Source: Minisyncoccota bacterium
GTDB taxonomy: Bacteria; Patescibacteriota; Minisyncoccia; Phycocordibacterales; UBA9973
Length of the DNA stretch: 64,000 nt
Direction: 5' to 3'
Assembly: GCA_018062065.1 (NCBI GenBank)
Contig: JAGOSX010000001.1
Location: forward strand, 31,070-95,069
In this document: positions 1 to 64,000 of the stretch, piece by piece
How positions within the stretch are numbered: the stretch's first letter is position 1
Layout of the letters: the number at the start of each line of letters is the position of its first letter
Notes under the pieces: model-generated
Databases searched by the model: none
Told to the model about the DNA's origin: nothing
What the model saw: the letters and a program-made list of their open reading frames with translations, nothing else
Translations under genes and position numbers: made by a program

Positions 1-1712
1 AAGGATGGAGTGGAACTTATTGGCCGGATTGTAAATATAATTATACAGGAGAATGCCAGGAAGGGTGGACTGGAACATATCCAAATTGTAAATTTATCAA
101 AGAATGCCCTCTTGGGACAACTGGAACATATCCAAATTGTAAATTAGATAGTAGTGGCGGAGGAAACGGTAATGGAGGAGATAATGGAAATAACGGAGGG
201 AATGGGGGTGGCGAAAATAATACTGATGGAAATTGTCCGTTAGGTTACACAGGTAATCCTCCTACTTGTGTAGCAAGTACATCTTGCCCAACAGGTTGGA
301 CTGGAACTTGGCCAACTTGTACCTTTGTAGGCGGAGGAAATGGTAATGGAGGAGATAATGGAAATAATAATGGTAATAATGGAGGTAACGGAAACAATAA
401 TACTTGCCCAAATTACACTACTGGAACTTGGCCAACTTGTACCTTTGGTCGAACTTGTCCGGCTGGATTTACTGGAACTTGGCCTGTTTGTACTAGTGGA
501 CCAACTACCAATATCGCACATTGCTCTAATGGGGTTCAAGATTTCGGAGAAACTGCAATAGATATCGGGGGGGGTTGCGGAGGAGTCTATAATTCTGGAT
601 CGACTTGTTTCGATAATATTAAAAACGGAGATGAGACTGGAATAGATGAAGGTGGCCACTGCGGAGATGGACCGAATAATAATGGAGAATATCCTTCTTG
701 TTTCGATAATATTAAAAACGGAGATGAGACTGGAATAGATATCGGAGGACATTGCGGAAATGCAAATACAGGGACTGATTGGGTAGATGTAGTTTTCCCT
801 GACGCAAACGGAACGGGAACAACTACAGGGACTTGTGTGAATGGGCTTTGTAACGGAGATTGGGAAGGTAATTTCCCGGGACAAAATGGACCCTTCTCTG
901 GAAGTTGTAGAGCTGGTCAATACACAGATTGTACCTTTACAGGAAATTGTGTTAATGGGGTTTGTACTGGAACTTGGAACGGTAATTTCCCGGGACAAAA
1001 TGGTCCTTTTGCAGGAACCATAAACGGAGGATTGGGAGATGGTAGAGGTCTCGGAAATAATGATTGGATAGATTCTGTATTCTTAAACTTAGCAGGAGAA
1101 GGAACAATAAATGGTAAATGTGTAAATGGAATTTGTTCTGGTGAATGGAAAGGAGTTTGTCTTGGAGTAAATGGTCCACTTGCAGGAGTATGGAACGGAG
1201 AAGGAGCTACTGGACCTTATACTGGAACAAGGGAAAATAATAAATGTTCTGGAAAATGGAGTGGGGTTATTGCTGGAAATAACGGGGACTTGCTTGGTAA
1301 ATGGAAGGGTGACGGTATAGGAGCAAATGACGGCAAAGAATTATATATTGGTTACGAGGGAATTCCGGATGTTGATGATATTGTTCGTTACCACGAAGGA
1401 ATTGAGCACGTATTTATAAGAAGAATAATGATAAATACTGAACTTGCTCGTCATTATGGATACCAAAAAGGTCAAAATTTACTTCACTTTGCTTGGGATC
1501 TAGCTCATAAATTAGCAAAAGAATTCGGATATGTAGACAACGAAGGTAAAGAAATTCGTGTTAGTCAACCAGACGTCTCTGCCTATCAACTAAGGTTAGT
1601 AGGAGAGAAAATTACAGTCTATGAATATTACCAAAATAAAATTATAGACTTGAGAGACAGAACTACAATCTTTAAAAACAAAAATAATTACGAATATTAT
1701 TTCACTCAATAA
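1..1712 (+). CDS. Secreted Cys/Gly/Asn-rich tandem-repeat protein (5'-truncated by the window edge). Repeated TGT[WY]P-x-C and CFDNIKNGDETGID-x-GGHCG modules, with a non-repetitive C-terminal domain
   Basis: I translated frame 3 by hand from nt 3 and it is open with no stop through to the TAA at 1710-1712. The ORF track starts at the GTG at 837 only because no ATG/GTG/TTG occurs earlier in this frame. The DNA shows direct repeats: ~601-670 vs ~696-765, ~841-905 vs ~955-1020, and a GGNGNGGDNGNN low-complexity unit at ~157-215 and ~330-395. The Cys spacing is regular. Confidence 0.6.
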   Translation, partial: GWSGTYWPDCKYNYTGECQEGWTGTYPNCKFIKECPLGTTGTYPNCKLDSSGGGNGNGGDNGNNGGNGGGENNTDGNCPLGYTGNPPTCVASTSCPTGWTGTWPTCTFVGGGNGNGGDNGNNNGNNGGNGNNNTCPNYTTGTWPTCTFGRTCPAGFTGTWPVCTSGPTTNIAHCSNGVQDFGETAIDIGGGCGGVYNSGSTCFDNIKNGDETGIDEGGHCGDGPNNNGEYPSCFDNIKNGDETGIDIGGHCGNANTGTDWVDVVFPDANGTGTTTGTCVNGLCNGDWEGNFPGQNGPFSGSCRAGQYTDCTFTGNCVNGVCTGTWNGNFPGQNGPFAGTINGGLGDGRGLGNNDWIDSVFLNLAGEGTINGKCVNGICSGEWKGVCLGVNGPLAGVWNGEGATGPYTGTRENNKCSGKWSGVIAGNNGDLLGKWKGDGIGANDGKELYIGYEGIPDVDDIVRYHEGIEHVFIRRIMINTELARHYGYQKGQNLLHFAWDLAHKLAKEFGYVDNEGKEIRVSQPDVSAYQLRLVGEKITVYEYYQNKIIDLRDRTTIFKNKNNYEYYFTQ

Positions 1713-1771
1713 ATTTAAAAACTCTCTATGTAAATAGAGAGTTTTTAAATTACTAATTTTACACAAAAGCA

Positions 1772-1803
1772 CTAGCCCCGTCAGTCGCGACTGACGGGGC
1801 TAG
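1772..1803. repeat. Perfect GC-rich palindrome ctagccccgtcagtcgcgactgacggggctag (family A copy 1), followed by a T-rich tract. Likely doubles as a terminator for the upstream gene
   Basis: Read directly from the sequence. It is a 32-nt perfect inverted repeat in an AT-rich intergenic region. Four related copies occur elsewhere in the window. Confidence 0.6.
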
Positions 1804-1844
1804 TATATATAATTTTATTTTGGTAAAATATTATATATAAATAG

Positions 1845-4313
1845 ATGAAAAAAATTTTTTCAAAAATTTTAATTGCTATCCTAATTTTAGGCTTTTTATT
1901 CGCACCAGTAACTCCAAAAATCGATATTCAAAATCATTTTAGTTTAGTAAAAAATGAAGTATTTGCGGAAGATATTTATTATTACATCATTCTAGCAGTT
2001 GATGGTATTAAATCGGTAGAAAAAACAACATTAAATTTATGCCAAGAAGCTAGAGACGAAAACTTAAAAAGTGGGACTTCTGTAAAAACTCCTTGTTTAA
2101 AAGCAACAAGTCGTGCAGAAATTGATGCCAAAATCGCTGAAATAAAAACAGAAACTACTCAACAAGAAATTACGGAGATTAACAAAACTTATGACGGCGT
2201 TCTTGGTGATAATTTTTTTAATTGTGAAGCTAGTACAATTTTTACAAATTGTTTAGTAGCAGGTCTTTACCATGTATTTTTTAGTTTATCAGCATTTTTA
2301 GCGAGTTTATCAGCAAGAATTTTAGATTACTTTGTATTTTATGCATTGGATAGTGATAGCTATAAAGGTGACTTTATTACACTAGGTTGGGCACTAGTTA
2401 GAGATATCTCTAATATACTTTTTATAATAGCTTTGCTTTATGTTGCAGGTAAAACAGTCTTAGGATTAAATACTTCTAATAATAAAAAGATAATAGGCAT
2501 GGTTATACTTATGGCGCTATTAATTAACTTTAGTTTATTTATAAGTAAAGTGGTGATTGATATTTCAAATATAGTAGCTAGAGTTTTTTATGCAAATATA
2601 GAAAACGTGGATCAGTCTGGTAATCAAAACGTAGCAGGTTATTCAGATGCAGATGGAACTACTGGTAAATCAATAAGTGTTGGACTTGTTGCACAATTTG
2701 ATCCTCAAAAGATTTTTCAAAATAGTGGAATTCCTCAATTAGTAGATGGCACAGTAGGTCCTTTTGCTATTGTTTTAATACTTTCTATTATTTTAATGTT
2801 TTATATGACTTATATGTTTTTATCTGTAGCTTTCGTTTTTATTGGTAGAGTTGCAATGCTTTGGATTTTAATGATTTTTTCTCCTTTAGCTTTTGTGTCA
2901 AATACGGTTCCTGATTTTAAAATACCTAAATTTAATTTTAGAGAATGGAAAAGCGAATTATTTAATCAATCGTTTTTAGCTCCTATATTTGTATTCTTTT
3001 TATACTTAATAATATCCTTTGGAAAATTACCGGTAGTTTCTGATGTTATAGATCCAAATACTTTAAATAATGTGGGAGGAACAGCAACAAATGGTACGTT
3101 AAACACATTTATGAAAATATTTATACCGTTCATTATAATCTTTACTTTAGTAAAAATTGCCAAAGATACAACTATAAAAATGGCAGGGGAGCTAGCATCA
3201 GGTATGAGTAAGTGGGGAACAATATTAGGTGCAGGAGCTTTAACCTTAGGAACCGCAGGGACTGCTTTTCTTGGCAGACAAGTAGCAGGAAGATCTGCGG
3301 CTGCATTAAGTAAAAGAGAAGGTGCAATGGAATATGGTACAGAAAGAGCTAAATATAGAGAGAATTTAGATGCATGGAAAGCTAGTGATAAAAAGACTAG
3401 AGGCGCTAGACCAACGTGGGAACAACACAAGACTGATTATACAGTTAAAACTGGTAATACACTCACAGACAGTTTCTTAACTAAAGTTGGAGGTAGGATT
3501 AATGCGGCACAAATTAGAAATAAGAAAATTGATCATGGTGCTCATGAATACGAAGATATTAAAAAGAAAGCTGGCTTAGAAGGAGTATCAGATTCAAATA
3601 TTAGCGCAGTAGAAGAAAGTAAGATGATTGAATTATTTATTAAAGATAAGAAAAATGATATTCAAAGTGAAATTAGAAGTGGTAATGCAAAAGATCATTC
3701 AGGTAATGCTATAGAAGGAGAAAATGAATTTAATATTAGAAACAGAAAATCTATTGCTGATAAAATAGGCGGAGCTCCAGGAAGTGCAGAAAGAGCGCAA
3801 GCTATTGCTGATGGTGATTTTGATAAAAAAACAAACAATCTAACAGATCAAGGAAGAAAGAAGGTTGATGAAACCCTAAAAATTGAATTTAACAAAGTGT
3901 TAGAAAAAACCACTAAAGAAGTTGGTAAAGAAAAATTTGAGCATTTTAGAACAGAAGCAAGATCAAAAACAAATATCATTGATAGAATAACTGCAAAATC
4001 TAGTTCTGGAAGTTATGATATGACTAAAATTAACTTTGAAGATAAACGAGCAAATATGATAAGTAAAGGAGTACTTGCAACCTTAGGAGTTATTGCATTA
4101 GGATTAAGAACTGGTTTAAAAAATATAAATTTAAATCCAGCAAAAGGCCAAGGTGACATAACAAAAGATTTAGCAAATATAATTAGTACTACTATAAAAG
4201 ATATTGGTAAAAACATAAAAATTGATGTTGGTGGCGGGCATGGTGGAGGTGGTGGACATGACAAAGGTGGACATGATGATCACGGTGGCGGGCATGGTGG
4301 AGGACATCATTAA
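1845..4313 (+). CDS. VirB6/TrbL-like polytopic membrane protein. It has a signal peptide, an N-terminal Cys-containing soluble region, a long K/E-rich C-terminal extension, and a terminal Gly/His-rich tail
   Basis: 822 aa. The N-terminal hydrophobic leader is MKKIFSKILIAILILGFLFA. At least six hydrophobic helices lie between about aa 130 and 440. The C-terminal ~350 aa is hydrophilic. The tail reads GGGHGGGGGHDKGGHDDHGGGHGGGHH. Its position at the head of a VirB4-containing locus supports the call. Confidence 0.45.
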   Translation: MKKIFSKILIAILILGFLFAPVTPKIDIQNHFSLVKNEVFAEDIYYYIILAVDGIKSVEKTTLNLCQEARDENLKSGTSVKTPCLKATSRAEIDAKIAEIKTETTQQEITEINKTYDGVLGDNFFNCEASTIFTNCLVAGLYHVFFSLSAFLASLSARILDYFVFYALDSDSYKGDFITLGWALVRDISNILFIIALLYVAGKTVLGLNTSNNKKIIGMVILMALLINFSLFISKVVIDISNIVARVFYANIENVDQSGNQNVAGYSDADGTTGKSISVGLVAQFDPQKIFQNSGIPQLVDGTVGPFAIVLILSIILMFYMTYMFLSVAFVFIGRVAMLWILMIFSPLAFVSNTVPDFKIPKFNFREWKSELFNQSFLAPIFVFFLYLIISFGKLPVVSDVIDPNTLNNVGGTATNGTLNTFMKIFIPFIIIFTLVKIAKDTTIKMAGELASGMSKWGTILGAGALTLGTAGTAFLGRQVAGRSAAALSKREGAMEYGTERAKYRENLDAWKASDKKTRGARPTWEQHKTDYTVKTGNTLTDSFLTKVGGRINAAQIRNKKIDHGAHEYEDIKKKAGLEGVSDSNISAVEESKMIELFIKDKKNDIQSEIRSGNAKDHSGNAIEGENEFNIRNRKSIADKIGGAPGSAERAQAIADGDFDKKTNNLTDQGRKKVDETLKIEFNKVLEKTTKEVGKEKFEHFRTEARSKTNIIDRITAKSSSGSYDMTKINFEDKRANMISKGVLATLGVIALGLRTGLKNINLNPAKGQGDITKDLANIISTTIKDIGKNIKIDVGGGHGGGGGHDKGGHDDHGGGHGGGHH

Positions 4314-4382
4314 AAATTAGATTTTAATAATAAGTTACTAAATTATAAAAAAGTTTTGGTTTATAAGATTTAAGTAAAATAT

Positions 4383-5345
4383 ATGGATCAACAAGAATTA
4401 CAAAGAACAATAGCAAAATATTATCAAAAGCTTCCAGAAAAAGCAGGTGAGTATTTTGCTAGTATGAACTGGTTAGAAATTTTAAAAGGAATTAAAGAGA
4501 AAAATAATTTATCAGAATCTCAAATAGAAACTTTAAGTATAGAAACTACACTACTTTTACTTGCAGTAATTAATAAAGAAGAGTATGAAGCAATTTTAGA
4601 AAAAGATTTAGAATTAGAAAGAAATAAATTAGATTTAATTTTAAAAGAAATAGATGCTTATATCTTTAATAATATTGGATTAGAATTAAGAGAAACTTTT
4701 GAAAAGAATCAAGATGAATCAATAATAGGAAATGAAATAGAAGAAAATACTGAGGTTTTAAAAGATATTACTGAGTTAGCAAATAAAATAGAAGAGAAAC
4801 CAAAAATTTTATCTAATGAAAACGAAAGTAAGGTAGAGCTCATCGTAGGTGAATTAAATCATGAAGAGAAAGTATATCAAATAGGCAGGGAAAATAATCT
4901 CACTATTGCTCAAATCACCAAACTAGATGAAATCGTAAGTGACATTTTAAACGGAAAAATATTTGGTGATCAATTCCTTAATGCTTTAAATGCTTTAAAT
5001 TTAGACGAAGATAAAAAGAAAAATATTGCCAGTAGAATAAATAATGAAGTTTTCAAAGAAATCCGAAATCGCATGATGGGTAAAGTCTTAGAAAATAAAG
5101 GAGCTCAAGAACAAATAGTAAAAAAAGAAGAAATTGAACCTATGATACCAGTAATTAATAAAAACCCCGAAGAAATTGCATTAGAAAAAAAAATTATTGA
5201 AGATAAAAAAATAACAAGCAGTATAATAAATCAAAAACTCGGTAGTCAAGTCAAAAGTAACATAACAGACAGCGTACACTCATTACCAAACCTAAACGAA
5301 AATGCAAATAAAAAAATAGATCCTTATAGAGAAATTCCGGAATAA
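4383..5345 (+). CDS. Acidic, K/E-rich coiled-coil hypothetical protein (T4SS-locus associated)
   Basis: 320 aa with no TM segment. The composition is strongly E/K/I/L-biased with heptad-like periodicity. Confidence 0.4.
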   Translation: MDQQELQRTIAKYYQKLPEKAGEYFASMNWLEILKGIKEKNNLSESQIETLSIETTLLLLAVINKEEYEAILEKDLELERNKLDLILKEIDAYIFNNIGLELRETFEKNQDESIIGNEIEENTEVLKDITELANKIEEKPKILSNENESKVELIVGELNHEEKVYQIGRENNLTIAQITKLDEIVSDILNGKIFGDQFLNALNALNLDEDKKKNIASRINNEVFKEIRNRMMGKVLENKGAQEQIVKKEEIEPMIPVINKNPEEIALEKKIIEDKKITSSIINQKLGSQVKSNITDSVHSLPNLNENANKKIDPYREIPE

Positions 5346-5383
5346 GATTTCATAATTTTGATTTTTTTGTTTATAATTAATAT

Positions 5384-5800
5384 ATGCAATTTAAAGTTCC
5401 ACAATTCTTAGACATAGAAGATAAAATATTTGGACCTTTTACTTTTAGCCAATTTGCTTATTTAGCAGGAGGCGCAGGTATTAGTTATTTTTTATATAAA
5501 ATTTTAGGATTTTGGTTAGGAATTATTCCCATTTTATTTATAATATCTTTAGCTTTGGCTTTAACTTTTTATAGACCCAACGATAAACCTTTTGTGGACA
5601 TGATAGAATCAGCTTTTAGTTATATGTTTAATAGCAAACTTTATATATGGCAAAGAGATAAAATAGAAAAGAAAGAAGTCTTTAAAAAAGAAAAAGAAGA
5701 GGAAGAAATTATTCATAATCCTAAATTAAACAAAAGTAAATTAAGAGATTTAGCATGGAGTTTAGATATATTAGATTTTAAAAAAGAAAAACAAGAATAA
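5384..5800 (+). CDS. Small 2-TM membrane protein, candidate VirB3/PrgI-like component
   Basis: 138 aa. Two hydrophobic helices (AYLAGGAGISYFLYKILGFWLGIIPILFIISLALAL) are followed by a charged tail. It sits immediately upstream of the VirB4 ORFs, as VirB3 does in minimal T4SSs. Confidence 0.35.
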   Translation: MQFKVPQFLDIEDKIFGPFTFSQFAYLAGGAGISYFLYKILGFWLGIIPILFIISLALALTFYRPNDKPFVDMIESAFSYMFNSKLYIWQRDKIEKKEVFKKEKEEEEIIHNPKLNKSKLRDLAWSLDILDFKKEKQE

Positions 5801-5803
5801 TTT

Positions 5804-6454
5804 ATGGCAATTAATGCAAGACCAACTCAAGAATTCGTCCCAATTAAAGAAATTAGAGACGGTGTAATAGAACTAAAAGACGGCGGGCTACGCGCTATCG
5901 TTTTGGCGAATTCTATTAACTTATCTTTAAAATCAGGAGAAGAACAAAAAGCTATAATTTTACAATTTCAAAATTTTTTAAATACCTTAGATTTTTCAGT
6001 TCAAGTATGTATTGAATCAAGAAGATTAGATATTAGACCATATCTATTATTACTCGAAAATCGAATGAAAATTCAAAATGAACCACTAATGAAACTTCAA
6101 ACCAAAGAATATATGGAATTTATTCGTAATTTTACAGAAAGCGTAAATATTATGACCAAAAGCTTTTTTATTGTTGTACCTTATAGTGAAAATACATTTA
6201 TACCTTCAAATAATAATGTTTTAGATAATTTATTTAAAAAGAAGAGTAATGAAGAAAAAAAATTAGCAGAAAAAATGGATTTTGAGGAAAAAAGATCTCA
6301 ACTTGAGCAAAGAGTAAGTATTATTCAACAAGGATTAAACCGTTGTGGTATCAAATCTGCTCAATTAGGGACAGAAGAAGCGGTTGAGGTGTTTTATAAA
6401 GTCTTTAATCCAGGAGAACTAGAAGGAAAGATAGAACTTGAAGGTCAAAACTAA
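5804..6454 (+). CDS. VirB4/TraC-family ATPase, N-terminal domain fragment (gene split into two ORFs)
   Basis: 216 aa. QEFVPIKEIRDGVIELKDGGLRAIVLANSINLSLKSGEEQKAIILQFQNFLNTLDFSVQVCIESRRLDI matches the characteristic N-terminus of Gram-positive VirB4 proteins (Tn916 Orf16, TcpF and PrgJ type). It terminates at TAA 6452-6454. Confidence 0.55.
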   Translation: MAINARPTQEFVPIKEIRDGVIELKDGGLRAIVLANSINLSLKSGEEQKAIILQFQNFLNTLDFSVQVCIESRRLDIRPYLLLLENRMKIQNEPLMKLQTKEYMEFIRNFTESVNIMTKSFFIVVPYSENTFIPSNNNVLDNLFKKKSNEEKKLAEKMDFEEKRSQLEQRVSIIQQGLNRCGIKSAQLGTEEAVEVFYKVFNPGELEGKIELEGQN

Positions 6455-6519
6455 AAACAAAAACTAGAACTAAATATTTATTTATATTATAATTGATATA
6501 GGTTTTTAATAACTATATT

Positions 6520-8364
6520 ATGGGAATTTTTGATACATTATTTGGTAAAAAAGAAAATAAAAACAAAACAGAAGTTGATACTTCTATGCTTTCGGTATTA
6601 CCTGAGCAAATTTATGAATCTGCAACATTAGAACTCAAAGATATAATTGCTCCTTCAGCCTTAAAAATAGAAAGTAAATCTATAAGTTTAGGCGACAAAA
6701 TAGCTAGAACTTTTTTTATAATATCTTATCCTAGATATTTAATTGATAACTGGTTTTCTCCTATCATAAATTTAGATAAAATATTTGATGTATCAATTTT
6801 TATACATCCAATAGACACTTCAATAATATTAAGACAATTCCAAAAAAAGGTAGCCGAAGTTCAAAGTCAAATCAATGATCGTGAAGCACGAGGTATGGTA
6901 CGTGACCCAATGCTAGATACAGCTTATCAAGACTTAGAAGGACTTAGAGATAGCCTAATCCAAGCCCAAGAAAAGATGTTTGACGTGGGGGTTTATATCA
7001 CAGTCTATGCTGATAATGAACTTGAATTATATAAAACAGAAAATGAAATCAAATCTGTACTTGAATCTAAATTAATTTATCTTAAACCAGCTCTTTTTCA
7101 GCAAGAAGACGGTTTTAAAAGTGTTATTCCAATAGGTACAGATTTATTATCTATAAATCAAAAATTAAACTCTGAACCTCTATCGTCTATTTTTCCTTTT
7201 GTTTCTTTTGATTTAACTTCTGACAAAGGAATACTTTATGGTATTAATCGTCACAATTCTAGTTTGGTAATTTTTGATAGATTTTCACTTGAAAACTACA
7301 ACTCAGTAACTTTTGCTAAATCTGGAAGTGGAAAAAGCTATGCAACAAAATTAGAGATTCTCAGATCTTTAATGTTTGATATAGATGTAATAGTTATAGA
7401 CCCAGAGAGGGAATACGAATATTTATCTGAAGCTGTAGGTGGTAGGTACTTTAATATTTCTCTTTCTTCTGATCACCATATAAATCCTTTTGATTTACCT
7501 ATACCTCGTGACGATGAAACTCCAGCTGATGTGCTAAGATCTAACATTATTAATTTGGTTGGTCTTTTTAGATTAATGCTAGGAGGACTTAGCCCAGAAG
7601 AAGATGCATTAGTAGATAGAGCAATATCTGAAACTTATGCTATTAAAGATATTACTCCTGAATCTGATTTTTCTAACATTGAACCGCCTCTACTTTCTGA
7701 TTTTGAGATGGTTCTTTCTGGTATGGAAGGCTCTGAATCAGTAGTCCAAAGATTAGCAAAATACACAAAGGGCTCTTGGTCTACTTTTATCAATAGACCT
7801 TCAAACGTAGATATCAACAAAAAATTCGTGGTTTTTTCAGTTCGCGACATGGAAGACGAATTAAAACCTATAGCTATGTATATAGTTACTCATTTTATAT
7901 GGAATACTATACGCAAAACTTTAAAGAAAAGACTTCTTGTAGTGGACGAGGCTTGGTGGATGATGAAATCTGAAGACACCGCTTCTTTCTTATATTCCTT
8001 AGCTAAAAGGGGAAGAAAATATTACCTGGGACTAGCAACTATCACTCAAGACGCTGCTGACTTTATGAAGTCTCCATATGGAGTGCCTATTATTACCAAC
8101 TCTTCAATTCAATTATTGCTAAAGCAAAGTCCTAGTACCATAGATATATTGCAAAAAACCTTTAACCTTACTGATGAAGAAAAATATCTATTACTGGAAT
8201 CTGGGGTAGGAGAAGGCATCTTCTTTGCTGGATTAAAGCACGTTGCTATTAAAGTTGTAGCGTCTTATACTGAAGATCAAATTATCACCTCAGACCCATC
8301 TCAAATACTATCTATTAAAAAGGAAAGAGAAGACCTTGAAAATGTAGAAATGAATAATAGTTAA
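6520..8364 (+). CDS. VirB4/TraC-family conjugation/T4SS ATPase, C-terminal part containing the ATPase domain
   Basis: 614 aa. Walker A is GSGKSYATK. Walker B/DExx-like motifs are VIVIDPEREY and LLVVDEAWWM. LGDKIARTFFIISYPRYLIDNWFSPI is a typical VirB4 middle region. The two ORFs together total 830 aa, matching a full-length VirB4. Confidence 0.75.
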   Translation: MGIFDTLFGKKENKNKTEVDTSMLSVLPEQIYESATLELKDIIAPSALKIESKSISLGDKIARTFFIISYPRYLIDNWFSPIINLDKIFDVSIFIHPIDTSIILRQFQKKVAEVQSQINDREARGMVRDPMLDTAYQDLEGLRDSLIQAQEKMFDVGVYITVYADNELELYKTENEIKSVLESKLIYLKPALFQQEDGFKSVIPIGTDLLSINQKLNSEPLSSIFPFVSFDLTSDKGILYGINRHNSSLVIFDRFSLENYNSVTFAKSGSGKSYATKLEILRSLMFDIDVIVIDPEREYEYLSEAVGGRYFNISLSSDHHINPFDLPIPRDDETPADVLRSNIINLVGLFRLMLGGLSPEEDALVDRAISETYAIKDITPESDFSNIEPPLLSDFEMVLSGMEGSESVVQRLAKYTKGSWSTFINRPSNVDINKKFVVFSVRDMEDELKPIAMYIVTHFIWNTIRKTLKKRLLVVDEAWWMMKSEDTASFLYSLAKRGRKYYLGLATITQDAADFMKSPYGVPIITNSSIQLLLKQSPSTIDILQKTFNLTDEEKYLLLESGVGEGIFFAGLKHVAIKVVASYTEDQIITSDPSQILSIKKEREDLENVEMNNS

Positions 8365-8380
8365 TGTTATAATTAACTCA

Positions 8381-9358
8381 ATGATAAAAAAGGTTTTTAT
8401 TATAATAATTGCTTTTCTATTCTTAACGAATAGTAATTTCGCTTTTGCTCAACTTTCTAGTGGAGATATAACTTTAATCACAAACCCTTCTTACCCAAAA
8501 GCAGGTGAAACTGTAACCGCAAAAATTGAAAGTTATACTGTAGATTTAAATAAATCTTATATAATCTGGAAATTAAACGATGAAACTAGGCTAAACGGTA
8601 TAGGCAAAAATGAATTTAACTTTACTCTAGGAGAGACAAGTTCTAAAAATGATATTTCTGTTACCATAGAAACCTTAGACGGTAAAACTTTCACTAAAAA
8701 CCTCAGTTTATCAGGTGCGGACTTAGATTTGCTTTGGGAAGCGATAAATTCATACGCACCTCCTTTTTATAAAGGGAAAATTTTATTTAGCAGAGAAGGA
8801 GAAATTAAAGTAACTGCAATACCTAATATTCATAACGGTCAAAATAAAATTAGTCCGAACACTCTATCTTATGCTTGGGAGAAGGATGGAAATAGGGATT
8901 TAAAAGCATCAGGTTTTGGAAAAACTTATTTTAATTATAAAAATAGTTTTTTGGATAAATCAAACGAAATACAAGTAACAGTTTCAGATATTAATAGTAA
9001 CACCGAATTAAATCAAAGTATTAGAATCACCCCCACAGAACCTAAAATTATTTTATATAAAAAAGAAGGGGATGAAATAAAAACTAATAACAGTATTAAA
9101 AATAACTATTTTATTAGAAAAGAAGGTGAAAATATTGTTGCATTACCTTATTTCTTTTCTCCTAAAAATTTATTTTTGAGTGACTTAAAAATAAATTGGT
9201 TTGTAAACGGTGAACAAATTTTAAATCCAATAGCTAAGAACGAATTATTTATAAAACCAGCGGAAGGCAAAAACGGGGAGGCAAATCTTCGGGTTATTAT
9301 TGAAAATTTAACAACCCTTTTCCAAACCAAAGATAAAAACTTAATTTTTAATTTTTAA
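8381..9358 (+). CDS. Secreted beta-rich hypothetical protein of the T4SS-like locus
   Basis: 325 aa. The signal peptide is MIKKVFIIIIAFLFLTNSNFAFAQ. The composition is N/K/T-rich and no catalytic motif was recognised. Confidence 0.4.
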   Translation: MIKKVFIIIIAFLFLTNSNFAFAQLSSGDITLITNPSYPKAGETVTAKIESYTVDLNKSYIIWKLNDETRLNGIGKNEFNFTLGETSSKNDISVTIETLDGKTFTKNLSLSGADLDLLWEAINSYAPPFYKGKILFSREGEIKVTAIPNIHNGQNKISPNTLSYAWEKDGNRDLKASGFGKTYFNYKNSFLDKSNEIQVTVSDINSNTELNQSIRITPTEPKIILYKKEGDEIKTNNSIKNNYFIRKEGENIVALPYFFSPKNLFLSDLKINWFVNGEQILNPIAKNELFIKPAEGKNGEANLRVIIENLTTLFQTKDKNLIFNF

Positions 9359-10362
9359 TGAAAAAAATATTTTTTAAAAAAATAATTATATATTTATTTT
9401 TAACAATAACATTATTAGGTGTTTTAAGTCCTAATAATATTGTTTTTGCTCAACTTGATTTTACTGTTACCGACCAAGGAGATCCTAATGGAGACGGTAA
9501 CCCGGGAACAACAACCACGAACGCAACAATAGTAGAACCAGTACCAATTTATAACGAGAAAGAATACGAACCATTAGCTCCATTACCAGGATTAGAAGGT
9601 CCTTTAGATTTTAGCGGAGATTGTGTTTTAGGAGAATATTTAAATATTTTCATAAAAGTCTTCTTATCAATAATCACTGCTATTGCAGTAATTATGATAG
9701 TCTACGGGGGTATTAATTATCTTATGAGCGATTTAGCAAACACTAAAGAAGATGCAAAATCTTCTATCATTAACGCAATTTTAGGAATAATTATTGCTTT
9801 ATCTGCTTATATTATATTAAACACAATAAACCCCAAGCTACTTAATCTTTGTTTAAACAATATTCCAAATCAATCGATATCTGTTAGTGAATTTGACGAA
9901 CCTCAAAAATTAATAAATGGAAAATATGGAAAATATACAGCTAATGCAAAATGGGATGAAAACCTTGCTGGTGATTTTGCTAAATTACCAAGGGGTGTTA
10001 CAGTAAATTCAAAAGAATGTACTTATGTTGGTGAACGTAGTTGTACATCCACAAGAGGTTTAAATACATCTATTGTAAACAATTTGGCAAATTCATGCTG
10101 GGAAAGTAACGGTAAAAAAGATTGTAATATTATCATCACAGGAGGAACAGAAAACTGGTTACATAGTGCAAATGGGGGTCATGAACCAGGTAGTCCAGTA
10201 ATAGATGTAAGAGCCAGTACCGATGTTAATTTTTATATAACGGGTAAAGCTACTCCTCCTACAAAAGATATAACTATTACAAAAAATGGTGTAAAATATA
10301 GTTATGAGGTCGCTCATTCAAACGAAAATACAACAGGCGCACATTGGCACGTTCATTATTAA
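9358..10362 (+). CDS. VirB2/TrbC-like pilin domain (signal peptide plus two-helix hairpin) fused to a C-terminal Cys-containing domain carrying LAS/M15-type zinc-peptidase-like motifs
   Basis: 334 aa with a signal peptide. Hydrophobic helix IFIKVFLSIITAIAVIMIVYGGINYL, then loop MSDLANTKEDAKSS, then helix IINAILGIIIALSAYIILNTI give the TrbC/VirB2 topology. The C-terminal ~170 aa has six Cys, GGHEPGSPVID (H-x7-D) and a terminal HWHVHY (H-x-H). These resemble the Zn ligands of LAS/hedgehog-type D,D-peptidases (M15). Confidence 0.4.
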   Translation: MKKIFFKKIIIYLFLTITLLGVLSPNNIVFAQLDFTVTDQGDPNGDGNPGTTTTNATIVEPVPIYNEKEYEPLAPLPGLEGPLDFSGDCVLGEYLNIFIKVFLSIITAIAVIMIVYGGINYLMSDLANTKEDAKSSIINAILGIIIALSAYIILNTINPKLLNLCLNNIPNQSISVSEFDEPQKLINGKYGKYTANAKWDENLAGDFAKLPRGVTVNSKECTYVGERSCTSTRGLNTSIVNNLANSCWESNGKKDCNIIITGGTENWLHSANGGHEPGSPVIDVRASTDVNFYITGKATPPTKDITITKNGVKYSYEVAHSNENTTGAHWHVHY

Positions 10363-10367
10363 ACCAA

Positions 10368-11690
10368 ATGTCTAAAAAATTTATCATTTTAATAACAATC
10401 TTAATTCTAATTATAGTTTTGTTTTTTGGCTTTTCTTATTTAACAAAAGATAATACTAATACAAATCAAAATACCGAAAATAGTAATAAAAACTTTTTTT
10501 CCGATATTTTTAATTTCGGAAATATAACTCAAAATGAAACTGTAAACAACATAGTTGATTTTGTTACAGGCAACAATGAAGAAAAAGAAGGAGATATAGA
10601 AGAAGTTAAAAAACTTTATAAAATATCTAGCATGCCTATTACTGGTTATGGTATTTTAGAAAAAGAAGTTTACATTGAGGTTCCAGATTTACTTCCAGAA
10701 GAAGTCGATTTTAATGAAGGCAATCAAAATCAAACTGAAGCCCCTAAGACTGAATTTATTTCAGTTATTCGTTACGCGGACAAGCGTAACGGAAATATTT
10801 ACGAAAACCAAATTAACAAAACAGAAGAAAGAAAGTATTCAAATACAGAAATATTCAAAGTACACGAATCTTTATTTACAAATAGAAACACAATCATGCG
10901 TTATCTAAAAAATAACGATACTATCGTAACCTTCTTAGGGGAAATATCTAAAGACGTAATAGGAGGTGACTCAGAAAATGCTCATGAAATCTTTGGCTCT
11001 TTTTTACCAGACGGCATAAAAGATATTTCAGTATCTAAAGAAAAAAACGAATTCTTTTATTTAACAAATAGTAGAGATGGGGTAATAGGTAATTTAATAA
11101 ATGAAAAAGGGGAAAAGATTCAAGTTTTTAATTCTTCTTTCTCAGAATGGAATTCTCATTTCCCTAATAAAGATTATGTTATTTTGAATACAAGACCTTC
11201 AGGATTAGTAGATGGTTTTAGTTATATTTTAAACCTTAAAAATAAAGATTTTAATAAAATACTAGGCAACATAAAAGGCTTAACAACTCTAAGTAATAAT
11301 ACTTTATCTACTATATTATATTCAGATAATAATCTATCAATAAAATTATTTGATCTTAGTAGAGAAGAAACTAGAAATCTAAGATTAAGAACTCATCCTG
11401 AAAAATGTGTATGGAGCAATGATAACGTAATCTTGTATTGTGCTATACCAAAAGAAATCGAAGCTGATTTAATTTACCCTGATGCTTGGTATCAAGGTGA
11501 GGTGAGTTATAACGACGAGATTTGGAAAATAGATACTTACACTGGAGCAAAAACAAAATTAATCGATCCAAATACTTTATATGAGAATGAAAATATAGAT
11601 GCTATTAATTTATCTTTAGATAAAGACGAAAAAACTTTATTCTTTATGAATAAAGTTGATTCATATCTTTGGGCTCTTCGTTTAGATTAA
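10368..11690 (+). CDS. N-terminally membrane-anchored hypothetical protein (last gene of the T4SS-like locus)
   Basis: The ATG at 10368 (MSKKFIILITILILIIVLFF...) gives a start directly followed by a TM helix. The TTG at 10344 in the ORF track overlaps the upstream gene by 19 nt and is less likely. Total ~440 aa. Confidence 0.4.
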   Translation: MSKKFIILITILILIIVLFFGFSYLTKDNTNTNQNTENSNKNFFSDIFNFGNITQNETVNNIVDFVTGNNEEKEGDIEEVKKLYKISSMPITGYGILEKEVYIEVPDLLPEEVDFNEGNQNQTEAPKTEFISVIRYADKRNGNIYENQINKTEERKYSNTEIFKVHESLFTNRNTIMRYLKNNDTIVTFLGEISKDVIGGDSENAHEIFGSFLPDGIKDISVSKEKNEFFYLTNSRDGVIGNLINEKGEKIQVFNSSFSEWNSHFPNKDYVILNTRPSGLVDGFSYILNLKNKDFNKILGNIKGLTTLSNNTLSTILYSDNNLSIKLFDLSREETRNLRLRTHPEKCVWSNDNVILYCAIPKEIEADLIYPDAWYQGEVSYNDEIWKIDTYTGAKTKLIDPNTLYENENIDAINLSLDKDEKTLFFMNKVDSYLWALRLD

Positions 11691-12166
11691 ATATTACCGA
11701 TATATTTAATAACTACGTGACGATCTTTTCCTTCTCCATTTGATTCAGTTTTTAAATCAGTTTCATTAGCTAAAAATTCGTGAACAATTCTTCTGTCGAA
11801 AGGGGACATAGGGTCTATTTGAATATTTGATTTAAAATAACGAGCTCTTTCTGCCATCATGTGAGCAATTTGATGCAAATTATCTATTTTGTTTTTTTGA
11901 AAATTATTTATATCAATAATAAAATTTAATTTTTTAGTTTCATCTTTAATTTTATTTTCAATAATTCTTTTTACTATTGAATTTAAAGATTGCAAACTTT
12001 CTCCATTTCTATGAGTAAAATAGTGAGGCTCTTCAACGTAAACTCTAAACCAAGTACTATTTAAAGTATTTGGAGTGGTAACTTCTTCAATTATAATTTC
12101 CTTAATACCAATACCTAAATTAACAATTAAATCTTCTATTAATTTTTGAATTTCTTGATTATTCAT
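11687..12166 (-). CDS. jag: Jag/KhpB-like KH + R3H domain RNA-binding protein
   Basis: 159 aa. The R3H-like C-terminus is DPMSPFDRRIVHEFLANETDLKTESNGEGKDRHVVI. It is the conserved last gene of the rnpA-yidD-yidC-jag operon. Confidence 0.7.
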   Translation of the reverse strand: MNNQEIQKLIEDLIVNLGIGIKEIIIEEVTTPNTLNSTWFRVYVEEPHYFTHRNGESLQSLNSIVKRIIENKIKDETKKLNFIIDINNFQKNKIDNLHQIAHMMAERARYFKSNIQIDPMSPFDRRIVHEFLANETDLKTESNGEGKDRHVVIKYIGNI

Positions 12167-12171
12167 ATAAT

Positions 12172-12969
12172 TTAATTTACCTTATCACTCGCGATTGATG
12201 AGGTTGTAACTAATAATTTACTTTTTTTATTAATATACATTTGTTGCAATCCTCCAAAAATATTACTTGTAGCCCAATAAAGAGCAATTGCACCGGAAAT
12301 ACTATAAGCAATAAATGCTACAACAAAAGGGAAAACGTATTTCATTTGTACATGCATACTTTCACTTAAACTCTCTGCAAAACTAGGCATTTTATTTGGA
12401 TCTTTGTTTTCTGACTTTTTAGGTTTTGGCATAAATGATGCTACGAAGAATTGAGAAAGGCCGGCAATAATAGCTAAAACTAAGCTTTTTTGACTAATAT
12501 CAATAAGTCCCAAGAAAATTGTATTTAAATAGTCTGGTTTTGGTATAAAACTATATAAAACTTCAGGATTAAAATTTAAACCTTTATAAAAAACGTAATA
12601 TAAAGCAAAAATAATAGGTATTTGAATTAAAATAAGCAAACAACCAGAAAAAGGATTGGTGTTGTATTTTTTATACAATTCGAAAGTTAAACGAGCTTGT
12701 TCTTCTTTAGTTTTTCCACTATTTTTAATCTTTTCAAGTTCAGGTTGCATTTCTCTAACTTTTGCTTGACCTTTTAAGGATTTTTGAGAAAGGGGAAATA
12801 ATATAAATTTAACTAAAATAGTAAGTAAAATAACAGCAATACCTAGATCATGAAAAGGTACGACTGATACTAAAAGGGCTAAAAGATTCAAAAAAGGCTC
12901 GTATAAAAAAGTATTCCAAAGATTTAATAACATATTCTCAATTCTATACGAAAATAGCAAAAAAACCAA
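12172..12969 (-). CDS. yidC: Membrane protein insertase YidC (short Gram-positive-type form)
   Basis: 265 aa and polytopic. It shows the conserved YidC core and sits in the origin-proximal operon. Confidence 0.8.
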   Translation of the reverse strand: MVFLLFSYRIENMLLNLWNTFLYEPFLNLLALLVSVVPFHDLGIAVILLTILVKFILFPLSQKSLKGQAKVREMQPELEKIKNSGKTKEEQARLTFELYKKYNTNPFSGCLLILIQIPIIFALYYVFYKGLNFNPEVLYSFIPKPDYLNTIFLGLIDISQKSLVLAIIAGLSQFFVASFMPKPKKSENKDPNKMPSFAESLSESMHVQMKYVFPFVVAFIAYSISGAIALYWATSNIFGGLQQMYINKKSKLLVTTSSIASDKVN

Positions 12970-12978
12970 GTTTTGCTA

Positions 12979-13185
12979 TTATTTTAAAACATCAATATGA
13001 TTTTTTTGCCAAGGGTGACAACGCAAAACTCTAACCATAGAAAGGTAAAAACCCTTAAAAAACCCATATTTTATAAAGGCTTGTTTGCTATATTCCGAAC
13101 AAGAAGGATAAAAAACACAACTTGGTTTTTTATATATTCGAATATATTTTTGATAAAAATTTATTAAAAAAAGAGCAATTTTCAT
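12979..13185 (-). CDS. yidD: Membrane protein insertion efficiency factor YidD
   Basis: 68 aa. FYPSCSEYSKQA...GFFKGFYLSMVRVLRCHPW matches the YidD signature (C-x-FYPSCSEY ... RCHP). Confidence 0.8.
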   Translation of the reverse strand: MKIALFLINFYQKYIRIYKKPSCVFYPSCSEYSKQAFIKYGFFKGFYLSMVRVLRCHPWQKNHIDVLK

Positions 13186-13553
13186 TAACTTTGTTTTAAA
13201 ATAGAAATAATTTGTTTAATTTCATTTTCAAGGTTTAAAAAAGCTGTATTTTTATGATTTCCTCGCAAAGCAAATATTTCTTTACTATTTTTACCAAAAA
13301 TAAAAGATCCATTAAGGCCTAAAGGCAAATCATGTAAATATTTAGAAACAACATTATAACCCCTACGTCTTAACATATTCCGCCCAACAGCACTTTTCAT
13401 TACATTTTTAGGCACAATAAAAGAAACCCGTGTTTCAAGGTTTCCTTTATTAATATAGAATTTAAGGCTAATATTATTGGAATTTATAAATTTCCCTTGT
13501 TTAAAAATTAAATCTACAATCTTTTGACTAGTTCTATTTTTCTTGGGAATCAT
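13185..13553 (-). CDS. rnpA: Ribonuclease P protein component
   Basis: 122 aa and basic, located between rpmH and yidD. The ISLKFYI...RVSFIVPKN pattern is typical of RnpA. Confidence 0.75.
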   Translation of the reverse strand: MIPKKNRTSQKIVDLIFKQGKFINSNNISLKFYINKGNLETRVSFIVPKNVMKSAVGRNMLRRRGYNVVSKYLHDLPLGLNGSFIFGKNSKEIFALRGNHKNTAFLNLENEIKQIISILKQS

Positions 13554-13565
13554 ATTGAGCTAAAA

Positions 13566-13709
13566 CTACTTTTTCTTTACAGCTAAAGACTTACGTCCTT
13601 TTCTCATTCTCTTTAAAATAACCTTTTTACCATTTGAAGTCTTAGAACGAGACAAAAAACCGTGAGTTTTAGCTCTTTTTCTTTTATTTGGCTTGTATGT
13701 TTGTGACAT
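13566..13709 (-). CDS. rpmH: 50S ribosomal protein L34 (not in the ORF track because it is under 60 aa)
   Basis: I translated the minus strand by hand as MSQTYKPNKRKRAKTHGFLSRSKTSNGKKVILKRMRKGRKSLAVKKK. This is the L34 signature (KRxxTHGF...GRKxL). Confidence 0.8.
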   Translation of the reverse strand: MSQTYKPNKRKRAKTHGFLSRSKTSNGKKVILKRMRKGRKSLAVKKK

Positions 13710-13840
13710 GTTGGTAGTATAACAGATTTTTGATTTAAGTCAAAGCAGGGGAGTAATAAAAGGTTATCAACAATTTATCAACATAGTTAATAACTTTCGT
13801 ATATTACAGGCAGTTTTAAAAAAATAGTATAATAAACGAA

Positions 13841-15187
13841 ATGGATACAAAACAACTTTGGAAAAACTGTTTGAATGAAATTGAGCTAGGTATATCAAAA
13901 GCCAACTTTAGTACTTGGTTTAAAAATACTTCAATTTTAAAAGAAGAGGGTGGAATTATTTATATTGCGGTACCCAACGAATTCGTTAGAGATTGGCTTT
14001 TTAATAAATATCACAAATTAATAACTAAAACTATTGCTGATATATATGAGAATATGCGAGCTGTGGAATACGTTATTTCTAAAATCGAAATAAAAGAAGA
14101 AGAAAATAAAACTAACACAACCGAAACCACTGTAAACAAAGAATTACCCCTAAAAGACTTATATATAAGCCCAGAAGACAATTTAAACCCGAGATATAGA
14201 TTTGATTCTTTTATTGTTGGTGGTTTTAATGAACTTGCATATGCTGCCTCTCAAGCAATCATAGAAAACCCTGGAACAAAATATAACCCTTTCTTTGTAT
14301 ATGGAAATACAGGTCTAGGTAAAACTCACCTACTTCAAGCTGTAGGGAACTCTATTAAAGAAAAATACCAGAACAAGAAAGTTCATTATATTACCCTAGA
14401 ACGCTTTGCTACTGATTTTATTAATTCATTGCAATCAAACAAAGCTAACTCTTTTAAAGAAAAATACCGAAAATATGATCTTTTAATTATAGACGATATT
14501 CAATTCATCGGTAAAATGGAGAAAATCCAAGAAGAATTATTTCACACTTTTAATACCTTTTATGAAAACAATAAACAGATTATCTTTTCTTCAGACAAGC
14601 ACCCTAATTATATACCTGAATTAGCAGACAGATTAAAATCTAGATTTGCTCAAGGTATGATAGTTGACGTTTCTGAGCCTGAATATGAATCAAGATTAGC
14701 TATTCTAAAGGTTAAATTACGAGACCAAGGGGTTAGTTTGGATGAAGATGTAGTAAATTACATAGCAGCTACTATAAGAGGCAATATACGCGAATTAGAA
14801 GGTAGCCTGAACGCAATTGTAATGCAATATAAAATCAAAAATAAACCTCTTTCTCTTTTGGATGTTAAAAATATCTTAAAAAACAACATAAAACCTAAAA
14901 AAAGCATTTCTGTGAAAGACGTAGTTAAAGTTGTTAGTGACCACTACAACATAGAAGAAGAAACTGTTTACGACAAAACCAGAAGAAAAGAAATAGTTAA
15001 AGCTCGCCAAGTGGTAATGTACCTACTTAGAGAAGATTTTAATGTTTCATATCCTTTGATTGGTCAGAAGCTAGGGGGAAGAGACCACACAACCGTCATT
15101 CATTCATATTTAAAAATTAAAGAAGATTTAAAAAGCGATCCACAATTAATGCAAGAAATAGAGAATATAAGAATTATGTTTAAATAG
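13841..15187 (+). CDS. dnaA: Chromosomal replication initiator DnaA
   Basis: 448 aa. Walker A is GNTGLGKTHLL, Walker B is LLIIDDIQF, and the C-terminal domain is the DnaA-box-binding domain. Gene order is rpmH<-...->dnaA-dnaN. Confidence 0.95.
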   Translation: MDTKQLWKNCLNEIELGISKANFSTWFKNTSILKEEGGIIYIAVPNEFVRDWLFNKYHKLITKTIADIYENMRAVEYVISKIEIKEEENKTNTTETTVNKELPLKDLYISPEDNLNPRYRFDSFIVGGFNELAYAASQAIIENPGTKYNPFFVYGNTGLGKTHLLQAVGNSIKEKYQNKKVHYITLERFATDFINSLQSNKANSFKEKYRKYDLLIIDDIQFIGKMEKIQEELFHTFNTFYENNKQIIFSSDKHPNYIPELADRLKSRFAQGMIVDVSEPEYESRLAILKVKLRDQGVSLDEDVVNYIAATIRGNIRELEGSLNAIVMQYKIKNKPLSLLDVKNILKNNIKPKKSISVKDVVKVVSDHYNIEEETVYDKTRRKEIVKARQVVMYLLREDFNVSYPLIGQKLGGRDHTTVIHSYLKIKEDLKSDPQLMQEIENIRIMFK

Positions 15188-15400
15188 TGTGGATAAGATA
15201 TGAAAAAGTAGTGAATTAAGTTTAATAAAAAATAATTATTATTAAAATAAAAATAAATATACACAAATTAAAATAAAAATTCAAAAGTTATCAAGTTTCA
15301 AAAAACCAAATAACCTTTACAAAATATAATTAAAATAGACTTATCCACTTATCCACAATACTAACAATATTAATAAATTAAATATATAAAATATAAACAT
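15188..15400. promoter_or_regulatory. Candidate oriC/DnaA-box cluster in the dnaA-dnaN spacer. Perfect boxes TGTGGATAA (15188-15196), TTATCCACT (15341-15349) and TTATCCACA (15349-15357), plus a very AT-rich unwinding-type stretch
   Basis: I read the boxes directly from the sequence. The spacer is >85% A+T between them. Weaker TTATCAACA boxes also lie upstream of dnaA at ~13765-13790. Confidence 0.55.
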
Positions 15401-16498
15401 ATGAAGGTAGAATGTGAAATCGACAAAATCAAAAATGGAATTCTCTTAGCAGAAAAGATTACTGGTAAGAATTTAACATTACCAGTTTTAAGTTCTATTT
15501 TATTAGAAGCAACAAATAAGAGTTTAAAATTAAAAGCAATGAATTTAAGTTTAGGTATTGAAATAGAAATACCTGCTAAAATTTCAGAAGAAGGAATTTT
15601 GGCAATTTCTGGTAATTCTTTAGCTTCAGTTTTTTCTAATATTATTCAAAAAGAAAATATAATTCTAGAAGGAGAAGAAGGAAATCTTTTAATTAAAACC
15701 AAAAAGAATAAAATTAAACTAAAAGGAATGCCTTATGAAGATTTTCCTACTATACCAGTTGTTGCGGGAGACAGTTTTGAAATTGAATCTAAAAAAATAA
15801 TAGAAGGTATAAAATCTGTTTACTATAGTGCTTCGGTTTCCGATATTAAACCAGAAATTTCTAGTGTTTATGTTTATTCCAAAGAGAGTGATTTGGTTTT
15901 TGTTTCAACAGACTCTTTTCGTTTAGCTGAAAAGAAAATTAAACTTAAAAAGAGTATTGAGAATTTTAATGTATTAATCCCTTTTAAGAATATAGCCGAA
16001 ATAATGAGAGTTATTGGAGAAAATAATCAAAATATAAATATTTGTTTTAATAAAAATCAAATATCTTTTTCTTTAGATAATATTTATTTAACTTCTCGTA
16101 TTATTGATGGAATTTATCCTGACTATAGGCAAATTATTCCAAAAGAGAGTAAGACTGAAGTTGTCCTCCTTAAACAAGATTTATTAAATGCTTTAAAAAT
16201 TTCTAATATTTTTTCTGATAAATTTAATCAATTAAACCTATCTATTAATACCAAAGATAAGATTTTTGAATTTTCTTCGTCAAATAATGATGTTGGTGAA
16301 AATAAAACTTATTTGGATGCAGTATTAAAAGGGGAGGATATTAATTTGTCTTTTAATTATAAGTATTTTTTGGATGCTTTCGCTTCTTTGTCTACCGATA
16401 GTGTTTCTATTAAATTAGATGGCCCTCAAAAACCTATGGTTATTAATTCTGTTTCTGATAATTCTTTCACTTATTTAATAATGCCAATGAATAGATAA
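15401..16498 (+). CDS. dnaN: DNA polymerase III beta sliding clamp
   Basis: 365 aa with a three-domain beta-clamp pattern, located immediately after dnaA. Confidence 0.9.
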   Translation: MKVECEIDKIKNGILLAEKITGKNLTLPVLSSILLEATNKSLKLKAMNLSLGIEIEIPAKISEEGILAISGNSLASVFSNIIQKENIILEGEEGNLLIKTKKNKIKLKGMPYEDFPTIPVVAGDSFEIESKKIIEGIKSVYYSASVSDIKPEISSVYVYSKESDLVFVSTDSFRLAEKKIKLKKSIENFNVLIPFKNIAEIMRVIGENNQNINICFNKNQISFSLDNIYLTSRIIDGIYPDYRQIIPKESKTEVVLLKQDLLNALKISNIFSDKFNQLNLSINTKDKIFEFSSSNNDVGENKTYLDAVLKGEDINLSFNYKYFLDAFASLSTDSVSIKLDGPQKPMVINSVSDNSFTYLIMPMNR

Positions 16499-16500
16499 TT

Positions 16501-16758
16501 ATGATAGAGATAAAAGATCTCTTACTAAGATTTAATAAATTAATCGACAATGAAGAAATTAAGATTTCTTTGATTAGAGAAAGTATTTTAGAGGTTTTAA
16601 AAATTGATATTCCTAAAAATAAAATTTTTTTTAAAAATGGTATTCTTAAACTTGATATTAATTCTATTTATAAAAATGAAATATTTTTAAATTGGGAAAA
16701 AATATCTAAAAAGATAGGAGAAAAAAGTAATGTTAAAAACATCAGAAAAGTATTTTAA
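16501..16758 (+). CDS. Small hypothetical protein downstream of dnaN (possibly DUF721/DciA-like, weak)
   Basis: 85 aa. The position after dnaN and a C-terminal pattern GILKLDINSIYKNEIFLNWEKI loosely resemble DUF721 proteins. No strong motif was found. Confidence 0.25.
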   Translation: MIEIKDLLLRFNKLIDNEEIKISLIRESILEVLKIDIPKNKIFFKNGILKLDINSIYKNEIFLNWEKISKKIGEKSNVKNIRKVF

Positions 16759-19289
16759 AGTCCAACTCTAAAATTAGCAATTACTTCTTTAGAATTATAA
16801 ACACTATCATATATATTTAACCTAAGTTCGTTTTCATCCTTAAGGTTTTCTAAGCTTTCAGGTGTGAAACTGTAATTAAAAGGAGGCTCTAAGGTTCCAA
16901 CAAAAGAACCATTAATAAAAACATCCATTTTAATTATAGGATACAAACTATTTGTTTCTGTTTTAATACTTATGATTTCATTACTACTGTATAGTTTATC
17001 GTTTCTAGGCTCTATAATGCTCACTGTGGGTTTGTAATTGCCGTGTATGTTGTCATACTCATTTGGTATTTCATTTATTGAGGTTTGGTCATATTTTTGA
17101 TAATTTTTAGCCCACCAGTCTTGGATAGGAGTATTCCAATTTATAAACACTCTAGAATTTTCTATGTTGCTTGGTTTTGGCCCTAAAATATTATTTCTAT
17201 CAACCCAATACAAGATTGATTTTACGTTAGTTATAGTTTTTTCTACTTTTGTTTGTTCTGGAGTAAATTCTGTTGCTAGCTTTCCTGTTACTGAATCAAT
17301 AATATAACTCTCATTTCCCCACCAAATACCTCTTAGTATTGGTTTTATATTTTTGTCGTAAGGGATAGGTTCTTCAAAGGTTTCGCTAGAAACTAAAGGT
17401 AATGCATGTCTCATAAATCCGTTCCAAATAGGTCCAGCTAAAGCCGAACCTCCTTTTTTCATAGGTTTATTGTCATTATTTCCAGCCCATACTCCTACTA
17501 CTAAAGATGGAGTATACCCAACAGTCCACGCGTCTTTGTTGTTATTTGTAGTACCTGTTTTAACTGCAACTTTATATCCAGGAACTTCTAAAGCTGAACC
17601 AACTCCGAAAGTAGGCACTCTCGCCACATTGTCAGACATAATAGAAGAAATCGTTAATGCTGTGTTTTTAGGCAAGACACTTATTTCTTTTTGATTATAT
17701 TTTTCTAAACTTTCCCCGTCTTTATCAAATACTTCTAAAATTCCGGTTTGCTTGTTTTTAATTCCACTATTTGCAAATACTCCATACGCAGAAGTTATAT
17801 CAAGCAAACTTACCTCACCACCCCCAATAACTAAAGTTAATCCGTAGCGATTAATATCTCCTAGAGAACTTATGCCCATATCTTCAGCTGTTTTTAGTGA
17901 GTCTCTAAGTCCTGAAAGGTAAAACAACTTAATAGCTGGAATGTTTATTGATTGAGCTAGAGCATTTCTTAAGCTTATTGGTCCTCTAAAATTTCCGTCG
18001 TAGTTTTGAGGACTGTAACAATTACTTTGACTACCAGTTATTGCTCTACCGTAAGCGTCACAAGTTGTTTGAAATTCTGTTGGTAAATCAAAAAGCACAG
18101 TATCAGCAGTAAATCCTTTATTAAAAGCCGTAGCGTAAATAAAAGGTTTAAAAGAAGAACCTGGTTGTCTTAATGCTGTAGCTACATTAAAGTTTCCATC
18201 TATATCTTTATCAAAATAATCTCTTGACCCCACCATAGAAAGTATTTGTCCTGTTTTCGGATCTATCGCTACTAACGCAGCGTTTTTACCATTCCACGCT
18301 TTTTCGTTCTTTAAAGCCTCAGTTTTAACTATCTCTTCAGCTTTCTCTTGCATCTTCCAGTCCAAAGTAGTTATAACTTTTAAGCCTCCCTTTTCAACTA
18401 CATCTTTACCATATTTTTCTTCCAAATACTCTTTAATATAAAATACAAAATGCGGAGCTTTGATATTGCTTATATTTTGCTTTTGAAATTCTACTACTTC
18501 TAGTTTTGCTGTTTCGTATTCTTCTTTGGTTATAAAATTAGCATTATACATTTGGTATAAAACTAAATTTTTTCTTTCCTCTAGCTTGTCTAAATTTTTT
18601 CCAAAAGGAGAAAGCTTAGTAGGGGATTGAGGTATTGCTGCTAAATACGCAGCTTCGGCAACAGTTAGATCTATAGCTTTCTTGTTGAAATAAGTCTTAG
18701 CAGCTTCTTCTACTCCGTAAACAGTTCCCCCATAAGGAACTTCATTTAAATAAAGTTCAAAGATTTCGTCTTTAGTTAAAGCATTTTCGATTTTGACTGC
18801 TAAAATCCATTCTTTTACTTTACGAATAATACTTCTTTTTGAAGTTAGCAAAGTGTTTTTTATTAATTGTTGAGTGATAGTTGAACCTCCTCCTCCAATA
18901 CCGATATTAAATACATTTGAAAAAACAGCACGCACAGTAGAACTAACTCTAACCCCAGAGTGATTATAAAATTCTCTATCTTCAATAGCTAAAGTGGCAT
19001 TTTTAATATTAGTTCCCATTTCTTCAAAAGAGATATTGGTTCTTTTGATGTCTTGGTGAACATTATAAAGCAAAACTTCTCCAGTTCGATCGTAAATTTT
19101 AGTTGAGTTTATAATTAATCTTTCTTCAAAATCATTAAAATCAGGAATTTTTAAAGTAGCTATCCAAAATATAACTACTGAAATACAAATAAGACCAAAA
19201 CCAACTAGGAATAAAAAGGCTTCGTGCCAAAAGCTTTGTTTTTTATGTTTACGAACTAAATTTTTTATTTTTTTTAACCACTTTTTCAT
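16755..19289 (-). CDS. Class A penicillin-binding protein (PBP1A-type: glycosyltransferase GT51 + transpeptidase) with a C-terminal extension
   Basis: 844 aa. The GT51 motifs are EDREFYNHSGV and GGSTITQQL. The transpeptidase motifs are SSFKPF (SxxK), SxN and KTGTT. An N-terminal TM anchor is present. Confidence 0.9.
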   Translation of the reverse strand: MKKWLKKIKNLVRKHKKQSFWHEAFLFLVGFGLICISVVIFWIATLKIPDFNDFEERLIINSTKIYDRTGEVLLYNVHQDIKRTNISFEEMGTNIKNATLAIEDREFYNHSGVRVSSTVRAVFSNVFNIGIGGGGSTITQQLIKNTLLTSKRSIIRKVKEWILAVKIENALTKDEIFELYLNEVPYGGTVYGVEEAAKTYFNKKAIDLTVAEAAYLAAIPQSPTKLSPFGKNLDKLEERKNLVLYQMYNANFITKEEYETAKLEVVEFQKQNISNIKAPHFVFYIKEYLEEKYGKDVVEKGGLKVITTLDWKMQEKAEEIVKTEALKNEKAWNGKNAALVAIDPKTGQILSMVGSRDYFDKDIDGNFNVATALRQPGSSFKPFIYATAFNKGFTADTVLFDLPTEFQTTCDAYGRAITGSQSNCYSPQNYDGNFRGPISLRNALAQSINIPAIKLFYLSGLRDSLKTAEDMGISSLGDINRYGLTLVIGGGEVSLLDITSAYGVFANSGIKNKQTGILEVFDKDGESLEKYNQKEISVLPKNTALTISSIMSDNVARVPTFGVGSALEVPGYKVAVKTGTTNNNKDAWTVGYTPSLVVGVWAGNNDNKPMKKGGSALAGPIWNGFMRHALPLVSSETFEEPIPYDKNIKPILRGIWWGNESYIIDSVTGKLATEFTPEQTKVEKTITNVKSILYWVDRNNILGPKPSNIENSRVFINWNTPIQDWWAKNYQKYDQTSINEIPNEYDNIHGNYKPTVSIIEPRNDKLYSSNEIISIKTETNSLYPIIKMDVFINGSFVGTLEPPFNYSFTPESLENLKDENELRLNIYDSVYNSKEVIANFRVGL

Positions 19290-19327
19290 TTATTCATTAT
19301 ATCAATAAATATGTTATAATTCGACTT

Positions 19328-20500
19328 ATGAAGGTGATAATAGATCAAAATAAAGTACAACACTTATTAAGTAAAGGTGTAGAGAATATATTTGTAAAAG
19401 AATCTTTAAAGAATAAACTTCTTTCTGGTAAAAGGCTAAAGGTTTATCTCGGGATTGATCCAACCGGACCAACTCTGCATATGGGTCATACCATACCGAT
19501 GATGAAATTAAAAGAATTTCAAGATTTAGGTCACCAAGTAATACTTTTGATGGGGGACTTTACGGCAATGATAGGAGATCCTACCGACAAAGCTTCTGTG
19601 CGTAAACAATTAACTCACAAGCAGGTCTTAACTAATTTAAAAAATTACAAAAAACAAGCTTCAAAGTTTTTAAATTTTGGAGGAAAAAACCCAGCTTTAA
19701 TTAAATTTAATTCTAAATGGTTAATGAAAATGAATTTTGCTGAAGTTTTAGAATTGTCTTCTAAGATTACAGTTGATCAAATGCTTAAGAGAGATATGTT
19801 TGTTCGTCGTCATGAAGAAGGTAAGCCTATTTTTGGTCACGAATTTTTTTATCCTTTAATGCAAGGTTATGATTCTGTGGCTATGGATGTTGATGTTGAG
19901 GTTGGGGGGAACGATCAAACTTTTAACATGTTAGTTGGTAGAGATTTGATGAGTGAAATAAAAAAGAAAGACAAGTCCGTAATTGCGATGAAATTACTTG
20001 CTGATAATACTGGTAAAAAGATGGGAAAAACTGAAGGGAATATGGTTTCTTTCCAAGATTCCCCTGAAGATATGTTTGGTAAAGTTATGAGTTGGAACGA
20101 TTCTTTAATCCAAGTAGGCTTTGAACTTTGTACTTTCTTGGAAGAAAAAGATTTACCAAATTTAAATGATCCTAAAAACGCTAAAATGCAATTAGCTTTT
20201 GAAATTGTGAAAATTTATCACGGAGAGAAAAAAGCAGAATCTGCAAAAGCAGATTGGGTTTCTAAATTTGAGAAAAAAGAAATTCCAGAAGAATTAATTT
20301 CTATTAAAGGAACAGGCTTATTATTAGATATTTTAGTAGAGAACAAATTAATCCTTTCTAAAAATCAAGCTCGCAGACTTTTTGAAGAAGGAGCGATTTT
20401 AGACCTTATTTCTAAAGAAAAAATTAAAGATATAAAATATGAAGTTAAAAAAGGCAATAAATTCAAAATTGGAAAGAAATTATTTATTGAAATAGTTTAA
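19328..20500 (+). CDS. tyrS: Tyrosyl-tRNA synthetase (class I, with a C-terminal S4-like domain)
   Basis: 390 aa. The HIGH-type motif is GIDPTGPTLHMGH and the KMSKS-type motif is KMGKTEGN. The C-terminal domain LSKNQARRLFEEGAI is S4-like. A bacterial TrpRS is less likely. Confidence 0.7.
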   Translation: MKVIIDQNKVQHLLSKGVENIFVKESLKNKLLSGKRLKVYLGIDPTGPTLHMGHTIPMMKLKEFQDLGHQVILLMGDFTAMIGDPTDKASVRKQLTHKQVLTNLKNYKKQASKFLNFGGKNPALIKFNSKWLMKMNFAEVLELSSKITVDQMLKRDMFVRRHEEGKPIFGHEFFYPLMQGYDSVAMDVDVEVGGNDQTFNMLVGRDLMSEIKKKDKSVIAMKLLADNTGKKMGKTEGNMVSFQDSPEDMFGKVMSWNDSLIQVGFELCTFLEEKDLPNLNDPKNAKMQLAFEIVKIYHGEKKAESAKADWVSKFEKKEIPEELISIKGTGLLLDILVENKLILSKNQARRLFEEGAILDLISKEKIKDIKYEVKKGNKFKIGKKLFIEIV

Positions 20501-20503
20501 ATA

Positions 20504-20530
20504 AAAAACCGCTCAATTGAGCGGTTTTTT
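20504..20530 (+). terminator. Rho-independent terminator after tyrS: aaaaaccgctcaattgagcggtttttt
   Basis: A perfect 8-bp GC-containing stem with a 4-nt loop and a T-tract. Confidence 0.7.
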
Positions 20531-20553
20531 ATTATCCTGTCACTTGTGAGCTA

Positions 20554-20721
20554 CTAGTGAAATCTATCTTCAGGATCGTAGTCATCGTCTTCATCAGCGA
20601 TATGCATTCCTTCCATATCATCGCCTAACAAGTCGTCGTCTAGAAGAGGATCAAAATCATCATGGGCACCCCCATAAAAATCAGATCCAGTTGTATCATC
20701 GTCTTTATCAAATTCGTCCAT
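20554..20721 (-). CDS. Candidate small highly acidic protein (55 aa, 24 D/E): MDEFDKDDDTTGSDFYGGAHDDFDPLLDDDLLGDDMEGMHIADEDDDYDPEDRFH
   Basis: Found by hand translation of the minus strand. The ORF track misses it because it is under 60 aa. A perfect DnaA box (TGTGGATAA, 20832-20840) lies ~110 bp upstream in its promoter region. Confidence 0.3.
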   Translation of the reverse strand: MDEFDKDDDTTGSDFYGGAHDDFDPLLDDDLLGDDMEGMHIADEDDDYDPEDRFH

Positions 20722-20840
20722 TTTTATTTTTAAAATTTATTTTTTAAAACGACCTTATAAAAAATTTATTTTTTAACTATTATAGTTTTATCAAAATCTA
20801 AATTCTAAAGCAAATTATTTTTATTAAATATTGTGGATAA

Positions 20841-21326
20841 CTAGATTTTGTTGTAAGCAAAGGCTGTGAGCGCTATCGCAATAGCATCTAATTCGTCATC
20901 AAAACTTTTACTTTTTTCTTTTGGAAGGTTTATTAGTAACCCAACCATTTTGCGAATTTGTTCTTTGTCCGAAGCCCCGTATCCAGTAATACTACTTTTG
21001 ATTTGCGGGGGAGAAGCTTCAAAGATCTTTAAACTATATTTACGAGCAAGATAAATAATTGCTCCGCGAACTTCGGCTACTTGCATTACCGTTTTTTGAT
21101 TAGTGTTTAGGAATAGAGTTTCGATAGAAAGCATATTAGGTTTGTATTCTTTTATAATTTCTTCAATCTTTTCTCCTAAAATAAGTAATCTTTCATTAAA
21201 GTCTAATTTACTACTGGTTTTAAAGCACTCACTATGAAGTAAGACTTCTTTTCTATCTCCTTTATTTTTCTCTAGTATTGCTATACCTAACCTCTCATAC
21301 CCTGGATCTATACCTAGTATTTTCAT
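20841..21326 (-). CDS. ruvC: Holliday junction resolvase RuvC
   Basis: 161 aa. The N-terminus is MKILGIDPGYERLGIAILEK, and catalytic acidic residues are present. Confidence 0.9.
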   Translation of the reverse strand: MKILGIDPGYERLGIAILEKNKGDRKEVLLHSECFKTSSKLDFNERLLILGEKIEEIIKEYKPNMLSIETLFLNTNQKTVMQVAEVRGAIIYLARKYSLKIFEASPPQIKSSITGYGASDKEQIRKMVGLLINLPKEKSKSFDDELDAIAIALTAFAYNKI

Positions 21327-21328
21327 AA

Positions 21329-22330
21329 TTAATTTTCTTTATTTATTTTCTCAAACCCCAAATGGTTGTAAGCTTTGTCCGTAGCGACGCGACCGCGAGT
21401 AGTTTTCTCTATTAAACCGAGTTGGATTAAATAAGGTTCAATAACTTCCTCGATAGTTTCTTCTTCTTCGCCGAGCGCTGCTGCGATAGTTTTGAGTCCA
21501 ACTGGACCGCCAGAAAACTTATCAATTAATATTTCTAAGAATTTACGATCAGAAGCAGTTAAACCGATTTCGTCTATTGCAAGTAAATTTAGTGCATTTT
21601 TAACTGTGTCTTTGTTTAAGTCTTTTTTATAAACTTGAGCATAATCGCGAACTCTTTTTAGAAAATAATTTGCAGTTCTCGGGGTAAAACGACTTCGACG
21701 TGCTATCTCTAGTATAGCTTCGTCTTCTAATTCTGTGCCGAGTAGTTTGCTTGATCTTTTTATGATTTGAGATAATTCGCTTTCATTATAAAATTCAAGT
21801 CGAAATACTCCTCCTCCAAAACGTGAACGAAGAGGGGAGGAAATCATGGATACTCTCGTAGTTGCTGCAATCATAGTAAAAGGAGGAAGCTCAAGTTGTA
21901 TTGAACGAGCTGAAGGACCTTTACCGATTATGATATCGAGTACTCCTGACTCCATAGCAGGGTAGAGGATTTCTTCTACCATTTTATTCAATCTGTGAAT
22001 TTCATCTATGAATAAAATATCTCCAGGTGAAAGGTTAGTAAGTAGTGAAGCGAGATCTCCAACTTTCTCTATTGCTGGGCCGGAAGTGATTTTGATTTGT
22101 TTACCTGTTTCTTTGGCTATCAAATGAGCAAGAGTAGTTTTACCAAGTCCTGGAGGTCCATAAAAAAGTATGTGCTCTGGAGTATGGCCTCGTTCACGAG
22201 CAGCAGTAAGCAAAATATTGATATTATCTTTGATATGATTTTGACCAATATACTCTAAAAAAGTATTTGGGCGCAGTGCTTGGTCTAAAAAAGACTCTTC
22301 TTTATTCTCTTTTATTTCTTTTTCTTGCAT
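21329..22330 (-). CDS. ruvB: Holliday junction branch-migration ATPase RuvB
   Basis: 333 aa. Walker A is GPPGLGKTTLA. The AAA+ core and the RuvB winged-helix C-terminus are present. Confidence 0.95.
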   Translation of the reverse strand: MQEKEIKENKEESFLDQALRPNTFLEYIGQNHIKDNINILLTAARERGHTPEHILFYGPPGLGKTTLAHLIAKETGKQIKITSGPAIEKVGDLASLLTNLSPGDILFIDEIHRLNKMVEEILYPAMESGVLDIIIGKGPSARSIQLELPPFTMIAATTRVSMISSPLRSRFGGGVFRLEFYNESELSQIIKRSSKLLGTELEDEAILEIARRSRFTPRTANYFLKRVRDYAQVYKKDLNKDTVKNALNLLAIDEIGLTASDRKFLEILIDKFSGGPVGLKTIAAALGEEEETIEEVIEPYLIQLGLIEKTTRGRVATDKAYNHLGFEKINKEN

Positions 22331-22365
22331 TATATTTTAATTTTAACATAGATAAGTTAATAAAG

Positions 22366-22391
22366 TCCCCTGATAAGGGGATTTAGGGGTT
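22366..22391 (-). promoter_or_regulatory. Conserved 27-nt leader motif AACCCCTAAATCCCCTTATCAGGGGAC (family B copy 1), sense orientation ~36 nt upstream of the ruvB ATG
   Basis: The same 27-mer recurs exactly at 25247-25273 and 26126-26152, each time in the 5' leader of the downstream gene. It contains the small hairpin CCCCttatcaGGGG. Confidence 0.4.
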
Positions 22392-22424
22392 GCTCTTTAA
22401 TTTTGAACGTAACTTGACTGGGGC

Positions 22425-22453
22425 TTGACATTACATGCATAGTATGCTATACT
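22425..22453 (+). promoter_or_regulatory. Near-consensus sigma70-type promoter TTGACA-17 nt-TATACT (extended -10 TGcTATACT)
   Basis: TTGACA is at 22425-22430, a 17-nt spacer follows, and TATACT is at 22448-22453. No protein-coding ORF lies downstream; a terminator-like palindrome at 22692 is ~240 nt away. Confidence 0.5.
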
Positions 22454-22459
22454 CTAGGA

Positions 22460-22691
22460 AAGTTATATACAGTTTATTCACAGAGCTTTCAACAACTTTT
22501 GTTTACGGTTGTAAAGCGAAATAGTATAATTATTTTAAGAGGGTGTTAATCTCTAAGCAATCAGCCTTAGGTTCTACATTTCTGATTAGGACGACTTGGT
22601 ATATTTTATATTTCTGGGGCTATCCTATGGCGATATGTTACTTTGTGGGCTAAGCTTACAAAGGATTGTTTAGAGATTAATGCTCTTTTTT
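22460..22691 (+). ncRNA. Candidate non-coding RNA of ~230 nt between a consensus promoter and palindromic terminator(s); class unknown
   Basis: No ORF over 20 codons in either strand. The region is bounded by a textbook promoter and a GC-rich palindrome plus T-tract. I did not recognise tmRNA, RNase P, SRP or 6S signature motifs by eye. Confidence 0.25.
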
Positions 22692-22749
22692 CTTGCCCTG
22701 TCAGTCGCGACTGACAGGGCAAGCCCCGTTACTCGGGAGTGACAGGGTT
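22692..22749. repeat. Family A palindrome (perfect: cttgccctgtcagtcgcgactgacagggcaag) followed by a degenerate second copy (ccccgttactcgggagtgacaggg). It is a convergent terminator between the candidate ncRNA and the LOG gene
   Basis: A 32-nt perfect inverted repeat, related to the copies at 1772, 26094, 41725 and 56007 through the shared core cctgtca-CTCGCGAG/GTCGCGAC-tgacagg. Confidence 0.6.
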
Positions 22750-23387
22750 TATTTAAATTTATTATATCTTTTATAATTTAAACAAAAATCTTTACCTCCA
22801 TTTTTAAAATGAGTATGAACGTCGCTAATCATATCTAAAACTTCTTCTTCGTTTTTTGCATGAAAAACTAAATTAAAATCTCTTTCAGTTAAGTAGTCAG
22901 TTTTTAATGGATTTTTCTTTATCCAAGAAAGTAATCCTCCCCATTGTTCCCCCATAAGTATTATTGGGATATTGCAAATATGATGAACTTGCACAAGTTG
23001 CCAAGTATAAAATAATTCAAGCAAAGTTCCTATTCCGCCCGGCGTTACTATTACCGCATTAGATAAAAGCATAAATTCATCTAATCTTCCTGAAAATCTT
23101 CCAAATTCTTGTTTATAGTCTATTGCTTCGTTAAAACCTTGATGCCAAGGTAGTTTTACTCCAACACCAATAGTGCGAACAGTAGCATTTTTCTTGCCTT
23201 GCTTATGCCCAATACTTGCTGCTTCCATAAGACCTTTACCTCCTCCGGTAACTAGGTCGATTTCCATTTTCGCTAATTCTTTCGCTAAATGTTTTACGCT
23301 TTTATAAATTGGATCACTTTTTTTAATTCTTGCACTACCGAATATTGCTACACGGAAAAATTCCGGATTTTGTTTTTGTATCTTCAT
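22749..23387 (-). CDS. LOG-family (TIGR00730) nucleotide 5'-monophosphate nucleosidase-like protein
   Basis: 212 aa. Motifs GGGKGLMEAAS and PGGIGTLLELFYTW match the LOG PGGxGTxxE signature. Confidence 0.75.
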   Translation of the reverse strand: MKIQKQNPEFFRVAIFGSARIKKSDPIYKSVKHLAKELAKMEIDLVTGGGKGLMEAASIGHKQGKKNATVRTIGVGVKLPWHQGFNEAIDYKQEFGRFSGRLDEFMLLSNAVIVTPGGIGTLLELFYTWQLVQVHHICNIPIILMGEQWGGLLSWIKKNPLKTDYLTERDFNLVFHAKNEEEVLDMISDVHTHFKNGGKDFCLNYKRYNKFK

Positions 23388-23408
23388 ATCTTTAAAAATT
23401 ATTTATAA

Positions 23409-25106
23409 TTATTCTTCGTTTAAGTCTACCACGCTCAGCACTTCTTCAAAAGAGGTGATACCGTTTAATATTTTTACTACCCCATCTTCACGCATCGATA
23501 ATATCCCTTGCTTATTTGCGATTTGTTTTATTTCTCTTTCTGAAGGATTATTAGGCATAATACGCTCTATATTCTCATCGGTTTTAATAGCTTCGAATAT
23601 TCCGATGCGTCCTTTGTAACCTGTATTATTACATTCTTCGCAACCTCCTGCTTCGTATAATTTCAAACTCATATTCATATCTAAGTTGTATTTTTTTAAA
23701 TCTTTACCGTTTTCTTGCATCTTTTCGAGAATTACTTTGATTGTATTTGATTCATTTTCTTTAACCACTTTTTCTTTTTTGCATTTATCACAAAGCTTAC
23801 GTACAAGTCTTTGAGCTATTGATAAGGAAAGCGCAGAAGGCATAATTTTAGGATTTACTTCAAGGTCTGAAAGTCTTGGTATTACTCCAGCCGCATTATT
23901 GGTATGGAGTGTTGAGAAAACTAAGTGTCCAGTAAGAGCAGACTGCACGGCAGTTTTAGCAGTTTCACTATCTCTAATTTCTCCAACCATTATTACGTCT
24001 GGGTCTTGGCGGAGAGCAGCTTTAAGTCCTTCTGCAAAACCGTATTCTTTAGCGTCACTAATTTGAGTTTGAGTTATGCCTTTTAATCTATATTCGACTG
24101 GGTCTTCGATAGTTATGATATTGATTTCACTTGAATATATTTTACGCAAGAACGCATAAAGAGTAGTAGTTTTACCAGATCCGGTAGGTCCTGTTACTAG
24201 GATAAGTCCGTTTGGTTTTGCAATTTCTTTTAATACAATATCATAAAGATAAGAATCCATTCCCATATCTTCGATATTGATTTGAATAGATTTTGGATCA
24301 AGTATTCTCATAACAATAGTTTCTCCGTATGATCCTGGTATAAGCGAAGTACGAATACTTATTTCTGATTCATCTTCCATAATTGCAAATCTTCCGTCTT
24401 GGGCTCCGAGAGAAGTTAATTTCATTCCTGAAAGTAATTTAATGCGAGAGTTAAGTAGATGATAAATATTAGTACTAAAGAATTCTATATCTTGGAGTAC
24501 TCCATCTAAACGCAAGCGCAATTTCGCTCCGTTTTCTTCGGGTTTGATATGAATATCAGAAGCATTAATAGCAATAGCTCCTGCAAGGATAATCTCGAGT
24601 AAGCGAGTAATTTTATGAGTCTTACCGCTTTCCATTTCTTCGTTTAAAGCAGTTTTGATATCTTGCATGCGTTTAATATTTTTTGCAGTATCGCGCAAAA
24701 TCTCAGAAGAAATATCAATTCCACCAATTTTAGAATTTTCAGCCATAGAGAGTTCTTTATACCGATCCCAAACTTTCTCTATACTACCAAGTGAAGTCAT
24801 ATAAAATACAGGTTCTAATTCTTTGCGTTTCATGTCTTCAATTAATTCGTTTTTTAATTCTTCGGTCGGAGTACGGAGTGCAATATAGATTTTCTTACCA
24901 ATAATTTTAAAGGGAGCTACTCCGCGCTCGTGTGCATCGCGTTCGTCTATCGCTCGCAAAGCTTCATTATCTATACCTACCCGGTATAGATCAGCGTAGG
25001 GGAGGTTGTACTTTGTTTCGGCTAGCATAGAAACTAAATCTTCTTCTTCTTTTCTCTTAAGATCTGCTAGTTGTTTATTTTGTTTATCTTCATCAAAGTC
25101 GTGCAT
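23409..25106 (-). CDS. pilB: Type IV pilus assembly ATPase PilB/GspE family
   Basis: 565 aa. Walker A is GPTGSGKTTTLYA. The Asp and His boxes and a C-terminal tetra-Cys motif (CDKC...CEEC) are present. Confidence 0.85.
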   Translation of the reverse strand: MHDFDEDKQNKQLADLKRKEEEDLVSMLAETKYNLPYADLYRVGIDNEALRAIDERDAHERGVAPFKIIGKKIYIALRTPTEELKNELIEDMKRKELEPVFYMTSLGSIEKVWDRYKELSMAENSKIGGIDISSEILRDTAKNIKRMQDIKTALNEEMESGKTHKITRLLEIILAGAIAINASDIHIKPEENGAKLRLRLDGVLQDIEFFSTNIYHLLNSRIKLLSGMKLTSLGAQDGRFAIMEDESEISIRTSLIPGSYGETIVMRILDPKSIQINIEDMGMDSYLYDIVLKEIAKPNGLILVTGPTGSGKTTTLYAFLRKIYSSEINIITIEDPVEYRLKGITQTQISDAKEYGFAEGLKAALRQDPDVIMVGEIRDSETAKTAVQSALTGHLVFSTLHTNNAAGVIPRLSDLEVNPKIMPSALSLSIAQRLVRKLCDKCKKEKVVKENESNTIKVILEKMQENGKDLKKYNLDMNMSLKLYEAGGCEECNNTGYKGRIGIFEAIKTDENIERIMPNNPSEREIKQIANKQGILSMREDGVVKILNGITSFEEVLSVVDLNEE

Positions 25107-25145
25107 ATACCCTTAATTATACAGGATTTTTCAGAGCGTAACCCC

Positions 25146-25174
25146 TTGACTTTGTACTCTAAATATGCTATACT
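25146..25174 (+). promoter_or_regulatory. Near-consensus promoter TTGACT-17 nt-TATACT (extended -10 TGcTATACT) driving the 25314 gene
   Basis: TTGACT is at 25146-25151 and TATACT at 25169-25174. The architecture is almost identical to the promoter at 22425. Confidence 0.5.
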
Positions 25175-25246
25175 ATATAGGTAAAGTGTTCTTTGTAAAA
25201 TCTCATTGATTTTTGGTTATGAAAAAAGTTTTGCGTGGAATTTTAG

Positions 25247-25273
25247 AACCCCTAAATCCCCTTATCAGGGGAC
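25247..25273 (+). promoter_or_regulatory. Family B 27-nt leader motif copy 2 (AACCCCTAAATCCCCTTATCAGGGGAC) in the 5' UTR, ~41 nt upstream of the ATG at 25314
   Basis: An exact 27/27 match to copies 1 and 3. It lies downstream of the predicted transcription start, so it should be transcribed. Confidence 0.4.
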
Positions 25274-25313
25274 TTCTATGTAAAACTTTTTTCATAACTC
25301 TAAAACAAAAATC

Positions 25314-26003
25314 ATGAGAAATATTTTCATAACATTAGCAATTTTCTTTTTTTCTTTCACTTCAATCCAAGCTCAGCCTTGGGCAAAAGACGGTATTTTC
25401 ACAGAAGCAGCCAAAAAAGAACTCCATAGAATATGGGGCACAGAAATGGATTTTTCTTCACCAGAAGAAACAGCTCTCGAAGCTGAAAAAATATACAAGA
25501 AAGGAGAATTTCAAATTTTAAAACTTCAAAACTCTGGAGTAAATCAAAACGGTATAAAAAAACTAGCTGTAGGTAGCTACAAAGTAGTTTATTTGGGTAC
25601 CATTAACGCAACAAAACTTGGAGGACCGGCAGGTTACGTTGTTGAAATTTTCTTAAAAAAAGATTGTAAAAATCTTAATTGGGGGGAATTCATTCCTGAA
25701 AAAAAGGAAGAAAAAAAATACCCTCCAAAAGAGGAGAAAAAATTTATTTCTGGAGATATTATTCTTTACCAGTGGTGTGAAGAATACCATTGGGAAGTAA
25801 CCCAACAGGCCACCTGGTGGCTAGCTGAGGTACGGAAAGAGTATCTAAATGCAGGGTACACAGGTGTGACAACCTCTGATCCAGCACTTGCTGGATCAGA
25901 GGAGGTTGTGCAAAATTGTAGTACACGAAAAGTGTACACATATACACACGACCCGGGGCGACGCCCAATAAGAGACCGCGAGGTTTCAAAAATCTGGAGA
26001 TAA
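25314..26003 (+). CDS. Secreted hypothetical protein. The last ~70 codons (from ~25790) lie in a GC-anomalous, hairpin-rich segment whose coding status is doubtful
   Basis: Signal peptide MRNIFITLAIFFFSFTSIQA. The segment 25790-26000 is ~50% GC against a ~30% background. It contains the perfect hairpin ctgatccagca/tgctggatcag and the hairpin gtacac-gaaaa-gtgtac. Confidence 0.4.
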   Translation: MRNIFITLAIFFFSFTSIQAQPWAKDGIFTEAAKKELHRIWGTEMDFSSPEETALEAEKIYKKGEFQILKLQNSGVNQNGIKKLAVGSYKVVYLGTINATKLGGPAGYVVEIFLKKDCKNLNWGEFIPEKKEEKKYPPKEEKKFISGDIILYQWCEEYHWEVTQQATWWLAEVRKEYLNAGYTGVTTSDPALAGSEEVVQNCSTRKVYTYTHDPGRRPIRDREVSKIWR

Positions 26004-26054
26004 AAGCAAACCCCTAGCTTTTATCTAAATAATGGGTTAGGGGTAAATGAAATA

Positions 26055-26088
26055 AAGCCGTGTGAACTTCGAGTTCTACGGCTTTTTT
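26055..26088 (+). terminator. Rho-independent terminator aagccgt-gtgaacttcgagttct-acggctttttt
   Basis: A 7-bp GC-containing stem followed by a T6 tract. Confidence 0.6.
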
Positions 26089-26093
26089 AATTT

Positions 26094-26119
26094 ATCCTGT
26101 CGCTCGCGAGTGACAGGAT
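26094..26119. repeat. Family A palindrome copy 3: atcctgtcgctcgcgagtgacaggat, directly abutting family B copy 3
   Basis: Inverted repeat with one G·U-type mismatch. The core CTCGCGAG is shared with the copies at 41725 and 56007. Confidence 0.6.
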
Positions 26120-26125
26120 TTTTAA

Positions 26126-26152
26126 AACCCCTAAATCCCCTTATCAGGGGAC
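26126..26152 (+). promoter_or_regulatory. Family B 27-nt leader motif copy 3, ~148 nt upstream of tsaE-polA
   Basis: Exact 27-mer AACCCCTAAATCCCCTTATCAGGGGAC. Confidence 0.4.
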
Positions 26153-26299
26153 TTTAAATACTCAAGACTTGTGTTATTATTTGAATAATGAATCCCGTAG
26201 TAGAAAATGGCATTAAAAATAATATAATAAATATGGATAAATCAATAAATTCAAATTTTATAAGTTTTAATAAAATAAGTGGTTTTGCTTTTTTAAGCG

Positions 26300-26761
26300 A
26301 TGCCATTTTTCACTAACCGGATGAAATATGGAGTTAAAAATATTAAAGATATTGAAAAGCTAGCGAAGCTTTTTTTAGATAAAGTAAAAGCTGAGAAAAG
26401 TAAGGCGACTATTGTTACCTTGTCTGGAGACCTCGGTGCAGGGAAGACTACTTTCGTGCAAAGTGTTGGGAAAATTTTAGGTATTAAAAAGAAAATAGTT
26501 AGTCCAACTTTTGTATTAATGAAAAGGTATTATTTAAAAGAAAATCAATTTGAGAATTTATATCATATTGATGCATATCGCTTAGAAGGTAAAGATATTA
26601 AGCATGAACTTAAGCTTTTAGGTTTTGAAGAAATAATCAAAGATCCAAAAAATATTCTTTTTATAGAATGGCCTGAAATTTTAGGTAAAAATTTACCAAA
26701 AAAAGTCCTAAAAATAAAAATAAAACACAAAAAAGAAAATCAAAGAGAATTTTCTTTTTAA
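26300..26761 (+). CDS. tsaE: tRNA threonylcarbamoyladenosine biosynthesis protein TsaE (YjeE-family P-loop ATPase)
   Basis: 153 aa. The P-loop is GDLGAGKTTFVQ and there is a DAYRL motif. The start may instead be the downstream ATG (MKYGV...). Confidence 0.75.
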   Translation: MPFFTNRMKYGVKNIKDIEKLAKLFLDKVKAEKSKATIVTLSGDLGAGKTTFVQSVGKILGIKKKIVSPTFVLMKRYYLKENQFENLYHIDAYRLEGKDIKHELKLLGFEEIIKDPKNILFIEWPEILGKNLPKKVLKIKIKHKKENQREFSF

Positions 26762-26776
26762 TGCTATAATTAGTGA

Positions 26777-29167
26777 ATGAAAGAAAAACCTAAGCTTTTA
26801 GTGTTGCTAGATTCTCACGCTATTATTCACCGCGCTTATCATGCTCTCCCTGACTTTATGTCTTCCGATGGAGTTCCGACTGGAGCTCTTTATGGATTAT
26901 CTAATATGCTTATGAAAATAGTTTCGGATTTAAAGCCGGATTATATTGTCGCTTGTTACGACTTGCCTCAGAAAACTTTTCGCCACGAAGCTTATAAAGA
27001 ATACAAAGCTGGCCGAGCGAAAGCTGACGATGCTCTCGTAGCTCAATTAATAAGTTCACGAAAAATTTTCGAAGCTTTTAATATCCCTATTTATGATGCA
27101 CCGGGTTTCGAAGCCGACGATGAGCTTGGTACTATTTGTGAAATTTTGAAGAAAGAAAATATCAATATTATTATCGCTTCGGGAGATATGGATACGATGC
27201 AACTTGTCGACGGTAAAAAAGTCCAAGTTTATACTTTGAAAAAGGGTATTACTGATACGATTTTATATGATGAAGATAAAGTAGTAGAGAGATTTAATTT
27301 TGCTCCGAAGTTCTTGCCGGATTATAAAGGTCTTCGTGGAGATCCATCCGACAATATTATAGGTATTAAAGGTATAGGAGAAAAAACAGCAACTACTCTT
27401 ATCTCTAAATTCGGCACGATAGAAAATATCTATAAACAAATTCAAAAAGACGAAACGGTATTTAAAGCTTTAGGAATTACTCCTCGTATTTTAGATTTGA
27501 TTAAAAATAACGAAGAAGAAGCTATGTTCTCGAAAGTTTTAGCTACTATACGTCGTGATGCGCCGATAGATTTTAAATTACCTGAGAAAACCTTTTGGGA
27601 AAATATTTCTTTTGAAAAAATTGAGAAGACTTTTCTGGAATTTGGTTTTAGGAGTTTGATGACTAGGCTTAAAGGATTTTTTGGTACCCAAGAAGCGAGT
27701 AAGCAATTAGATAACTTTTTAGAAGAGGAAGAAGACGTCCCCCAAGAAGAAATAGAAAAAGCCTCTTTATTGCTTTGGGTTTTGAATACGGAAATTAGTA
27801 ATCCTCAAAAAGAAGATATAATTAACTACGCTAAAAATCTAACTAAAAATTATAAGATTAATTTTAAAGAAGCTTATAATGCGATTTACAAAGAAGCTGA
27901 AAATAAAAATTTAATTAAAGTTTATGAAGAAATCGAATTACCAATATTGCCTATAGTGAAAGGTATGGGCGAGAGAGGAATACTAATAGATCAAAAATAT
28001 TTTGAAAAATTATCTAAAGATTATCATAAGTCTTTGGATGGACTTACTCAAAAGATTTATGAACTCGCTGGAGTAGAGTTTAATATAAATTCACCAAAGC
28101 AATTAGGAGAAGTTTTGTTCGGGAAAATGGGAATTAAAAATCCTAAAAAGAAAAACGCTAGCGGGAATTTCTCTACCAAGATAGAAATTTTAGAAGAACT
28201 AGAAGAAGGCAATCCTATTATTAGTTTGATAATGGAATATAGAGAATTGCAAAAATTGCTTTCGACTTATATAGACGTTATTCCTAAAATGGTAGGAAGT
28301 GACGGACGTCTGCATTCAAAATTTATTCAAAATGCGACTACTACCGGTAGATTTTCTTCGCTTGATCCGAATTTGCAAAACCTCCCAGTCAAAACTGAAT
28401 TAGGTAAAAAGATTAGAGATGGATTTATAACTTCTAAAGATTATAAGCTTTGCGCTTTTGATTATTCTCAAATTGAGCTTCGAACTATCGCTATTCTTTC
28501 CGGAGACAACAAAATGACTGAAATCTTTAAAGAAGGTAAAGATATTCATGCTGGAGTAGCGAGTTTTGTCTTCGGAGTACCTATCGATAAAGTTGATAGT
28601 GAAATGCGTCGCAGGGCTAAAGTAATTAACTTCGGAATTATTTATGGTATGGGAGTTTCAGCTTTGCGCAAGAATCTAGGTAAAAATGTTTCTCGAGAAG
28701 AAGCTCAAAAATTTTATGATAATTATTTCAATCAATTTTCTGGAGTAGCGAAATATTTAGAAAATGTAAAAATTTCTGCAAAGAAGAATTCTTATACAGA
28801 GACTTTGTTCGGACGTAAAAGATATTTTAAAGATATTAATTCTCGCATTCCTTTCCTAGCTTCTATGGCGGAGCGGACTGCGATAAATGCTCCTGTGCAA
28901 GGTACTGCAGCCGATATTATTAAACTTGCCATACTTTTCGTCTATCAAGATTTAAAGGCTTCTAATTTATTAGATAAAGTATTTATTTTACTTCAAATTC
29001 ACGACGAATTAGTTTTTGAAATTAAAGAAGAAGTTTTAGATGAAGCTATTCCAATCATTAAAAACGCTATGGAGCGTGTACTTTCTCGTTCATATTTGAA
29101 TTATAAAACTGATATACCAATACTAGTTAACTATAAAATCGGGGATTCTTTGGGAGATGTAAAATAA
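26777..29167 (+). CDS. polA: DNA polymerase I (5'-3' exonuclease + family A polymerase domain)
   Basis: 796 aa. The N-terminus is FEN-like (LLVLLDSHAIIHRAYHAL). The polymerase motifs are RRRAKVINFGIIYGM (motif B) and QIHDELVFE (motif C). Confidence 0.95.
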   Translation: MKEKPKLLVLLDSHAIIHRAYHALPDFMSSDGVPTGALYGLSNMLMKIVSDLKPDYIVACYDLPQKTFRHEAYKEYKAGRAKADDALVAQLISSRKIFEAFNIPIYDAPGFEADDELGTICEILKKENINIIIASGDMDTMQLVDGKKVQVYTLKKGITDTILYDEDKVVERFNFAPKFLPDYKGLRGDPSDNIIGIKGIGEKTATTLISKFGTIENIYKQIQKDETVFKALGITPRILDLIKNNEEEAMFSKVLATIRRDAPIDFKLPEKTFWENISFEKIEKTFLEFGFRSLMTRLKGFFGTQEASKQLDNFLEEEEDVPQEEIEKASLLLWVLNTEISNPQKEDIINYAKNLTKNYKINFKEAYNAIYKEAENKNLIKVYEEIELPILPIVKGMGERGILIDQKYFEKLSKDYHKSLDGLTQKIYELAGVEFNINSPKQLGEVLFGKMGIKNPKKKNASGNFSTKIEILEELEEGNPIISLIMEYRELQKLLSTYIDVIPKMVGSDGRLHSKFIQNATTTGRFSSLDPNLQNLPVKTELGKKIRDGFITSKDYKLCAFDYSQIELRTIAILSGDNKMTEIFKEGKDIHAGVASFVFGVPIDKVDSEMRRRAKVINFGIIYGMGVSALRKNLGKNVSREEAQKFYDNYFNQFSGVAKYLENVKISAKKNSYTETLFGRKRYFKDINSRIPFLASMAERTAINAPVQGTAADIIKLAILFVYQDLKASNLLDKVFILLQIHDELVFEIKEEVLDEAIPIIKNAMERVLSRSYLNYKTDIPILVNYKIGDSLGDVK

Positions 29168-29190
29168 TATTTTTGTGCTATGATTTAGCT

Positions 29191-29685
29191 ATGAGTGAAA
29201 CTCAATTAGAAAAAGAAAATAAGGCCTTAAAGCACCATAAAACTAAAGTTCATCACACTTTAGCCCATTCTTATTATTCTTATTTTATCTTGTTTTTATT
29301 GGGTATTAGTTTGGATTTATTATATCCTATTAAAATCTCGGTTCACCCTATACTTATTTCTAGTATTGGATTTTTGATAATTGTGATTTCTACTATTTTA
29401 ATATTTTGGGCTCAAAGAACTTCTCATAAGTTAAACGTTAAAGACGAAATTACTGTAGAGACTTTCTGTAAAGGTCCTTATTGTTATACTCGCACTCCTA
29501 CAAACTTCGGACTTTTCTTTTTAGTTTTAGGTTTTGCTTTTGTAATTAATGCTTTTTTCTTAGTTATATTTACTATTATTGCTTTTATTATTGCAAAGCT
29601 ATTTTTCTTAAAGAAACAAGAGAAAATTTTAGTAGAAAAATATGGGGCACCTTATATAGAATATAAAAAGAAAGTTAGATTCTAA
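29191..29685 (+). CDS. Membrane methyltransferase of the isoprenylcysteine carboxyl methyltransferase (ICMT)/phospholipid methyltransferase family
   Basis: I placed the start at the ATG at 29191 (MSETQ...) rather than the TTG at 29173. There are multiple TM helices. The C-terminal motif EKILVEKYGAPYIEYKKKV matches the ICMT-family EE-x-L-x3-FG-x2-Y-x-Y signature. Confidence 0.5.
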   Translation: MSETQLEKENKALKHHKTKVHHTLAHSYYSYFILFLLGISLDLLYPIKISVHPILISSIGFLIIVISTILIFWAQRTSHKLNVKDEITVETFCKGPYCYTRTPTNFGLFFLVLGFAFVINAFFLVIFTIIAFIIAKLFFLKKQEKILVEKYGAPYIEYKKKVRF

Positions 29686-29688
29686 AAT

Positions 29689-30330
29689 ATGATATATCTT
29701 TTCTCGGGAGATGATACAAAAAGCAAAATCAAAAGTTATGAAGCTTTTTTAAAAAAGTTTAATTTACCTATTTATACGATTAATCGTAATAATTATTCAA
29801 ATGCTTTAATAGAGAATTTTTATTCGGGAGCGAGTTTATTTGATCCTAAAAGTGTTATTATTTTAAATAATATTTTAGAAAATACTGAATATAGTGAATT
29901 TATTTTTTCTAATTTAGAATTTATTCAAAAATCCGAAAATACTTTTATTTTTAACGAGAATAAGTTGCTAAAAACTGTATTAGATAAATTCAATAAAATT
30001 AAAGCAGAAGTAAATATTTTTGAACTTAAAAAGGAACAAAAAGAAAAGTTTAATAATTTTCTCTTAGCAGATGCATTCGCAGTTAAAGATAAAATGAGTC
30101 TTTGGCTTTATTATCGGCAGGCTGTCGATTTAGGAGTAGGGTTAGAAGAACTTTCCGGAGTTTTGTTTTGGAAAATTAAAGATATGATTTTAAAGAAAAA
30201 CTTTTTGAAATATAAAGAAGAAGATTTAAAAAATATTAATTTCAAACTTGCTCATCTATTGGCGAAGGCTCGCCGAGAAGGGAAGAATGATGAGATTGTA
30301 TTTGAAAAGTTTATTCTTGAGGTGGTGTAA
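29689..30330 (+). CDS. Hypothetical protein; weak resemblance to DNA polymerase III delta subunit (HolA) N-terminus
   Basis: 213 aa. It begins MIYLFSGDD, like the HolA xYLLYGEE motif. This is low confidence. Confidence 0.25.
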   Translation: MIYLFSGDDTKSKIKSYEAFLKKFNLPIYTINRNNYSNALIENFYSGASLFDPKSVIILNNILENTEYSEFIFSNLEFIQKSENTFIFNENKLLKTVLDKFNKIKAEVNIFELKKEQKEKFNNFLLADAFAVKDKMSLWLYYRQAVDLGVGLEELSGVLFWKIKDMILKKNFLKYKEEDLKNINFKLAHLLAKARREGKNDEIVFEKFILEVV

Positions 30331-30616
30331 AGTTTTTCTCAGTTTCTTTTGCTGCTTCATTTATGATTTTTACTGCTTCTTCAACAGATAAATTTTCTTG
30401 TTTTAAATCTTTTTCTATTTTATTGATAATAGCATCAATCTCAGGATTTATCTCCGGATTAAGTAAGGCTTTATTTTTTAAATATTTAAATATATTTTGG
30501 ATTAATGGTCTAGATTTGTCTAATTTTGTAGTCCTTAAATACTCGTTTAAATAGTCTTCACTCGTAGGTTTTTCAGCAAGTTTTTTAATATGTATTGAGT
30601 TTGGTTTTTCGTGCAT
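30311..30616 (-). CDS. Small helical hypothetical protein
   Basis: 101-aa ORF, convergent with the upstream gene. No motif was recognised. Confidence 0.3.
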   Translation of the reverse strand: MHEKPNSIHIKKLAEKPTSEDYLNEYLRTTKLDKSRPLIQNIFKYLKNKALLNPEINPEIDAIINKIEKDLKQENLSVEEAVKIINEAAKETEKNFTPPQE

Positions 30617-30685
30617 TTATATATTATAACATTAAATTCTTGATTTTTAAATATATTTAAGGTATATTTTAATAGTTATATTTAT

Positions 30686-30706
30686 GCGCTCGTAGTTCAG
30701 TTGTAG
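30686..30706 (+). pseudogene. tRNA-Lys 5' fragment (gcgctcgtagttcagttgtag) duplicated 65 nt upstream of the intact tRNA-Lys; not foldable into a tRNA
   Basis: 19 of 21 nt identical to the 5' end of the tRNA at 30751. The downstream sequence (cggtttcaactgaaac) forms an unrelated hairpin, with no anticodon or T-arm. Confidence 0.35.
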
Positions 30707-30750
30707 CGGTTTCAACTGAAACATACAGCAAAAGTAATAAAATTATTTAT

Positions 30751-30823
30751 GCGCTCGTAGCTCAGTCGGTAGAGCAGCTCCCTTTTAAGGAGATGGTCGA
30801 AGGTTCGATTCCTTCCGAGCGCA
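30751..30823 (+). tRNA. tRNA-Lys (anticodon TTT)
   Basis: I folded it by hand. The acceptor stem is gcgctcg/cgagcgc, the D-arm is tagctcagtcggtagagc, the anticodon loop is cuUUUaa, the T-arm is gaaggttcgattccttc, and the discriminator is A. No encoded CCA. Confidence 0.85.
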
Positions 30824-30913
30824 CATTTCAAAAATCAAGACACTTTGATTTTTTCTCAATTTTGTGCTAGTATTGTAACGAAATAAATTAAATAACGATT
30901 AAAATTTTTTCTT

Positions 30914-31468
30914 ATGAAAAAAATTATATTTTTGTTCTTTGCAACTTTTTTTTGTTTTCCAATTTTTTCTCAAACTTTAGCTTCGGCTGAAGAGACAGAA
31001 AAAACAGAAGAAAAAATTGAACCGTCTCATCATAATGATGAGTTAGGTTTGCACTTCAATGTATTTTTCGGATTAAGTGGAACTAAATCCAATTCCGAAA
31101 AAGATTTGAAAATATTAGGTGGGGCTGATATGTATTTACTTTTCACTAAAACATATCATTATTTTACATTTGACTTGGTCAATAATGAAATATCTTCTAC
31201 TAATGGTTATAAGTGGAATGATAATTTAGGTTCTTATGTTTTTGTTAGCTATGGCTTAAATAAAATACACGAACTTGAATTTGAAAATTCATTTCACGAA
31301 AAAACATTATCTTTGGGAATTGAATATTTTTTCTCTCTTAAAGAAAAAGAACCTTTAGAGGTAATTCTTTTTACTGAATTAGGTAAAGGATTTGCTCAGA
31401 AGAATGAAACTTTTTTCGGACTCGGCATAATAGCCGAATTAGATTTAAAAAAAATATTAAAAAAATAA
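30914..31468 (+). CDS. Secreted hypothetical protein
   Basis: 184 aa. The signal peptide is MKKIIFLFFATFFCFPIFSQTLASA. Confidence 0.4.
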   Translation: MKKIIFLFFATFFCFPIFSQTLASAEETEKTEEKIEPSHHNDELGLHFNVFFGLSGTKSNSEKDLKILGGADMYLLFTKTYHYFTFDLVNNEISSTNGYKWNDNLGSYVFVSYGLNKIHELEFENSFHEKTLSLGIEYFFSLKEKEPLEVILFTELGKGFAQKNETFFGLGIIAELDLKKILKK

Positions 31469-31563
31469 TTAATCCCAACTTACCGCACTTGACCTGCCTT
31501 GATTCCTTATGGAGTCTGGTAGGTCTTTTTATTTTATAAAATTATTTGTGCTATATTATATCT

Positions 31564-33717
31564 ATGAGCGAGAAAGTCTTTAAATTAAAAAGTAAATTTG
31601 AGCCTGCGGGAGATCAACCGAAGGCTATTTTAGAATTAAATGAAGGACTTAAAAAAGGCTTAAAAAAGCAGACTTTACTCGGAGCGACAGGGACCGGTAA
31701 GACTTTTACGATGGCTAACGTGATTTTAGAATATAATAAGCCGACTTTAGTCATAGCTCACAACAAAACCCTAGCCGCTCAACTCGCTACCGAGTTCAAA
31801 GAATTTTTCCCAGATGCTGCAGTGCATTATTTCGTTTCATATTATGATTATTATCAACCGGAAGCTTATATGCCGGCGTCAGATACTTTTATTGAAAAAG
31901 ATGCTCAGATAAATAAAGAAATAGATAGGCTTCGTCACGCTACAACTCAAGCATTACTCACTCGTAAAGACGTTATTATAGTCGCATCGGTATCTTGTAT
32001 TTACGGCTTAGGAAGCCCTGAAGAATACGAGAAAACTAATTTAAAATTAAATATCGGTACCAAATTAGATCGGGCAAGCTTAATGAAAAGATTAATCAGT
32101 ATGCATTTTGAGAGGACTAATGCAGATTTATCTTCTGGAAATTTTAGAGTTGTTGGACCGAAAATAGATTTGATGCCTGTTTCTGAAACCTTTATGTATT
32201 CTATCGAATTTTCAGGTACAGCTATTTCTCGGATTTTAAAAATTGATCCAGTATCTTCGACCATTTTAAAAGAATATTCCAAAGACGATACTGAAAGTAT
32301 TTATATTTTCCCAGCTAAACATTTTATAACCGAAGATGAAAAAACAAAAGTTGCAATTAAAAATATTGAAAAAGAATTAAAAACTCAAATCAAGAAATTT
32401 GAAAAAGAAGGCAAGCTTCTTGAAGCTGAAAGAATTAAAAGACGTACGAATTACGATCTCGCTATGATTAGGGAAGTTGGATATTGCTCTGGTATTGAAA
32501 ATTATTCTCGTCATTTATCAGGTAAAGCTGAAGGAGAAGCCCCGGAAACTTTACTGTCGTATTTTCCTCATAAAAAATTAAGAAATCCTGAAGAGAATGT
32601 CCCAGATTTCTTGACGATTATTGATGAATCGCACCAAACTTTACCTCAAATTCGAGGTATGTTTGCAGGGGATAAATCTCGTAAAACTACTTTAGTGGAA
32701 TACGGTTTTCGTTTACCTAGCGCGAAAGATAATCGCCCTCTTCGTTATGAAGAATTTGAAAGTAGAATTGGCGAAGTGGTTTACGTTTCTGCTACTCCAG
32801 GAGATGAAGAGCGAGAAAAAAGCGAAAAAATAGTTGAGCAAATTATTCGTCCTACAGGTTTACTTGATCCTGAAATATTAGTAAAACCAGTTACTGCTGA
32901 TAAAGATAAACTTGGACAAATTCAAGATTTTATTAAAGAAACCGAATTTACAATCAAAAGAGGTTTTAGAGTATTAGCTACAACTTTGACTAAAAAGATG
33001 GCTGAAGATTTAACTTCTTATCTTAAAGATAAAAGTATTAAAGCAGAATACTTGCATTCTGATGTAAAGACTTTGGATAGAATAAAAATAATTACAGAAT
33101 TTCGTAAGGGTAAATTTGATGTATTAGTCGGAGTGAACTTGCTTCGTGAAGGTTTAGATTTACCGGAAGTAGCGTTAATCGGTATTTTAGATGCAGATAA
33201 AGAAGGTTTTCTTCGTAGTGAAACAGCGTTAATCCAAATCATCGGACGCGCCGCTCGTAATAGTGAAGGTAGAGTTATTCTTTATGCAGATAGAATTACC
33301 GACTCTTTAGAAAATGCTATCAAAGAAACTACTCGTCGTCGCAATATTCAAATAGCTTATAACAAAAAATACGGAATTACTCCGAAAACTATTCTGAAAA
33401 ACATCAAAGATATTACCGAAGATATGGAGTCTAATCATAGTCGAGCGGTAAATGCAGAGCTTGATCTTGATTTAAACCTTTTTAAAACTGCTTATAAAAA
33501 AGAATTAAAGAAAGACGGAAGTAAAATTACTCGTGAAAAAGGGAAAATAGAAGTTAAACTTAAAATGTCTGATGATGAAAGGAAAGATTTAGTTTATGAA
33601 AAAATAATTAAAATTAAAGAACGCGAAATGAATAAAGCTGTCAAAGAACTCGATTTTGAAACTGCTGCAATACTAAGAGATGAGATAGGAGTACTAAAAG
33701 CTCGGCTAGAAAAATAA
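31564..33717 (+). CDS. uvrB: Excinuclease ABC subunit B
   Basis: Start set at the ATG at 31564 (MSEKVF...). The TTG at 31546 is unlikely because it overlaps the extended -10 TGTGCTATATTAT. Walker A is GATGTGKT and there is a helicase C domain. The C-terminal UvrB/UvrC interaction domain (...ILRDEIGVLKARLEK) is present. Confidence 0.95.
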   Translation: MSEKVFKLKSKFEPAGDQPKAILELNEGLKKGLKKQTLLGATGTGKTFTMANVILEYNKPTLVIAHNKTLAAQLATEFKEFFPDAAVHYFVSYYDYYQPEAYMPASDTFIEKDAQINKEIDRLRHATTQALLTRKDVIIVASVSCIYGLGSPEEYEKTNLKLNIGTKLDRASLMKRLISMHFERTNADLSSGNFRVVGPKIDLMPVSETFMYSIEFSGTAISRILKIDPVSSTILKEYSKDDTESIYIFPAKHFITEDEKTKVAIKNIEKELKTQIKKFEKEGKLLEAERIKRRTNYDLAMIREVGYCSGIENYSRHLSGKAEGEAPETLLSYFPHKKLRNPEENVPDFLTIIDESHQTLPQIRGMFAGDKSRKTTLVEYGFRLPSAKDNRPLRYEEFESRIGEVVYVSATPGDEEREKSEKIVEQIIRPTGLLDPEILVKPVTADKDKLGQIQDFIKETEFTIKRGFRVLATTLTKKMAEDLTSYLKDKSIKAEYLHSDVKTLDRIKIITEFRKGKFDVLVGVNLLREGLDLPEVALIGILDADKEGFLRSETALIQIIGRAARNSEGRVILYADRITDSLENAIKETTRRRNIQIAYNKKYGITPKTILKNIKDITEDMESNHSRAVNAELDLDLNLFKTAYKKELKKDGSKITREKGKIEVKLKMSDDERKDLVYEKIIKIKEREMNKAVKELDFETAAILRDEIGVLKARLEK
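33578..33717 (+). repeat. Direct repeat 1 (uvrB 3' end, ~140 bp); its diverged partner is at 35381-35521
   Basis: Aligned by eye, ~85% nt identity overall and ~92% over the first 110 bp. The encoded peptides are nearly identical (KAVKELDFETAAILRDEIGVLKARLEK vs RAVKELDFETAAILRDEIGVLRVRMEK). Confidence 0.7.
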
Positions 33718-33760
33718 ACTTTACTGTTTACTAAGGTTTATGCTATAATACTATTACCGA

Positions 33761-33803
33761 CGCCGAAAGGCGATAACGACCCCTTTATAGCAATATAAAG
33801 GGG
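33761..33803 (+). promoter_or_regulatory. Structured 5' leader of the MazF-like toxin gene with two GNRA-tetraloop hairpins: cgcc-gaaa-ggcg (33761-33772) and cccctttata-gcaa-tataaagggg (33780-33803). The second sequesters the Shine-Dalgarno AAAGGGGAG
   Basis: Read directly. The second hairpin is a 10-bp perfect stem. The purine-rich SD is its 3' arm, 17 nt before the ATG at 33821. A TGCTATAAT -10 lies at 33741-33749. Confidence 0.35.
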
Positions 33804-33820
33804 AGCGTAAATTAAATACA

Positions 33821-34213
33821 ATGTATATTAAAGAATTTGATACTTGGAATTCTATTAAAAAAGAAGTAAATGAGAAAGAAAAACCTCACAAGGTTCGTGT
33901 TAGAGAACTTCGCTGGGGTTCTTTAGGAGTAAATATTGGAAGTGAAATAGATGGAAAGGGAGCTACCTTTACAAGACCTTTGATTATTCTTTCTTTAGCT
34001 GGACCAGATTTAGCTCTTGTTGTTCCTTGTTCTACAAAATTGCACGATAGGCCTGGGTATATAAAAATTCAATTAAAAAATAAAGAAGTTAGTGCTTGTA
34101 TTCATCAAATAAAAATTATTTCTACTAAAAGAATTTATGATAGAATCCAAAAAATTTCTCAAGAACAAATAAATAATTTGAAAAATCAAATTAAAGATTT
34201 TTATAGATTATAA
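33821..34213 (+). CDS. MazF/PemK-family-like endoribonuclease toxin (orphan: no intact cognate antitoxin adjacent)
   Basis: 130 aa. LRWGSLGVNIGSEIDGKGATFTRPLIILS and ALVVPCSTKLHDRPGYIKI parallel the MazF/Kid conserved segments (RPxLVxS ... VVPxTS...). It lies inside an inserted island. Confidence 0.55.
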   Translation: MYIKEFDTWNSIKKEVNEKEKPHKVRVRELRWGSLGVNIGSEIDGKGATFTRPLIILSLAGPDLALVVPCSTKLHDRPGYIKIQLKNKEVSACIHQIKIISTKRIYDRIQKISQEQINNLKNQIKDFYRL

Positions 34214-34217
34214 ATAT

Positions 34218-34301
34218 ATGAAAACTTTAGAACAATTTAAAAAACAAGCTTTAAAAAGGGAAGGAGTTAAAAAAGCTTATAAAATACTAAAAAATAACTA
34301 A
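34218..34301 (+). pseudogene. 27-codon ORF MKTLEQFKKQALKREGVKKAYKILKNN*, resembling the N-terminus of XRE/HigA-type antitoxins; probably a truncated remnant
   Basis: It starts 4 nt after the toxin stop. N-termini of HTH_XRE antitoxins commonly read M..(F/L)(D/E)E(F/L)(K/L).E.LKDPEFKAEY. Here it stops after 27 aa, before any HTH. Confidence 0.2.
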
Positions 34302-34393
34302 GGGACTTGGGTTGGAAATCCTAGAAAAATAAGATTGCTATTTTAATAAAACTATGATATAATAAAAATATTGATACATGTAGCCTTTGTTAT

Positions 34394-45840: not shown

Positions 45841-46374
45841 ATGAAAAAAATTATAATTATTACAGTGTCTGTTTTCTTATTTGTAGGTGGTTTAGTCGTT
45901 TGGGCACTTAATGAAGATTCCAAAGTTGCAGAATATAAAGCAGAAAAAAATATAGAAAATTTAGCCCCAATTGGGCAAGTTTTTGAAGAGCAAAAAGTGT
46001 CACATATAAAACCGGGAGAAGATCACGAAGCATACAATTCCAATCCGCCTACTTCAGGCGCACACTGGGCAGATCAGGCAGATTGGGGTGTGTACGATCA
46101 GCCTCTTATTGATGAGCAAGCAGTTCATAATCTTGAACATGGTGGTATTTGGATTTCTTACAAAGATATAGATGAAGAAACAAAAACTAACTTGATTAAG
46201 ATAGCGAAAGCAAATTCACAAAGTGTTATTCTCTCCCCAAGAGAGGGGAATGATACCAGTATTGTGTTAGCATCATGGACCAGATTAGAAAAAATGGATA
46301 GTTATGATGCTGCCAAAATTATAGATTTTATTAGCCGTAACAAAAACAACTCACCCGAGCCGATAGCAAGGTAA
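45841..46374 (+). CDS. Secreted/anchored protein, DUF3105-like
   Basis: 177 aa. PPTSGAHW...VHNLEHGGIWISY resembles the DUF3105 conserved His/Gly pattern. Confidence 0.4.
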   Translation: MKKIIIITVSVFLFVGGLVVWALNEDSKVAEYKAEKNIENLAPIGQVFEEQKVSHIKPGEDHEAYNSNPPTSGAHWADQADWGVYDQPLIDEQAVHNLEHGGIWISYKDIDEETKTNLIKIAKANSQSVILSPREGNDTSIVLASWTRLEKMDSYDAAKIIDFISRNKNNSPEPIAR

Positions 46375-46392
46375 TGTTGTATAATTAAAATT

Positions 46393-47400
46393 ATGAATAA
46401 ATATACATTTCATGTTTCTGGTACGCATTGTGCATCTTGCAAAATATTAATTGAAGATGTTTTAGGGGAAGAGGATATAGTAAAAAAAGTAGAAGTTAAT
46501 TTAAAAACTAAGACAGTAGATATTGAGACTGATAGTCCGAAAAGTAAAGAAGAGTTAATTGAAATACTGGGGAGTCTTATTAAAACCAATGGCTATATTC
46601 TTTCAGCTGAGAATCTTAAAGTAGAAAAAAAGAGCAATGATATTTTATGGCAAGCAATACCTATAGGCTTAGGTTTTTTAGTGCTTTTCTTTATGCTTCA
46701 AAAATCTGGAATTTTAAACTTAGGTATTGGAGGCAAAACTACACCAATTACAAGTTTTATTATCGGACTTATCGCTTCAGTGTCTTCGTGTTTGGCTATT
46801 GTTGGAGGGCTCGTTTTGTCTTTGTCCGCCAAGATGTCTCAAGATAATGTGAGCGACAAGAAAACTTTTATTTTGTTCCACGTTGGGAGATTAGTTAGTT
46901 TTGGTTTGCTCGGTGGAGCTTTGGGATTAGTGGGAAATATTATCGGTATTAATTTTACCTTGACTGCTATTTTGGGTATAATCGCATCTACGGTCATGAT
47001 ATTCCTCGGTTTGAATTTGGTGGGAGTATTTTCAAAGAATAAAATCGTATTGCACTCTGGGATTTTTAAATTCTTTAGAAAAATAGAACATAAAACTCTC
47101 ACTCCTTTGCTCGTTGGTTTCGGTACTTTTTTCTTACCTTGTGGTTTTACTCAATCGATGCAAGTTGTGGCTCTCTCGAGTGGATCATTTCTTAATGGAA
47201 GTTTAATTATGTTTGCTTTTGCTTTAGGGACTTTGCCGGTACTTCTATTATTGTCTTTTGGTTCCTCTTCTTTTGCTAATTCCAAGCATGCTAATCTTTT
47301 CTTTAAATCTGCTGGAATAGTCGTGATAGGACTCGGTTTATTTGCATTTTTGGGTGGGCTTGTCGCTTTGGGTATTATTAATCCGTTATTTAATATATAA
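46393..47400 (+). CDS. Heavy-metal-associated (HMA) domain fused to a polytopic membrane permease domain with two intramembrane Cys (DsbD_2/CcdA-like family?)
   Basis: 335 aa. The N-terminal HMA is GTHCASCK. At least six TM helices follow. Conserved Cys lie in TM helices (SSCLAIVGG and FLPCGFTQ). Confidence 0.45.
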   Translation: MNKYTFHVSGTHCASCKILIEDVLGEEDIVKKVEVNLKTKTVDIETDSPKSKEELIEILGSLIKTNGYILSAENLKVEKKSNDILWQAIPIGLGFLVLFFMLQKSGILNLGIGGKTTPITSFIIGLIASVSSCLAIVGGLVLSLSAKMSQDNVSDKKTFILFHVGRLVSFGLLGGALGLVGNIIGINFTLTAILGIIASTVMIFLGLNLVGVFSKNKIVLHSGIFKFFRKIEHKTLTPLLVGFGTFFLPCGFTQSMQVVALSSGSFLNGSLIMFAFALGTLPVLLLLSFGSSSFANSKHANLFFKSAGIVVIGLGLFAFLGGLVALGIINPLFNI

Positions 47401-47409
47401 TTTAGAAAT

Positions 47410-47805
47410 ATGAAATTTAATTCAAAAATTTTCCTGAGTATAGTAGCTGTGTTGTTATTGGTAGGTTTAGCTCTAATTATAAAAAACAAACCAAATACTA
47501 ACATAGAGCAAAACCAGCAAAAAGTAGAAATTATTGATGGGGTTCAATATATCACTATTAATGCAGGAGGAGGTTACTTTCCTAGGGTCACACAAGCAAA
47601 AGCCGGTATTCCTACTAAGCTCATCGTGAAGACTAACGGAGTTTTTGATTGTTCTGCTGCTTTAACTATTAGGTCTATTAACTATCAAAAGATCCTACCT
47701 CAAACTGGAGAAGAGATAATAGATATAGGTATACCTGTCGCTGGGGTTCCATTCACAGGTACTTGTAGTATGGGTATGTATAGTTTTAAAATTAACTTTT
47801 TATAA
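47410..47805 (+). CDS. Cupredoxin-like domain protein, membrane-anchored
   Basis: 131 aa with an N-terminal TM. The C-terminal FTGTCSMGMYSFKINF resembles a cupredoxin-like-domain Cu site (C...M). Confidence 0.4.
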   Translation: MKFNSKIFLSIVAVLLLVGLALIIKNKPNTNIEQNQQKVEIIDGVQYITINAGGGYFPRVTQAKAGIPTKLIVKTNGVFDCSAALTIRSINYQKILPQTGEEIIDIGIPVAGVPFTGTCSMGMYSFKINFL

Positions 47806-47860
47806 AAAGACTTTCTCTTAAAGATTTGCCTTTTCTTGGTTTTTCTGTTATATTAGTTTT

Positions 47861-48112
47861 ATGCCAATAACAAAATCAGCAAAAAAGAATATTCGAGTTT
47901 CTGGTAGAAAAAAAGCTATGAATGACCGTCGCAAGAAGGTTATGAAAGAAGTTATCAAGAAAATAGAAAAAACTGCAAAAACTGATAAAAAAGAAGCAGA
48001 AAAGATGCTCGCTACTGCTTATCAAGCAATTGATAAAGCTGCAAAAAGAGGAATTATTAAGAAAAATAATGCTTCTCGCAAGAAATCTCGTTTAACTAAA
48101 TTAGTAAAATAA
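47861..48112 (+). CDS. rpsT: 30S ribosomal protein S20
   Basis: 83 aa and basic. SAKKNIRVSGRKKAMNDRRKKVMKEVIKK... is the S20 signature. Confidence 0.85.
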   Translation: MPITKSAKKNIRVSGRKKAMNDRRKKVMKEVIKKIEKTAKTDKKEAEKMLATAYQAIDKAAKRGIIKKNNASRKKSRLTKLVK

Positions 48113-48114
48113 TT

Positions 48115-48140
48115 AAAAAACTCCCTAAAGGGAGTTTTTA
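48115..48140 (+). terminator. Rho-independent terminator aaaaaactccctaaagggagttttta
   Basis: A perfect 7-bp stem ctcccta/tagggag-like hairpin flanked by A and T tracts. Confidence 0.7.
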
Positions 48141-48171
48141 GTTTTATTTAATTTTATTATATAATATACCT

Positions 48172-48432
48172 ATGTCACATTTAATGGAATTTTATGGAGA
48201 AGAATGTCCTCATTGTTTGGATATGCATAAACTCGTAGTGAAACTCGAGAAAGAAGAGGGGATAAAAGTAGACGCTCTTGAGGTTTGGCATAATGAAGAA
48301 AATGAAAAACTATTAGAAAGCATAGATAAAGATTTATGTGGAGGGGTTCCATTTTTCTATAATTCAAAAAATAAAAAATTTATTTGCGGAGAAGCTACTT
48401 ATAAAGAGCTCAAAGAATGGGCGAAAGATTAA
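48172..48432 (+). CDS. Small thioredoxin-fold protein with a CPHC active-site motif
   Basis: 86 aa. EFYGEECPHCLDMHKLV is followed by a cis-Pro-like GGVPFF. Confidence 0.55.
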   Translation: MSHLMEFYGEECPHCLDMHKLVVKLEKEEGIKVDALEVWHNEENEKLLESIDKDLCGGVPFFYNSKNKKFICGEATYKELKEWAKD

Positions 48433-48435
48433 AAC

Positions 48436-48476
48436 CCTAAACCCTTTAGGAATATTTTAATTCCTTGCTTTTTGTG
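48436..48476 (+). repeat. ~40-bp direct repeat aaccctaaaccctttaggaatattttaattccttgc. Its partner (tagccctaaactctttaggaatatttctaattctttgc) at 49081-49120 overlaps the rluB-family gene 3' end
   Basis: Aligned by eye at ~85% identity. The two copies flank the 48561-49040 ORF and its terminator. Confidence 0.4.
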
Positions 48477-48560
48477 TGAAATATTGTAATCTAATATAGG
48501 CATTAAATTTTTAGGTTATAACCTAGAATTTTTATTTTTTGATCTTTTAAATAAATTACC

Positions 48561-49040
48561 ATGTTAATAGATAATCCACTTTTTCTCAAATTTGAAGAGA
48601 TTATTTCTTTAGATTGTGAACCATATTCTTTAGAAGAATTTTTGCTAAAAAACAATATTCTTACAGAAGAGGTTTTTGAGCACAGAATAATGTCTGCTGT
48701 TGATGATTGGCAAATTTGTTCAACTAATAAAATAAAGTTGCACAAACTTAGTTTCATAAAACCAGCTTGGGATTATGAAGTAATCTCAGATTTTCGAGAT
48801 ACGCCAGCAATACAAGTGCATGATTTCTTAACTGTTTTAAAGCCAGCAATTGAAAGCAATATTTTTAATAAAAAAGAAATTAATCTCTTGTTGGTTGATT
48901 TAAGTAAAATACATAATAACTCTATCGTAGTTGTTATATGTATTTATTTTACCCAAAAAAATATAAATTTAAGTGCTGTTGATTTAAACTTCCGCCGAAA
49001 GTGGAAAATTAAAAGTAACTTTTTTACCTTCGGTTTTTGA
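48561..49040 (+). CDS. Hypothetical protein flanked by ~40-bp direct repeats
   Basis: 159 aa with no recognised motif. It is followed by a hairpin plus T-tract at ~49040-49070. Confidence 0.35.
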   Translation: MLIDNPLFLKFEEIISLDCEPYSLEEFLLKNNILTEEVFEHRIMSAVDDWQICSTNKIKLHKLSFIKPAWDYEVISDFRDTPAIQVHDFLTVLKPAIESNIFNKKEINLLLVDLSKIHNNSIVVVICIYFTQKNINLSAVDLNFRRKWKIKSNFFTFGF

Positions 49041-49076
49041 CCGGAGGTTTTTTATTTAATTAAATTAAAAATATTT

Positions 49077-49859
49077 TTAATTTAGCCCTAAACTCTTTAG
49101 GAATATTTCTAATTCTTTGCCTTCGATTTTACGGAGAGAGTTCGCGTGAAGTTTTTTGAGTTCGATATTCATTACTCGAATTCTTTTAAGTTCTAATACT
49201 TCTGCAAATAAAGCGTCACTCATACGGCGGATTTGATGCTTCTTGCCTTCGGTTAGAATTATATTAAAGGTATAGTCGTTAATTACTTTAACTTTGCAAG
49301 GTTTAGTTTTATAATCTTTGATTCCTTTAGCTCCTTTGAGTATTACTCCGGCTTCCATTTTCTCTTTGAAATTAGAACGTAATTTATTTTTAGTTTTGAC
49401 TACGTATTCTTTTTCGTGAAAATATTCTGGATTAAGTAATTTATCAGTTATGCGTCCGTCGTTTGTAAGTATTATTAATCCGTGAGAATCTTTATCGAGT
49501 CTGCCGATAGGGAAGACTTTATCTTCTATGCCTGCTTTCTTTAAAGAATTTTTAATATCCAAATCTTCTTCGTTATCTTTATTAGTTAAAATCCCGCGAG
49601 CTTTATTATAAGCAAAATACACATAATTCTTTTTTTGCCCTTTAAGTTCTACTTTATCTTTCGCTTCGACTTTATCTCCGAGTTTAGCTACTTTGCCGTT
49701 AATAAAAACTTTACGTTCTGTAATCAGAATATCAGCCTCACGACGAGATGCGAGGTTCTTTTGAGCTAAGTATTTATTTATACGAATAGGGTATTCCATT
49801 ATTTTATTTGTGCTTTCGGTAGGATATCTTTCCCTACGGGAACAGTATACCTTTTTCAT
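49077..49859 (-). CDS. Pseudouridine synthase, RsuA/RluB family (S4 domain + catalytic domain)
   Basis: The S4 domain is RINKYLAQKNLASRREADILI and the catalytic Asp motif is GRLDKDSHGLIILTNDG. The functional start is probably the ATG at 49799 (MEYPIRINKY...). The first 20 codons (MKKVYCSRRERYPTESTNKI) are encoded by the duplicated tRNA-flank repeat. Confidence 0.8.
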   Translation of the reverse strand: MKKVYCSRRERYPTESTNKIMEYPIRINKYLAQKNLASRREADILITERKVFINGKVAKLGDKVEAKDKVELKGQKKNYVYFAYNKARGILTNKDNEEDLDIKNSLKKAGIEDKVFPIGRLDKDSHGLIILTNDGRITDKLLNPEYFHEKEYVVKTKNKLRSNFKEKMEAGVILKGAKGIKDYKTKPCKVKVINDYTFNIILTEGKKHQIRRMSDALFAEVLELKRIRVMNIELKKLHANSLRKIEGKELEIFLKSLGLN

Positions 49860-49963
49860 TTTTTATAAATTAAATTTCTAAAAAATAAGGAAAAGCTTTT
49901 TGATTCCTACCCAGAAGCAAAGTCATTTGCTTCTTCTCAGTCTCAAATAGTTCCGCTTATTTG

Positions 49964-50035
49964 TGCTTTCGGTAGGAATCGAACCTACATCACAACTTCC
50001 GCAAAGTTGCGTCCTATCCATTGAACGACGAAAGC
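49964..50035 (-). tRNA. tRNA-Arg (anticodon GCG)
   Basis: I folded the reverse complement by hand. The acceptor stem is gctttcg/cgaaagc, the D-arm is gttcaatggataggac, the anticodon stem is caact/agttg with loop uuGCGga, and the T-arm is gtaggttcgattcctac. The backbone is nearly identical to the tRNA-Arg(TCT) at 63790. Confidence 0.8.
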
Positions 50036-50093
50036 AAATTGCTTAAAAACTAAGCTTTAATATTTTTACCATATTTTGAGAGAAAAATCTAGT

Positions 50094-50558
50094 TTAATAT
50101 CCGATAAGCTCCATAATCTCTTCAACTGGGCTTTCTTTCATTTCTTCTATAGTAATATTTTCACTGTCGAGAATTTCACGAATTTTATCTGCTACGTTTT
50201 GATTTATAGCTACTGGAATAATAGGGAGGAAGAAGCGATCGGTTTTGATAAATAGAGTTGGGTTCTTTTCTAAATTAATATAATAAGCTTTTATGCTTTT
50301 ATAAGGGTATAGGCGGTCTTTGATAGCTAAGCCTTTCGCATTTAATTCGTAGTATAGAGTTTCAGGTTCTTCGTTCGCAAAGTGACCCATAAGTATTCCT
50401 CCTAAAAATAATAAAATAGCAAAGAAATAATTTTTAAATATAATTGCAGTCACTACTCCAACTAAAACAATGATTCCTAAAGCCCAAAACCAATCCACGC
50501 TCTTTTTAGAGTGTGAATATGCAGGCACTGCCCAAGATAGTTTATTATTAGTTTCCAC
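50094..50558 (-). CDS. Membrane hypothetical protein
   Basis: 154 aa with two N-terminal TM helices, followed by the terminator hairpin aatccgta...tacggatt at ~50575-50612. Confidence 0.4.
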   Translation of the reverse strand: METNNKLSWAVPAYSHSKKSVDWFWALGIIVLVGVVTAIIFKNYFFAILLFLGGILMGHFANEEPETLYYELNAKGLAIKDRLYPYKSIKAYYINLEKNPTLFIKTDRFFLPIIPVAINQNVADKIREILDSENITIEEMKESPVEEIMELIGY

Positions 50559-50618
50559 TTATCTATTATAACAAAATCCGTACAGTAGTCACAACTACTA
50601 TACGGATTTTTGGTTAAT

Positions 50619-51062
50619 TTAATTTTTCAAATCGTTTTCTTCCCCAGCGTCTTCCCAGTTTTTGGCAATTTCTAAGGCAAGATTTCTCCTTGACTCTTTA
50701 AGTTTGCCGAGATAATCCTCAGTTTCTTTTATTTCTTTTTTTATGCTCTCTTGTTCTCTTAAGAGATAGTTTTTTATTTCTTCCGTCGTTGGTTTTTTGA
50801 TAAACCAAAGAGGGTTTAACAAGTTTCCAATAATAATAAAAAAGAAAACGGAACCCACGAAAACAAGTAAGATGAGATCGTTCCTTTGTTTATCTGTAAA
50901 ATTTGGAGTTGTTTGATTTAGCGTAAGCCAAATAAAACCAACCAAAATGCTGATTAATAAAGCTAAAATAATTAAACGACCGATTATGGCCATTTTCTTC
51001 GCTCTATAAGAGGCAAGGATTGCACCTTTACGGGTGCTTTCTGAAATTGTGAATGTGCTCAT
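50619..51062 (-). CDS. Membrane hypothetical protein with a C-terminal coiled-coil
   Basis: 147 aa with two TM helices. Confidence 0.4.
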   Translation of the reverse strand: MSTFTISESTRKGAILASYRAKKMAIIGRLIILALLISILVGFIWLTLNQTTPNFTDKQRNDLILLVFVGSVFFFIIIGNLLNPLWFIKKPTTEEIKNYLLREQESIKKEIKETEDYLGKLKESRRNLALEIAKNWEDAGEENDLKN

Positions 51063-51156
51063 TTTTTTTTAAAAATTTGATTTAAGGTAATAATACTAAA
51101 AATATGAGTTTAGTCAATACCAAATAAAAAAGCCCTATTTGTAGGGCTTTTTAAAT

Positions 51157-52887
51157 TTATCCTTCGCAAGAGATACAAACGTTTAGTCCTGCGTCATCGG
51201 CTTCTTTTTGAGCCTTCTTTTTCATTTCTACTTCTTGAAGTTTCTTTCTACCGAATTGTTGAGCTGCGTTCATACTGTGTTGATAGTAAAGAGTTTTTAC
51301 TCCTTTCTCCCAAGCATATAAATAAAGCGCATTTAAATCTTTAGTAGGCATAGTAGGATCAATCATAAGGTTTAAGGATTGAGATTGATCAATGAATTTT
51401 TGTCTATCAGCAGCTTGATCTATAATTGCACGTTGGTCGATTTCACTAAATGTTCGAAATACCATTTTCTCGTGTTCAGTTAAACCGTCTAGATGTTGCA
51501 CGGAGCCGTCATTGTCGCGAATACTTGCCCAGGTTTCAGTAGTATTCATTCCTTTTTCTTCAAGTAGTTTTTCTAAAGTTGGGTTCTTGATTGTTACTTT
51601 CATTTTATCTACGTCTTTAACGAATGCATTAGACATAATAGGCTCTATACTTTGAGATACTTGGCCCAAGATGAATGCAGACGAAGTAGTAGGAGCGATA
51701 GCTATTAAGGTAGTATTTCTGCGTCCGTAGCCTTTTAGTACTTCTGGTTCTCCGTAATCTTTTGCGAGTTCACGAGAAGCGTTATAAGCTTTTTCATTGA
51801 TTAAAGCGAAGATTTCTTTATTAAGTTCAGTCGCTTCTTTGCTTTCAAAAGGAATATTGTTCTCTTGAAGGAAAGTATGCCAACCTAAAACTCCAAGTCC
51901 TAAAGCGCGGTGCTCACTAGCGAATTTATATGCTCTTTGCATAAAATAAAAAGCACTTTGTTTTTGAGGATCTTCACTATTTTTAAGAATATCTAGTCTT
52001 TCAATAAAAGCTGAGATAACAGTATCTAAGAACATTACTAAAGTTTCTACTGCGTCTGTGTCTTTCCATTCTTTATAGTGACGTAAATTCATAGAAGATA
52101 AACAGCAAACAAAAGAAATCTCATCAGAAGTAGGTAAGCAAATTTCAGAGCAAAGGTTTGAACCGTAGATTTTCATATTTTTATCTTTATATACGTCTAC
52201 AGTGTTGTTGTTAACTGTATCAGTAAATAAAATATAAGGGTAACCGATTTCTGTTCGACGTTGAATGATTTTTGCCCAAATCTTTCTTTTCTCTTGATCT
52301 CCACCTACCATATCTTGTAGCCATTTATCAGTAACAGTAACCGCATAAGTAGATTCTTGAATAGGGTGACCTTCTTTACCGATATTTAAAAATTCTTCGA
52401 TATCTGCATGCTCAACCGGAAGATAAGGTGCAAAGTGACCTCGGCGGACTGAACCCTGACTAACAATATTGATTAGGTTATCAAAAAGTTCCATAAAGTG
52501 AACTGCACCTGAAGAATGACCGTTATCTTTAATAACAGCTCCACGAGGACGAAGTCCCGCAAAGTGACCTGCAGTACCTCCACCGTATTTAGTCATCATA
52601 CCAACTTCAGCGTGAGTATATAAAATACGAGACATATCGTCCGCAATATAACTCGAGAAACAACTTATAGGTAATCCTCTTTCTAGCCCATAGTTAGACC
52701 AAACAGGTGAGGCAAGAGAGTAAAATCCACGAGACATATAATCATAAAACTTGTCTGCGAAGCCTGGTTTATTTAAATATTTTTCTGCTATATTAGCGAT
52801 TTCACGAATACGCTCTTCGGCAGTAACGCCTTCCATCAAGTAACCCTTTGCTAAAAACTTTCTACTATTTTCATTTAACCAGTACAT
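51157..52887 (-). CDS. nrdA: Class I ribonucleotide reductase catalytic subunit (NrdA-like), short form lacking an N-terminal ATP-cone
   Basis: 576 aa. The active-site motif is NLCSEI (N-x-C-x-E), with the upstream redox Cys in PISCFSS. The C-terminal Cys pair is NVCISCEG. The protein begins directly with catalytic-domain sequence. Confidence 0.75.
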   Translation of the reverse strand: MYWLNENSRKFLAKGYLMEGVTAEERIREIANIAEKYLNKPGFADKFYDYMSRGFYSLASPVWSNYGLERGLPISCFSSYIADDMSRILYTHAEVGMMTKYGGGTAGHFAGLRPRGAVIKDNGHSSGAVHFMELFDNLINIVSQGSVRRGHFAPYLPVEHADIEEFLNIGKEGHPIQESTYAVTVTDKWLQDMVGGDQEKRKIWAKIIQRRTEIGYPYILFTDTVNNNTVDVYKDKNMKIYGSNLCSEICLPTSDEISFVCCLSSMNLRHYKEWKDTDAVETLVMFLDTVISAFIERLDILKNSEDPQKQSAFYFMQRAYKFASEHRALGLGVLGWHTFLQENNIPFESKEATELNKEIFALINEKAYNASRELAKDYGEPEVLKGYGRRNTTLIAIAPTTSSAFILGQVSQSIEPIMSNAFVKDVDKMKVTIKNPTLEKLLEEKGMNTTETWASIRDNDGSVQHLDGLTEHEKMVFRTFSEIDQRAIIDQAADRQKFIDQSQSLNLMIDPTMPTKDLNALYLYAWEKGVKTLYYQHSMNAAQQFGRKKLQEVEMKKKAQKEADDAGLNVCISCEG

Positions 52888-52919
52888 ATTTATATTTTTT
52901 ATGATTATATTTTTAATAA

Positions 52920-54236
52920 TTAAAACAGATCCTCACTTGTAATACTTTTACTTCTTTTATCGTAATTGATTGATTTTTTGTTAAAGAAGTCTCCGTGCTT
53001 AGTTGCGATAACTTCATCATTAAACCAATCAGATTCTTTAAGGAACATTTCGTCAATTTCAAAGATTTTATTAATTCCTATACTTTGTAAAGAATTATTG
53101 AATCTTTGCTTGATAAACTCTAAGACTACTACTTTTGGCATAAAATCTAATTCTCCTTTTTCAAAAATCCAATCCACTACTAACTTTTCTGCTTCAAAAG
53201 CTTCTTGGCATTGTTTTATAATTGCATTTTCAAATTCTTTATCGAACCATTCAGGATGTTCTTCTCTTAGGATATTTATAATATCTATTCCAAATAAACC
53301 GTGAATTTGTTCTTCTTTAGAAGTTGCTTCGACTGCGTTTGAGATACCTTTAAATAAATTTTTGTATTTATTAAAAGACATCATTATTAAGAATTGAGAG
53401 AATAGTGAAACGTGTTCTATAAATAAAGAGAATAGTAGTATTGATTGAGTGTATTCTCGATTATCTTCACTTGATCGGTTTTTAATCGCTTTTTCTAAGT
53501 AATTTACTCTGTTCATCAAAGCCGGAATATTTTTTATATTACTAAACTCAGTATTTAATCCTAAAAGTTCTAGTAGGTGAGAGTAGGCGTCTGTGTGGCG
53601 AACTTCACTTTCTGCAAAAGTTGCTCCAACTGCACCGATTTCTGGTTTTGGCATTTTTTTATAGATATCTCCCCAGAAAGTTTTTACTGCTACCTCGATT
53701 TGAGCAATAGCTAGCATGCAGTGCTTGATAGCAGATTTTTCGTTTTCTGAAACATTAACTTTGAAGTCTTGAATATCGCTAACAAAGTTAAATTCAGTAT
53801 GGATCCAATAAGAGTGACGGATAGCACTAACGTATTCGTATAATTCAGGGTATTCGTAAGGTTTTAATTGTATTCTTTTTTTGAAAAGATCTCTCTTTCT
53901 TTCTTCAGCTCTTTGTTGTCTATAGATAATATAGGCTTTTGCTACTTCAAAAAAGTCTTTTTCCATCAAACTTTGCTCTACGATATCTTGAACTTCTTCA
54001 ACTCCAGGGCAAACTTCGACTTCTTTTTCATTATTTTCTAAAGTAACAGCAAATTTTTCGTTTAATTTTTGAGATACCAAGTGAGCAACTTTATGAGCGT
54101 CTTCTGTGGTACCAGTCCCAACTGAAACCATAGCCTTATATATAGCACTCTCTATCTTTTTAAGGTCAAAATCTTGAATACTTTGATCTCTTTTCTTTAT
54201 ACAGGTAACAAGATTGTTTTTATTGTTGGTAGACAT
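52920..54236 (-). CDS. nrdB: Ribonucleotide reductase radical-generating subunit NrdB with an N-terminal ATP-cone domain
   Basis: Start set at the ATG at 54236 (MSTNNKNN...) rather than the TTG at 54320. The ATP-cone is LVTCIKKRDQSIQDFDLKKIESAIYKAM. The ferritin-like metal ligands are ESEVRHTDAY (E-x2-H-x3-Y), FIEHVSLFSQF and SKEEQIHGLFG. Confidence 0.8.
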   Translation of the reverse strand: MSTNNKNNLVTCIKKRDQSIQDFDLKKIESAIYKAMVSVGTGTTEDAHKVAHLVSQKLNEKFAVTLENNEKEVEVCPGVEEVQDIVEQSLMEKDFFEVAKAYIIYRQQRAEERKRDLFKKRIQLKPYEYPELYEYVSAIRHSYWIHTEFNFVSDIQDFKVNVSENEKSAIKHCMLAIAQIEVAVKTFWGDIYKKMPKPEIGAVGATFAESEVRHTDAYSHLLELLGLNTEFSNIKNIPALMNRVNYLEKAIKNRSSEDNREYTQSILLFSLFIEHVSLFSQFLIMMSFNKYKNLFKGISNAVEATSKEEQIHGLFGIDIINILREEHPEWFDKEFENAIIKQCQEAFEAEKLVVDWIFEKGELDFMPKVVVLEFIKQRFNNSLQSIGINKIFEIDEMFLKESDWFNDEVIATKHGDFFNKKSINYDKRSKSITSEDLF

Positions 54237-54286
54237 ATTTTTTAAATTAAACTTATAAATTTTTTTATTAAAATTAACCTTTAGTA

Positions 54287-54300
54287 TGATAATTTTATCA
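54287..54300. promoter_or_regulatory. Fur-box-like palindrome TGATAA-TT-TTATCA, ~50 bp upstream of nrdB
   Basis: A perfect 6-2-6 inverted repeat of the GATAAT Fur half-site type. The fur gene is immediately upstream on the same strand. Confidence 0.35.
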
Positions 54301-54367
54301 TAGTTACGAAGCCCGAGCAAAAACTAAAATAACCTTATTTAATAAGGTTATTTTATAAATTTAATAC

Positions 54368-54376
54368 TTATCCACA
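54368..54376. promoter_or_regulatory. Isolated perfect DnaA box TTATCCACA between fur and nrdB
   Basis: An exact 9-mer. In E. coli, nrdAB expression is DnaA-regulated through boxes in its promoter. Confidence 0.35.
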
Positions 54377-54385
54377 TTTTAATTT

Positions 54386-54811
54386 TTATTTTCTTTCGCA
54401 ACTCTCGCAAATACCGAACAAATCAAAGGAATGGTGAGTGATTTTTTGGAATTTTTTTGATTTTTTAAGTGCATTTAACACTAATTTTTCGCTATCGCAA
54501 CCAGTAAAATCTTCAACTGTATTGCATTTTATACAAATCATATGATGATGATCATCATGCTCGTCTATTAATTCATATTCTGCCTCTCTTTTACCCGTAT
54601 CTACCTTTTTAATTAAGCCTTTTTCTAAAAAACTATCTAAAGTACGATAAATCGTGACTTGATCCAGTTTATTCTTCTTTAATTTTTCAAAAATAGTATT
54701 AGCACTGAGGGGAGTTTTAGTTTTAGATAGAAAATCTAAGAGCAAAAGACGAACTTCAGTCTTTTTCAATTGAGCTTTATTTAGTATTTGTTCAAAATTG
54801 TTTGCCTTCAT
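54386..54811 (-). CDS. fur: Fur-family metal-responsive transcriptional regulator
   Basis: 141 aa. The winged-helix region is VTIYRTLDSF. The metal sites are HHHMICIKC...CDSE...CESC. Confidence 0.8.
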   Translation of the reverse strand: MKANNFEQILNKAQLKKTEVRLLLLDFLSKTKTPLSANTIFEKLKKNKLDQVTIYRTLDSFLEKGLIKKVDTGKREAEYELIDEHDDHHHMICIKCNTVEDFTGCDSEKLVLNALKKSKKFQKITHHSFDLFGICESCERK

Positions 54812-55924
54812 TTATTTCTCAAAAGTTATTCGTACTAATTCAGGAGTATTGAAAAGCCTAGAAGGTACGCTAGCCGTACCGACTCCTGAAGTAGTTAAGA
54901 CTTGCAAGTCTTGATAAGGATGAAGTCCGTAAGTATATTCTTTGTATATAGAGTAAACGATATAATTGAGAGGCCAGAATTGTCCACGATGAGTATGACC
55001 TGAGACTTGGAGATCAATTTTATTTTGATTTGCTACGCTAAGAGCGGTAGGAGCGTGATTGATAAGTATAGTAAATTTATTCTCGTCTATGTTTAAAGAT
55101 TTAAGAGTATTGTCTACGGAAGCTAAATTTGCGGTATTATTTTCTCCTCGATTTTCTCTATATTTTACTCCTACTATATCAATATCTCCATAACTAACCT
55201 TTTTATCTTCGAGGGTTACTACTCCCGCATTAGCAATAGATTCTAAAAATCCACGATAATCTCCGTATTCTTCGTGATTTCCAGGAGCCATAAAGACAGG
55301 GTATTTAGCTGTTAATTTTTTCCAACTTTCAGTTATGAGAGTTGTGTCATTTTTCGGTCCATCATAAAAGTCTCCTCCGTGCAAAACGAAATCCGGATTA
55401 AGAGAAATAATTTTTTTTACCACTTTATCAGAAAATCCTTTATGATTGATTTTTCCAAAGTGAGTATCAGCTACTAGTATAGCTTTTTTGCCTACGAGAC
55501 TTTCAGGAACCTTTGGATCTTTGATAGTATAATCAACAACTTTAATAAAACGAGCTTGTATATATCCAAAAGTTGCTAAGCCTAAAGATAGTGCTAAAAA
55601 TATATAAGAGAAATAATACGGAATATTAACTTTAAAAACAAAACCTAAAATATAAATCGTACCTAAAGCTAAAGCCCCAAAGAATAAATAAAGTCCGTAT
55701 CCAGCTATCATTTGCATTACTCGGTGAAAGATAGAAGGTAGTAAACCGCTAAAGCCAAGTAGCATGCTTAAAGCAAAAAGTAGGGGAATTAATAAAAATA
55801 TAAAAAATACTAGTTTATTTTGCTCCGGACTTAGTCTTAATCCGTAACCGTAAACTTTAGTATTTAAATACGAAATACCTATTAAAAAACTTGCAATCAA
55901 TATGCCGAAAAATATCTTTATCAT
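54812..55924 (-). CDS. Membrane-anchored calcineurin-like metallophosphoesterase
   Basis: 370 aa. The N-terminal TM helices are followed by the MPE motifs LVADTHFG, HGGDFYDG and APGNHE. Confidence 0.75.
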   Translation of the reverse strand: MIKIFFGILIASFLIGISYLNTKVYGYGLRLSPEQNKLVFFIFLLIPLLFALSMLLGFSGLLPSIFHRVMQMIAGYGLYLFFGALALGTIYILGFVFKVNIPYYFSYIFLALSLGLATFGYIQARFIKVVDYTIKDPKVPESLVGKKAILVADTHFGKINHKGFSDKVVKKIISLNPDFVLHGGDFYDGPKNDTTLITESWKKLTAKYPVFMAPGNHEEYGDYRGFLESIANAGVVTLEDKKVSYGDIDIVGVKYRENRGENNTANLASVDNTLKSLNIDENKFTILINHAPTALSVANQNKIDLQVSGHTHRGQFWPLNYIVYSIYKEYTYGLHPYQDLQVLTTSGVGTASVPSRLFNTPELVRITFEK

Positions 55925-56006
55925 GCTTAAATTATAGCATATTGTAAAAATTTACTTTTTAGTATAGTCTAAGGGTAGAGATAGTCGTATCTTTATTAGT
56001 TAATTT

Positions 56007-56032
56007 ATCCTGTCTCTCGCGAGTGACGGGAT
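56007..56032. repeat. Family A palindrome copy 5: atcctgtctctcgcgagtgacgggat, in a divergent intergenic region
   Basis: An inverted repeat with wobble positions. The CTCGCGAG core is shared. Confidence 0.5.
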
Positions 56033-56045
56033 TTAGTAAAATATT

Positions 56046-57005
56046 ATGAAAATATATAGATTATTGTTCGTTTTGGCTTTTATATTCTCTTTGACTTTAG
56101 GTTTTACTAATACTGTTTCCGCTATGACACCGACTTTATCCTTGTCTAATAACGGTAATAATACTGTATTTGTAACTGTGTATGGAGACCCTAATTCAAG
56201 TGTGAACCTTTATTATAATAATTATTCTGGTTTACAAAACCTTTATTTAGGTAGTACTAATTCTAGTGGTTATTTATCTACTTCTTTAAATTTAAGTACC
56301 TATAATATAAATCCAAATACAACCGTTTACGTTATAGTAAACAATCAGCAATCAAGCGTAGCTTCTTGGCCTACAAATTATTATCAAAATAATTATTATA
56401 CAAATACGGGTCTGACTGTGAGTAGTTTAACTTTACCACTTGGCTCTAGCGCAACACTTTCTTTAGGTAATAATTATAATGGAGTTTATGTATCTAATAA
56501 TTCTAATTCTGGAGTTGTGACTGTAAATAATTCTAATTCCGGAGTAAATACTCTCGTCGGTTGTACTACTTATAATCAATACAGCACTATAACTGGTCAA
56601 CCTTGTTATATGCCTCAAGTTATAAATTATAATACTAACTCTGTTGTGATTTATGCATCTAGTATCGGTTATTCAACTTTGACTATCTGTGCCAATAATT
56701 CTTCTACTTGTAATACTATCAACGTGAACGTAGTGAATTCAAATTCTATAATAGCAGGGAATGTATTAGGAGTATCAACAATTAATAATTCTTGTACTTT
56801 ATACCGAACTTTGCGTTATGGTATGTACGGTTCTGATGTATCTTGCTTGAAGCAACTTCTAGTAAATAAAGGTTATTTAGTTAATAATAATTTTGATAGT
56901 TATTTTGACTATGAAACTCGTAATGCAGTTCTTCTTTTTCAACAAGATCATTATCTTGGAGCTGATGGAGTAGTTGGTGCTCGCACTAGAAATTATCTTT
57001 ACTAA
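56046..57005 (+). CDS. Secreted S/T/N-rich protein with a C-terminal peptidoglycan-binding (PGBD/PG_binding_1-like) domain
   Basis: 319 aa with a signal peptide. The C-terminus YGMYGSDVSCLKQLLVNKGYLV...ETRNAVLLFQQDHYLGADGVVGARTRNYL matches the PG-binding repeat pattern. Confidence 0.6.
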   Translation: MKIYRLLFVLAFIFSLTLGFTNTVSAMTPTLSLSNNGNNTVFVTVYGDPNSSVNLYYNNYSGLQNLYLGSTNSSGYLSTSLNLSTYNINPNTTVYVIVNNQQSSVASWPTNYYQNNYYTNTGLTVSSLTLPLGSSATLSLGNNYNGVYVSNNSNSGVVTVNNSNSGVNTLVGCTTYNQYSTITGQPCYMPQVINYNTNSVVIYASSIGYSTLTICANNSSTCNTINVNVVNSNSIIAGNVLGVSTINNSCTLYRTLRYGMYGSDVSCLKQLLVNKGYLVNNNFDSYFDYETRNAVLLFQQDHYLGADGVVGARTRNYLY

Positions 57006-57015
57006 AAATAAAAAA

Positions 57016-57043
57016 TAAAAAACCTCTATGATAGAGGTTTTTT
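57016..57043. terminator. Bidirectional Rho-independent terminator aaaaaacctctatgatagaggtttttta
   Basis: A perfect 8-bp stem flanked by A and T tracts, between convergent genes. Confidence 0.7.
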
Positions 57044-57048
57044 ATTTT

Positions 57049-57438
57049 TTATAAGTCATATCTAAATTCGTGAGTGTTTTTGGTAGGAGCTATATCGAAG
57101 ATTTCTTTTGGTTTTAATATTAGTAAACCTTTCACTACTCGATCAGGGAGGATTTCTTTTATCCAACTTACTGCTTCGTCAAATTTTTCTCCATTTTCGA
57201 AATACTCAACCTCTCCTTTGATTTGATAACCAAACATCTTGTTCCAGCAAACAAGGGCTACCTCTTTGTTTTCTTTTATATTTTCTAAAGTTTTATCCAT
57301 AAAGTAATTAATAAGCCAAATTTCTTCGCCAACTACTTTTAGAGAAGATACTGGAATTACGTTTAGTCCGTAAATTCCGTGCGTTGCTAAAGCCTTAGAC
57401 GGAGCATTTAATATAAACTTTTCTACATCTTGATTCAT
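57049..57438 (-). CDS. Pyridoxamine 5'-phosphate oxidase-like FMN-binding split-barrel protein
   Basis: 129 aa. The fold pattern is weak (HGIYGLNVIPVS...WLINYF). Confidence 0.45.
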   Translation of the reverse strand: MNQDVEKFILNAPSKALATHGIYGLNVIPVSSLKVVGEEIWLINYFMDKTLENIKENKEVALVCWNKMFGYQIKGEVEYFENGEKFDEAVSWIKEILPDRVVKGLLILKPKEIFDIAPTKNTHEFRYDL

Positions 57439-57458
57439 ACTATAATTATATACCTAAA

Positions 57459-58913
57459 TTATTCTTTACTTAAACCATACCGCTTGAGAGCTTCTTTGCG
57501 AGCTTCTTTATGCTCGATTATAGGTAGGGGAGGATTTGATAAATATTCTTTACTTAGCCATTTGTTTTGATATTTATTATCTTTATCATAGTTTTCGGCT
57601 TGCAAATATGGGTTAAAGATTCTTATCGGTTTTGGATCAGCGCCGACGGACGCTCCCCATTGCCAACCTCCGTTATTCGAAGCTTCGTCAAGATCGATAA
57701 GCATAGCTCTAAAGTATTCTTGACCCCAGAGCCAGTTTACTCCTAAGTTTTTAGTTAGAACCGAAGATACTATCATCCTTGCACGGTTATGCATATATCC
57801 AGTTTTCGCAAGCTCATTCATCGCCGCATCAACAATAGGGTATCCAGTTTGCCCTTTGATCCAGAGCAAGAATCTTTCTTTCGACTGTTTTTTCGGGGCC
57901 CAAGATATCGAATTATATTTTGCTTGAAAAGCTTGAGATAATAGGTTAGGTTTATGAAAAAGTAAGTATTTATAAAATTCACGCCAGATTAATTCACTTA
58001 TAAAATGAATTGGACCTTCATCTATTTTACGACTTGAGTTATAGTTTTCAAATTTATTATTAAAATGATTTTGAATCAATTTTACTAAAGTCCGACAAGA
58101 AACAAGTCCCCAAGATAATGCAAGTGACATCCTCGAAGTTCCTTCGAGGTCTAGATAATCTCTTTCGTCTTTATAATTACTTAAAGTAGTTTTTAAAAAA
58201 TTTTTAAATTTCAAAATCATCTCTTCTTCGTTAAAGGAATATATAGATAAATCTCGTTTTGGTAAATCTAATTCTTTGAGTTTAATAATCTCGTTTTCGA
58301 TCAAGATAGATTCTTGTTTTTTAAATAATTTTAAAATCTCGGTCGAATTTAGAGTATTTATATATTTCAAAGGAAAATTCTTTAAATTAAAAAACTTTAC
58401 TTTATCTAGTTTAGGTTTTTTATCTTCTTCTGCATTTACGAAAGAATTCCAAACCGCTTTTTTAAAAGGAGTAAAGATAGAATAAATTCCACCGTTTCCA
58501 GTTCGCACTTCTTTATCTATAGTTATTTGATCTCGGTAAAGCTTGATATTTATACCTTTGTCTTTGATTTTCTTTATTTGCGTATAAAAGTCAGGATGAA
58601 TATCTTCGTTTACAAAAATATTAACTTCGTAATGTTTACTTAATTTTATAAAAAATTTAACTGCTTTTTCTTCAACTAAGAGAAAAGATTTAAAATTTTT
58701 ACCAAATGCACTTATCGCATTAGCCAAGAAAAACCGGGAAGGGTAGCCAAACTGGTATTTCGGATTAGCTTCGGTCATATAAGGTTCGATAATAAATAAA
58801 GGTAAAAAAGGAATGTTTTCCTTTTCGCTAAAGTTTACTGCACTTAAAAGCGCTCTATTGTCTCGTAGTCTAAAATCTCTCCGTGACCAATATATAACTA
58901 GCTTTTCTTTCAT
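57459..58913 (-). CDS. Deoxyribodipyrimidine photolyase/cryptochrome family protein
   Basis: 484 aa. The N-terminal photolyase domain is WSRRDFRLRDNRAL. The FAD-binding domain motifs are WREFY, GYMHNRARM and DLDEASNNGGWQW. Confidence 0.85.
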   Translation of the reverse strand: MKEKLVIYWSRRDFRLRDNRALLSAVNFSEKENIPFLPLFIIEPYMTEANPKYQFGYPSRFFLANAISAFGKNFKSFLLVEEKAVKFFIKLSKHYEVNIFVNEDIHPDFYTQIKKIKDKGINIKLYRDQITIDKEVRTGNGGIYSIFTPFKKAVWNSFVNAEEDKKPKLDKVKFFNLKNFPLKYINTLNSTEILKLFKKQESILIENEIIKLKELDLPKRDLSIYSFNEEEMILKFKNFLKTTLSNYKDERDYLDLEGTSRMSLALSWGLVSCRTLVKLIQNHFNNKFENYNSSRKIDEGPIHFISELIWREFYKYLLFHKPNLLSQAFQAKYNSISWAPKKQSKERFLLWIKGQTGYPIVDAAMNELAKTGYMHNRARMIVSSVLTKNLGVNWLWGQEYFRAMLIDLDEASNNGGWQWGASVGADPKPIRIFNPYLQAENYDKDNKYQNKWLSKEYLSNPPLPIIEHKEARKEALKRYGLSKE

Positions 58914-58962
58914 CTTTATAGTTTAGCATATAATAGGAGAAGATTTAGAAATTATTTTCCTG

Positions 58963-59047
58963 CGGAAGCGGTGAGATTCGAACTCACGATAGGTTGCCCT
59001 ATGACGGTTTTCAAGACCGTTGCCTTAAACCACTCGGCCACGCTTCC
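58963..59047 (-). tRNA. tRNA-Ser (anticodon TGA), type II with a long variable arm
   Basis: I folded the reverse complement. The acceptor stem is ggaagcg/cgcttcc, the D-arm is gccgagtggtttaaggc, the anticodon loop is cuUGAaa, the variable arm is catagggcaacctatcg, the T-arm is gtgagttcgaatctcac, and the discriminator is G. Length 85 nt. Confidence 0.85.
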
Positions 59048-59057
59048 GTAAATAACT

Positions 59058-59753
59058 TTACTTCATTTTGTACTTTTTTTCAAGTTTTGGATTTTTTGTA
59101 CCTATTTCTTGAAAATATTTAGCAATATTTTGCTTATTGCTTATATATACGTTATAACCATTAGTCTCAGAATTAGAAAGTTTTAATTTACGTAATGTAA
59201 TTTTAACAAACTTAATAATCTCCTTGTTTTTATTGGTAAAAGTTAATTGCTTGTATGTTGATATTTTATTTTTACCTTTAAACTTTTTTATTGATATTGA
59301 ACCTTCAGTATCAAATAATCCTCTTAAACTACTTTTAGAAAATTCTTCATTATTTTTTATCCAATTAGGGATTTTTCGTGCTTTTGGTTTGAATCCTAAT
59401 TTAAAAAAGTAATCACTTATATCTTTTGAGGAAATTTGTAATTCTTCTGTGCCTCTATCTTTTCGATACTTAATTGCAACTCTGGTCAATGGAAAAACTT
59501 TGTTTACTAACTTCAAAATATTTTTTGAATAACCTTTATCTGCTTTGGCACTAAGATATATCCTTGTATAATATTTTGTTACACTTCCATCACCAATCAA
59601 TATACCAAATAGTTCAGCAAGTTCCTTCGAATATCCTATTTTGATTTTTATATTCTTCTTATTATTTTGGTTAAACTGATTAGAACACTTAATAGAACAA
59701 AATTTCCTGTTTTTAATGTTTAAAGTTTTGTTGCATTTTTTGCATTTGTTCAT
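59058..59753 (-). mobile_element. Free-standing LAGLIDADG-family homing endonuclease-like gene (two LAGLIDADG motifs) with an N-terminal Cys4 zinc ribbon, 10 nt upstream of tRNA-Ser
   Basis: 231 aa. Motif 1 is LIGDGSV and motif 2 is GLFDTEGSI. The N-terminus is CKKC...CSIKC. Confidence 0.6.
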
Positions 59754-59831
59754 AATATTATTATATCATATTCCGCTAAACCAATATAAATTTAAAAACT
59801 CTGCAAAATTGCAGAGTTTTTATTTGTTGTA

Positions 59832-60071
59832 TTATTTCAAGAAATCTAATGCACGAGAGAAGTCTTTTTTTACAGTTTTAAAATCTTTTTTCAAAACTTT
59901 AAATACATAAATCATATCTAAAATACCAATAGTATTTAATATAATTAATGCGATGAACCATTTCTTGTGTCCATTTTTAGCTGCATTCCAAACAGAATAG
60001 CATTTCCAAAGTATGCTCCAAATAGTAAGTACTACGATTACGATTGTTTCTAAAATATTTCCTGGGATCAT
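59832..60071 (-). CDS. Small 2-TM membrane protein, hypothetical
   Basis: 79 aa. A bidirectional terminator hairpin lies at ~59797-59822. Confidence 0.3.
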   Translation of the reverse strand: MIPGNILETIVIVVLTIWSILWKCYSVWNAAKNGHKKWFIALIILNTIGILDMIYVFKVLKKDFKTVKKDFSRALDFLK

Positions 60072-60116
60072 GTGTCAATTATATCAAAATGTACTTTTTT
60101 GTGCTAGTATTTCTGT

Positions 60117-60533
60117 ATGAAATATTTGGGTATAGATTTTGGGACTAAAAGAGTAGGAATTGCTATTTCTGATGAGAATGGAACTTTTGCTTTTCCAAAA
60201 ACTATTTTAAAAAATGATAAACAACTAATTTTGAATTTAGGTACAATCATTCAAAATGAAAAGATTGAATCTATTGTGATAGGGGAATCTTTAAACGAGC
60301 AAGGCTTAGCAAATAAAGTAAATCAAGATATTAAAAACTTTATTGAAATTTTAAATAAAGAATTTAATTTGCCAATAGAAAAAGAAAAAGAATTTTTTTC
60401 TTCGTTCGAGGCGCACGGCAGACTCGGCAAAGAATCGATGAGTGACCGCAAGACAAAGATAGAAAAGGGAAATGATTTAGATAGTAAAGCAGCAGCGATA
60501 ATTTTACAAAGATATTTAGATAAGCTAAGATAA
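60117..60533 (+). CDS. ruvX: Putative pre-16S rRNA nuclease/Holliday junction resolvase-like YqgF/RuvX
   Basis: 138 aa. The N-terminus is MKYLGIDFGTKRVGIAISD. It is preceded by an extended -10 TGTGCTAGTATT. Confidence 0.85.
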   Translation: MKYLGIDFGTKRVGIAISDENGTFAFPKTILKNDKQLILNLGTIIQNEKIESIVIGESLNEQGLANKVNQDIKNFIEILNKEFNLPIEKEKEFFSSFEAHGRLGKESMSDRKTKIEKGNDLDSKAAAIILQRYLDKLR

Positions 60534-60537
60534 ATTT

Positions 60538-60924
60538 ATGCCAAAAATAAGTATAGATGATTTCGCAAAAGTAGAATTAGCAGTAGGAAAAATACTTTCC
60601 GTAGAAAAAGTCCCTGATGCTGATAAACTCCTTAAATTATCAGTAGATTTCGGAGAAATTAAAAAGCTAGAAAAAGACGAAGAAGGGAATGAAAAAGAAG
60701 TTGTTTCTCAAGACATAAGGCAAATAGTTTCCGGTATTGCACTTTATTTTGAAGATTATTCTGTTTTAGTAAATAAAAAAGTTATGTTCGTAGTGAATCT
60801 CGAACCTCGCACTATACGCGGACTTGAGAGTAACGGAATGATACTTGCAGTTTCAAATGCGAGCGGAGAATTTTCTCTACTTTATCCTGATCAAAAGGTA
60901 AGCAGGGGTTTGCGAGCAAAATAA
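60538..60924 (+). CDS. tRNA-binding (Myf/EMAP/CsaA-like) domain protein
   Basis: 128 aa. The OB-fold tRNA-binding pattern is FAKVELAVGKILSVEKVPDADKLLKLSVDFGE...VNLEPRTIRGLESNGMILA. Confidence 0.7.
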   Translation: MPKISIDDFAKVELAVGKILSVEKVPDADKLLKLSVDFGEIKKLEKDEEGNEKEVVSQDIRQIVSGIALYFEDYSVLVNKKVMFVVNLEPRTIRGLESNGMILAVSNASGEFSLLYPDQKVSRGLRAK

Positions 60925-61030
60925 TTCTTTTAAACATAGCAAAGTAAATTACTTTTATAGTATAATATTGATAATGCTAAGAAGTACTCATAAGAGTAAT
61001 AAAGTTTTTTCTACACCAACATTTTTAGAA

Positions 61031-62062
61031 ATGCCTTCTTTTGGTTTAGATATTTCAGATGACTCTATTAAATATATGAGTCTAAAAGCTACTTCGAAAG
61101 GAGTACGCCCTGAGAAATATGGTGAGAAAAAAATCCCAAAAGGAGCTTTAGAATTAGGCAAAATAACAGACCGCGAAAAACTAGTAGGAGTTTTAAAAGA
61201 ATTAAAAAAAGAATTAAATATTAAAGACGCTCGAGTTTCTATACTAGAAAATCAAATTTATTTATTTAAACTTAAACTAGAAAAAGAAGGTTTGATATCT
61301 ATCAAAGAAAATATAGAATTAGTTTTAGAAGAGCACATTCCAATACCTGGACCTGAAGCAATTTTCGATTATGAATTACTCGAAGAAACTGACAAAGAAT
61401 TAGTTTTGCAGGTTGCCGCTATTCAAGTCGATACTATTGAAGAATATTTATCTTTATTTGAAGAAGTTGGTATTAGTATTCATTCTTTTGAGATCGAAGC
61501 GCAAGCTATAGCGAGAGCAATAGTTAAAAACGGTGATAAAGATACTTATATGATTTTAGATTTTGGAGGATCTCGCACTGGTATTTTTATTGTTTCTAGT
61601 AATATTGTGCGTTTTGCTACTACTGTTGATTTCGGAGGTATAATTTTTTCTCAATTAGTTGAAAAGAGTTTAAACGTTAGCTTCGAAGAAGCTGAAAAGA
61701 TCAAGAAAGAATACGGTTTACAAAGAAATTTAGAAAATAAAGAAATTTTCCCTATTTTGCTTAATTCCGCTTCTATCTTAAAAGACGAGATTATGAAGCA
61801 TTTCGTATATTGGCATACTCACGAAGATGAAGACGGAGTTAAAAATCCTCCAATCAAAAAGATATTATTCTGTGGAGGTAATTCTAGTATACCTGGTTTG
61901 CTTGATTATTTTGCTATGAGTATGAAAGTAGAAGTTGAGCTCGCGAACGTCTGGACAAATATTTTAAATATTGAAGATGAAACTCCTGAAATAGACGCAA
62001 AGGTCGCTTTATCATTCGCAACCGCTATCGGTCTCGCATTAAGAGATTTTGAACATGATTAA
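61031..62062 (+). CDS. pilM: Type IV pilus assembly protein PilM (actin-like ATPase fold)
   Basis: Start set at the ATG at 61031 (MPSFGLDISDDSIKYMSLK..., the typical PilM N-terminus). The ORF track starts 21 codons earlier, at 60968. The ASKHA-fold motifs are DFGGSRTGI and LFCGGNSSIPGL. Confidence 0.8.
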   Translation: MPSFGLDISDDSIKYMSLKATSKGVRPEKYGEKKIPKGALELGKITDREKLVGVLKELKKELNIKDARVSILENQIYLFKLKLEKEGLISIKENIELVLEEHIPIPGPEAIFDYELLEETDKELVLQVAAIQVDTIEEYLSLFEEVGISIHSFEIEAQAIARAIVKNGDKDTYMILDFGGSRTGIFIVSSNIVRFATTVDFGGIIFSQLVEKSLNVSFEEAEKIKKEYGLQRNLENKEIFPILLNSASILKDEIMKHFVYWHTHEDEDGVKNPPIKKILFCGGNSSIPGLLDYFAMSMKVEVELANVWTNILNIEDETPEIDAKVALSFATAIGLALRDFEHD

Positions 62063-62597
62063 TTTAATTCCAAACGAAGAAAAGAAAAAAATTCGCAAAG
62101 ATTTTTATATGCGAGTTGTTATCGTTTCGTTTTTTGTTTTAGGTATAGCAATTTTGATTTCTAATATTATGCTTACTCCTGCTTTGTTTTATGCATCTTT
62201 AGAGAAGAAATTAATTTCAGAACAATTTGCAAAAGATGAGAATAAACTTGCTTTTGATTTAAACCAAGAAAATAAAAATGCTGTTGAGAGTTTAGAAAGT
62301 AAAATTACACTAATAAAACAAGCTCGCGATAATAAGTTTTTAGTTTCTGCGAAAGTTGTTGATAATCTTTTAAATAAGAAAATTAACGGGATTTTAATTA
62401 ATGAAATCAATTATACTAAAGACCCTAATAAAGGTAATTTGATTAATATAAGAGGCAAAGCTTCTTCTCGTGAGAGACTGTTAACCTTTAAGAATAGTTT
62501 AGCTTCAGATCCAAATTTTAAAAATGTAGATTTGCCGATTTCAAATTTTATTAAAAGTACCGATATTGAGTTTAGTTTAGTTTTAATTGCCTCATAA
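62049..62597 (+). CDS. pilN: Type IV pilus biogenesis protein PilN (single-pass membrane)
   Basis: 182 aa with an N-terminal TM after the Lys-rich start. It overlaps pilM by 14 nt and follows the pilM-N-O gene order. Confidence 0.7.
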   Translation: MNMINLIPNEEKKKIRKDFYMRVVIVSFFVLGIAILISNIMLTPALFYASLEKKLISEQFAKDENKLAFDLNQENKNAVESLESKITLIKQARDNKFLVSAKVVDNLLNKKINGILINEINYTKDPNKGNLINIRGKASSRERLLTFKNSLASDPNFKNVDLPISNFIKSTDIEFSLVLIAS

Positions 62598-63130
62598 TGA
62601 AAAAAGTTAATATAAAAAATTTAATATTCGCAATTATCTTCTTGCTTATTACTATAGCGGGTTTTTATTTGACTTTGCGTCAGATGAATATTTATCACGG
62701 TAAATTTATCGAATTAACTAATTTATATAAAGAGAAAGAAAATAAGACGAACGAGATTAAAGCTTTAGATAAATTGATTTCTGAAATCGGTAATGAAATA
62801 AAATTAATTAATTCTCATTTTTTGAGAGCTGAAGATATAGCGCCATTCTTAGATGAATTAGAATTAAATGCAAAAGAATTAGGGATAAAGGGGGAAGTGG
62901 TTTCTGTAGATAGTATTACTACTGCTGACAAAAGTTTGTATTTAAATATTAGAGCTGAGGGAACTTTTGATAATTTGTATAAATTTTTAAAGTTACTTGA
63001 AAATTATAAATATGAATTAGAGATTGTCGATTTCAAGATTTTAAAAGAACCTTCTTCTGATATAGCTCTCGGAGTTTTACCTAATTGGTCGGGTTATTTT
63101 AAAATTAAAATTATTAGTTTGATTAATTAA
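62597..63130 (+). CDS. pilO: Type IV pilus biogenesis protein PilO
   Basis: 177 aa with an N-terminal TM and a coiled-coil, followed by a ferredoxin-like domain. Its start overlaps the pilN stop (ATGA). Confidence 0.65.
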   Translation: MKKVNIKNLIFAIIFLLITIAGFYLTLRQMNIYHGKFIELTNLYKEKENKTNEIKALDKLISEIGNEIKLINSHFLRAEDIAPFLDELELNAKELGIKGEVVSVDSITTADKSLYLNIRAEGTFDNLYKFLKLLENYKYELEIVDFKILKEPSSDIALGVLPNWSGYFKIKIISLIN

Positions 63131-63132
63131 TT

Positions 63133-63471
63133 ATGAATTTAGATTTTAAAAATTTAGCTTTTTTCCAAAATAAAAAAACTTTTCAAAAAGAGTATTTTCA
63201 AATAAATCCAGACAAATATTGGAACCTCTCATTAGTTTTGTTTTTTATTATTGTTTTATTAGGGTCAGGTTTTGGGTATTATAATTTTGCTAAATTAAAT
63301 AAAGCCTTAAATACTTATACTAATAACAATAAAGAAGAAAATAATCAAATTTTTGATGTTAAACAAAAAAATGAAATCAATGATTTGCTAAATTATTTTA
63401 AAAATAGAGAAGATCAAACTTCTTCGTTAATTAACGATAAAAAATCTTTAGTTATTGACCCTTCGCTTTAA
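63133..63471 (+). CDS. Small membrane-anchored hypothetical protein downstream of pilO (PilP-like position)
   Basis: 112 aa with one TM and no motif recognised. Confidence 0.3.
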   Translation: MNLDFKNLAFFQNKKTFQKEYFQINPDKYWNLSLVLFFIIVLLGSGFGYYNFAKLNKALNTYTNNNKEENNQIFDVKQKNEINDLLNYFKNREDQTSSLINDKKSLVIDPSL

Positions 63472-63586
63472 AAATGTTAATCTAAAAAGAGTTTTTGGAT
63501 GAATTAGATATTTGGGTGGTTAGCTGTTTTGGTAGATAACAGCGAGAAGTTTGAAAGTAAGTTGTTTTTGGATGAATTAAATATTT

Positions 63587-63659
63587 GGGCGGTTAGCTCA
63601 GTTGGTAGAGCAGCGCTTTTACACAGCGAAGGTCACAGGTTCGAATCCTGTATCGCCCA
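63587..63659 (+). tRNA. tRNA-Val (anticodon TAC)
   Basis: Folded by hand. The acceptor stem is gggcggt/atcgccc, the D-arm is tagctcagttggtagagc, the anticodon loop is uuUACac, and the T-arm is acaggttcgaatcctgt. A degenerate tandem copy of its 5' half plus upstream flank lies at ~63493-63550. Confidence 0.85.
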
Positions 63660-63661
63660 CA

Positions 63662-63758
63662 AATCCTTAAGTCCCTTTTTGGGATAGGATTCGAAAGTCG
63701 GAGCACGACGGTGCGAGACGGGGTCGCGTAAATTTTCAGCAGAAAATTATACGTGACC
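63662..63758 (+). repeat. 97-bp GC-enriched insert bounded by 19-bp direct repeats of the tRNA-Val 3' end (gaatcctgtatcgcccaca at 63643-63661 and 63759-63777)
   Basis: The direct repeat is exact, 19/19. The insert contains gtcggagcacgacggtgcgagacggggtcgcg. Confidence 0.45.
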
Positions 63759-63789
63759 GAATCCTGTATCGCCCACAGTGTTAATATTT

Positions 63790-64000: not shown

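Follow-up and report, generated by a model that had tools for sequence, protein, structure and literature searches.

Palindromic repeats dispersed in a Minisyncoccota genome are probable solo copies of an insertion element linked to a small GIY-YIG nuclease

The 64-kb window (the whole stretch of DNA analyzed here) contains six copies of the GC-rich palindrome CCYGTCNSTCGCGASTGACRGG, compared with zero expected by chance. We propose that these repeats are probably solo, non-autonomous copies of a palindromic insertion element that has a cognate small GIY-YIG nuclease. The window copies are passengers; neither a GIY-YIG gene nor a remnant of one is present within the 64 kb, and the candidate partner gene is found beside the same hairpin in other CPR genomes.

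A search of the window with the pattern CCYGTCNNTCGCGANNGACRGG, allowing up to three mismatches, gave matches starting at positions 1777, 22697, 22725 (two mismatches), 26096, 41727, and 56009, and no match in any of 100 dinucleotide-preserving shuffles of the window; the dispersed palindromes of the preliminary description are thus real. Besides these six copies there are two remnants: the one at 12172 is degenerate, the one at 20534 truncated. The truncated remnant had been noted previously as a half-copy at approximately 20531-20550 and is confirmed by the presence of ATCCTGTCACTTGTGAG in a spacer that is 11 nt longer than its counterpart in the related genome L220, whereas the degenerate copy was added by a repeat finder and is absent from the earlier list. 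The spans given below for the six copies include the complementary flanks, and the palindromes are listed without strand.

Copy 1, 1772-1803: perfect 32-nt palindrome CTAGCCCCGTCAGTCGCGACTGACGGGGCTAG (inverted repeats I7 and I9)
Degenerate or divergent copy, 12172-12206: contains ACCTTATCACTCGCGATTGATGAGGT (family D4, 71% identity to the reference copy)
Truncated copy, 20534-20552: left arm ATCCTGTCAC followed by TTGTGAG (inverted repeat I5)
Copy 2a, 22692-22723: CTTGCCCTGTCAGTCGCGACTGACAGGGCAAG, first of a tandem pair (inverted repeat I12)
Copy 2b, 22720-22751: decayed, CCCGTTACTCGGGAGTGACAGG, two mismatches (family D5)
Copy 3, 26094-26119: 26-nt palindrome ATCCTGTCGCTCGCGAGTGACAGGAT (inverted repeat I13)
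Copy 4, 41722-41753: 32-nt insertion at the ruvA 3' end, plus-strand sequence GTTCCCCTGTCACTCGCGAGTGACGGGGTTGA
Copy 5, 56004-56035: imperfect stem TTTATCCTGTCTCTCGCGAGTGACGGGATTTA (inverted repeat I6)

At the end of yidC (12172-12969, minus strand), just ahead of the jag/R3H gene, the degenerate copy provides the final codons and the stop codon; the Pfam families 60KD_IMP and R3H are matched at these two genes. Copy 2a lies directly 3' of the T-run that closes a conserved ncRNA candidate, and its tandem neighbor, copy 2b, adjoins the stop codon of a SLOG/lysine-decarboxylase-like gene (22749-23387, minus strand). Copy 4 is located at the end of ruvA (41717-42307, minus strand), with the fpg start codon 12 nt downstream, and copy 5 is in the spacer of two divergent genes, one for a metallophosphoesterase (54812-55924, minus strand) and one for a peptidoglycan-binding-domain protein (56046-57005, plus strand). 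The energies computed for these copies folded as ssDNA range from -18.3 kcal/mol for copy 1 (z-score -8.2), through -5.4 for copy 5, to -3.9 for the degenerate and -3.8 for the truncated copy; the full stem of copy 2b is not formed. These graded energies constitute a decay series.

Three of the window sites are empty in related species, namely the ruvA 3' end, the region upstream of tsaE, and the position past the conserved ncRNA. In the DNA alignment of the ruvA end, a 32-nt insert distinguishes the window from three empty relatives (L213, L216, and L217), and copy 4 has exchanged the native end of the gene (KK, stop) for QPRHSRVTGEQ and a new stop. The suggestion that the repeat supplies the end of ruvA is borne out, the last 11 codons and the stop being repeat-derived, whereas RuvA in the five closest relatives terminates with ...ALGKK. 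The tsaE site is filled in L219 and empty in L218 and L220; relative to L218, the window is longer by a 26-nt insert and a further two T. L220 has no tandem pair at the place orthologous to 22692-22751 and contains no copy in its 20-kb syntenic region, whereas the matching part of the window has four, three of them full and one truncated. Direct repeats of 2-5 bp were seen at the tsaE site and in tRNA pseudogenes of other genomes; their length varies and they are inseparable from the palindrome ends, and no direct repeat is evident at the ruvA site. The copies thus appear, from these alignments, to be insertions that differ between related species. Across related loci, 114 of 134 copies are intergenic (20% of random positions are), which, together with the empty sites, upholds the earlier view of a REP-like dispersed hairpin family.

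This family is not private to the genome in which it was noticed. Scanning one genome per species with a 22-mer gave matches at no fewer than 113 loci, about four chance matches being expected by our own estimate. Among the matches listed, at least 67 of 80 loci carry CPR/Patescibacteria labels, which include Moranbacteria, Nomurabacteria, Paceibacterota, Magasanikbacteria, Uhrbacteria, Jacksonbacteria, Minisyncoccia, and 'Saccharibacteria'. The element is common to many lineages of the ultra-small CPR/Patescibacteria. It is a 24-34-nt palindrome with the core CCYGTC-NS-TCGCGA-SN-GACRGG and two variable, complementary base pairs at each end. Positions 8 and 15 form a C-G pair in 80 copies and a G-C pair in 60, and are unpaired in 3 of 149; the two outermost pairs are of five complementary kinds (AC..GT, AA..TT, CA..TG, AT..AT, and GC..GC). 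As single-stranded DNA, the element is predicted to fold into a GC-rich stem of 11-16 bp with a CGCG loop. The palindrome is nearly symmetric, and the compensatory changes are as compatible with a dimer that recognizes the duplex as with a hairpin.

In other CPR genomes the hairpin and a gene for a single-domain GIY-YIG protein of approximately 83 aa are tightly and reciprocally linked. Starting from hairpins, 13 of 18 GIY-YIG ORFs have a hairpin at a distance of 150 nt or less (P = 8e-12); starting from the protein in metagenome loci, 20 of 23 hairpins precede the ORF start by no more than 150 nt (P = 7e-27). In all nine homologues with at least 58% identity whose upstream sequence is available, the hairpin is located 6-76 nt ahead of the start codon, and across the 80 loci overall a hairpin precedes the GIY-YIG homologue in 17. 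The gene directly follows one or more copies and is sometimes flanked by copies on both sides (L005, L069, L074, and L092). In a Pfam scan of 150 hairpin-adjacent ORFs, GIY-YIG was the sole enriched family, with nine members (runner-up, four). An associated gene elsewhere, as anticipated, is supported, in the form of a nuclease gene beside hairpins in other genomes; the proposal that it could be a RAYT/TnpA-REP transposase is not supported in the window and the retrieved loci. No Y1 transposase occurs among the Pfam families matched by two or more of the 150 ORFs, and no Y1 (HUH) RAYT gene was seen within the window.

The GIY-YIG proteins match the generic Pfam GIY-YIG family (E-values from 1e-11 to 1e-15) and no specific NCBIfam family. 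Their residues Y5, Y18, R28, H32, and E63 are invariant, and the invariant positions align with Y6, Y17, and E64 of SsnA, mutation of which abolished cleavage (PMC11893778). The catalytic residues are conserved, and the nuclease looks intact. Among solved structures, the UPF0213 proteins 1ZG2 (E = 3e-10) and 1YWL (2e-7) are nearest, followed by Slx1. Protein clades track four types of upstream hairpin (A, B, C, and D); cassette linkage with shared inheritance alone could give the same co-variation. The typical cassette in other CPR genomes consists of a tRNA-Trp pseudogene disrupted by the hairpin, the GIY-YIG gene, and an intact tRNA-Trp gene, in that order. Judged against the intact tRNA-Trp gene of the same locus, the pseudogenes contain a 24-26-nt palindrome flanked by direct repeats of 2-5 bp: GTCTC in L121, L037, and L092, CC in L196, and GTA in L159. 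In L122 there are two tandem insertions at GTCTC.

If it acts as SsnA does on its NTS repeat (PMC11893778), the nuclease would bind the folded hairpin in ssDNA and nick beside it. Suitable single-stranded targets might be, for example, a replication or repair intermediate or incoming transforming DNA. Repair or insertion dependent on this nick could then spread the hairpin into AT-rich spacers adjoining stem-loops that already exist, for example terminators and tRNA loops, and the copies would later decay by mutation. Those of the window may have been tolerated where they follow terminators, lie between cistrons, or occupy the very 3' end of ruvA or yidC. GIY-YIG enzymes hydrolyze DNA and form no covalent intermediates, hence no mechanism is known by which the element would insert.

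An unlikely alternative is that another enzyme, or replication and repair errors, spreads the hairpin, and that the GIY-YIG cassette homes to tRNA-Trp genes or to places beside hairpins, the hairpin being where it lands and not what it makes. Such behavior would resemble that of some insertion sequences, which target REPs, and would suit the fact that most copies are solo. Distant GIY-YIG homologues also sit, in the manner of homing-type genes, within tRNA-Glu, 16S and 23S rRNA, and RNase P RNA genes that have no such hairpin, and GIY-YIG ORFs are reported in non-intron insertions of CPR rRNA genes (PMC11270868). However, no further candidate gene is enriched beside the hairpins, the hairpin type tracks the protein clade, and the pseudogene next to the nuclease gene has received hairpins repeatedly, two of them in tandem at one GTCTC site.

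We give a still smaller chance to the hairpins being mainly RNA elements, that is, terminators or stabilizers of 3' ends whose resemblance reflects selection for a stable stem. The copies are intergenic or at 3' ends; those of L001, L035, L077, and L102 are flanked by A- and T-runs in the manner of bidirectional terminators, and the tandem pair, which is followed by TTTATTT, lies between convergent transcripts. Nevertheless, selection for stability by itself does not account for 22 conserved nucleotides, loop included, across many CPR lineages, nor do stems as weak as those of the degenerate and truncated copies, relatives with no copy at the same sites, or copies inside tRNA pseudogenes fit such a function. 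A run of four T occurs within 14 nt downstream in only 35 of the 134 copies, and terminator calling between 20000 and 27000 classified none of three copies as terminator-like. No T-run directly follows the stem at window copies 1, 3, 4, and 5. Moreover, direct reading places three copies just 3' of canonical stem-plus-T-tract terminators: copy 1 begins 20 nt past one at 1712-1751, copy 3 is between one at approximately 26060-26088 and a conserved family-2 motif upstream of tsaE, and the truncated copy is directly 3' of the tyrS terminator (20500-20533). The earlier reading of the copies as terminators is not upheld on these grounds. Termination is unlikely as a primary role and at most a secondary one; any effect of the window copies on transcript ends is secondary.

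A very improbable reading makes the palindrome an operator that a dimeric regulator or nucleoid protein, conserved in CPR, would bind as duplex DNA, for example one autoregulating the GIY-YIG gene together with a regulon: the perfect 22-bp dyad with its invariant center, the symmetric changes that keep it, the place ahead of the GIY-YIG start codon, and window copies that precede fpg, the peptidoglycan-binding-protein gene, and the 822-aa gene by 12-41 nt (copy 1 being 41 nt ahead of the ATG at 1845) would all suit it, but the genes beside solo copies are mutually unrelated with GIY-YIG alone enriched, some copies are tandem and some lie at 3' ends or within tRNA pseudogenes, the site is missing from the orthologous promoters of close relatives, and variable yet complementary outer pairs are unexpected of an operator.

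As a probable insertion element with a cognate nuclease, the CPR family can be compared with several known systems. Intrinsic terminators are likewise GC-rich stem-loops downstream of genes; however, the CPR sequence is conserved including the loop, most copies have no T-tract, and copies in the window lie beside true terminators. MITEs (Rickettsia palindromic elements, Correia, RUP, and ERIC) too are small palindromic insertions, able to enter the ends of coding genes and be translated, as the CPR copies are within the ends of ruvA and yidC, and their presence here likewise varies between related genomes. Rickettsia palindromic elements and other MITEs are roughly 100-150 nt long, whereas the CPR element measures 24-34 nt and has neither terminal inverted repeats around an internal segment nor a DDE-type parent transposon. 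REP/RAYT systems and the CPR family both comprise short, GC-rich, imperfect palindromes in many intergenic copies (six and two remnants in 64 kb here), with lineage-specific bursts, occasional tandem arrangement, and a single-copy partner gene flanked by repeats. The CPR partner is, in contrast, a GIY-YIG hydrolase and not an HUH/Y1 transposase. The 5' foot of REP palindromes bears a conserved GT[AG]G-type tetranucleotide; no GTAG was seen in the CPR copies, whose flanks are AC, AA, CA, AT, or GC. REPs are also typically species- or genus-specific, whereas the CPR sequence is common to many lineages of the superphylum.

The closest known system is that of the Ssn nucleases with their NTS/SRM hairpins (Neisseria SsnA with NTS/dRS3; Chenal 2025, PMC11893778), a study that does not mention CPR/Patescibacteria. 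Ssn nucleases bind and cleave single-stranded DNA only, in a sequence- and strand-specific manner, and the repeat is found beside one side of the gene in 71% of homologues and on both sides in 42% (PMC11893778). The CPR system differs in that the hairpin is usually upstream only and the nuclease gene sits in a cassette of tRNA-Trp pseudogene and gene. Its motif is a near-perfect dyad that has no oriented 5' flank and contains GTCA[C/G] inside both arms, whereas NTS is oriented; the published SRM pattern HGTCWYN(0-2)YYVSBRHN(0-5)WNVSBRGN(0-2)RNCYNB (PMC11893778) matches none of 131 CPR hairpins taken with 12 nt of sequence to either side and compared on both strands, and nothing in the window. 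Each system pairs a small single-domain GIY-YIG protein (83 aa in CPR, 94 aa for SsnA) with a dispersed 20-50-nt hairpin repeat that flanks the nuclease gene and is far commoner as solo intergenic copies, and in each the repeat variant differs by nuclease lineage and the catalytic Tyr, Tyr, and Glu occupy matching positions.

The window, with a G+C content of about 31%, carries a dispersed family of GC-rich palindromic hairpin repeats, termed family 1. The search pattern CCYGTCNNTCGCGANNGACRGG, taken from the core given in the preliminary description and used with up to three mismatches, matched at six window positions (1777, 22697, 22725, 26096, 41727, and 56009) and in none of 100 dinucleotide-preserving shuffles, which confirms that the dispersed copies exist. 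Full extents of the copies were obtained by direct sequence reading and with a repeat finder.

Copies of the family 1 repeat in the window
1772-1803: copy 1, a perfect 32-nt palindrome, 20 nt past a stem-plus-T-tract terminator and 41 nt ahead of the next ATG
12172-12206: degenerate copy (repeat finder, family D4), terminates yidC, directly before jag
about 20534-20552: truncated copy
22692-22723 and 22720-22751: copies 2a and 2b, a tandem pair reaching from the end of a conserved ncRNA candidate to the stop codon of a SLOG-family gene
26094-26119: copy 3, with a terminator on one side and a conserved motif upstream of tsaE-polA on the other
41722-41753: copy 4, supplies the final 11 codons and the stop of ruvA, with fpg 12 nt further
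56004-56035: copy 5, within a divergent spacer

The truncated copy is the half-copy previously placed at about 20531-20550, which proved genuine. Folding energies of the copies as single-stranded DNA range from -18.3 down to -3.9 kcal/mol, with -3.8 kcal/mol for the truncated copy, and this spread looks like a decay series rather than a uniformly maintained structure. No Rfam family covers the hairpins at gathering thresholds; permissive E-values gave only chance microRNA and snoRNA matches.

Several other features lie near these copies or elsewhere in the window. The candidate ncRNA between ruvB and the SLOG gene (22425-22697, + strand; about 240-270 nt) has a near-consensus promoter (TTGACA, 17 nt, TATACT at 22425-22453), ends in GCTCTTTTTT, and matches no Rfam family. 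Compared with its counterpart in the relative L220 (about 6230-6500), it is nearly invariant per aligned column, whereas the flanking spacer diverges and RuvA is just 75% identical. A second repeat, CCCCTAAATCCCCTTATCAGGGGAC (family 2), is distinct from the palindrome family, although one of its copies abuts palindrome copy 3. It occurs three times (none expected), always in the orientation of the downstream gene and 35-150 nt before the starts of ruvB, a 229-aa ORF, and tsaE-polA. Family 2 is kept upstream of tsaE in three related species and is found upstream of uvrB in one relative; copies outside the window include those of L218 and L219 upstream of tsaE and one in L220 at 15328-15352. It may act as an operator or a promoter element for genes of DNA repair.

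Other features of the window
22365-22389 (-), 25249-25273 (+), and 26128-26152 (+): family 2 repeat
63491-63536, 63587-63660, and 63760-63778: tRNA-Val region, with a partial 5' duplicate 73 nt upstream of tRNA-Val and its 3' end (GAATCCTGTATCGCCCACA) recurring beyond about 100 nt of inserted GC-rich sequence; the duplications resemble a scar left by a small integration event at the tRNA gene
59058-59753 (-): free-standing LAGLIDADG_3 ORF (homing-endonuclease-like) beside tRNA-Ser (58962-59047); public contigs of the species tend to break around this pair
33578-33716 and 35382-35520: 139-nt direct repeat, 86% identical, 1804 nt apart, spanning the 3' ends of a 723-aa ORF (31546-33717) and a 137-aa ORF (35108-35521)
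1-1712 and 4223-4303: coding modules of highly repetitive sequence at the left edge, with Cys/Gly/Asn-rich units of 40-80 nt; an 822-aa protein ends in a Gly/His-rich repeat

Comparison with related genomes showed that the family 1 copies behave as insertions. Empty sites were drawn from relatives at 68-89% protein identity, because the set of copies is the same in all public contigs of the species, with no within-species polymorphism seen among them. One case is ruvA, whose end, as the preliminary description had noticed, is built by the repeat. The five closest RuvA homologues (75-89% identity) have 187-188 aa and the C-terminus ...ALGKK, whereas the window RuvA, identical to MBP9802751.1, which assigns the window to a 'Candidatus Paceibacterota/Pacebacteria' MAG, terminates in ...ALGQPRHSRVTGEQ, and DNA alignment revealed a clean 32-nt insertion at the ruvA 3' end in the window relative to three relatives. 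In annotation terms, the unusual C-termini of both RuvA and YidC in this genome are encoded by the repeat. The hairpin upstream of tsaE is missing in L218 and L220 and present in L219 at the same position with two substitutions; relative to L218, the window has the 26-nt palindrome and two extra T. The tandem pair that follows the conserved ncRNA is likewise missing in L220, and the syntenic 20 kb of this relative contain no copies, as compared with three full copies and a truncated one in the matching part of the window. Two public contigs of the species begin at the family 2 repeat adjoining copy 3, and family 1 repeats appear to coincide with assembly breaks.

A scan for CCYGTCNSTCGCGASTGACRGG in one genome per species (185,579 species) yielded at least 113 matching loci, with about four expected by chance according to our estimate. 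CPR/Patescibacteria, a very large bacterial group mostly known from uncultured metagenome-assembled genomes (MAGs), account for the labels of at least 67 of the 80 loci listed, including Moranbacteria, Nomurabacteria, Paceibacterota, Magasanikbacteria, Uhrbacteria, Jacksonbacteria, Minisyncoccia, Parcubacteria, and 'Saccharibacteria'. Three listed matches in GC-rich genomes (Trebonia, Halorubrum, and an actinomycete) are likely due to chance, and a few AT-rich MAGs under other labels, e.g., at locus L061, share the tRNA-Trp cassette described below. Among the matches listed, several MAGs contributed 3-5 loci apiece. In the hairpin-matched loci, 114 of 134 copies are intergenic, as compared with 20% of random positions; together with the empty sites in relatives, this bears out the REP-like behaviour proposed earlier, and the element is mobile. 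The palindrome in these loci is usually longer by exactly two base pairs, which are complementary yet variable (AC..GT, AA..TT, CA..TG, AT..AT, and GC..GC). The TCGCGA centre is nearly invariant among copies, and position 8/15 is C-G in 80 copies and G-C in 60, being almost never unpaired. A phage origin was rejected, as the 22-mer of the hairpin had no matches in 2.9 million viral contigs.

In Moranbacteria-type loci, the hairpin lies inside a truncated tRNA-Trp gene, with a small ORF next in line and an intact tRNA-Trp gene after it. The ORF encodes an 83-aa single-domain GIY-YIG protein (Pfam PF01541, E = 1e-11 to 1e-15) with invariant Y5, Y18, R28, H32, and E63, the canonical catalytic set. 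In tRNA-Trp pseudogenes of other CPR genomes, whose intact counterparts lie a few hundred bases off and allow comparison, the hairpin is a discrete insert with a short direct repeat on either side: GTCTC in the anticodon loop (loci L121, L037, and L092, and two in tandem in L122), CC in L196, and GTA in the D-loop in L159. Other insertions into tRNA-Trp pseudogenes fall in D-loops and T-arms. A tRNA intron, considered for hairpins in the anticodon loop, was rejected, since the interrupted copies show truncation or decay and are always followed by an intact tRNA-Trp. This cassette, composed of a tRNA-Trp pseudogene interrupted by at least one hairpin, a GIY-YIG ORF, and an intact tRNA-Trp 5-25 nt past the stop codon, recurs across CPR genomes.

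Examples of the tRNA-Trp cassette
L037, 5100-5560 (-)
L005, 180-690
L092, 4000-4500
L069, 700-1260
L118-L134

The L005 pseudogene and its intact counterpart are not the same in sequence, so the pseudogene seems to travel with the cassette. One may speculate that a cassette carrying the only working tRNA-Trp gene would be hard to lose.

The hairpin and the GIY-YIG gene are linked reciprocally. At hairpin-seeded loci, 13 of 18 GIY-YIG ORFs lie within 150 nt of a hairpin (1.3 expected; P = 8e-12). In the reciprocal metagenome search, seeded with the GIY-YIG protein alignment, all nine homologues of at least 58% identity with available upstream sequence have a hairpin 6-76 nt upstream, and 20 of 23 hairpins in the protein-seeded loci (352 kb) lie at most 150 nt ahead of the ORF start (P = 7e-27). 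Homologues at 42-53% identity mostly have other upstream motifs, such as a variant with TTCGCGAA at its centre, a double hairpin within the anticodon loop of tRNA-Glu, or a motif rich in C; the genes of some distant homologues are located inside 16S or 23S rRNA or RNase P RNA genes, and protein clades match motif types. Distant small GIY-YIG genes with other targets and motifs were seen at L129, L130, L137, L141, L176, L185, and L186, and at L140, L142, L143, L147, L148, L157, and L171; one such clade follows the tRNA-Glu 5' half, with CACCC..GGGTGACCACCC..GGGTGG in the anticodon loop. The preliminary description had anticipated a RAYT-like partner; instead, an unbiased Pfam scan of 150 hairpin-adjacent ORFs ranked GIY-YIG first with nine members, the next family having four, and no Y1/RAYT transposase was among the families with at least two matching neighbours. 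The window contains no small GIY-YIG gene or remnant detectable by tblastn and profile search, which returned only the UvrC GIY-YIG domain at noise level, and tblastn found no plasmid homologues of the protein.

We propose that the window repeats are solo copies of a hairpin for which a CPR GIY-YIG nuclease would be the partner, with the hairpin acting in cis. This nuclease may recognise the folded single-stranded hairpin and nick nearby; copies would then spread to AT-rich spacers beside existing stem-loops and decay later. The sequence comparisons establish the family, its distribution, its insertion behaviour, and its reciprocal linkage to the gene; binding, cleavage, single-strand specificity, and insertion chemistry are what we infer. 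It is also possible that the nuclease cassette homes beside hairpins spread by something else, which would serve it as landing pads. The terminator function suggested in the preliminary description is a weak explanation: copies 1 and 3 and the truncated copy adjoin real terminators, a T-run accompanies only 26% of copies, a scan called none of the three copies between 20000 and 27000 terminator-like, and relatives lack the copies; such a role would be secondary at most. An operator function of the palindrome is weak as well, given that the genes beside it have no relation to each other and that orthologous promoters do not keep the sites. A LexA-type or other operator, an idea that arose from CTGT-N12-ACAG and from ruvA, ruvB, and fpg lying close by, was rejected for the same lack of relation among neighbours and because relatives have no such sites.

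Extended to its full form, the nuclease-hairpin proposal is tentative, and we judge it somewhat more apt to fail than to hold. The 26-nt palindromic hairpin and the 83-aa nuclease would together make up a minimal pair, selfish or domesticated, that much of the CPR superphylum has retained. In this pair, the nuclease would recognise the folded ssDNA hairpin, seed new genomic copies, and secure itself by its position between a tRNA-Trp gene inactivated by a hairpin and the sole intact one. For organisms believed to rely on taking up DNA, these hairpins might label or restrict ssDNA that enters the cell, like NTS/SsnA in Neisseria. If the pairing is functional, the repeats would provide natural recent-insertion markers for strain-level population genetics, and the proteins would be new, very small candidate site-specific ssDNA nucleases with a defined 26-nt target. 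A functional pairing would also explain a recurrent GC-rich feature of AT-rich, streamlined CPR genomes.

The closest known system is Ssn of Neisseria meningitidis, where SsnA, a 94-aa single-domain GIY-YIG protein of CDD family cd10448, binds the NTS hairpin repeat solely as ssDNA, with cleavage a few nucleotides upstream; in several phyla, NTS-like 'SRM' repeats are found on the flanks of ssnA homologues, and the authors drew a parallel with REP/RAYT (Chenal et al., 2025, PMC11893778). That paper does not mention Patescibacteria/CPR, and two CPR papers that mention GIY-YIG (PMC11270868 and PMC12455944) do not mention hairpins. The CPR hairpin and GIY-YIG gene share the same overall logic; however, none of 131 CPR copies matches the SRM search pattern, the CPR motif is a nearly perfect dyad whereas NTS is an oriented element, the CPR gene typically sits between a tRNA-Trp pseudogene and an intact tRNA-Trp, and the nearest solved relatives of its protein are UPF0213 proteins and Slx1. 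The published SRM search pattern misses this motif, whose symmetric architecture is new; if the pairing is functional, the Ssn partnership of nuclease and hairpin repeat extends to CPR/Patescibacteria.

Follow-up and report, generated by a model that had tools for sequence, protein, structure and literature searches.

The intergenic region between ruvB and the LOG-family gene probably harbors a stand-alone gene that encodes a structured ncRNA not catalogued before, which is conserved in the Nomurabacteria/Paceibacterota lineage of the Candidate Phyla Radiation (CPR). The window analyzed is the entire stretch of 64,000 nucleotides. The functional unit, as defined by sequence comparison, is a 156-nt core (22537-22692), which is located behind a leader of ~77 nt. 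The conservation of this leader appears to reside in signals at the DNA level, namely DnaA-type boxes and a second -10 element, and not in RNA structure. The locus shows the features of a stand-alone ncRNA gene at the sequence level, namely covariation that is specific to one strand, its own predicted promoter and terminator, and no conserved ORF. The preliminary description had proposed that an orphan strong promoter at this position drives the synthesis of a lineage-specific ncRNA. This proposal is supported by the conservation of the element in 78 of 78 genomes, the covariation, the strand bias and the lack of a corresponding Rfam family. CPR bacteria have tiny genomes, and apart from rRNA, tRNA, RNase P RNA and tmRNA, very few ncRNAs have been described for them. 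The RNA occurs in all related genomes examined, surpasses the adjacent proteins in conservation, is preceded by one of the strongest promoters of the region, and is encoded near the replication origin. These properties together suggest that the RNA is important in organisms that shed nearly everything dispensable. The alignment, structure and covariance model define a new family in a part of the tree in which RNA biology is nearly blank.

The RNA locus is flanked by ruvB (21329-22330) and the LOG-family (LOG/SLOG) gene (22749-23387), both of which are encoded by the minus strand, and lies in the intergenic region at 22331-22748. Thus, its position between ruvB and the LOG gene is as originally assigned. 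The TTGACA-17-TATACT promoter reported at 22425 is also present. This promoter, termed promoter P1 (22425..22453, plus strand), consists of a -35 element TTGACA (22425-22430), a 17-nt spacer, an extended TG (22445-22446) and a -10 element TATACT (22448-22453), and its score is 11/12. Transcription from promoter P1 would start near 22460. The pattern TTGACW-N13-15-TGNTAWAMT is found at three sites in the 64-kb window, as compared to 0.05 sites expected. These sites are located at 13716 on the minus strand, before rpmH/rnpA, and at 22425 and 25146 on the plus strand. Because the sites at 22425 and 25146 both fit the full pattern, the promoter at 25146 shares the architecture of promoter P1, in agreement with the likeness noted in the preliminary description. 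A plain tally of promoter-like sites near the locus gives six sites versus 5.3 expected, which is not above chance. An equivalent of promoter P1 (TTGAC[AT]-16..18-TAnnnT) is found in all 79 orthologous loci, 75 of which contain the TG. By its sequence, promoter P1 is a consensus sigma-70-type promoter and is universal among the loci examined.

A second promoter-like site, promoter P2, is located on the plus strand at 22502..22530 (TTTACG, 17 nt, TATAAT; score 10/12). Transcription from promoter P2 would start at ~22537, which is the first base of the core. The transcripts from promoters P1 and P2 would be ~230 and ~156 nt long, respectively, and the former value agrees with the ~230 nt estimated previously. 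The 5' end, 3' end, abundance and processing of the RNA are likewise considered here as they are predicted from the sequence. The -10 motif (A/G)TAGTA(T/A/C)AAT is detected in 65 of the 79 loci at a distance of 16-66 nt ahead of the core. The variation of the promoter P2 -10 sequence (TA-N-AAT) fits that of a -10 element, and the -35 element is weak in most relatives.

The conservation of the element was analyzed with 80 species representatives gathered through RuvB, 78 of which have sequence upstream of ruvB. In all 78, the sequence directly upstream of ruvB contains a homologue of 22420-22700, which is encoded by the opposite strand. At least 78 further metagenome loci bear the element. In the metagenome pattern scan, 78 of the 80 loci among the matches listed match the covariance model, and a few of the loci are cut by contig ends. 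RuvB is located upstream and divergently in all 66 of the listed metagenome loci that include 290 nt or more of upstream sequence. Several metagenome contigs break within the element. No match for the element is found in phage sequences and no viral copies are found; a pattern match in IMG/VR (L211) was rejected as a chance 22-mer without a match to the covariance model. When RuvB was used to search for distant relatives, the best 120 of 8000 hits were all at least 77% identical. As far as tested, the RNA seems to be restricted to the Candidatus Nomurabacteria/Paceibacterota lineage of the CPR.

In 67 of 76 species loci, the RNA is followed by a convergent gene, and PilB or LOG is convergent wherever it is detected in the metagenome loci. 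This downstream gene usually encodes a 565-aa PilB-type ATPase or a LOG protein, and its stop codon is located 0-50 nt from the U-tract of the RNA. The convergent orientation of the downstream neighbor indicates that the RNA does not serve as a leader. Both flanking genes (pilB/LOG and ruvB) are encoded antisense to the RNA gene, whose core is more conserved than these neighbors, since RuvB and PilB are 73-82% and 56-76% identical, respectively. The surrounding region of the window is a near-origin neighborhood of DNA metabolism genes, which contains dnaA, dnaN, ruvC, ruvB, polA, uvrB, uvrA, uvrC, nrdAB and a photolyase gene. The dnaA gene is encoded by the same strand and is located 7.35 kb away in the window, 7.2-8.0 kb away in nine metagenome loci and 10.3 kb away in one. 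The pilB-RNA-ruvB-ruvC block is syntenic as a whole, and therefore the adjacency to ruvB alone is no proof of a functional link.

The core RNA (22537..22692, plus strand, 156 nt) is, according to the structure model, closed by a stem that leads into a tight four-way junction, from which two short triloop hairpins and one long arm extend. The closing stem P1 is a perfect helix of 24 bp formed between 22539-22562 and 22664-22687. It is followed by hairpin P2 (22563-22573), which is a 4-bp triloop hairpin, by the long arm (22576-22638), and by hairpin P6 (22641-22663), all on the plus strand. The long arm is composed of P3 (22576-22580 with 22634-22638), P4 (AGGA at 22588-22591 with UCCU at 22623-22626), P5 (22593-22599 with 22614-22620) and a variable apical hairpin (22600-22613), and carries two small conserved internal loops. 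The linkers between the core helices contain only 2 unpaired nt. A U-tract (T6, 22686-22691, plus strand) is located directly after the 3' strand of stem P1, and a run of at least four T is present at the 3' end of the core in 77 of 79 loci. The conserved terminator, as predicted from these features, is stem P1, with its 3' strand at 22664-22687, together with the U-tract.

This fold is supported by the thermodynamic stability and by the covariation in alignments of related genomes, the latter of which had been suggested as a check on the RNA. The z-scores of the fold are -7.5 for 22460-22750 and -6.4 for 22534-22694. RNAalifold predicts 50 pairs for 77 cores, 20 of which show compensatory changes. 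In the core alignment, 97.6% of the cells can pair, as compared to 37-55% when the partners are slid by 1-3 columns, and 21 pairs show double changes, as compared to 5-11 in the slid controls. None of 500 shuffles equals the observed values. The number of covarying pairs increases to 25 when pairs are added by inspection and by a mutual-information scan, which finds the core helices, lengthens P3 and P5, and adds an isolated R-Y pair beside P4. The pairing clearly differs between the two strands. The proportion of canonical cells is 96.6% when the RNA is read from the plus strand versus 78.8% when it is read from the minus strand, and 775 G.U versus 19 A.C combinations are observed. The covariance model scores 149.2 bits on the plus strand of the window versus 36.2 bits on the minus strand, and detects a single copy. 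The possibilities that the structure belongs to a minus-strand RNA or to the 5' UTR of ruvB are ruled out by this G.U asymmetry and by the model scores.

The conservation is concentrated in the helices. At least 90% conservation is observed for 74 of the 110 paired consensus positions and for 13 of the 48 unpaired ones, which are scattered and form no run of seed length. The conserved paired features include a 14-bp invariant block in stem P1 with an invariant G.U pair, the AGGA/UCCU helix, and a tandem UG/GU in P5. Of all parts of the RNA, the apical hairpin varies most. In the lineage of L036 and L145, the 5' half of the long arm is largely missing, together with AGGA, indicating that the arm is not indispensable everywhere.

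The leader between promoters P1 and P2 contains three in-phase 9-mers that resemble DnaA boxes (22463..22494, plus strand). These are TTATATACA at 22463, TTATTCACA at 22474 and CTTTCAACA at 22486, and are spaced by 11 and 12 nt. The relatives contain two or three co-oriented copies of (T/G/C)TAT(C/A/G)(A/C)ACA at the corresponding position, and at least two copies are present in 64 of 79 loci. Boxes of the same type accompany other genes of this organism. In the window, as in six relatives, dnaA is preceded by the same TTATCAACA/TTATCCACA pair with a distance of 11 nt, which is followed by the -10 element ATAGTATAAT, which is the same as that of promoter P2. In addition, a perfect box, TTATCCACA, is located just upstream of nrdB. 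Because of the identity of the motif and its context, the leader repeats are read as putative DnaA boxes. The box array was also considered as oriC, but this possibility was rejected, because the dnaA-dnaN region, which is located 7 kb away, contains perfect boxes in an AT-rich spacer. The control region resembles DnaA-controlled promoters, such as those involved in dnaA autoregulation and that of E. coli nrdAB, in that tandem TTAT(N)CACA-type 9-mers of the same orientation are arranged beside a promoter with a spacing of 11-12 nt, and in that the same type of box and -10 element is found at dnaA, and a box upstream of nrdB, of this organism. It differs from them in that the gene with the tandem promoters that enclose the candidate boxes is an RNA gene, and in that these boxes at the same time fall within the putative 5' UTR of ruvB.

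The leader probably contains the promoter of ruvB as well. ATTATA(G/A)CA is found in the leader in 66 of 79 loci, at a median distance of 68 nt from the estimated start of ruvB. Its complement on the ruvB strand, TG(C/T)TATAAT, is a perfect extended -10 element. The start codons of ruvB are uncertain, so that the geometry of this promoter is approximate. The interleaving of the RNA promoters, the DnaA-type boxes and the probable ruvB promoter is an unusual feature of this locus, and offers a testable hypothesis, namely a common regulation of the initiator DnaA, ruvB and the RNA gene. A subclade (L061, L080, L086 and L088-L090) is without the boxes and promoter P2, and keeps promoter P1 and the TG(C/T)TATAAT element. 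The link to DnaA is therefore not universal.

Judged from the pattern of conservation, the RNA may act as a protein-binding scaffold or decoy rather than by base-pairing with mRNA. The conserved unpaired bases are few and scattered, as compared to the conserved helices, which disfavors a base-pairing seed and favors recognition by a protein. Such a protein would recognize the helices and the small internal loops of the RNA. Stem P1 may double as a processing stalk of the RNase III type, because a perfect duplex of 24 bp is a natural substrate of RNase III. The synthesis of the RNA would be wired into the control of DNA metabolism through the DnaA-type boxes between promoters P1 and P2, and our best guess is that a protein-binding RNA is linked to this control. 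Promoter P1 and the putative ruvB promoter would initiate convergent transcription across a stretch of a few tens of bases, and the putative ruvB promoter would be arranged back-to-back with promoter P2. Mutual interference is predicted from the opposed geometry of promoter P1 and the putative ruvB promoter.

This geometry raises the question of whether the locus is mainly a cis-acting device, in which strong convergent transcription from promoter P1 interferes with the ruvB promoter and with any read-through from pilB/LOG, and the core serves only as a stable terminator and insulator. Promoter P1 and TG(C/T)TATAAT face each other in the leader in 66 of 79 loci, this arrangement persists in the subclade without the boxes and promoter P2, and the antisense orientation of the RNA gene to both flanking genes is also consistent with such a device. 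However, a terminator or insulator needs neither a four-way junction, near-invariant helices, an invariant G.U pair and conserved internal loops, nor covariation in six helices, and the core is more conserved than RuvB (73-82%) and PilB (56-76%). A mainly cis-acting role is unlikely.

The comparison with known RNAs was carried out with Rfam 15, which was scanned at gathering thresholds over the window, and at E<=10 over the 501-nt segment 22300-22800 and over 10 relatives. No family matches at gathering thresholds in the window, and none matches consistently at E<=10 at the locus or in the 10 relatives. The sub-threshold matches (Ysr197, miRNAs and BSnc120) are scattered and mostly fall on palindromes or terminators, and no family recurs across the homologues. 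The models of tmRNA, RNase P, SRP and 6S RNA give no match either at gathering thresholds or at E<=10, and ARAGORN finds no tRNA or tmRNA gene at 22300-22800. Thus, the RNA is not to be reclassified as a known housekeeping RNA, and the earlier failure to see a likeness to tmRNA, RNase P, SRP or 6S RNA by eye agrees with these results. A survey of published work on ncRNA, 6S RNA and ruvB motifs in CPR, Patescibacteria and Nomurabacteria yielded no account of this RNA.

The closest of the known RNAs in lifestyle is 6S RNA (ssrS; RF00013 and related families). Like 6S RNA, the RNA is a stand-alone, single-copy RNA of a size within or near the range of ~150-200 nt, has paired ends and a long apical arm, is preceded by tandem promoters and a strong promoter of the housekeeping type, and is likely to act by binding of a protein instead of base-pairing. 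It may therefore be asked whether the RNA is a functional analogue of 6S RNA, in which the closing stem and the long arm stack as a rod, the junction replaces the bubble, and the RNA polymerase holoenzyme is sequestered. The length of 156 nt, the strong and tandem promoters, and the stand-alone gene, which is single-copy in the window, resemble ssrS, and the order of closing stem, central region and apical arm is compatible with this analogy. 6S RNAs are hard to detect by sequence, and no paper reporting a 6S RNA was found for the Nomurabacteria-related group. However, no 6S model matches at E<=10 in the 501-nt search or in the 10 relatives. A rod with a large single-stranded central bubble is not what is observed: the covariation supports closed hairpins P2 and P6 at a tight four-way junction, where the bubble of 6S RNA opens, with 2 unpaired bases between the helices. 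The closing stem is a perfect, unbulged helix of 24 bp, unlike that of 6S RNA with its typical bulges, its sequence is nearly invariant, again unlike that of 6S RNA, and the RNA has its own built-in U-tract terminator. These differences make the 6S analogy rather unlikely, a little more so than a mainly cis-acting role.

The RNA also shares features with two other groups of RNAs. Like the orphan structured bacterial RNAs, such as raiA motif RNA, it has a multi-helix fold backed by covariation, its own promoter and terminator, a distribution over a single lineage and no assigned function. It differs from these RNAs in that it shows no kinship in sequence or fold to any of those in Rfam 15, is confined, as tested, to a CPR lineage, and is preceded by a control region that contains DnaA-type boxes and is common to ruvB. 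Like Y RNA and YrlA, which are partners of Ro60-Rsr, it has ends that form a long stem conserved on both strands, as is expected for sequence-specific recognition by a protein, and a branched module atop this terminal stem. Unlike them, it matches no Y-RNA family of Rfam and has no tRNA-like T-arm or D-arm according to ARAGORN. No rsr gene is seen near the locus, where the neighbors are pilB, LOG, ruvB and ruvC.

The proposal of a protein-binding scaffold or decoy can be extended to a Nomurabacteria-specific, as yet unrecognized RNP, in which the production of the RNA would be gated by DnaA and would be mutually exclusive with transcription of ruvB. The RNA would then either mimic a Holliday junction through its tight four-way junction and titrate junction-binding proteins, or act as an unorthodox 6S analogue. 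The probability that this whole chain holds is low. If either form, Holliday junction mimic or 6S analogue, is true, replication status would be coupled to recombination and repair in symbionts with minimal genomes.

It is very improbable that the RNA is a diverged housekeeping RNA, such as RNase P RNA, SRP RNA or tmRNA. The presence of rnpA in the window implies that the genome also encodes an RNase P RNA, and the P4-P5 strands UAGGACGUUCUGG and CUGGGGCUAUCCU loosely resemble GAGGAAAGUCCGGG and CCCGGCUUAUCGG, the two strands of RNase P helix P4. Nevertheless, the core is only 156 nt long, CR-I to CR-V and a long-range P4 are not found, and the P4-like strands enclose a hairpin of only 14 nt instead of a specificity domain. 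Neither a domain IV of SRP RNA with a GNRA-type apical loop and internal loops, nor a tRNA-like domain with a tag frame as in tmRNA, is recognized, and the apical loop, which is conserved in SRP RNA, is located in the most variable hairpin of this RNA. The lack of an Rfam match at E<=10 and the negative result with ARAGORN also argue against a housekeeping RNA. With lowered thresholds, RF00010 still detects diverged RNase P RNAs of CPR bacteria, in which most helices are retained (PMC8172020), and ffh and ffs are reported to be undetected in Parcubacteria (PMC4508563).

A riboswitch-like sensor or leader for the downstream gene is similarly improbable and is close to excluded by the orientation of the genes. 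The four-way junction, the conserved internal loops and the doubling of stem P1 as a terminator recall some riboswitches for metals or cofactors. A riboswitch is expected to be located upstream of, and co-oriented with, the gene that it controls, but the next gene is convergent in 67 of 76 loci and its stop codon is located 0-50 nt from the U-tract. Moreover, a stem P1 of 24 bp is implausibly ligand-dependent, no alternative anti-terminator pairing is found, and no riboswitch family of Rfam matches.

The coding potential of the locus is low. The preliminary description had stated that neither strand holds an ORF of more than 20 codons; this does not hold when GTG and TTG starts are allowed, with which ORFs of 29, 36 and 25 aa on the plus strand and of 38 aa on the minus strand are obtained. 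Across 99 homologues, the longest ORF varies from 0 to 45 aa without a common frame, and the core lengths are spread evenly over the three residues mod 3. A small-protein gene is ruled out, because no ORF at the RNA locus is conserved among these homologues. Together with this possibility, a DNA-level element (inverted repeat, MITE, REP or protein-binding site) is effectively refuted: the arms of stem P1 correspond to an inverted repeat of 24 bp in the DNA, small REP-like repeats occupy intergenic regions of this genome, and metagenome contigs break inside the element, but the strand asymmetry (775 G.U versus 19 A.C; 149 versus 36 bits), the single copy in the window, the same syntenic position wherever the upstream flank can be examined, and compensatory changes that preserve the pairing and not the sequence are those of an RNA.

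The repeats themselves are found next to the core. Two REP-like palindromes (22692-22723 and 22724-22747) are located between the 3' end of the RNA and the stop codon of the LOG gene. The preliminary description had assigned a palindromic terminator to 22692; this assignment is to be revised, since these palindromes are REP-like repeats, and it is the RNA's own stem P1 and U-tract that are conserved. The palindromes belong to the repeat family CCYGTCRSTCGCGASYGACRGG, of which further copies are located in the window at 1772, 12172, 26087, 41718 and 56000. They are not found in the alignments of other species. A clean indel of 55 nt accounts for their absence from the sibling strains L003 and L004, in which the U-tract abuts the LOG stop region. 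Thus, the palindromes are multi-copy and variable between strains, as expected for REP or MITE sequences, and the core is neither. They may serve as a back-up or convergent terminator in this strain. The core is identical across the strain variants, and only the flanks differ.

The RNA occurs naturally in a short variant of 133 nt at positions 2686-2818 of L036 and 5224-5356 of L145, two related loci. The 5' half of the long arm is missing from this variant, and with it the AGGA that is invariant elsewhere; P1, P2 and P6 are retained, together with the CUAUCCU strand. Three independent metagenome contigs (L002, L007 and L008) stop midway through the RNA, all at window position 22593, and three other contigs (L006, L009 and L010) stop within the first palindrome adjoining it, at 22694-22699. 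These ends look like assembly break points, probably because of the hairpin or repeat sequence or because of strain variation.

The palindromes next to the RNA, at 22692-22751, belong to a GC-rich family, CCYGTCRSTCGCGASYGACRGG, which is found at gene ends across the AT-rich window, also at 1772-1803, 12172-12206, ~20523-20563, 26087-26121, 41718-41753 and 56000-56035. The pair adjoining the RNA is present in some sibling strains and absent from others, as a 55-nt indel. In this behaviour, the family therefore resembles mobile or variable intergenic repeats of the REP type. A second repeat, AACCCCTAAATCCCCTTATCAGGGGACTT, is 29-31 nt long, contains a short hairpin and is located in the upstream regions of ruvB (22361-22391, minus strand), of the open reading frame starting at 25314 (25247-25275, plus strand) and of tsaE (26126-26156, plus strand). 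Strains L001 and L005 have a REP-like palindrome in place of the copy upstream of ruvB.

Besides the promoter of the RNA, the window contains only two full consensus promoters. One of them, at 25146-25174 on the plus strand, is located ahead of a conserved 229-aa open reading frame (25314-26003) to which no Pfam family is assigned, and in the leader of this frame an inverted repeat surrounds the 29-nt copy of AACCCCTAAATCCCCTTATCAGGGGACTT. The other, at 13716-13743 on the minus strand, is located ahead of rpmH/rnpA and is divergent from dnaA. A conserved tandem pair of putative DnaA boxes, TTATCAACA, lies upstream of dnaA at 13764-13784, and perfect TTATCCACA boxes, also putative DnaA boxes, lie at 15188-15400 on either side of the dnaA-dnaN spacer. 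This spacer is extremely AT-rich and is likely oriC. Further putative DnaA boxes are located directly upstream of nrdB (54368-54376) and directly after ruvC (20832-20840). The positions of these boxes near dnaA, the dnaA-dnaN spacer, nrdB and ruvC suggest that replication and repair genes form a DnaA regulon.

The window also contains an inverted duplication, in which 49815-50039 matches 63786-63998 over 159 nt at 87% identity and 49 nt at 98% identity, and each copy carries one tRNA gene (49964-50035, minus strand, and 63790-63861, plus strand). The leftmost part of the window (1-1200) contains tandem repeats of several families, all in frame. They include Gly/Asn-rich and Cys-containing units of 40-80 nt and are probably part of a large repetitive surface protein.

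Follow-up and report, generated by a model that had tools for sequence, protein, structure and literature searches.

The window, a 64,000-nt stretch of DNA from a Minisyncoccota bacterium, contains a compact, horizontally moved unit composed of a promoter, a structured 5' leader of about 55 nt, and a gene encoding a MazF-family endoribonuclease. The encoded protein has the MazF fold and the catalytic residues of that family, no antitoxin gene accompanies it, and the leader is a conserved, covarying motif that lies on the sense strand and is associated with this gene in other genomes. We place at roughly 45% the probability that the leader is the toxin's RNA control partner, acting either as a bound decoy or antitoxin (type III-like) or as an autoregulatory substrate.

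MazF toxins are textbook type II toxins, defined by their protein antitoxin. Here, a MazF clade without an antitoxin gene carries a covarying RNA leader that is under tighter constraint than the protein. If the leader is the control partner, then RNA-based control, whether type III-like or cis-autoregulatory, would reach the MazF family proper, and the unit would constitute a directly testable system of about 470 bp. Such control would help to account for the safe carriage of "orphan" toxins and for their movement as single-gene cassettes. The protein is a new member of a known family, and the conserved leader in front of it points to an RNA-based toxin control of a kind that is undescribed. 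The leader is, in addition, a candidate structured RNA for the candidate-phyla bacteria, in which regulatory RNAs are little known.

The leader as a conserved RNA motif

The upstream neighbor of the unit, uvrB, ends at position 33717, 104 nt 5' of the toxin ORF. Immediately behind it on the plus strand lies a promoter-like site (33720-33749) with a -35 element TTTACT, an 18-nt spacer, and an extended -10 element, TGcTATAAT, at 33741-33749; the site scored 10/12 plus TG in the promoter scan, and the transcript is predicted to start at A33756. There follow, in order, a 65-nt leader, the 130-codon toxin ORF, and a 27-codon ORF. The leader motif proper (33754-33814, plus strand) is 5'-terminal and consists of ACCNN, a first hairpin (P1), a 3-nt linker, a second hairpin (P2), and an AAAU tail. 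P1 is CGCC-GAAA-GGCG, at 33761-33772. P2 (33776-33808) has an ACG/CGT base (33776-33778 with 33806-33808), a small internal loop, and a 10-bp stem closed by a GCAA loop, the stem and loop reading CCCCTTTATA-GCAA-TATAAAGGGG at 33780-33803. The AAAU tail and an A/U-rich, unpaired spacer devoid of a Shine-Dalgarno (SD) sequence occupy the remaining nucleotides before the ATG (33809-33820).

The earlier note on this DNA had described two GNRA-loop hairpins here, and both were recovered, with GAAA and GCAA loops. The leader has a minimum free energy (MFE) of -22.8 kcal/mol, compared with a mean of -10.6 for shuffled sequences (z = -4.59), and none of 200 shuffles was as stable; the two hairpins are thus real beyond chance. 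The covariance model built from the motif (R1) scored the window leader at 52.7 bits (E = 2.7e-20), its sole match in the 64-kb window. A tRNA-like or riboswitch leader was also considered and rejected, both ARAGORN and Rfam being negative.

The two hairpins are one copy of a 5'-terminal motif of about 55 nt that stands upstream of the same MazF clade at about 80 loci, mostly in Patescibacteria but also in Bacteroidota, Gammaproteobacteria, and Lentisphaeria. Our scan for relatives of the toxin, which took one genome per species, returned 80 loci, 43 of which carry the leader. The leader-bearing loci correspond essentially to relatives with more than about 42% identity; more distant ones lack it. 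The genes occur in unrelated contexts, such as the 3' side of a DGR reverse transcriptase gene, an interval between malic enzyme and Zip genes, or a group of transposases, and the -10 box and the stop codon are precisely the limits of the similarity between cassettes. Compared with two relatives (L001 and L007), the window leader is 95-97% identical, while the ORF is 76-92% identical overall and 57-81% at third positions, and the flanks 20-45%. For L007 individually, these values are 95% for the leader, 76% for the ORF (57% at third positions), and 20-42% for the flanks.

Among the relatives, the -10 box lies a constant 6 nt 5' of the conserved AC that opens the motif, and the consensus reads ACC(A/G)U-CGCC-GNNA-GGCG-UC(A/C)-[P2]-AAAU. 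P1 is nearly invariant: across 77 distinct sequences, three of its four pairs never vary, the fourth is U-G in two sequences, and its loop is G-N-N-A with an invariant final A. Because P1 never varies it provides no covariation, and its pairing is read from the GNNA-loop signature and folding energy only. P2, on the other hand, shows compensatory changes at all nine modeled pairs, as in the relative L011, where it reads CCCCCTAC-TTCG-GTAGGGGG. Between 92% and 95% of its cells are paired, versus about 40% when the partners are slid against each other, and its covariation score was reached by none of 500 shuffles. RNAalifold independently returned exactly the same two helices. P2 has 50 G-U pairs against 20 A-C mismatches, the latter mostly due to the register of an internal-loop subfamily, and this excess of G-U favors a sense-strand RNA. 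The AAAU tail is conserved in 63-72 of the 77 sequences, depending on the column.

The association was also examined from the RNA side, by searching metagenomes with a DNA pattern for P1 plus linker (120 contigs matched) and then applying the covariance model. Forty loci were true, scoring at least 33.6 bits; the other 80 were chance matches in GC-rich coding sequence, at no more than 26.5 bits. A MazF-like ORF follows the leader in 35 of the 40 true loci, and a disrupted or different gene in the remaining five. Two DNA patterns applied to IMG/VR viral contigs matched 24 times, in each case by chance within coding sequence, and no match passed the covariance model. Searches of the region, the window, and the relatives against Rfam 15, both at the gathering score and with the E-value limit raised to 10, returned only tRNAs and one SAM riboswitch elsewhere. 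The leader is a candidate for a new structured-RNA family, one that Rfam 15 lacks.

Some loci carry more than one leader unit. In L154, a tRNA gene is followed by three tandem units, each of promoter, P1, and P2 with a U-run terminator, and then by the toxin gene. All three P2 hairpins there score as intrinsic terminators; promoters were detected by the scanner in two of the three units, and a TTGACA upstream of the third was read by eye. A second locus, L115, has two leader units. Leaders also survive beside internally deleted toxin genes (L147, L181, and L123) and, rarely, with no toxin gene at all (L106, L137, and L187).

A MazF-family gene with no antitoxin gene

The 130-aa ORF (33821-34213, plus strand) matches Pfam PF02452 (PemK_toxin), scoring 34.0 bits where the cut-off is 23.1 (E = 3.8e-8), and, over its full length, PHROG 9567, "MazF-like growth inhibitor" (E = 2.4e-17). 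Its AF2 model (pLDDT 83, pTM 0.73) has MazF, EndoA, or MoxT structures as all of its top 50 PDB matches, with TM values of 0.6-0.78 and no non-toxin fold among them, in agreement with the earlier assignment as a MazF-like toxin. In 26 family sequences, R52-P53 and P69 are invariant and S71/T72 are conserved. Profile alignment to Bacillus subtilis MazF (4MDX) places R52 on the Arg of VRP (in VRPVLV) and S71 on the Thr of ITAQ (in AITAQ), positions that we take to be the catalytic R25 and T48 of the B. subtilis enzyme and R29 and T52 of its Escherichia coli counterpart. The Arg and the Ser/Thr are thus retained, and both sequence and model suggest that the toxin looks like an active MazF with its catalytic residues in place; since the active-site residues are conserved, the suggestion that the toxin may be inactive is unlikely to hold. 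Features that set the clade apart from other MazF proteins are a conserved helix at the N-terminus, formed by residues 1-23, and five residues inserted into the first loop. PADLOC assigned no family, and none of its defense-system models matched the toxin.

That the locus has no intact antitoxin gene, as had been noted before, was borne out on a wider scale. Between uvrB and uvrA (33700-35860), no ORF has an antitoxin-type domain in Pfam or NCBIfam, and no recurrent protein partner emerged from 110 flanking ORFs at the 80 relatives' loci. Leader-less relatives in the wider clade, located in pheS-pheT, type I restriction-modification (R-M), or relaxase operons, are also devoid of antitoxin genes; since these relatives are solo too, the clade may tolerate having no antitoxin.

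The 27-codon ORF downstream (34218-34301, plus strand) had been read as the N-terminus of a truncated XRE/HigA antitoxin, a reading that did not withstand comparison. The 27-aa peptide has no match in Pfam, NCBIfam, or, by phmmer, the PDB. Against the genuine XRE antitoxin of a related locus (L019), tblastn gave E = 7.8, level with dozens of random matches. The ORF is missing downstream of relatives that are 94%, 75%, and 56% identical, and none is present in the downstream regions of L001 to L012. ORFs of at least 25 codons occur about once per 160 nt in this region, and this one is probably a chance ORF, outside the system, rather than a component of it.

Possible roles of the leader

The earlier note had proposed post-transcriptional control through either RNA structure or an antisense RNA. 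Because the leader is a conserved, covarying motif tied to the toxin clade, the first of these has become much more plausible; the second fares poorly (see below). In the mechanism that we favor, the nuclease would recognize the leader RNA, with P1 as a fixed recognition element, and would then bind or cut it. Binding or cutting would limit either free toxin or toxin synthesis, so that the leader might act as a cis-encoded, type III-like RNA antitoxin or as an autoregulatory decoy. Extra leader copies, as in L154, would be transcribed as separate small RNAs that stop at the P2 terminator. Both the protein-RNA interaction and the direction of regulation are steps that we infer.

Several observations count against the leader as control partner. 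The window copy is a single unit without a terminator or tandem repeats; TRF reported no tandem repeats in 33500-33830, and no terminator-like site was found in 33700-33830. Because the window leader and ORF are made 1:1 on one RNA, the stoichiometry is poor for a classical RNA antitoxin. Leader-less relatives are solo as well. In addition, a k-mer depletion analysis of 54 toxin ORFs against synonymous shuffles yielded only mild, generic depletions and no avoided motif that would mark a self-cleavage site.

A serious, if unlikely, alternative is that the leader serves gene expression generically, without contact with the toxin protein, as a 5'-terminal stabilizer, an attenuator or terminator, or a processing site, and that it sets a low, safe expression of an autonomously transcribed nuclease gene. 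No more than about 5 nt separate the start of the motif from the predicted 5' end, both of its loops are stable tetraloops, and in about 13 of the 79 distinct relatives P2 is followed by at least 5 U residues in a row, with the P2 hairpins of L154 scoring as terminators. The genes that bear a leader are autonomous, and many of their leader-less relatives sit inside host operons, as would be consistent with such an element. However, near-invariance of the 12 nt of P1, the linker, and the AAAU tail across phyla would be unexpected of a stabilizer or terminator; most copies, including that of the window, lack a U-tract; and the leader precedes almost exclusively one gene family (the 35 of 40 metagenomic loci above).

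We think it improbable that no control is needed, with this MazF clade being a low-toxicity or narrow-specificity RNase and the leader incidental. The whole wider clade is solo, including the copies in pheST, type I R-M, and relaxase operons, which such an enzyme would explain, but its catalytic residues are conserved and the constraint is stronger on the leader than on the ORF. Moreover, about 10% of leader-bearing copies have disrupted toxin genes, as expected of a gene that is costly to carry.

Equally doubtful is a role for the conserved sequence as DNA, with P1 a palindromic repressor operator closely 3' of the transcription start or the hairpins sites at which a mobile single-gene cassette recombines. 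The inverted repeat that P1 forms, at about +6 to +17, is invariant, and the conserved block is sharply limited by the -10 box and the stop codon in unrelated contexts; several cassettes adjoin tRNA genes, and the window copy is located in an islet flanked by a 139-nt repeat. Each of these is compatible with a DNA site, but the excess of G-U over A-C in P2 is not what such a site predicts, nor is the conservation in P2 of pairing rather than sequence. The P1 loop is non-palindromic and retains G1 and A4, the GNNA signature of an RNA loop, and no repressor or recombinase gene travels along.

The earlier note had also held that hairpin 2 pairs the ribosome-binding site, in which case opening of the hairpin would gate translation of the toxin; we now regard this as very unlikely. 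Family-wide, the 3' arm of P2 is indeed G-rich (GGGG, GGAG, or GAGG) and its 5' arm C-rich, and in copies of the Magasanikiibacteria type (L046 and L044) the predicted pairing joins the CCC linker to a GGGGG SD farther downstream. In the window, however, the GGAG of the P2 3' arm (33802-33805) lies 15 nt from the toxin ATG, and the MFE structure leaves the ATG and the preceding 12 nt unpaired. The geometry also varies among relatives: P2 lies 2-52 nt from the ATG (mostly 12-16 nt, without an SD), its G-run ends about 18-20 nt away, and lineages that use SDs place AAGGGGGG outside P2. An SD at 4-12 nt from the start, paired in the hairpin and in a conserved geometry, was thus not what we found. 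None of the 47 long ORFs in the window has GGAG, GAGG, or AGGA upstream, and in 17 of them a -10 hexamer stops 5-8 nt short of the ATG, where the background is 1.2% per position; the lack of SDs, together with these -10 boxes close to ATGs, indicates that this genome initiates without SDs, largely on leaderless mRNAs.

An antisense (type I-like) RNA transcribed from the opposite strand over the leader and start region is likewise very unlikely: a single, weak minus-strand promoter-like site exists at 33876-33849, and distant relatives (30-38% identity) are found on Campylobacter plasmids that include pVir of strain 81-176, host of the type I pair CjrA/CjpT (the link being a common plasmid), but the site scores only 9/12, falls on non-conserved codons, and is one of 13 such sites where 11.2 are expected by chance, and the G-U pairs favor the sense strand for the conserved structure.

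Returning to the leader as RNA control partner, we propose, tentatively and with the odds against us, that the locus represents a new class of toxin control. A genuine MazF nuclease would be neutralized or gated by a small two-hairpin RNA at the 5' end of its own transcript. RNA and protein would together make up a toxin-antitoxin or sentinel module that is complete in a single gene unit and is passed on by horizontal transfer, mainly within the Patescibacteria. Cleavage near the conserved AAAU tail could remove the leader and so be the step that renders the toxin mRNA translatable in this SD-less, largely leaderless genome. As a minor possibility, the AAAU tail might itself be the -10 box of a leaderless toxin transcript. 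The geometry in the window fits (TAAATT, 7 nt, ATG), but most of the relatives have 8-11 nt at this point and do not conserve T6.

Relation to known systems and setting of the cassette

Type II modules have a cognate antitoxin gene (MazE/PemI, of AbrB or RHH type) adjacent to the toxin gene, usually upstream and co-transcribed. The toxin described here resembles those of the type II systems MazEF and PemIK (Kis-Kid) in its fold, its Pfam family, and the positions of its catalytic Arg and Ser/Thr. It differs from them in its extra N-terminal helix (1-23) and its 5-residue first-loop insertion, and there is neither an upstream MazE/PemI-type gene nor a recurrent neighbor. Because the antitoxin gene is absent, the locus is not a type II module.

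The pemK RNA motif (RF02913), reportedly defined by bioinformatics in work by Weinberg et al. 2017, is said to be a conserved RNA located upstream of PemK-family toxin genes. The two would thus share the concept of a conserved RNA 5' of such a gene. The RF02913 model nevertheless misses the leader, and the leader motif belongs mainly to Patescibacteria. RF02913 gave no match at E up to 10 on the leader of the window or on those of L022 and L154, and none at gathering score on the loci of 20 relatives; an instance of the pemK motif was also sought by way of relatives on Firmicutes plasmids, and none was found.

Two papers that cite Shen et al. 2016 (PMC10470494 and PMC7826846) give CjrA/CjpT of the Campylobacter plasmid pVir as a validated type I pair. 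The pair is similar in that an RNA antitoxin serves a non-membrane protein toxin; it is different in that the CjrA RNA is antisense. The pVir plasmid itself carries a solo relative of the window toxin, about 35% identical. The region upstream of this relative received no score from the R1 covariance model, and reading by eye revealed nothing leader-like in it.

On comparison, the arrangement would appear to work most like type III, but in the window it departs from three defining criteria of that type. As in ToxIN, CptIN, and TenpIN, a Kid/MazF-related endoribonuclease toxin occurs without a protein antitoxin, and a structured RNA is encoded directly upstream in the orientation of the toxin gene, under a promoter that looks constitutive. 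The type III layout comprises several RNA units, with a terminator between the RNA and the toxin gene (PMC3401426). L154 shows this same combination of several units and an intervening terminator, on a true MazF, whereas the window has one RNA unit and neither tandem repeats nor a terminator. Furthermore, the window toxin is a true PemK/MazF Pfam member and not ToxN/AbiQ, CptN, or TenpN (zero PADLOC matches). The leader is two plain hairpins rather than a known pseudoknot repeat, and the units of L154 and L115 each have their own promoter instead of forming one toxin-processed repeat array.

In the window, the toxin cassette is located inside a 1.8-kb islet bounded by two copies of the uvrB 3' end. 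These form a 139-nt direct repeat (D1), the copies of which are 86% identical to each other. The left copy (33578-33716, plus strand), at the left edge of the islet, forms the 3' end of the functional uvrB; the right copy (35382-35520, plus strand) is a leftover uvrB 3' end at the right edge, in a fragment with a Pfam UVR domain. The islet also encodes a conserved hypothetical protein, which has 208 aa if translation starts at the ATG at 34439 and 223 aa with the listed start at 34394. Contigs L239 and L240 are 99% identical to this stretch.

Translation signals and the toxin leader

None of the 47 ORFs of at least 150 aa in the window carries GGAG, GAGG or AGGA upstream of its start, and, judged from sequence, the genome appears to be devoid of Shine-Dalgarno (SD) signals. 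A TATAAT-like hexamer ends 5-8 nt before the ATG in 17 of these 47 ORFs, with a peak at 6-7 nt. The absence of SD sequences, taken together with these near-ATG hexamers, suggests that leaderless mRNAs are widespread, which would make the 65-nt leader of the MazF-like toxin gene (33821-34213, forward strand) unusual for this genome.

Leader-bearing cassettes at other loci

Among the related loci from other genomes and metagenomes (L-numbers), several carry the leader motif, built of hairpins P1 and P2, in more than one copy. The L154 array (9173-8380, minus strand) consists of a tRNA-Glu gene followed by three tandem leader units and then a MazF-like ORF; each unit has a P1 and a U-run-bearing P2, the latter scoring as an intrinsic terminator in every case. 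Promoters were detected by the scanner in two of the three units, and a TTGACA upstream of the third was read by eye. Two leader units are present at L115, and two complete copies of leader plus ORF at L044. The motif is also kept ahead of toxin genes with internal deletions or disruptions (L147, L181, L151 and L123), as well as ahead of unrelated genes (L106, where the gene is murC; L137; and L187/L207).

A tRNA gene lies within 60-250 nt of approximately nine of 60 leader-bearing cassettes (L030, L037, L076, L154, L185, L158, L014, L034 and L140), consistent with cassette insertion into tRNA-rich intergenic hot spots. At L001-L006, a 94%-identical relative of the toxin (4001-4393 in L001) follows the reverse transcriptase gene of a diversity-generating retroelement at a distance of 113 nt. 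A bAvd gene accompanies the reverse transcriptase, and this link between retroelement and toxin is probably positional only.

Relatives without the leader

Distant relatives that lack the leader lie within operons of their hosts (L057, L067, L069 and L072; L080; L241), some of them between pheS and pheT, and an antitoxin gene is absent at every one of these loci. In Lactococcus ileimucosae one leader-less relative is flanked by type I restriction-modification genes, and on a plasmid of Helicobacter suis another shares part of its sequence with an overlapping relaxase gene. Distant relatives in Saccharibacteria (L068, L071, L075, L078, L079, L081, L085, L086 and L088) share a different conserved pattern in their upstream 110 nt, in which repeated ATTTTATC-like words are followed by a TAGGAT-type -10 box ~6 nt before the ATG; this arrangement is suggestive of a leaderless mRNA, with what may be an operator.

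The Campylobacter jejuni 81-176 plasmid pVir (L212) encodes a solo PemK/MazF-family ORF, ~35% identical (30634-31038), bordered by unannotated DNA of ~230 nt upstream and ~860 nt downstream. A type I pair, CjrA/CjpT, has been reported on pVir (Shen et al. 2016, as cited in PMC10470494 and PMC7826846).

The islet and its second gene

The toxin cassette resides in an islet of 1.8 kb (33717-35381) that is inserted between uvrB and uvrA and contains no integrase gene. The insert is flanked by a 139-nt direct repeat (33578-33716 and 35382-35520; 86% identity), both copies of which correspond to the uvrB 3' end; the second is a dead fragment, yet it still scores as a UVR domain. A 9-bp hairpin, CCGCTAGGC-AAG-GCCTAGCGG (35358-35378), lies at the left edge of this second copy.

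The islet also contains a conserved hypothetical gene (34394-35065; probable start 34439; 208-223 aa), preceded by a promoter-like site (34335-34363). Searches of its product against Pfam, PADLOC and PHROG returned no assignment, and a large protein database yielded 16 relatives. In a related contig, L237, the gene has RNase H and ComEC genes as its neighbours instead of the toxin.

Follow-up and report, generated by a model that had tools for sequence, protein, structure and literature searches.

A class Id ribonucleotide reductase operon with an ATP-cone on NrdB and a conserved upstream DnaA box in Paceibacteria

The analysed stretch of DNA (64 kb, hereafter the window) is part of a Paceibacteria (CPR/Patescibacteria) genome. 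The Paceibacteria are CPR bacteria of ultra-small size, and their genomes measure about 0.6-1 Mb. The ribonucleotide reductase (RNR) genes of the window formed a two-gene operon on the minus strand (Table 1). The gene order, nrdB followed by nrdA, was given correctly in a preliminary description of this DNA and was found in all 80 species-level loci. The longest nrdB ORF (52920..54320, minus strand) opens with TTG, while an internal ATG at 54236 produces a NrdB of 438 aa. This corrected start, already proposed in the preliminary description, agrees with the same 438-aa form in NCBI (MBP9802766.1) and with the length of 430-440 aa in relatives. In addition, the predicted nrdBA promoter falls within the TTG-extended part of the ORF, which supports the ATG start. 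No NrdI-like gene was found in the operon; activation by superoxide or H2O2 with no need of NrdI is a feature of NrdBi. The chromosomal surroundings in the window included dnaA, dnaN, polA, uvrABC and ruvBC. A viral origin of the nrdBA locus was rejected because of this chromosomal context and because the best viral NrdB was only 57% identical.

Table 1. Coordinates of the features in and around the nrdBA operon (positions are those of the window).
Feature	Position	Strand	Description
Terminator-like hairpin	51127..51152	-	Right after the nrdA stop; 11 pairs, 4 of them G-C, with T-run; operon end
nrdA	51157..52887	-	576 aa; NrdAi catalytic subunit without cone
nrdB	52920..54236	-	438 aa; NrdBi radical-generating subunit of class Id RNR with N-terminal ATP-cone
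Ferritin-like dimetal core of NrdB	53055..53876	-	aa 121-394; PF00268 (Ribonuc_red_sm), 198.6 bits
ATP-cone of NrdB	53907..54200	-	aa 13-110; PF03477, 67.1 bits, profile positions 3-87 of 88
8-2-8 inverted repeat	54285..54302		TATGATAA-NN-TTATCATA; 'Fur box' of the preliminary description; overlaps the -10
Predicted sigma-70 promoter of nrdBA	54292..54320	-	Read from sequence
Perfect 15-1-15 hairpin with T-run	54325..54355	-	Read as intrinsic terminator of the upstream fur
Perfect DnaA box	54368..54376	+	TTATCCACA; reads TGTGGATAA on the nrdB strand
Fur-family regulator gene	54386..54811	-	141 aa; PF01475, 71.6 bits; neighbour of nrdBA

The Pfam search confirmed the ATP-cone that the preliminary description had placed on NrdB, with a score above the PF03477 gathering cutoff of 25.8 bits (E 2e-18). 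The cone and the core were contiguous in one ORF, with the core beginning at residue 121. Comparison with the NrdB of Leeuwenhoekiella blandensis (PDB 5OLK) produced one alignment over residues 11-438 (E 2e-182) with an overall identity of 67% (cone 52%, 50 of 97 residues; core 71%; C-terminal tail 76%). All six metal ligands (E181, E211/H214, E274, E309/H312) were kept and, together with K185, W188, Y218 and T305, were 100% conserved in 78 sequences. The most N-terminal ligand was Glu (E181) and not Asp, it aligned with E170 of L. blandensis, and a Glu as first metal ligand is a feature defined for NrdBi (PMC6754362). W188 corresponded to W177 of L. blandensis, a Trp strictly conserved in NrdBi, and K185, three residues before, to K174, a Lys found in the characterised subgroup. 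The invariant Y218/T305 pair corresponded to Y207/T294, in which the Thr keeps the Tyr of the radical position away from the metal site.

Within the cone, residues K15, R16, F23, E87, K100, I103, R106 and R113 were at least 95% conserved in the 78 sequences, as were the KR motif and the helix-4 motif A..YI.YR..R...R. The residues of the cone-cone interface and phosphate contacts were kept as D84, M91, K100, I103, I104, R106 and R113 (D73, M80, K89, I92, I93, R95 and R102 in L. blandensis). Asp76 of L. blandensis, in the naming of the paper, mapped ambiguously, and the reconstruction placed E76/D77 at E87/Q88 of the present NrdB. These NrdBi and cone-interface features are defined in PMC5794259 and PMC6754362. 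Across 76 Paceibacteria sequences the metal-site residues were 100% conserved and most cone residues at least 95% conserved, which argues that the cone is under selection.

For the nrdA product, Pfam showed the barrel preceded by the all-alpha N domain and nothing else, with no match to PF03477. Its 576 aa agree with the short alpha subunit of NrdAi (about 570-600 aa). NrdA matched TIGR02510 'NrdE-prime' with 771 bits (cutoff 602), PRK09102 with 714 bits (cutoff 620) and PDB 6DQX with an E value of 5e-214. The frame upstream of the nrdA ATG was open for only about 15 codons that overlap the end of nrdB, and a hidden N-terminal cone exon is therefore excluded. NrdA alignments in the relatives always started at query residue 1-3 (80 loci). 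The cone-less NrdA starting directly at its core, as first described, thus stands.

Sequence comparison confirmed that nrdBA encodes a class Id RNR of the NrdAi/NrdBi subclass, in which NrdB bears the ATP-cone and NrdA has none. The biochemically characterised flavobacterial RNR, to which the arrangement had been likened, proved to be a direct homologue. The L. blandensis class Id RNR (PDB 5OLK, 6SF4; PMC5794259) showed the same order of cone, short linker, ferritin core and disordered C-tail, and its NrdA is likewise cone-less with about 575 aa. The present system differed in its host, a CPR bacterium and not a flavobacterium, and in two short insertions of 4 and 3 residues in the cone. Further structures compared were 6CWO, 6CWP and 6CWQ of Flavobacterium johnsoniae NrdB, and 6DQW of a class Id NrdA. 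The F. johnsoniae class Id RNR had the same NrdBi core (E 2e-96) and a minimal NrdA (E 5e-182), but its NrdB is without ATP-cone (PMC6754362). A cone on NrdBi is present in the Grx::ATP-cone::NrdB of Facklamia ignava, where the cofactor is Mn2(IV,III) and dATP drives beta4 formation (PMC6187632); unlike that protein, the present NrdB has no glutaredoxin domain, as Pfam found the cone and the core only.

The nrdB(cone)-nrdA operon was present in all 80 species-level relatives fetched and the cone was retained in every one, so that the Paceibacteria add a new and widespread lineage to an enzyme type that was already known. The rare cone-on-small-subunit design is common in these ultra-small bacteria. 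The description of the ATP-cone::NrdB design, in which it was treated as rare, drew on 93 sequences of RefSeq, most of them from Flavobacteriales, and RefSeq leaves out most metagenome-assembled genomes. The occurrence of this design as the standard RNR operon in at least 80 species-level Paceibacteria genomes changes the view of its range, and its spread speaks for transfer among CPR bacteria, Bacteroidota and phages. The literature search showed no paper linking Patescibacteria, Parcubacteria or CPR to the ATP-cone or NrdB. The suggestion that the arrangement had not been noted in this lineage is plausible in that no paper was found pairing the two, but the proteins were already public with precomputed ATP-cone matches.

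The predicted nrdBA promoter consisted of a -35 TTGCTC (54320-54315), a spacer of 17 nt and an extended -10 TGATAAAAT (54300-54292). The extended -10, TGnTAA(A/G)AT, was invariant in 7 aligned relatives and was found in the same place in a distant clade. Visual inspection of the promoter revealed no NrdR box. The perfect DnaA box reported upstream of nrdB was real and lies 132-140 nt upstream of the nrdB ATG and approximately 70 nt upstream of the -10. Identical boxes at 15188 and 15349 flank the AT-rich dnaA-dnaN spacer of the same window, which identifies TTATCCACA as the DnaA consensus of this organism. A total of four perfect boxes were present in the window against 0.5 expected. The box upstream of nrdB was invariant in the alignment of 7 relatives, and a perfect box within 460 bp upstream of nrdB was present in 39 of 78 loci, which are kin by descent and represent perhaps three independent architectures and not 39 independent events. 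The density of perfect boxes in coding DNA was 0.006 per kb. In the window's own clade the distance between box and promoter varied from 55 to 88 bp.

The conserved box most likely lets DnaA tune nrdBA expression, as for nrdAB of E. coli, and DnaA control has also been proposed for B. subtilis and Caulobacter (PMC8203912). A consensus DnaA box likewise lies upstream of the RNR operon promoter in E. coli, where it couples dNTP supply to the replication initiator. The candidate box here is however a single perfect box, against three near the E. coli promoter (PMC8203912), and it belongs to another RNR subclass in another phylum. The box follows the stop codon of fur and precedes the fur terminator, and could therefore serve fur or act as a titration site. 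A generic intergenic titration site, or an element of the 3' end of the upstream gene, in either case close to nrdB by coincidence, is an alternative that retains some weight but is rather unlikely. It would fit the single box, the intergenic position of all four boxes of the window, two others of which follow directly after stop codons (dnaA, ruvC), and the 7 loci in which a box lies upstream of secA. On the other hand, the box tracked nrdB and not the neighbour, being kept whether the upstream gene was fur, a PNPOx-like gene, a divergent glycosyltransferase or mscL. About 37-39 of the 50 perfect boxes (approximately three quarters) in 786 kb of the relatives' loci were upstream of nrdB, and in the distant clade the spacing to the extended -10 was fixed at 80-83 bp while the intervening sequence diverged. 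The tuning of nrdBA by DnaA would provide a simple, testable link from replication initiation to dNTP supply in organisms not yet grown alone.

The Fur box of B. subtilis is a 7-1-7 repeat (TGATAATnATTATCA) and that of E. coli a 19-bp consensus. Both the perfect palindrome (TGATAATTTTATCA, 54287-54300) and the fur gene upstream of nrdB were present as the preliminary description had it, and the palindrome occurred once in the window against 0.02 expected. Its outer hexamers TGATAA and TTATCA are identical to Fur half-sites. With a Fur-family gene immediately upstream and a perfect 8-2-8 repeat exactly over the -10, the classic position of a repressor, the palindrome could be an operator at which the adjacent protein (Fur, Mur or PerR type) represses nrdBA according to metal or peroxide status. 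Such control would suit a Mn- and superoxide-dependent enzyme, as Mn and reduced oxygen species are requirements of class Id (PMC6754362), and relative L003 had a 10-2-10 inverted repeat at the orthologous place. However, the palindrome reads TGATAAA-ATTATCA, that is 7-0-7 (6-2-6), with one base fewer between the half-sites than in the 7-1-7 consensus. Its left arm is the extended -10 (TGnTAAAAT), the only portion conserved in relatives. The right arm was kept only in L003 and was lost in L004 and L006, both of which still have fur adjoining, and the inverted repeat was absent in L004-L006, L008 and L010. This AT-rich DNA was also rich in inverted repeats whose arms measure 8 nt or more, with 59 counted against 13-21 in resamples.

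Searches for further sites gave no better support for a Fur operator. When up to 3 mismatches were allowed, the 7-1-7 pattern had no match upstream of nrdB, the only nearby match being inside the fur coding sequence (54543-54557), and the 6-2-6 pattern, for which up to 2 were allowed, showed no informative second site in the 64-kb window. No Fur site was found at the promoter of the fur operon, in which the Fur-family gene is the second gene with a metallophosphoesterase (54812-55924). The best NCBIfam match of the Fur-family protein was PerR with 75 bits, far below the cutoff of 180, and adjacency of fur to nrdB was found in only 3 of the 80 relatives (L003, L004 and L006). The reading of TGATAA-TT-TTATCA as a Fur box is therefore not upheld and an operator function is doubtful. 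Of the metal- and replication-linked control that had been suggested, the replication part is backed by the DnaA box in relatives, while the Fur site for the metal part was unconvincing.

Overall, the locus is best read, with a probability of roughly 80%, as an aerobic class Id RNR operon that is switched by dATP via the NrdB cone, transcribed from the extended -10 promoter and tuned by DnaA. By homology to L. blandensis, NrdB would carry a Mn2(IV,III) cofactor with no tyrosyl radical, and its N-terminal cone would set overall activity. In the ATP-bound state NrdB would stay a dimer and assemble with NrdA, which lacks a cone, into active alpha2beta2. Binding of dATP, two molecules per cone, would bring about cone-cone contacts that join NrdB into beta4 tetramers, which would trap NrdA in inactive alpha2beta4 or alpha4beta4. 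The transcript would begin at the extended -10 promoter, some 50 nt ahead of the ATG, and end at the hairpin after nrdA, and DnaA bound at the upstream box may adjust its level. It is very improbable that the cone has decayed and that dATP does not regulate the enzyme. Degenerate ATP-cones do exist in other RNRs, and within NrdB conservation was lowest in the cone, where 19 of 98 positions reached at least 90%, as did 151 of 274 positions of the core. However, the Pfam profile was matched over its full length, the KR motif, F23, the helix-4 motif and the interface residues were kept, and none of the 80 relatives had lost the cone.

CPR bacteria are often regarded as anaerobic fermenters. The spread of this operon implies that many of them make dNTPs with an enzyme needing oxygen-derived oxidants and manganese. 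L. blandensis has a class II RNR too, whereas no second RNR was found within the 64-kb window here. The searches also showed no NrdR and no other ATP-cone protein in the window. They took the cone, NrdA and the NrdB core as phmmer queries over every ORF of 60 aa or more in the six frames of the window, and Pfam was run on the large ORFs. A published generalisation holds that every organism with ATP-cone::NrdB has another RNR too. It may tentatively be proposed, at less than even odds, that the cone-on-beta class Id enzyme is the only RNR in Paceibacteria, which would contradict this generalisation. The enzyme would then be a Mn/superoxide-dependent, oxygen-requiring and DnaA-wired sole dNTP gate, with an additional leader RNA of about 200 nt in sister clades.

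The 15-1-15 hairpin upstream of the promoter is within a fold of -16 kcal/mol (z = -2.4). Compensatory changes in the hairpin were found in L003-L006, while it was degenerate where the upstream gene was divergent. A regulatory RNA was rejected for this hairpin and it was assigned as the fur terminator, because the compensatory changes occurred only where the upstream gene was co-directional. A search of 54200-54420 against Rfam at a relaxed threshold for a known RNA upstream of nrdB returned noise only. Finally, sister clades showed a structured leader RNA before nrdB that matched no Rfam family. Its covariance model gave no hit in the window or in the close relatives of the window, and found the leader in 35 related loci.

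Two neighbouring minus-strand ORFs separated by a gap of 32 nt were found in 51157-54320 and assigned to nrdB and nrdA. In NrdB, Pfam called an ATP-cone (residues 13-110; 67.1 bits against a gathering score of 25.8), as the preliminary description had expected from the sequence, followed by a ribonucleotide reductase (RNR) small-chain domain at residues 121-394 (198.6 bits). For NrdA, two NCBIfam equivalog models scored above their cutoffs, TIGR02510 (771 bits, cutoff 602) and PRK09102. The open frame 5' of the nrdA ATG has only ~15 codons, overlapping the end of nrdB, so no hidden cone exon is possible and NrdA is cone-less as described, also after start revision. The NrdB start, earlier corrected to 54236, agrees with NCBI record MBP9802766.1, which is the same 438-aa protein, and with the length of its relatives (430-440 aa). 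A 466-aa model circulates in public collections beside the 438-aa NCBI model. It begins at the TTG at 54320 chosen by some gene callers, a triplet that opens the predicted -35 hexamer, and its N-terminal extension (54237-54320), which covers the predicted promoter, is almost certainly wrong.

Features of the window (positions in nt; strand where assigned)
Feature	Position	Strand	Remark
GTCAsTCGCGAsTGAC palindromes	1771-1804, 22692-22723, 26099-26114, 41730-41745, 56012-56027		
TraG/VirD4-like P-loop protein	6520-8364		
One-mismatch DnaA boxes	13764, 13775		upstream of dnaA
dnaA	13841-15187		ORF
Perfect DnaA boxes	15188-15196, 15349-15357		ends of AT-rich dnaA-dnaN spacer (~150 nt)
One-mismatch DnaA box	15341-15349		dnaA-dnaN spacer
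dnaN	15401-16498		ORF
Type II/IV secretion ATPase	23409-25106		
Heavy-metal P-type ATPase with HMA domain	43230-45494		
Terminator-like hairpin	51152-51127	-	3' of nrdA
nrdA	downstream of nrdB	-	576 aa; only all-alpha N domain and barrel domain
nrdB	ATG at 54236	-	438 aa; cone, then small-chain domain
Predicted -35 TTGCTC, 17-nt spacer, extended -10 TGATAAAAT	54320-54292	-	
Perfect 15-1-15 hairpin and T-run	54355-54325	-	between DnaA box and -35
DnaA box TGTGGATAA	54376-54368	- (nrdB strand)	9 nt after fur stop codon

Comparison with known structures showed that NrdB matched 5OLK, the NrdB of Leeuwenhoekiella blandensis, in a single alignment over residues 11-438 with the cone included (E 2e-182), while NrdA matched the class Id alpha structures 6DQX and 6DQW (E 5e-214 and 5e-182). 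The residues singled out in PMC5794259 and PMC6754362 were mapped onto the window NrdB. The first metal ligand is the NrdBi-specific Glu (E181). Also present are the other ligands (E211/H214, E274, E309/H312), the NrdBi Trp (W188) with the subgroup Lys (K185) three positions ahead of it, and the non-radical Tyr Y218 with its partner Thr T305. The cone interface and phosphate-contact residues D84, M91, K100, I103, I104, R106 and R113 are also present, and one interface residue had no clean mapping (the paper's Asp76 versus E76/D77 in the reconstructed L. blandensis chain). Identity to L. blandensis NrdB was 52% in the cone, 71% in the ferritin-like core and 76% in the C-terminal tail, the NrdA-binding part. 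These matches and retained residues identify the locus as a genuine class Id RNR (NrdAi/NrdBi), and one of the ATP-cone::NrdB type, and the class I enzyme of flavobacterial type named in the preliminary description was correctly recognized. The window NrdB was aligned with that of L. blandensis and with 76 Paceibacteria homologues. Residues of the metal site were 100% conserved, and the cone KR motif, F23, E87, K100, R106 and R113 at least 95%; this conservation argues for a functional cone and not a remnant. By homology with the characterized enzyme (PMC5794259, PMC6754362), NrdB would carry a Mn2(IV,III) cofactor. With ATP it would stay dimeric and the enzyme would be active as alpha2beta2, and two dATP per cone would promote cone-cone contacts, with NrdB forming beta4 tetramers and the enzyme inactive as alpha2beta4 or alpha4beta4.

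The window has a G+C content of ~31%, and its proteins, among them MBP9802765-67, are in the databases as MAG proteins of a 'Candidatus Pacebacteria/Paceibacterota bacterium'. Identical contigs occur in SRR11088468 and SRR34217542. The context of nrdBA is chromosomal, since dnaA, dnaN, polA, uvrABC, ruvBC and a photolyase gene share the window. A scan of one genome per species produced 179 relatives, the best 80 of which were analysed. Nearly all of these 80 were MAGs labelled Paceibacteria, Nomurabacteria, Kaiserbacteria, Parcubacteria or Patescibacteria; the labels also included many 'Saccharibacteria', one Absconditabacterales, one 'Gammaproteobacteria' bin and a few unclassified. All of the best 80 carried the cone (NrdB match extending back to query residue 1-13) and had nrdA without a cone directly after nrdB (match beginning at query residue 1-3). 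In a 5.8-billion-protein collection, PF00268 and PF03477 occurred together in all top 120 protein clusters. The fusion is abundant but not deeply diverse, as only some tens of 50%-identity clusters span the cone-core junction. Five junction-spanning representatives (P0154, P0159, P0160, P0174 and P0191) had 737-1019 aa, two to three times the normal length, and possibly contain inteins, NrdB-NrdA fusions or extra N-terminal domains.

The original description listed 93 RefSeq sequences, 70 of them from Flavobacteriales, and called the fusion rare (PMC5794259), and a follow-up paper mentioned 'a few additional' fusions (PMC6187632). In the literature library searched, no paper tied the ATP-cone::NrdB fusion to CPR, Patescibacteria or Parcubacteria. 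The suggestion that the arrangement had not been noted in this lineage is therefore plausible, and the arrangement is the rule in the lineage and not an oddity of the window genome. The feature is thus a new, widespread lineage for a known, biochemically characterized design. L. blandensis NrdB was 57-67% identical to Paceibacteria NrdB, in the same range as the identity of Paceibacteria clades to the window NrdB (64-86%). NrdBi relatives were also found on IMG/VR phage contigs (L083-L159), ~35 loci with the cone (52-57% identity) and ~40 without it (57-68% over the core). Together, these identities and the phage loci are consistent with horizontal spread, with phages a possible vehicle between CPR bacteria and Bacteroidota. 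All carriers of ATP-cone::NrdB have been stated to have another RNR (PMC5794259); if these tiny genomes had no RNR besides this O2- and Mn-dependent enzyme, the statement would be contradicted.

On the nrdB strand, the stop codon of the Fur-family gene fur is followed by the DnaA box, a hairpin, the predicted -35/-10 elements, an AT-rich 5' UTR of ~50 nt and the ATG; transcription would start near 54285. Alignment of the window with six relatives (NrdB 78-86% identical) showed invariant blocks at exactly three places, namely the DnaA box, TG-TAA-ATTA of the extended -10 and, within the 5' UTR, short blocks rich in T/A. Compensatory substitutions were seen in the hairpin in the four loci with a co-directional upstream gene; the hairpin was decayed in loci with a divergent one and was for this reason read as a putative terminator of the upstream gene.

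The palindrome over the -10 element, which had been described as Fur-box-like, is real and unique in the window and forms the inner part of a longer 8-2-8 inverted repeat. What is conserved is the left arm, which is the extended -10 element itself. The right arm was retained only in the related locus L003, as a 10-2-10 repeat, and was gone in L004 and L006, where fur is still adjacent, and in L005, L008 and L010. The L003 palindrome is too long for chance, so a sub-lineage-specific operator for some dimeric repressor is possible. Fur boxes have a 7-1-7 form. Fur as the owner of the palindrome was not supported: the conserved arm is a promoter element, the right arm is lost in two of the three relatives with fur adjacent, the half-sites abut (7-0-7), no second site of either form was present in the 64 kb, promoter of the metallophosphoesterase-fur operon included, inverted repeats with 8-nt arms are frequent in this AT-rich DNA, and fur adjoins nrdB in only 3 of the best 80 of 179 relatives. 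The best NCBIfam match of the fur product was PerR, at 75 bits against a cutoff of 180.

The DnaA half of the proposed regulation fared better than the Fur half, for which no conserved, correctly spaced site was found. Both dnaA and dnaN lie in the window, and perfect boxes at both ends of their spacer indicate that TTATCCACA is the organism's own DnaA consensus; 13554-15400 is probably the replication origin, ~39 kb from nrdBA. All four perfect boxes of the window are intergenic, with 0.5 boxes expected, and in the related loci the density of perfect boxes in non-coding DNA was ~40 to 120 times that in coding DNA. A perfect box was located within 460 bp upstream of nrdB in 39 of 78 loci, which are related by descent and represent perhaps three independent architectures, not 39 events. 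Of the 50 perfect boxes in the 786 kb of loci, roughly three in four were of this kind. The box keeps with nrdB whatever the upstream gene (fur, PNPOx-like, divergent glycosyltransferase-4 or mscL), and in a distant clade it lies in the opposite orientation at a fixed 80-83 bp from the extended -10. The idea is conventional, as DnaA is an established regulator of RNR operons in E. coli, and such a role has been proposed for B. subtilis and Caulobacter (PMC8203912). The odds that DnaA acts on nrdBA through a functional site at this box are put at even or slightly better.

The only other recurrent spot for perfect boxes in the 786 kb was ~290-410 bp upstream of the SecA gene 3' of nrdA, in an intermediate Paceibacteria clade (L016, L017, L020, L025, L027, L035 and L041). 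A motif AATAACCTTW had six copies in the window against 1.8 expected (13617, 15309, 54328, 54343, 56868 and 59528). Four of them, in the dnaA upstream region, the dnaA-dnaN spacer and the nrdB upstream hairpin, have a perfect or one-mismatch DnaA box within ~40-150 nt, and in the distant clade a related AAAAnCCTTATTTTA follows the DnaA box by ~30 nt. The motif may be bound by a second protein or be coincidental.

The 5' architecture of nrdBA differs between three clades, with a short AT-rich UTR in one, almost no leader in another and a long structured leader in the third. A -10-like TATACT/TATAAT only ~10 nt before the nrdB ATG in L016-L031, L035, L037, L041, L047 and L052 suggests a near-leaderless mRNA in that clade. 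The long leader was found in 35 loci of a sister Paceibacteria clade (NrdB 64-67% identical to that of the window), where ~170-330 nt separate an extended -10 promoter from the nrdB start (for example L026:5768-5988, L038:5782-5988, L059:5795-6000 and L069:2157-2365). Its 5' hairpin (CACACGA..TCGTGTG) occurs in covarying variants, a stretch GGAGGTAAG is conserved, and 11 of the 15 pairs of a long 3' stem show compensatory changes. RNAalifold produced 21 pairs, 11 with compensatory changes; in a model-based alignment 95% of cells were paired and 12 of 21 pairs had double changes, which 0 of 500 shuffles reached. Rfam gave no match to the leader at gathering or relaxed thresholds, and a covariance model found it only directly 5' of nrdB, with none in the window or its close relatives. 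The leader is a candidate for a new cis-acting regulatory RNA, or a riboswitch, of the RNR operon.

Elsewhere in the window, Pfam had no match for the ORFs 1845-4313 (822 aa) and 10344-11690 (448 aa). A G+C-rich palindrome family with the core GTCAsTCGCGAsTGAC had five sites where 0.01 would be expected; two sites are perfect palindromes of 32-34 bp. Every site is in or at the edge of intergenic DNA, one where the metallophosphoesterase-fur operon has its divergent promoter region, and the family could be the operator of some regulator or a REP-like element.
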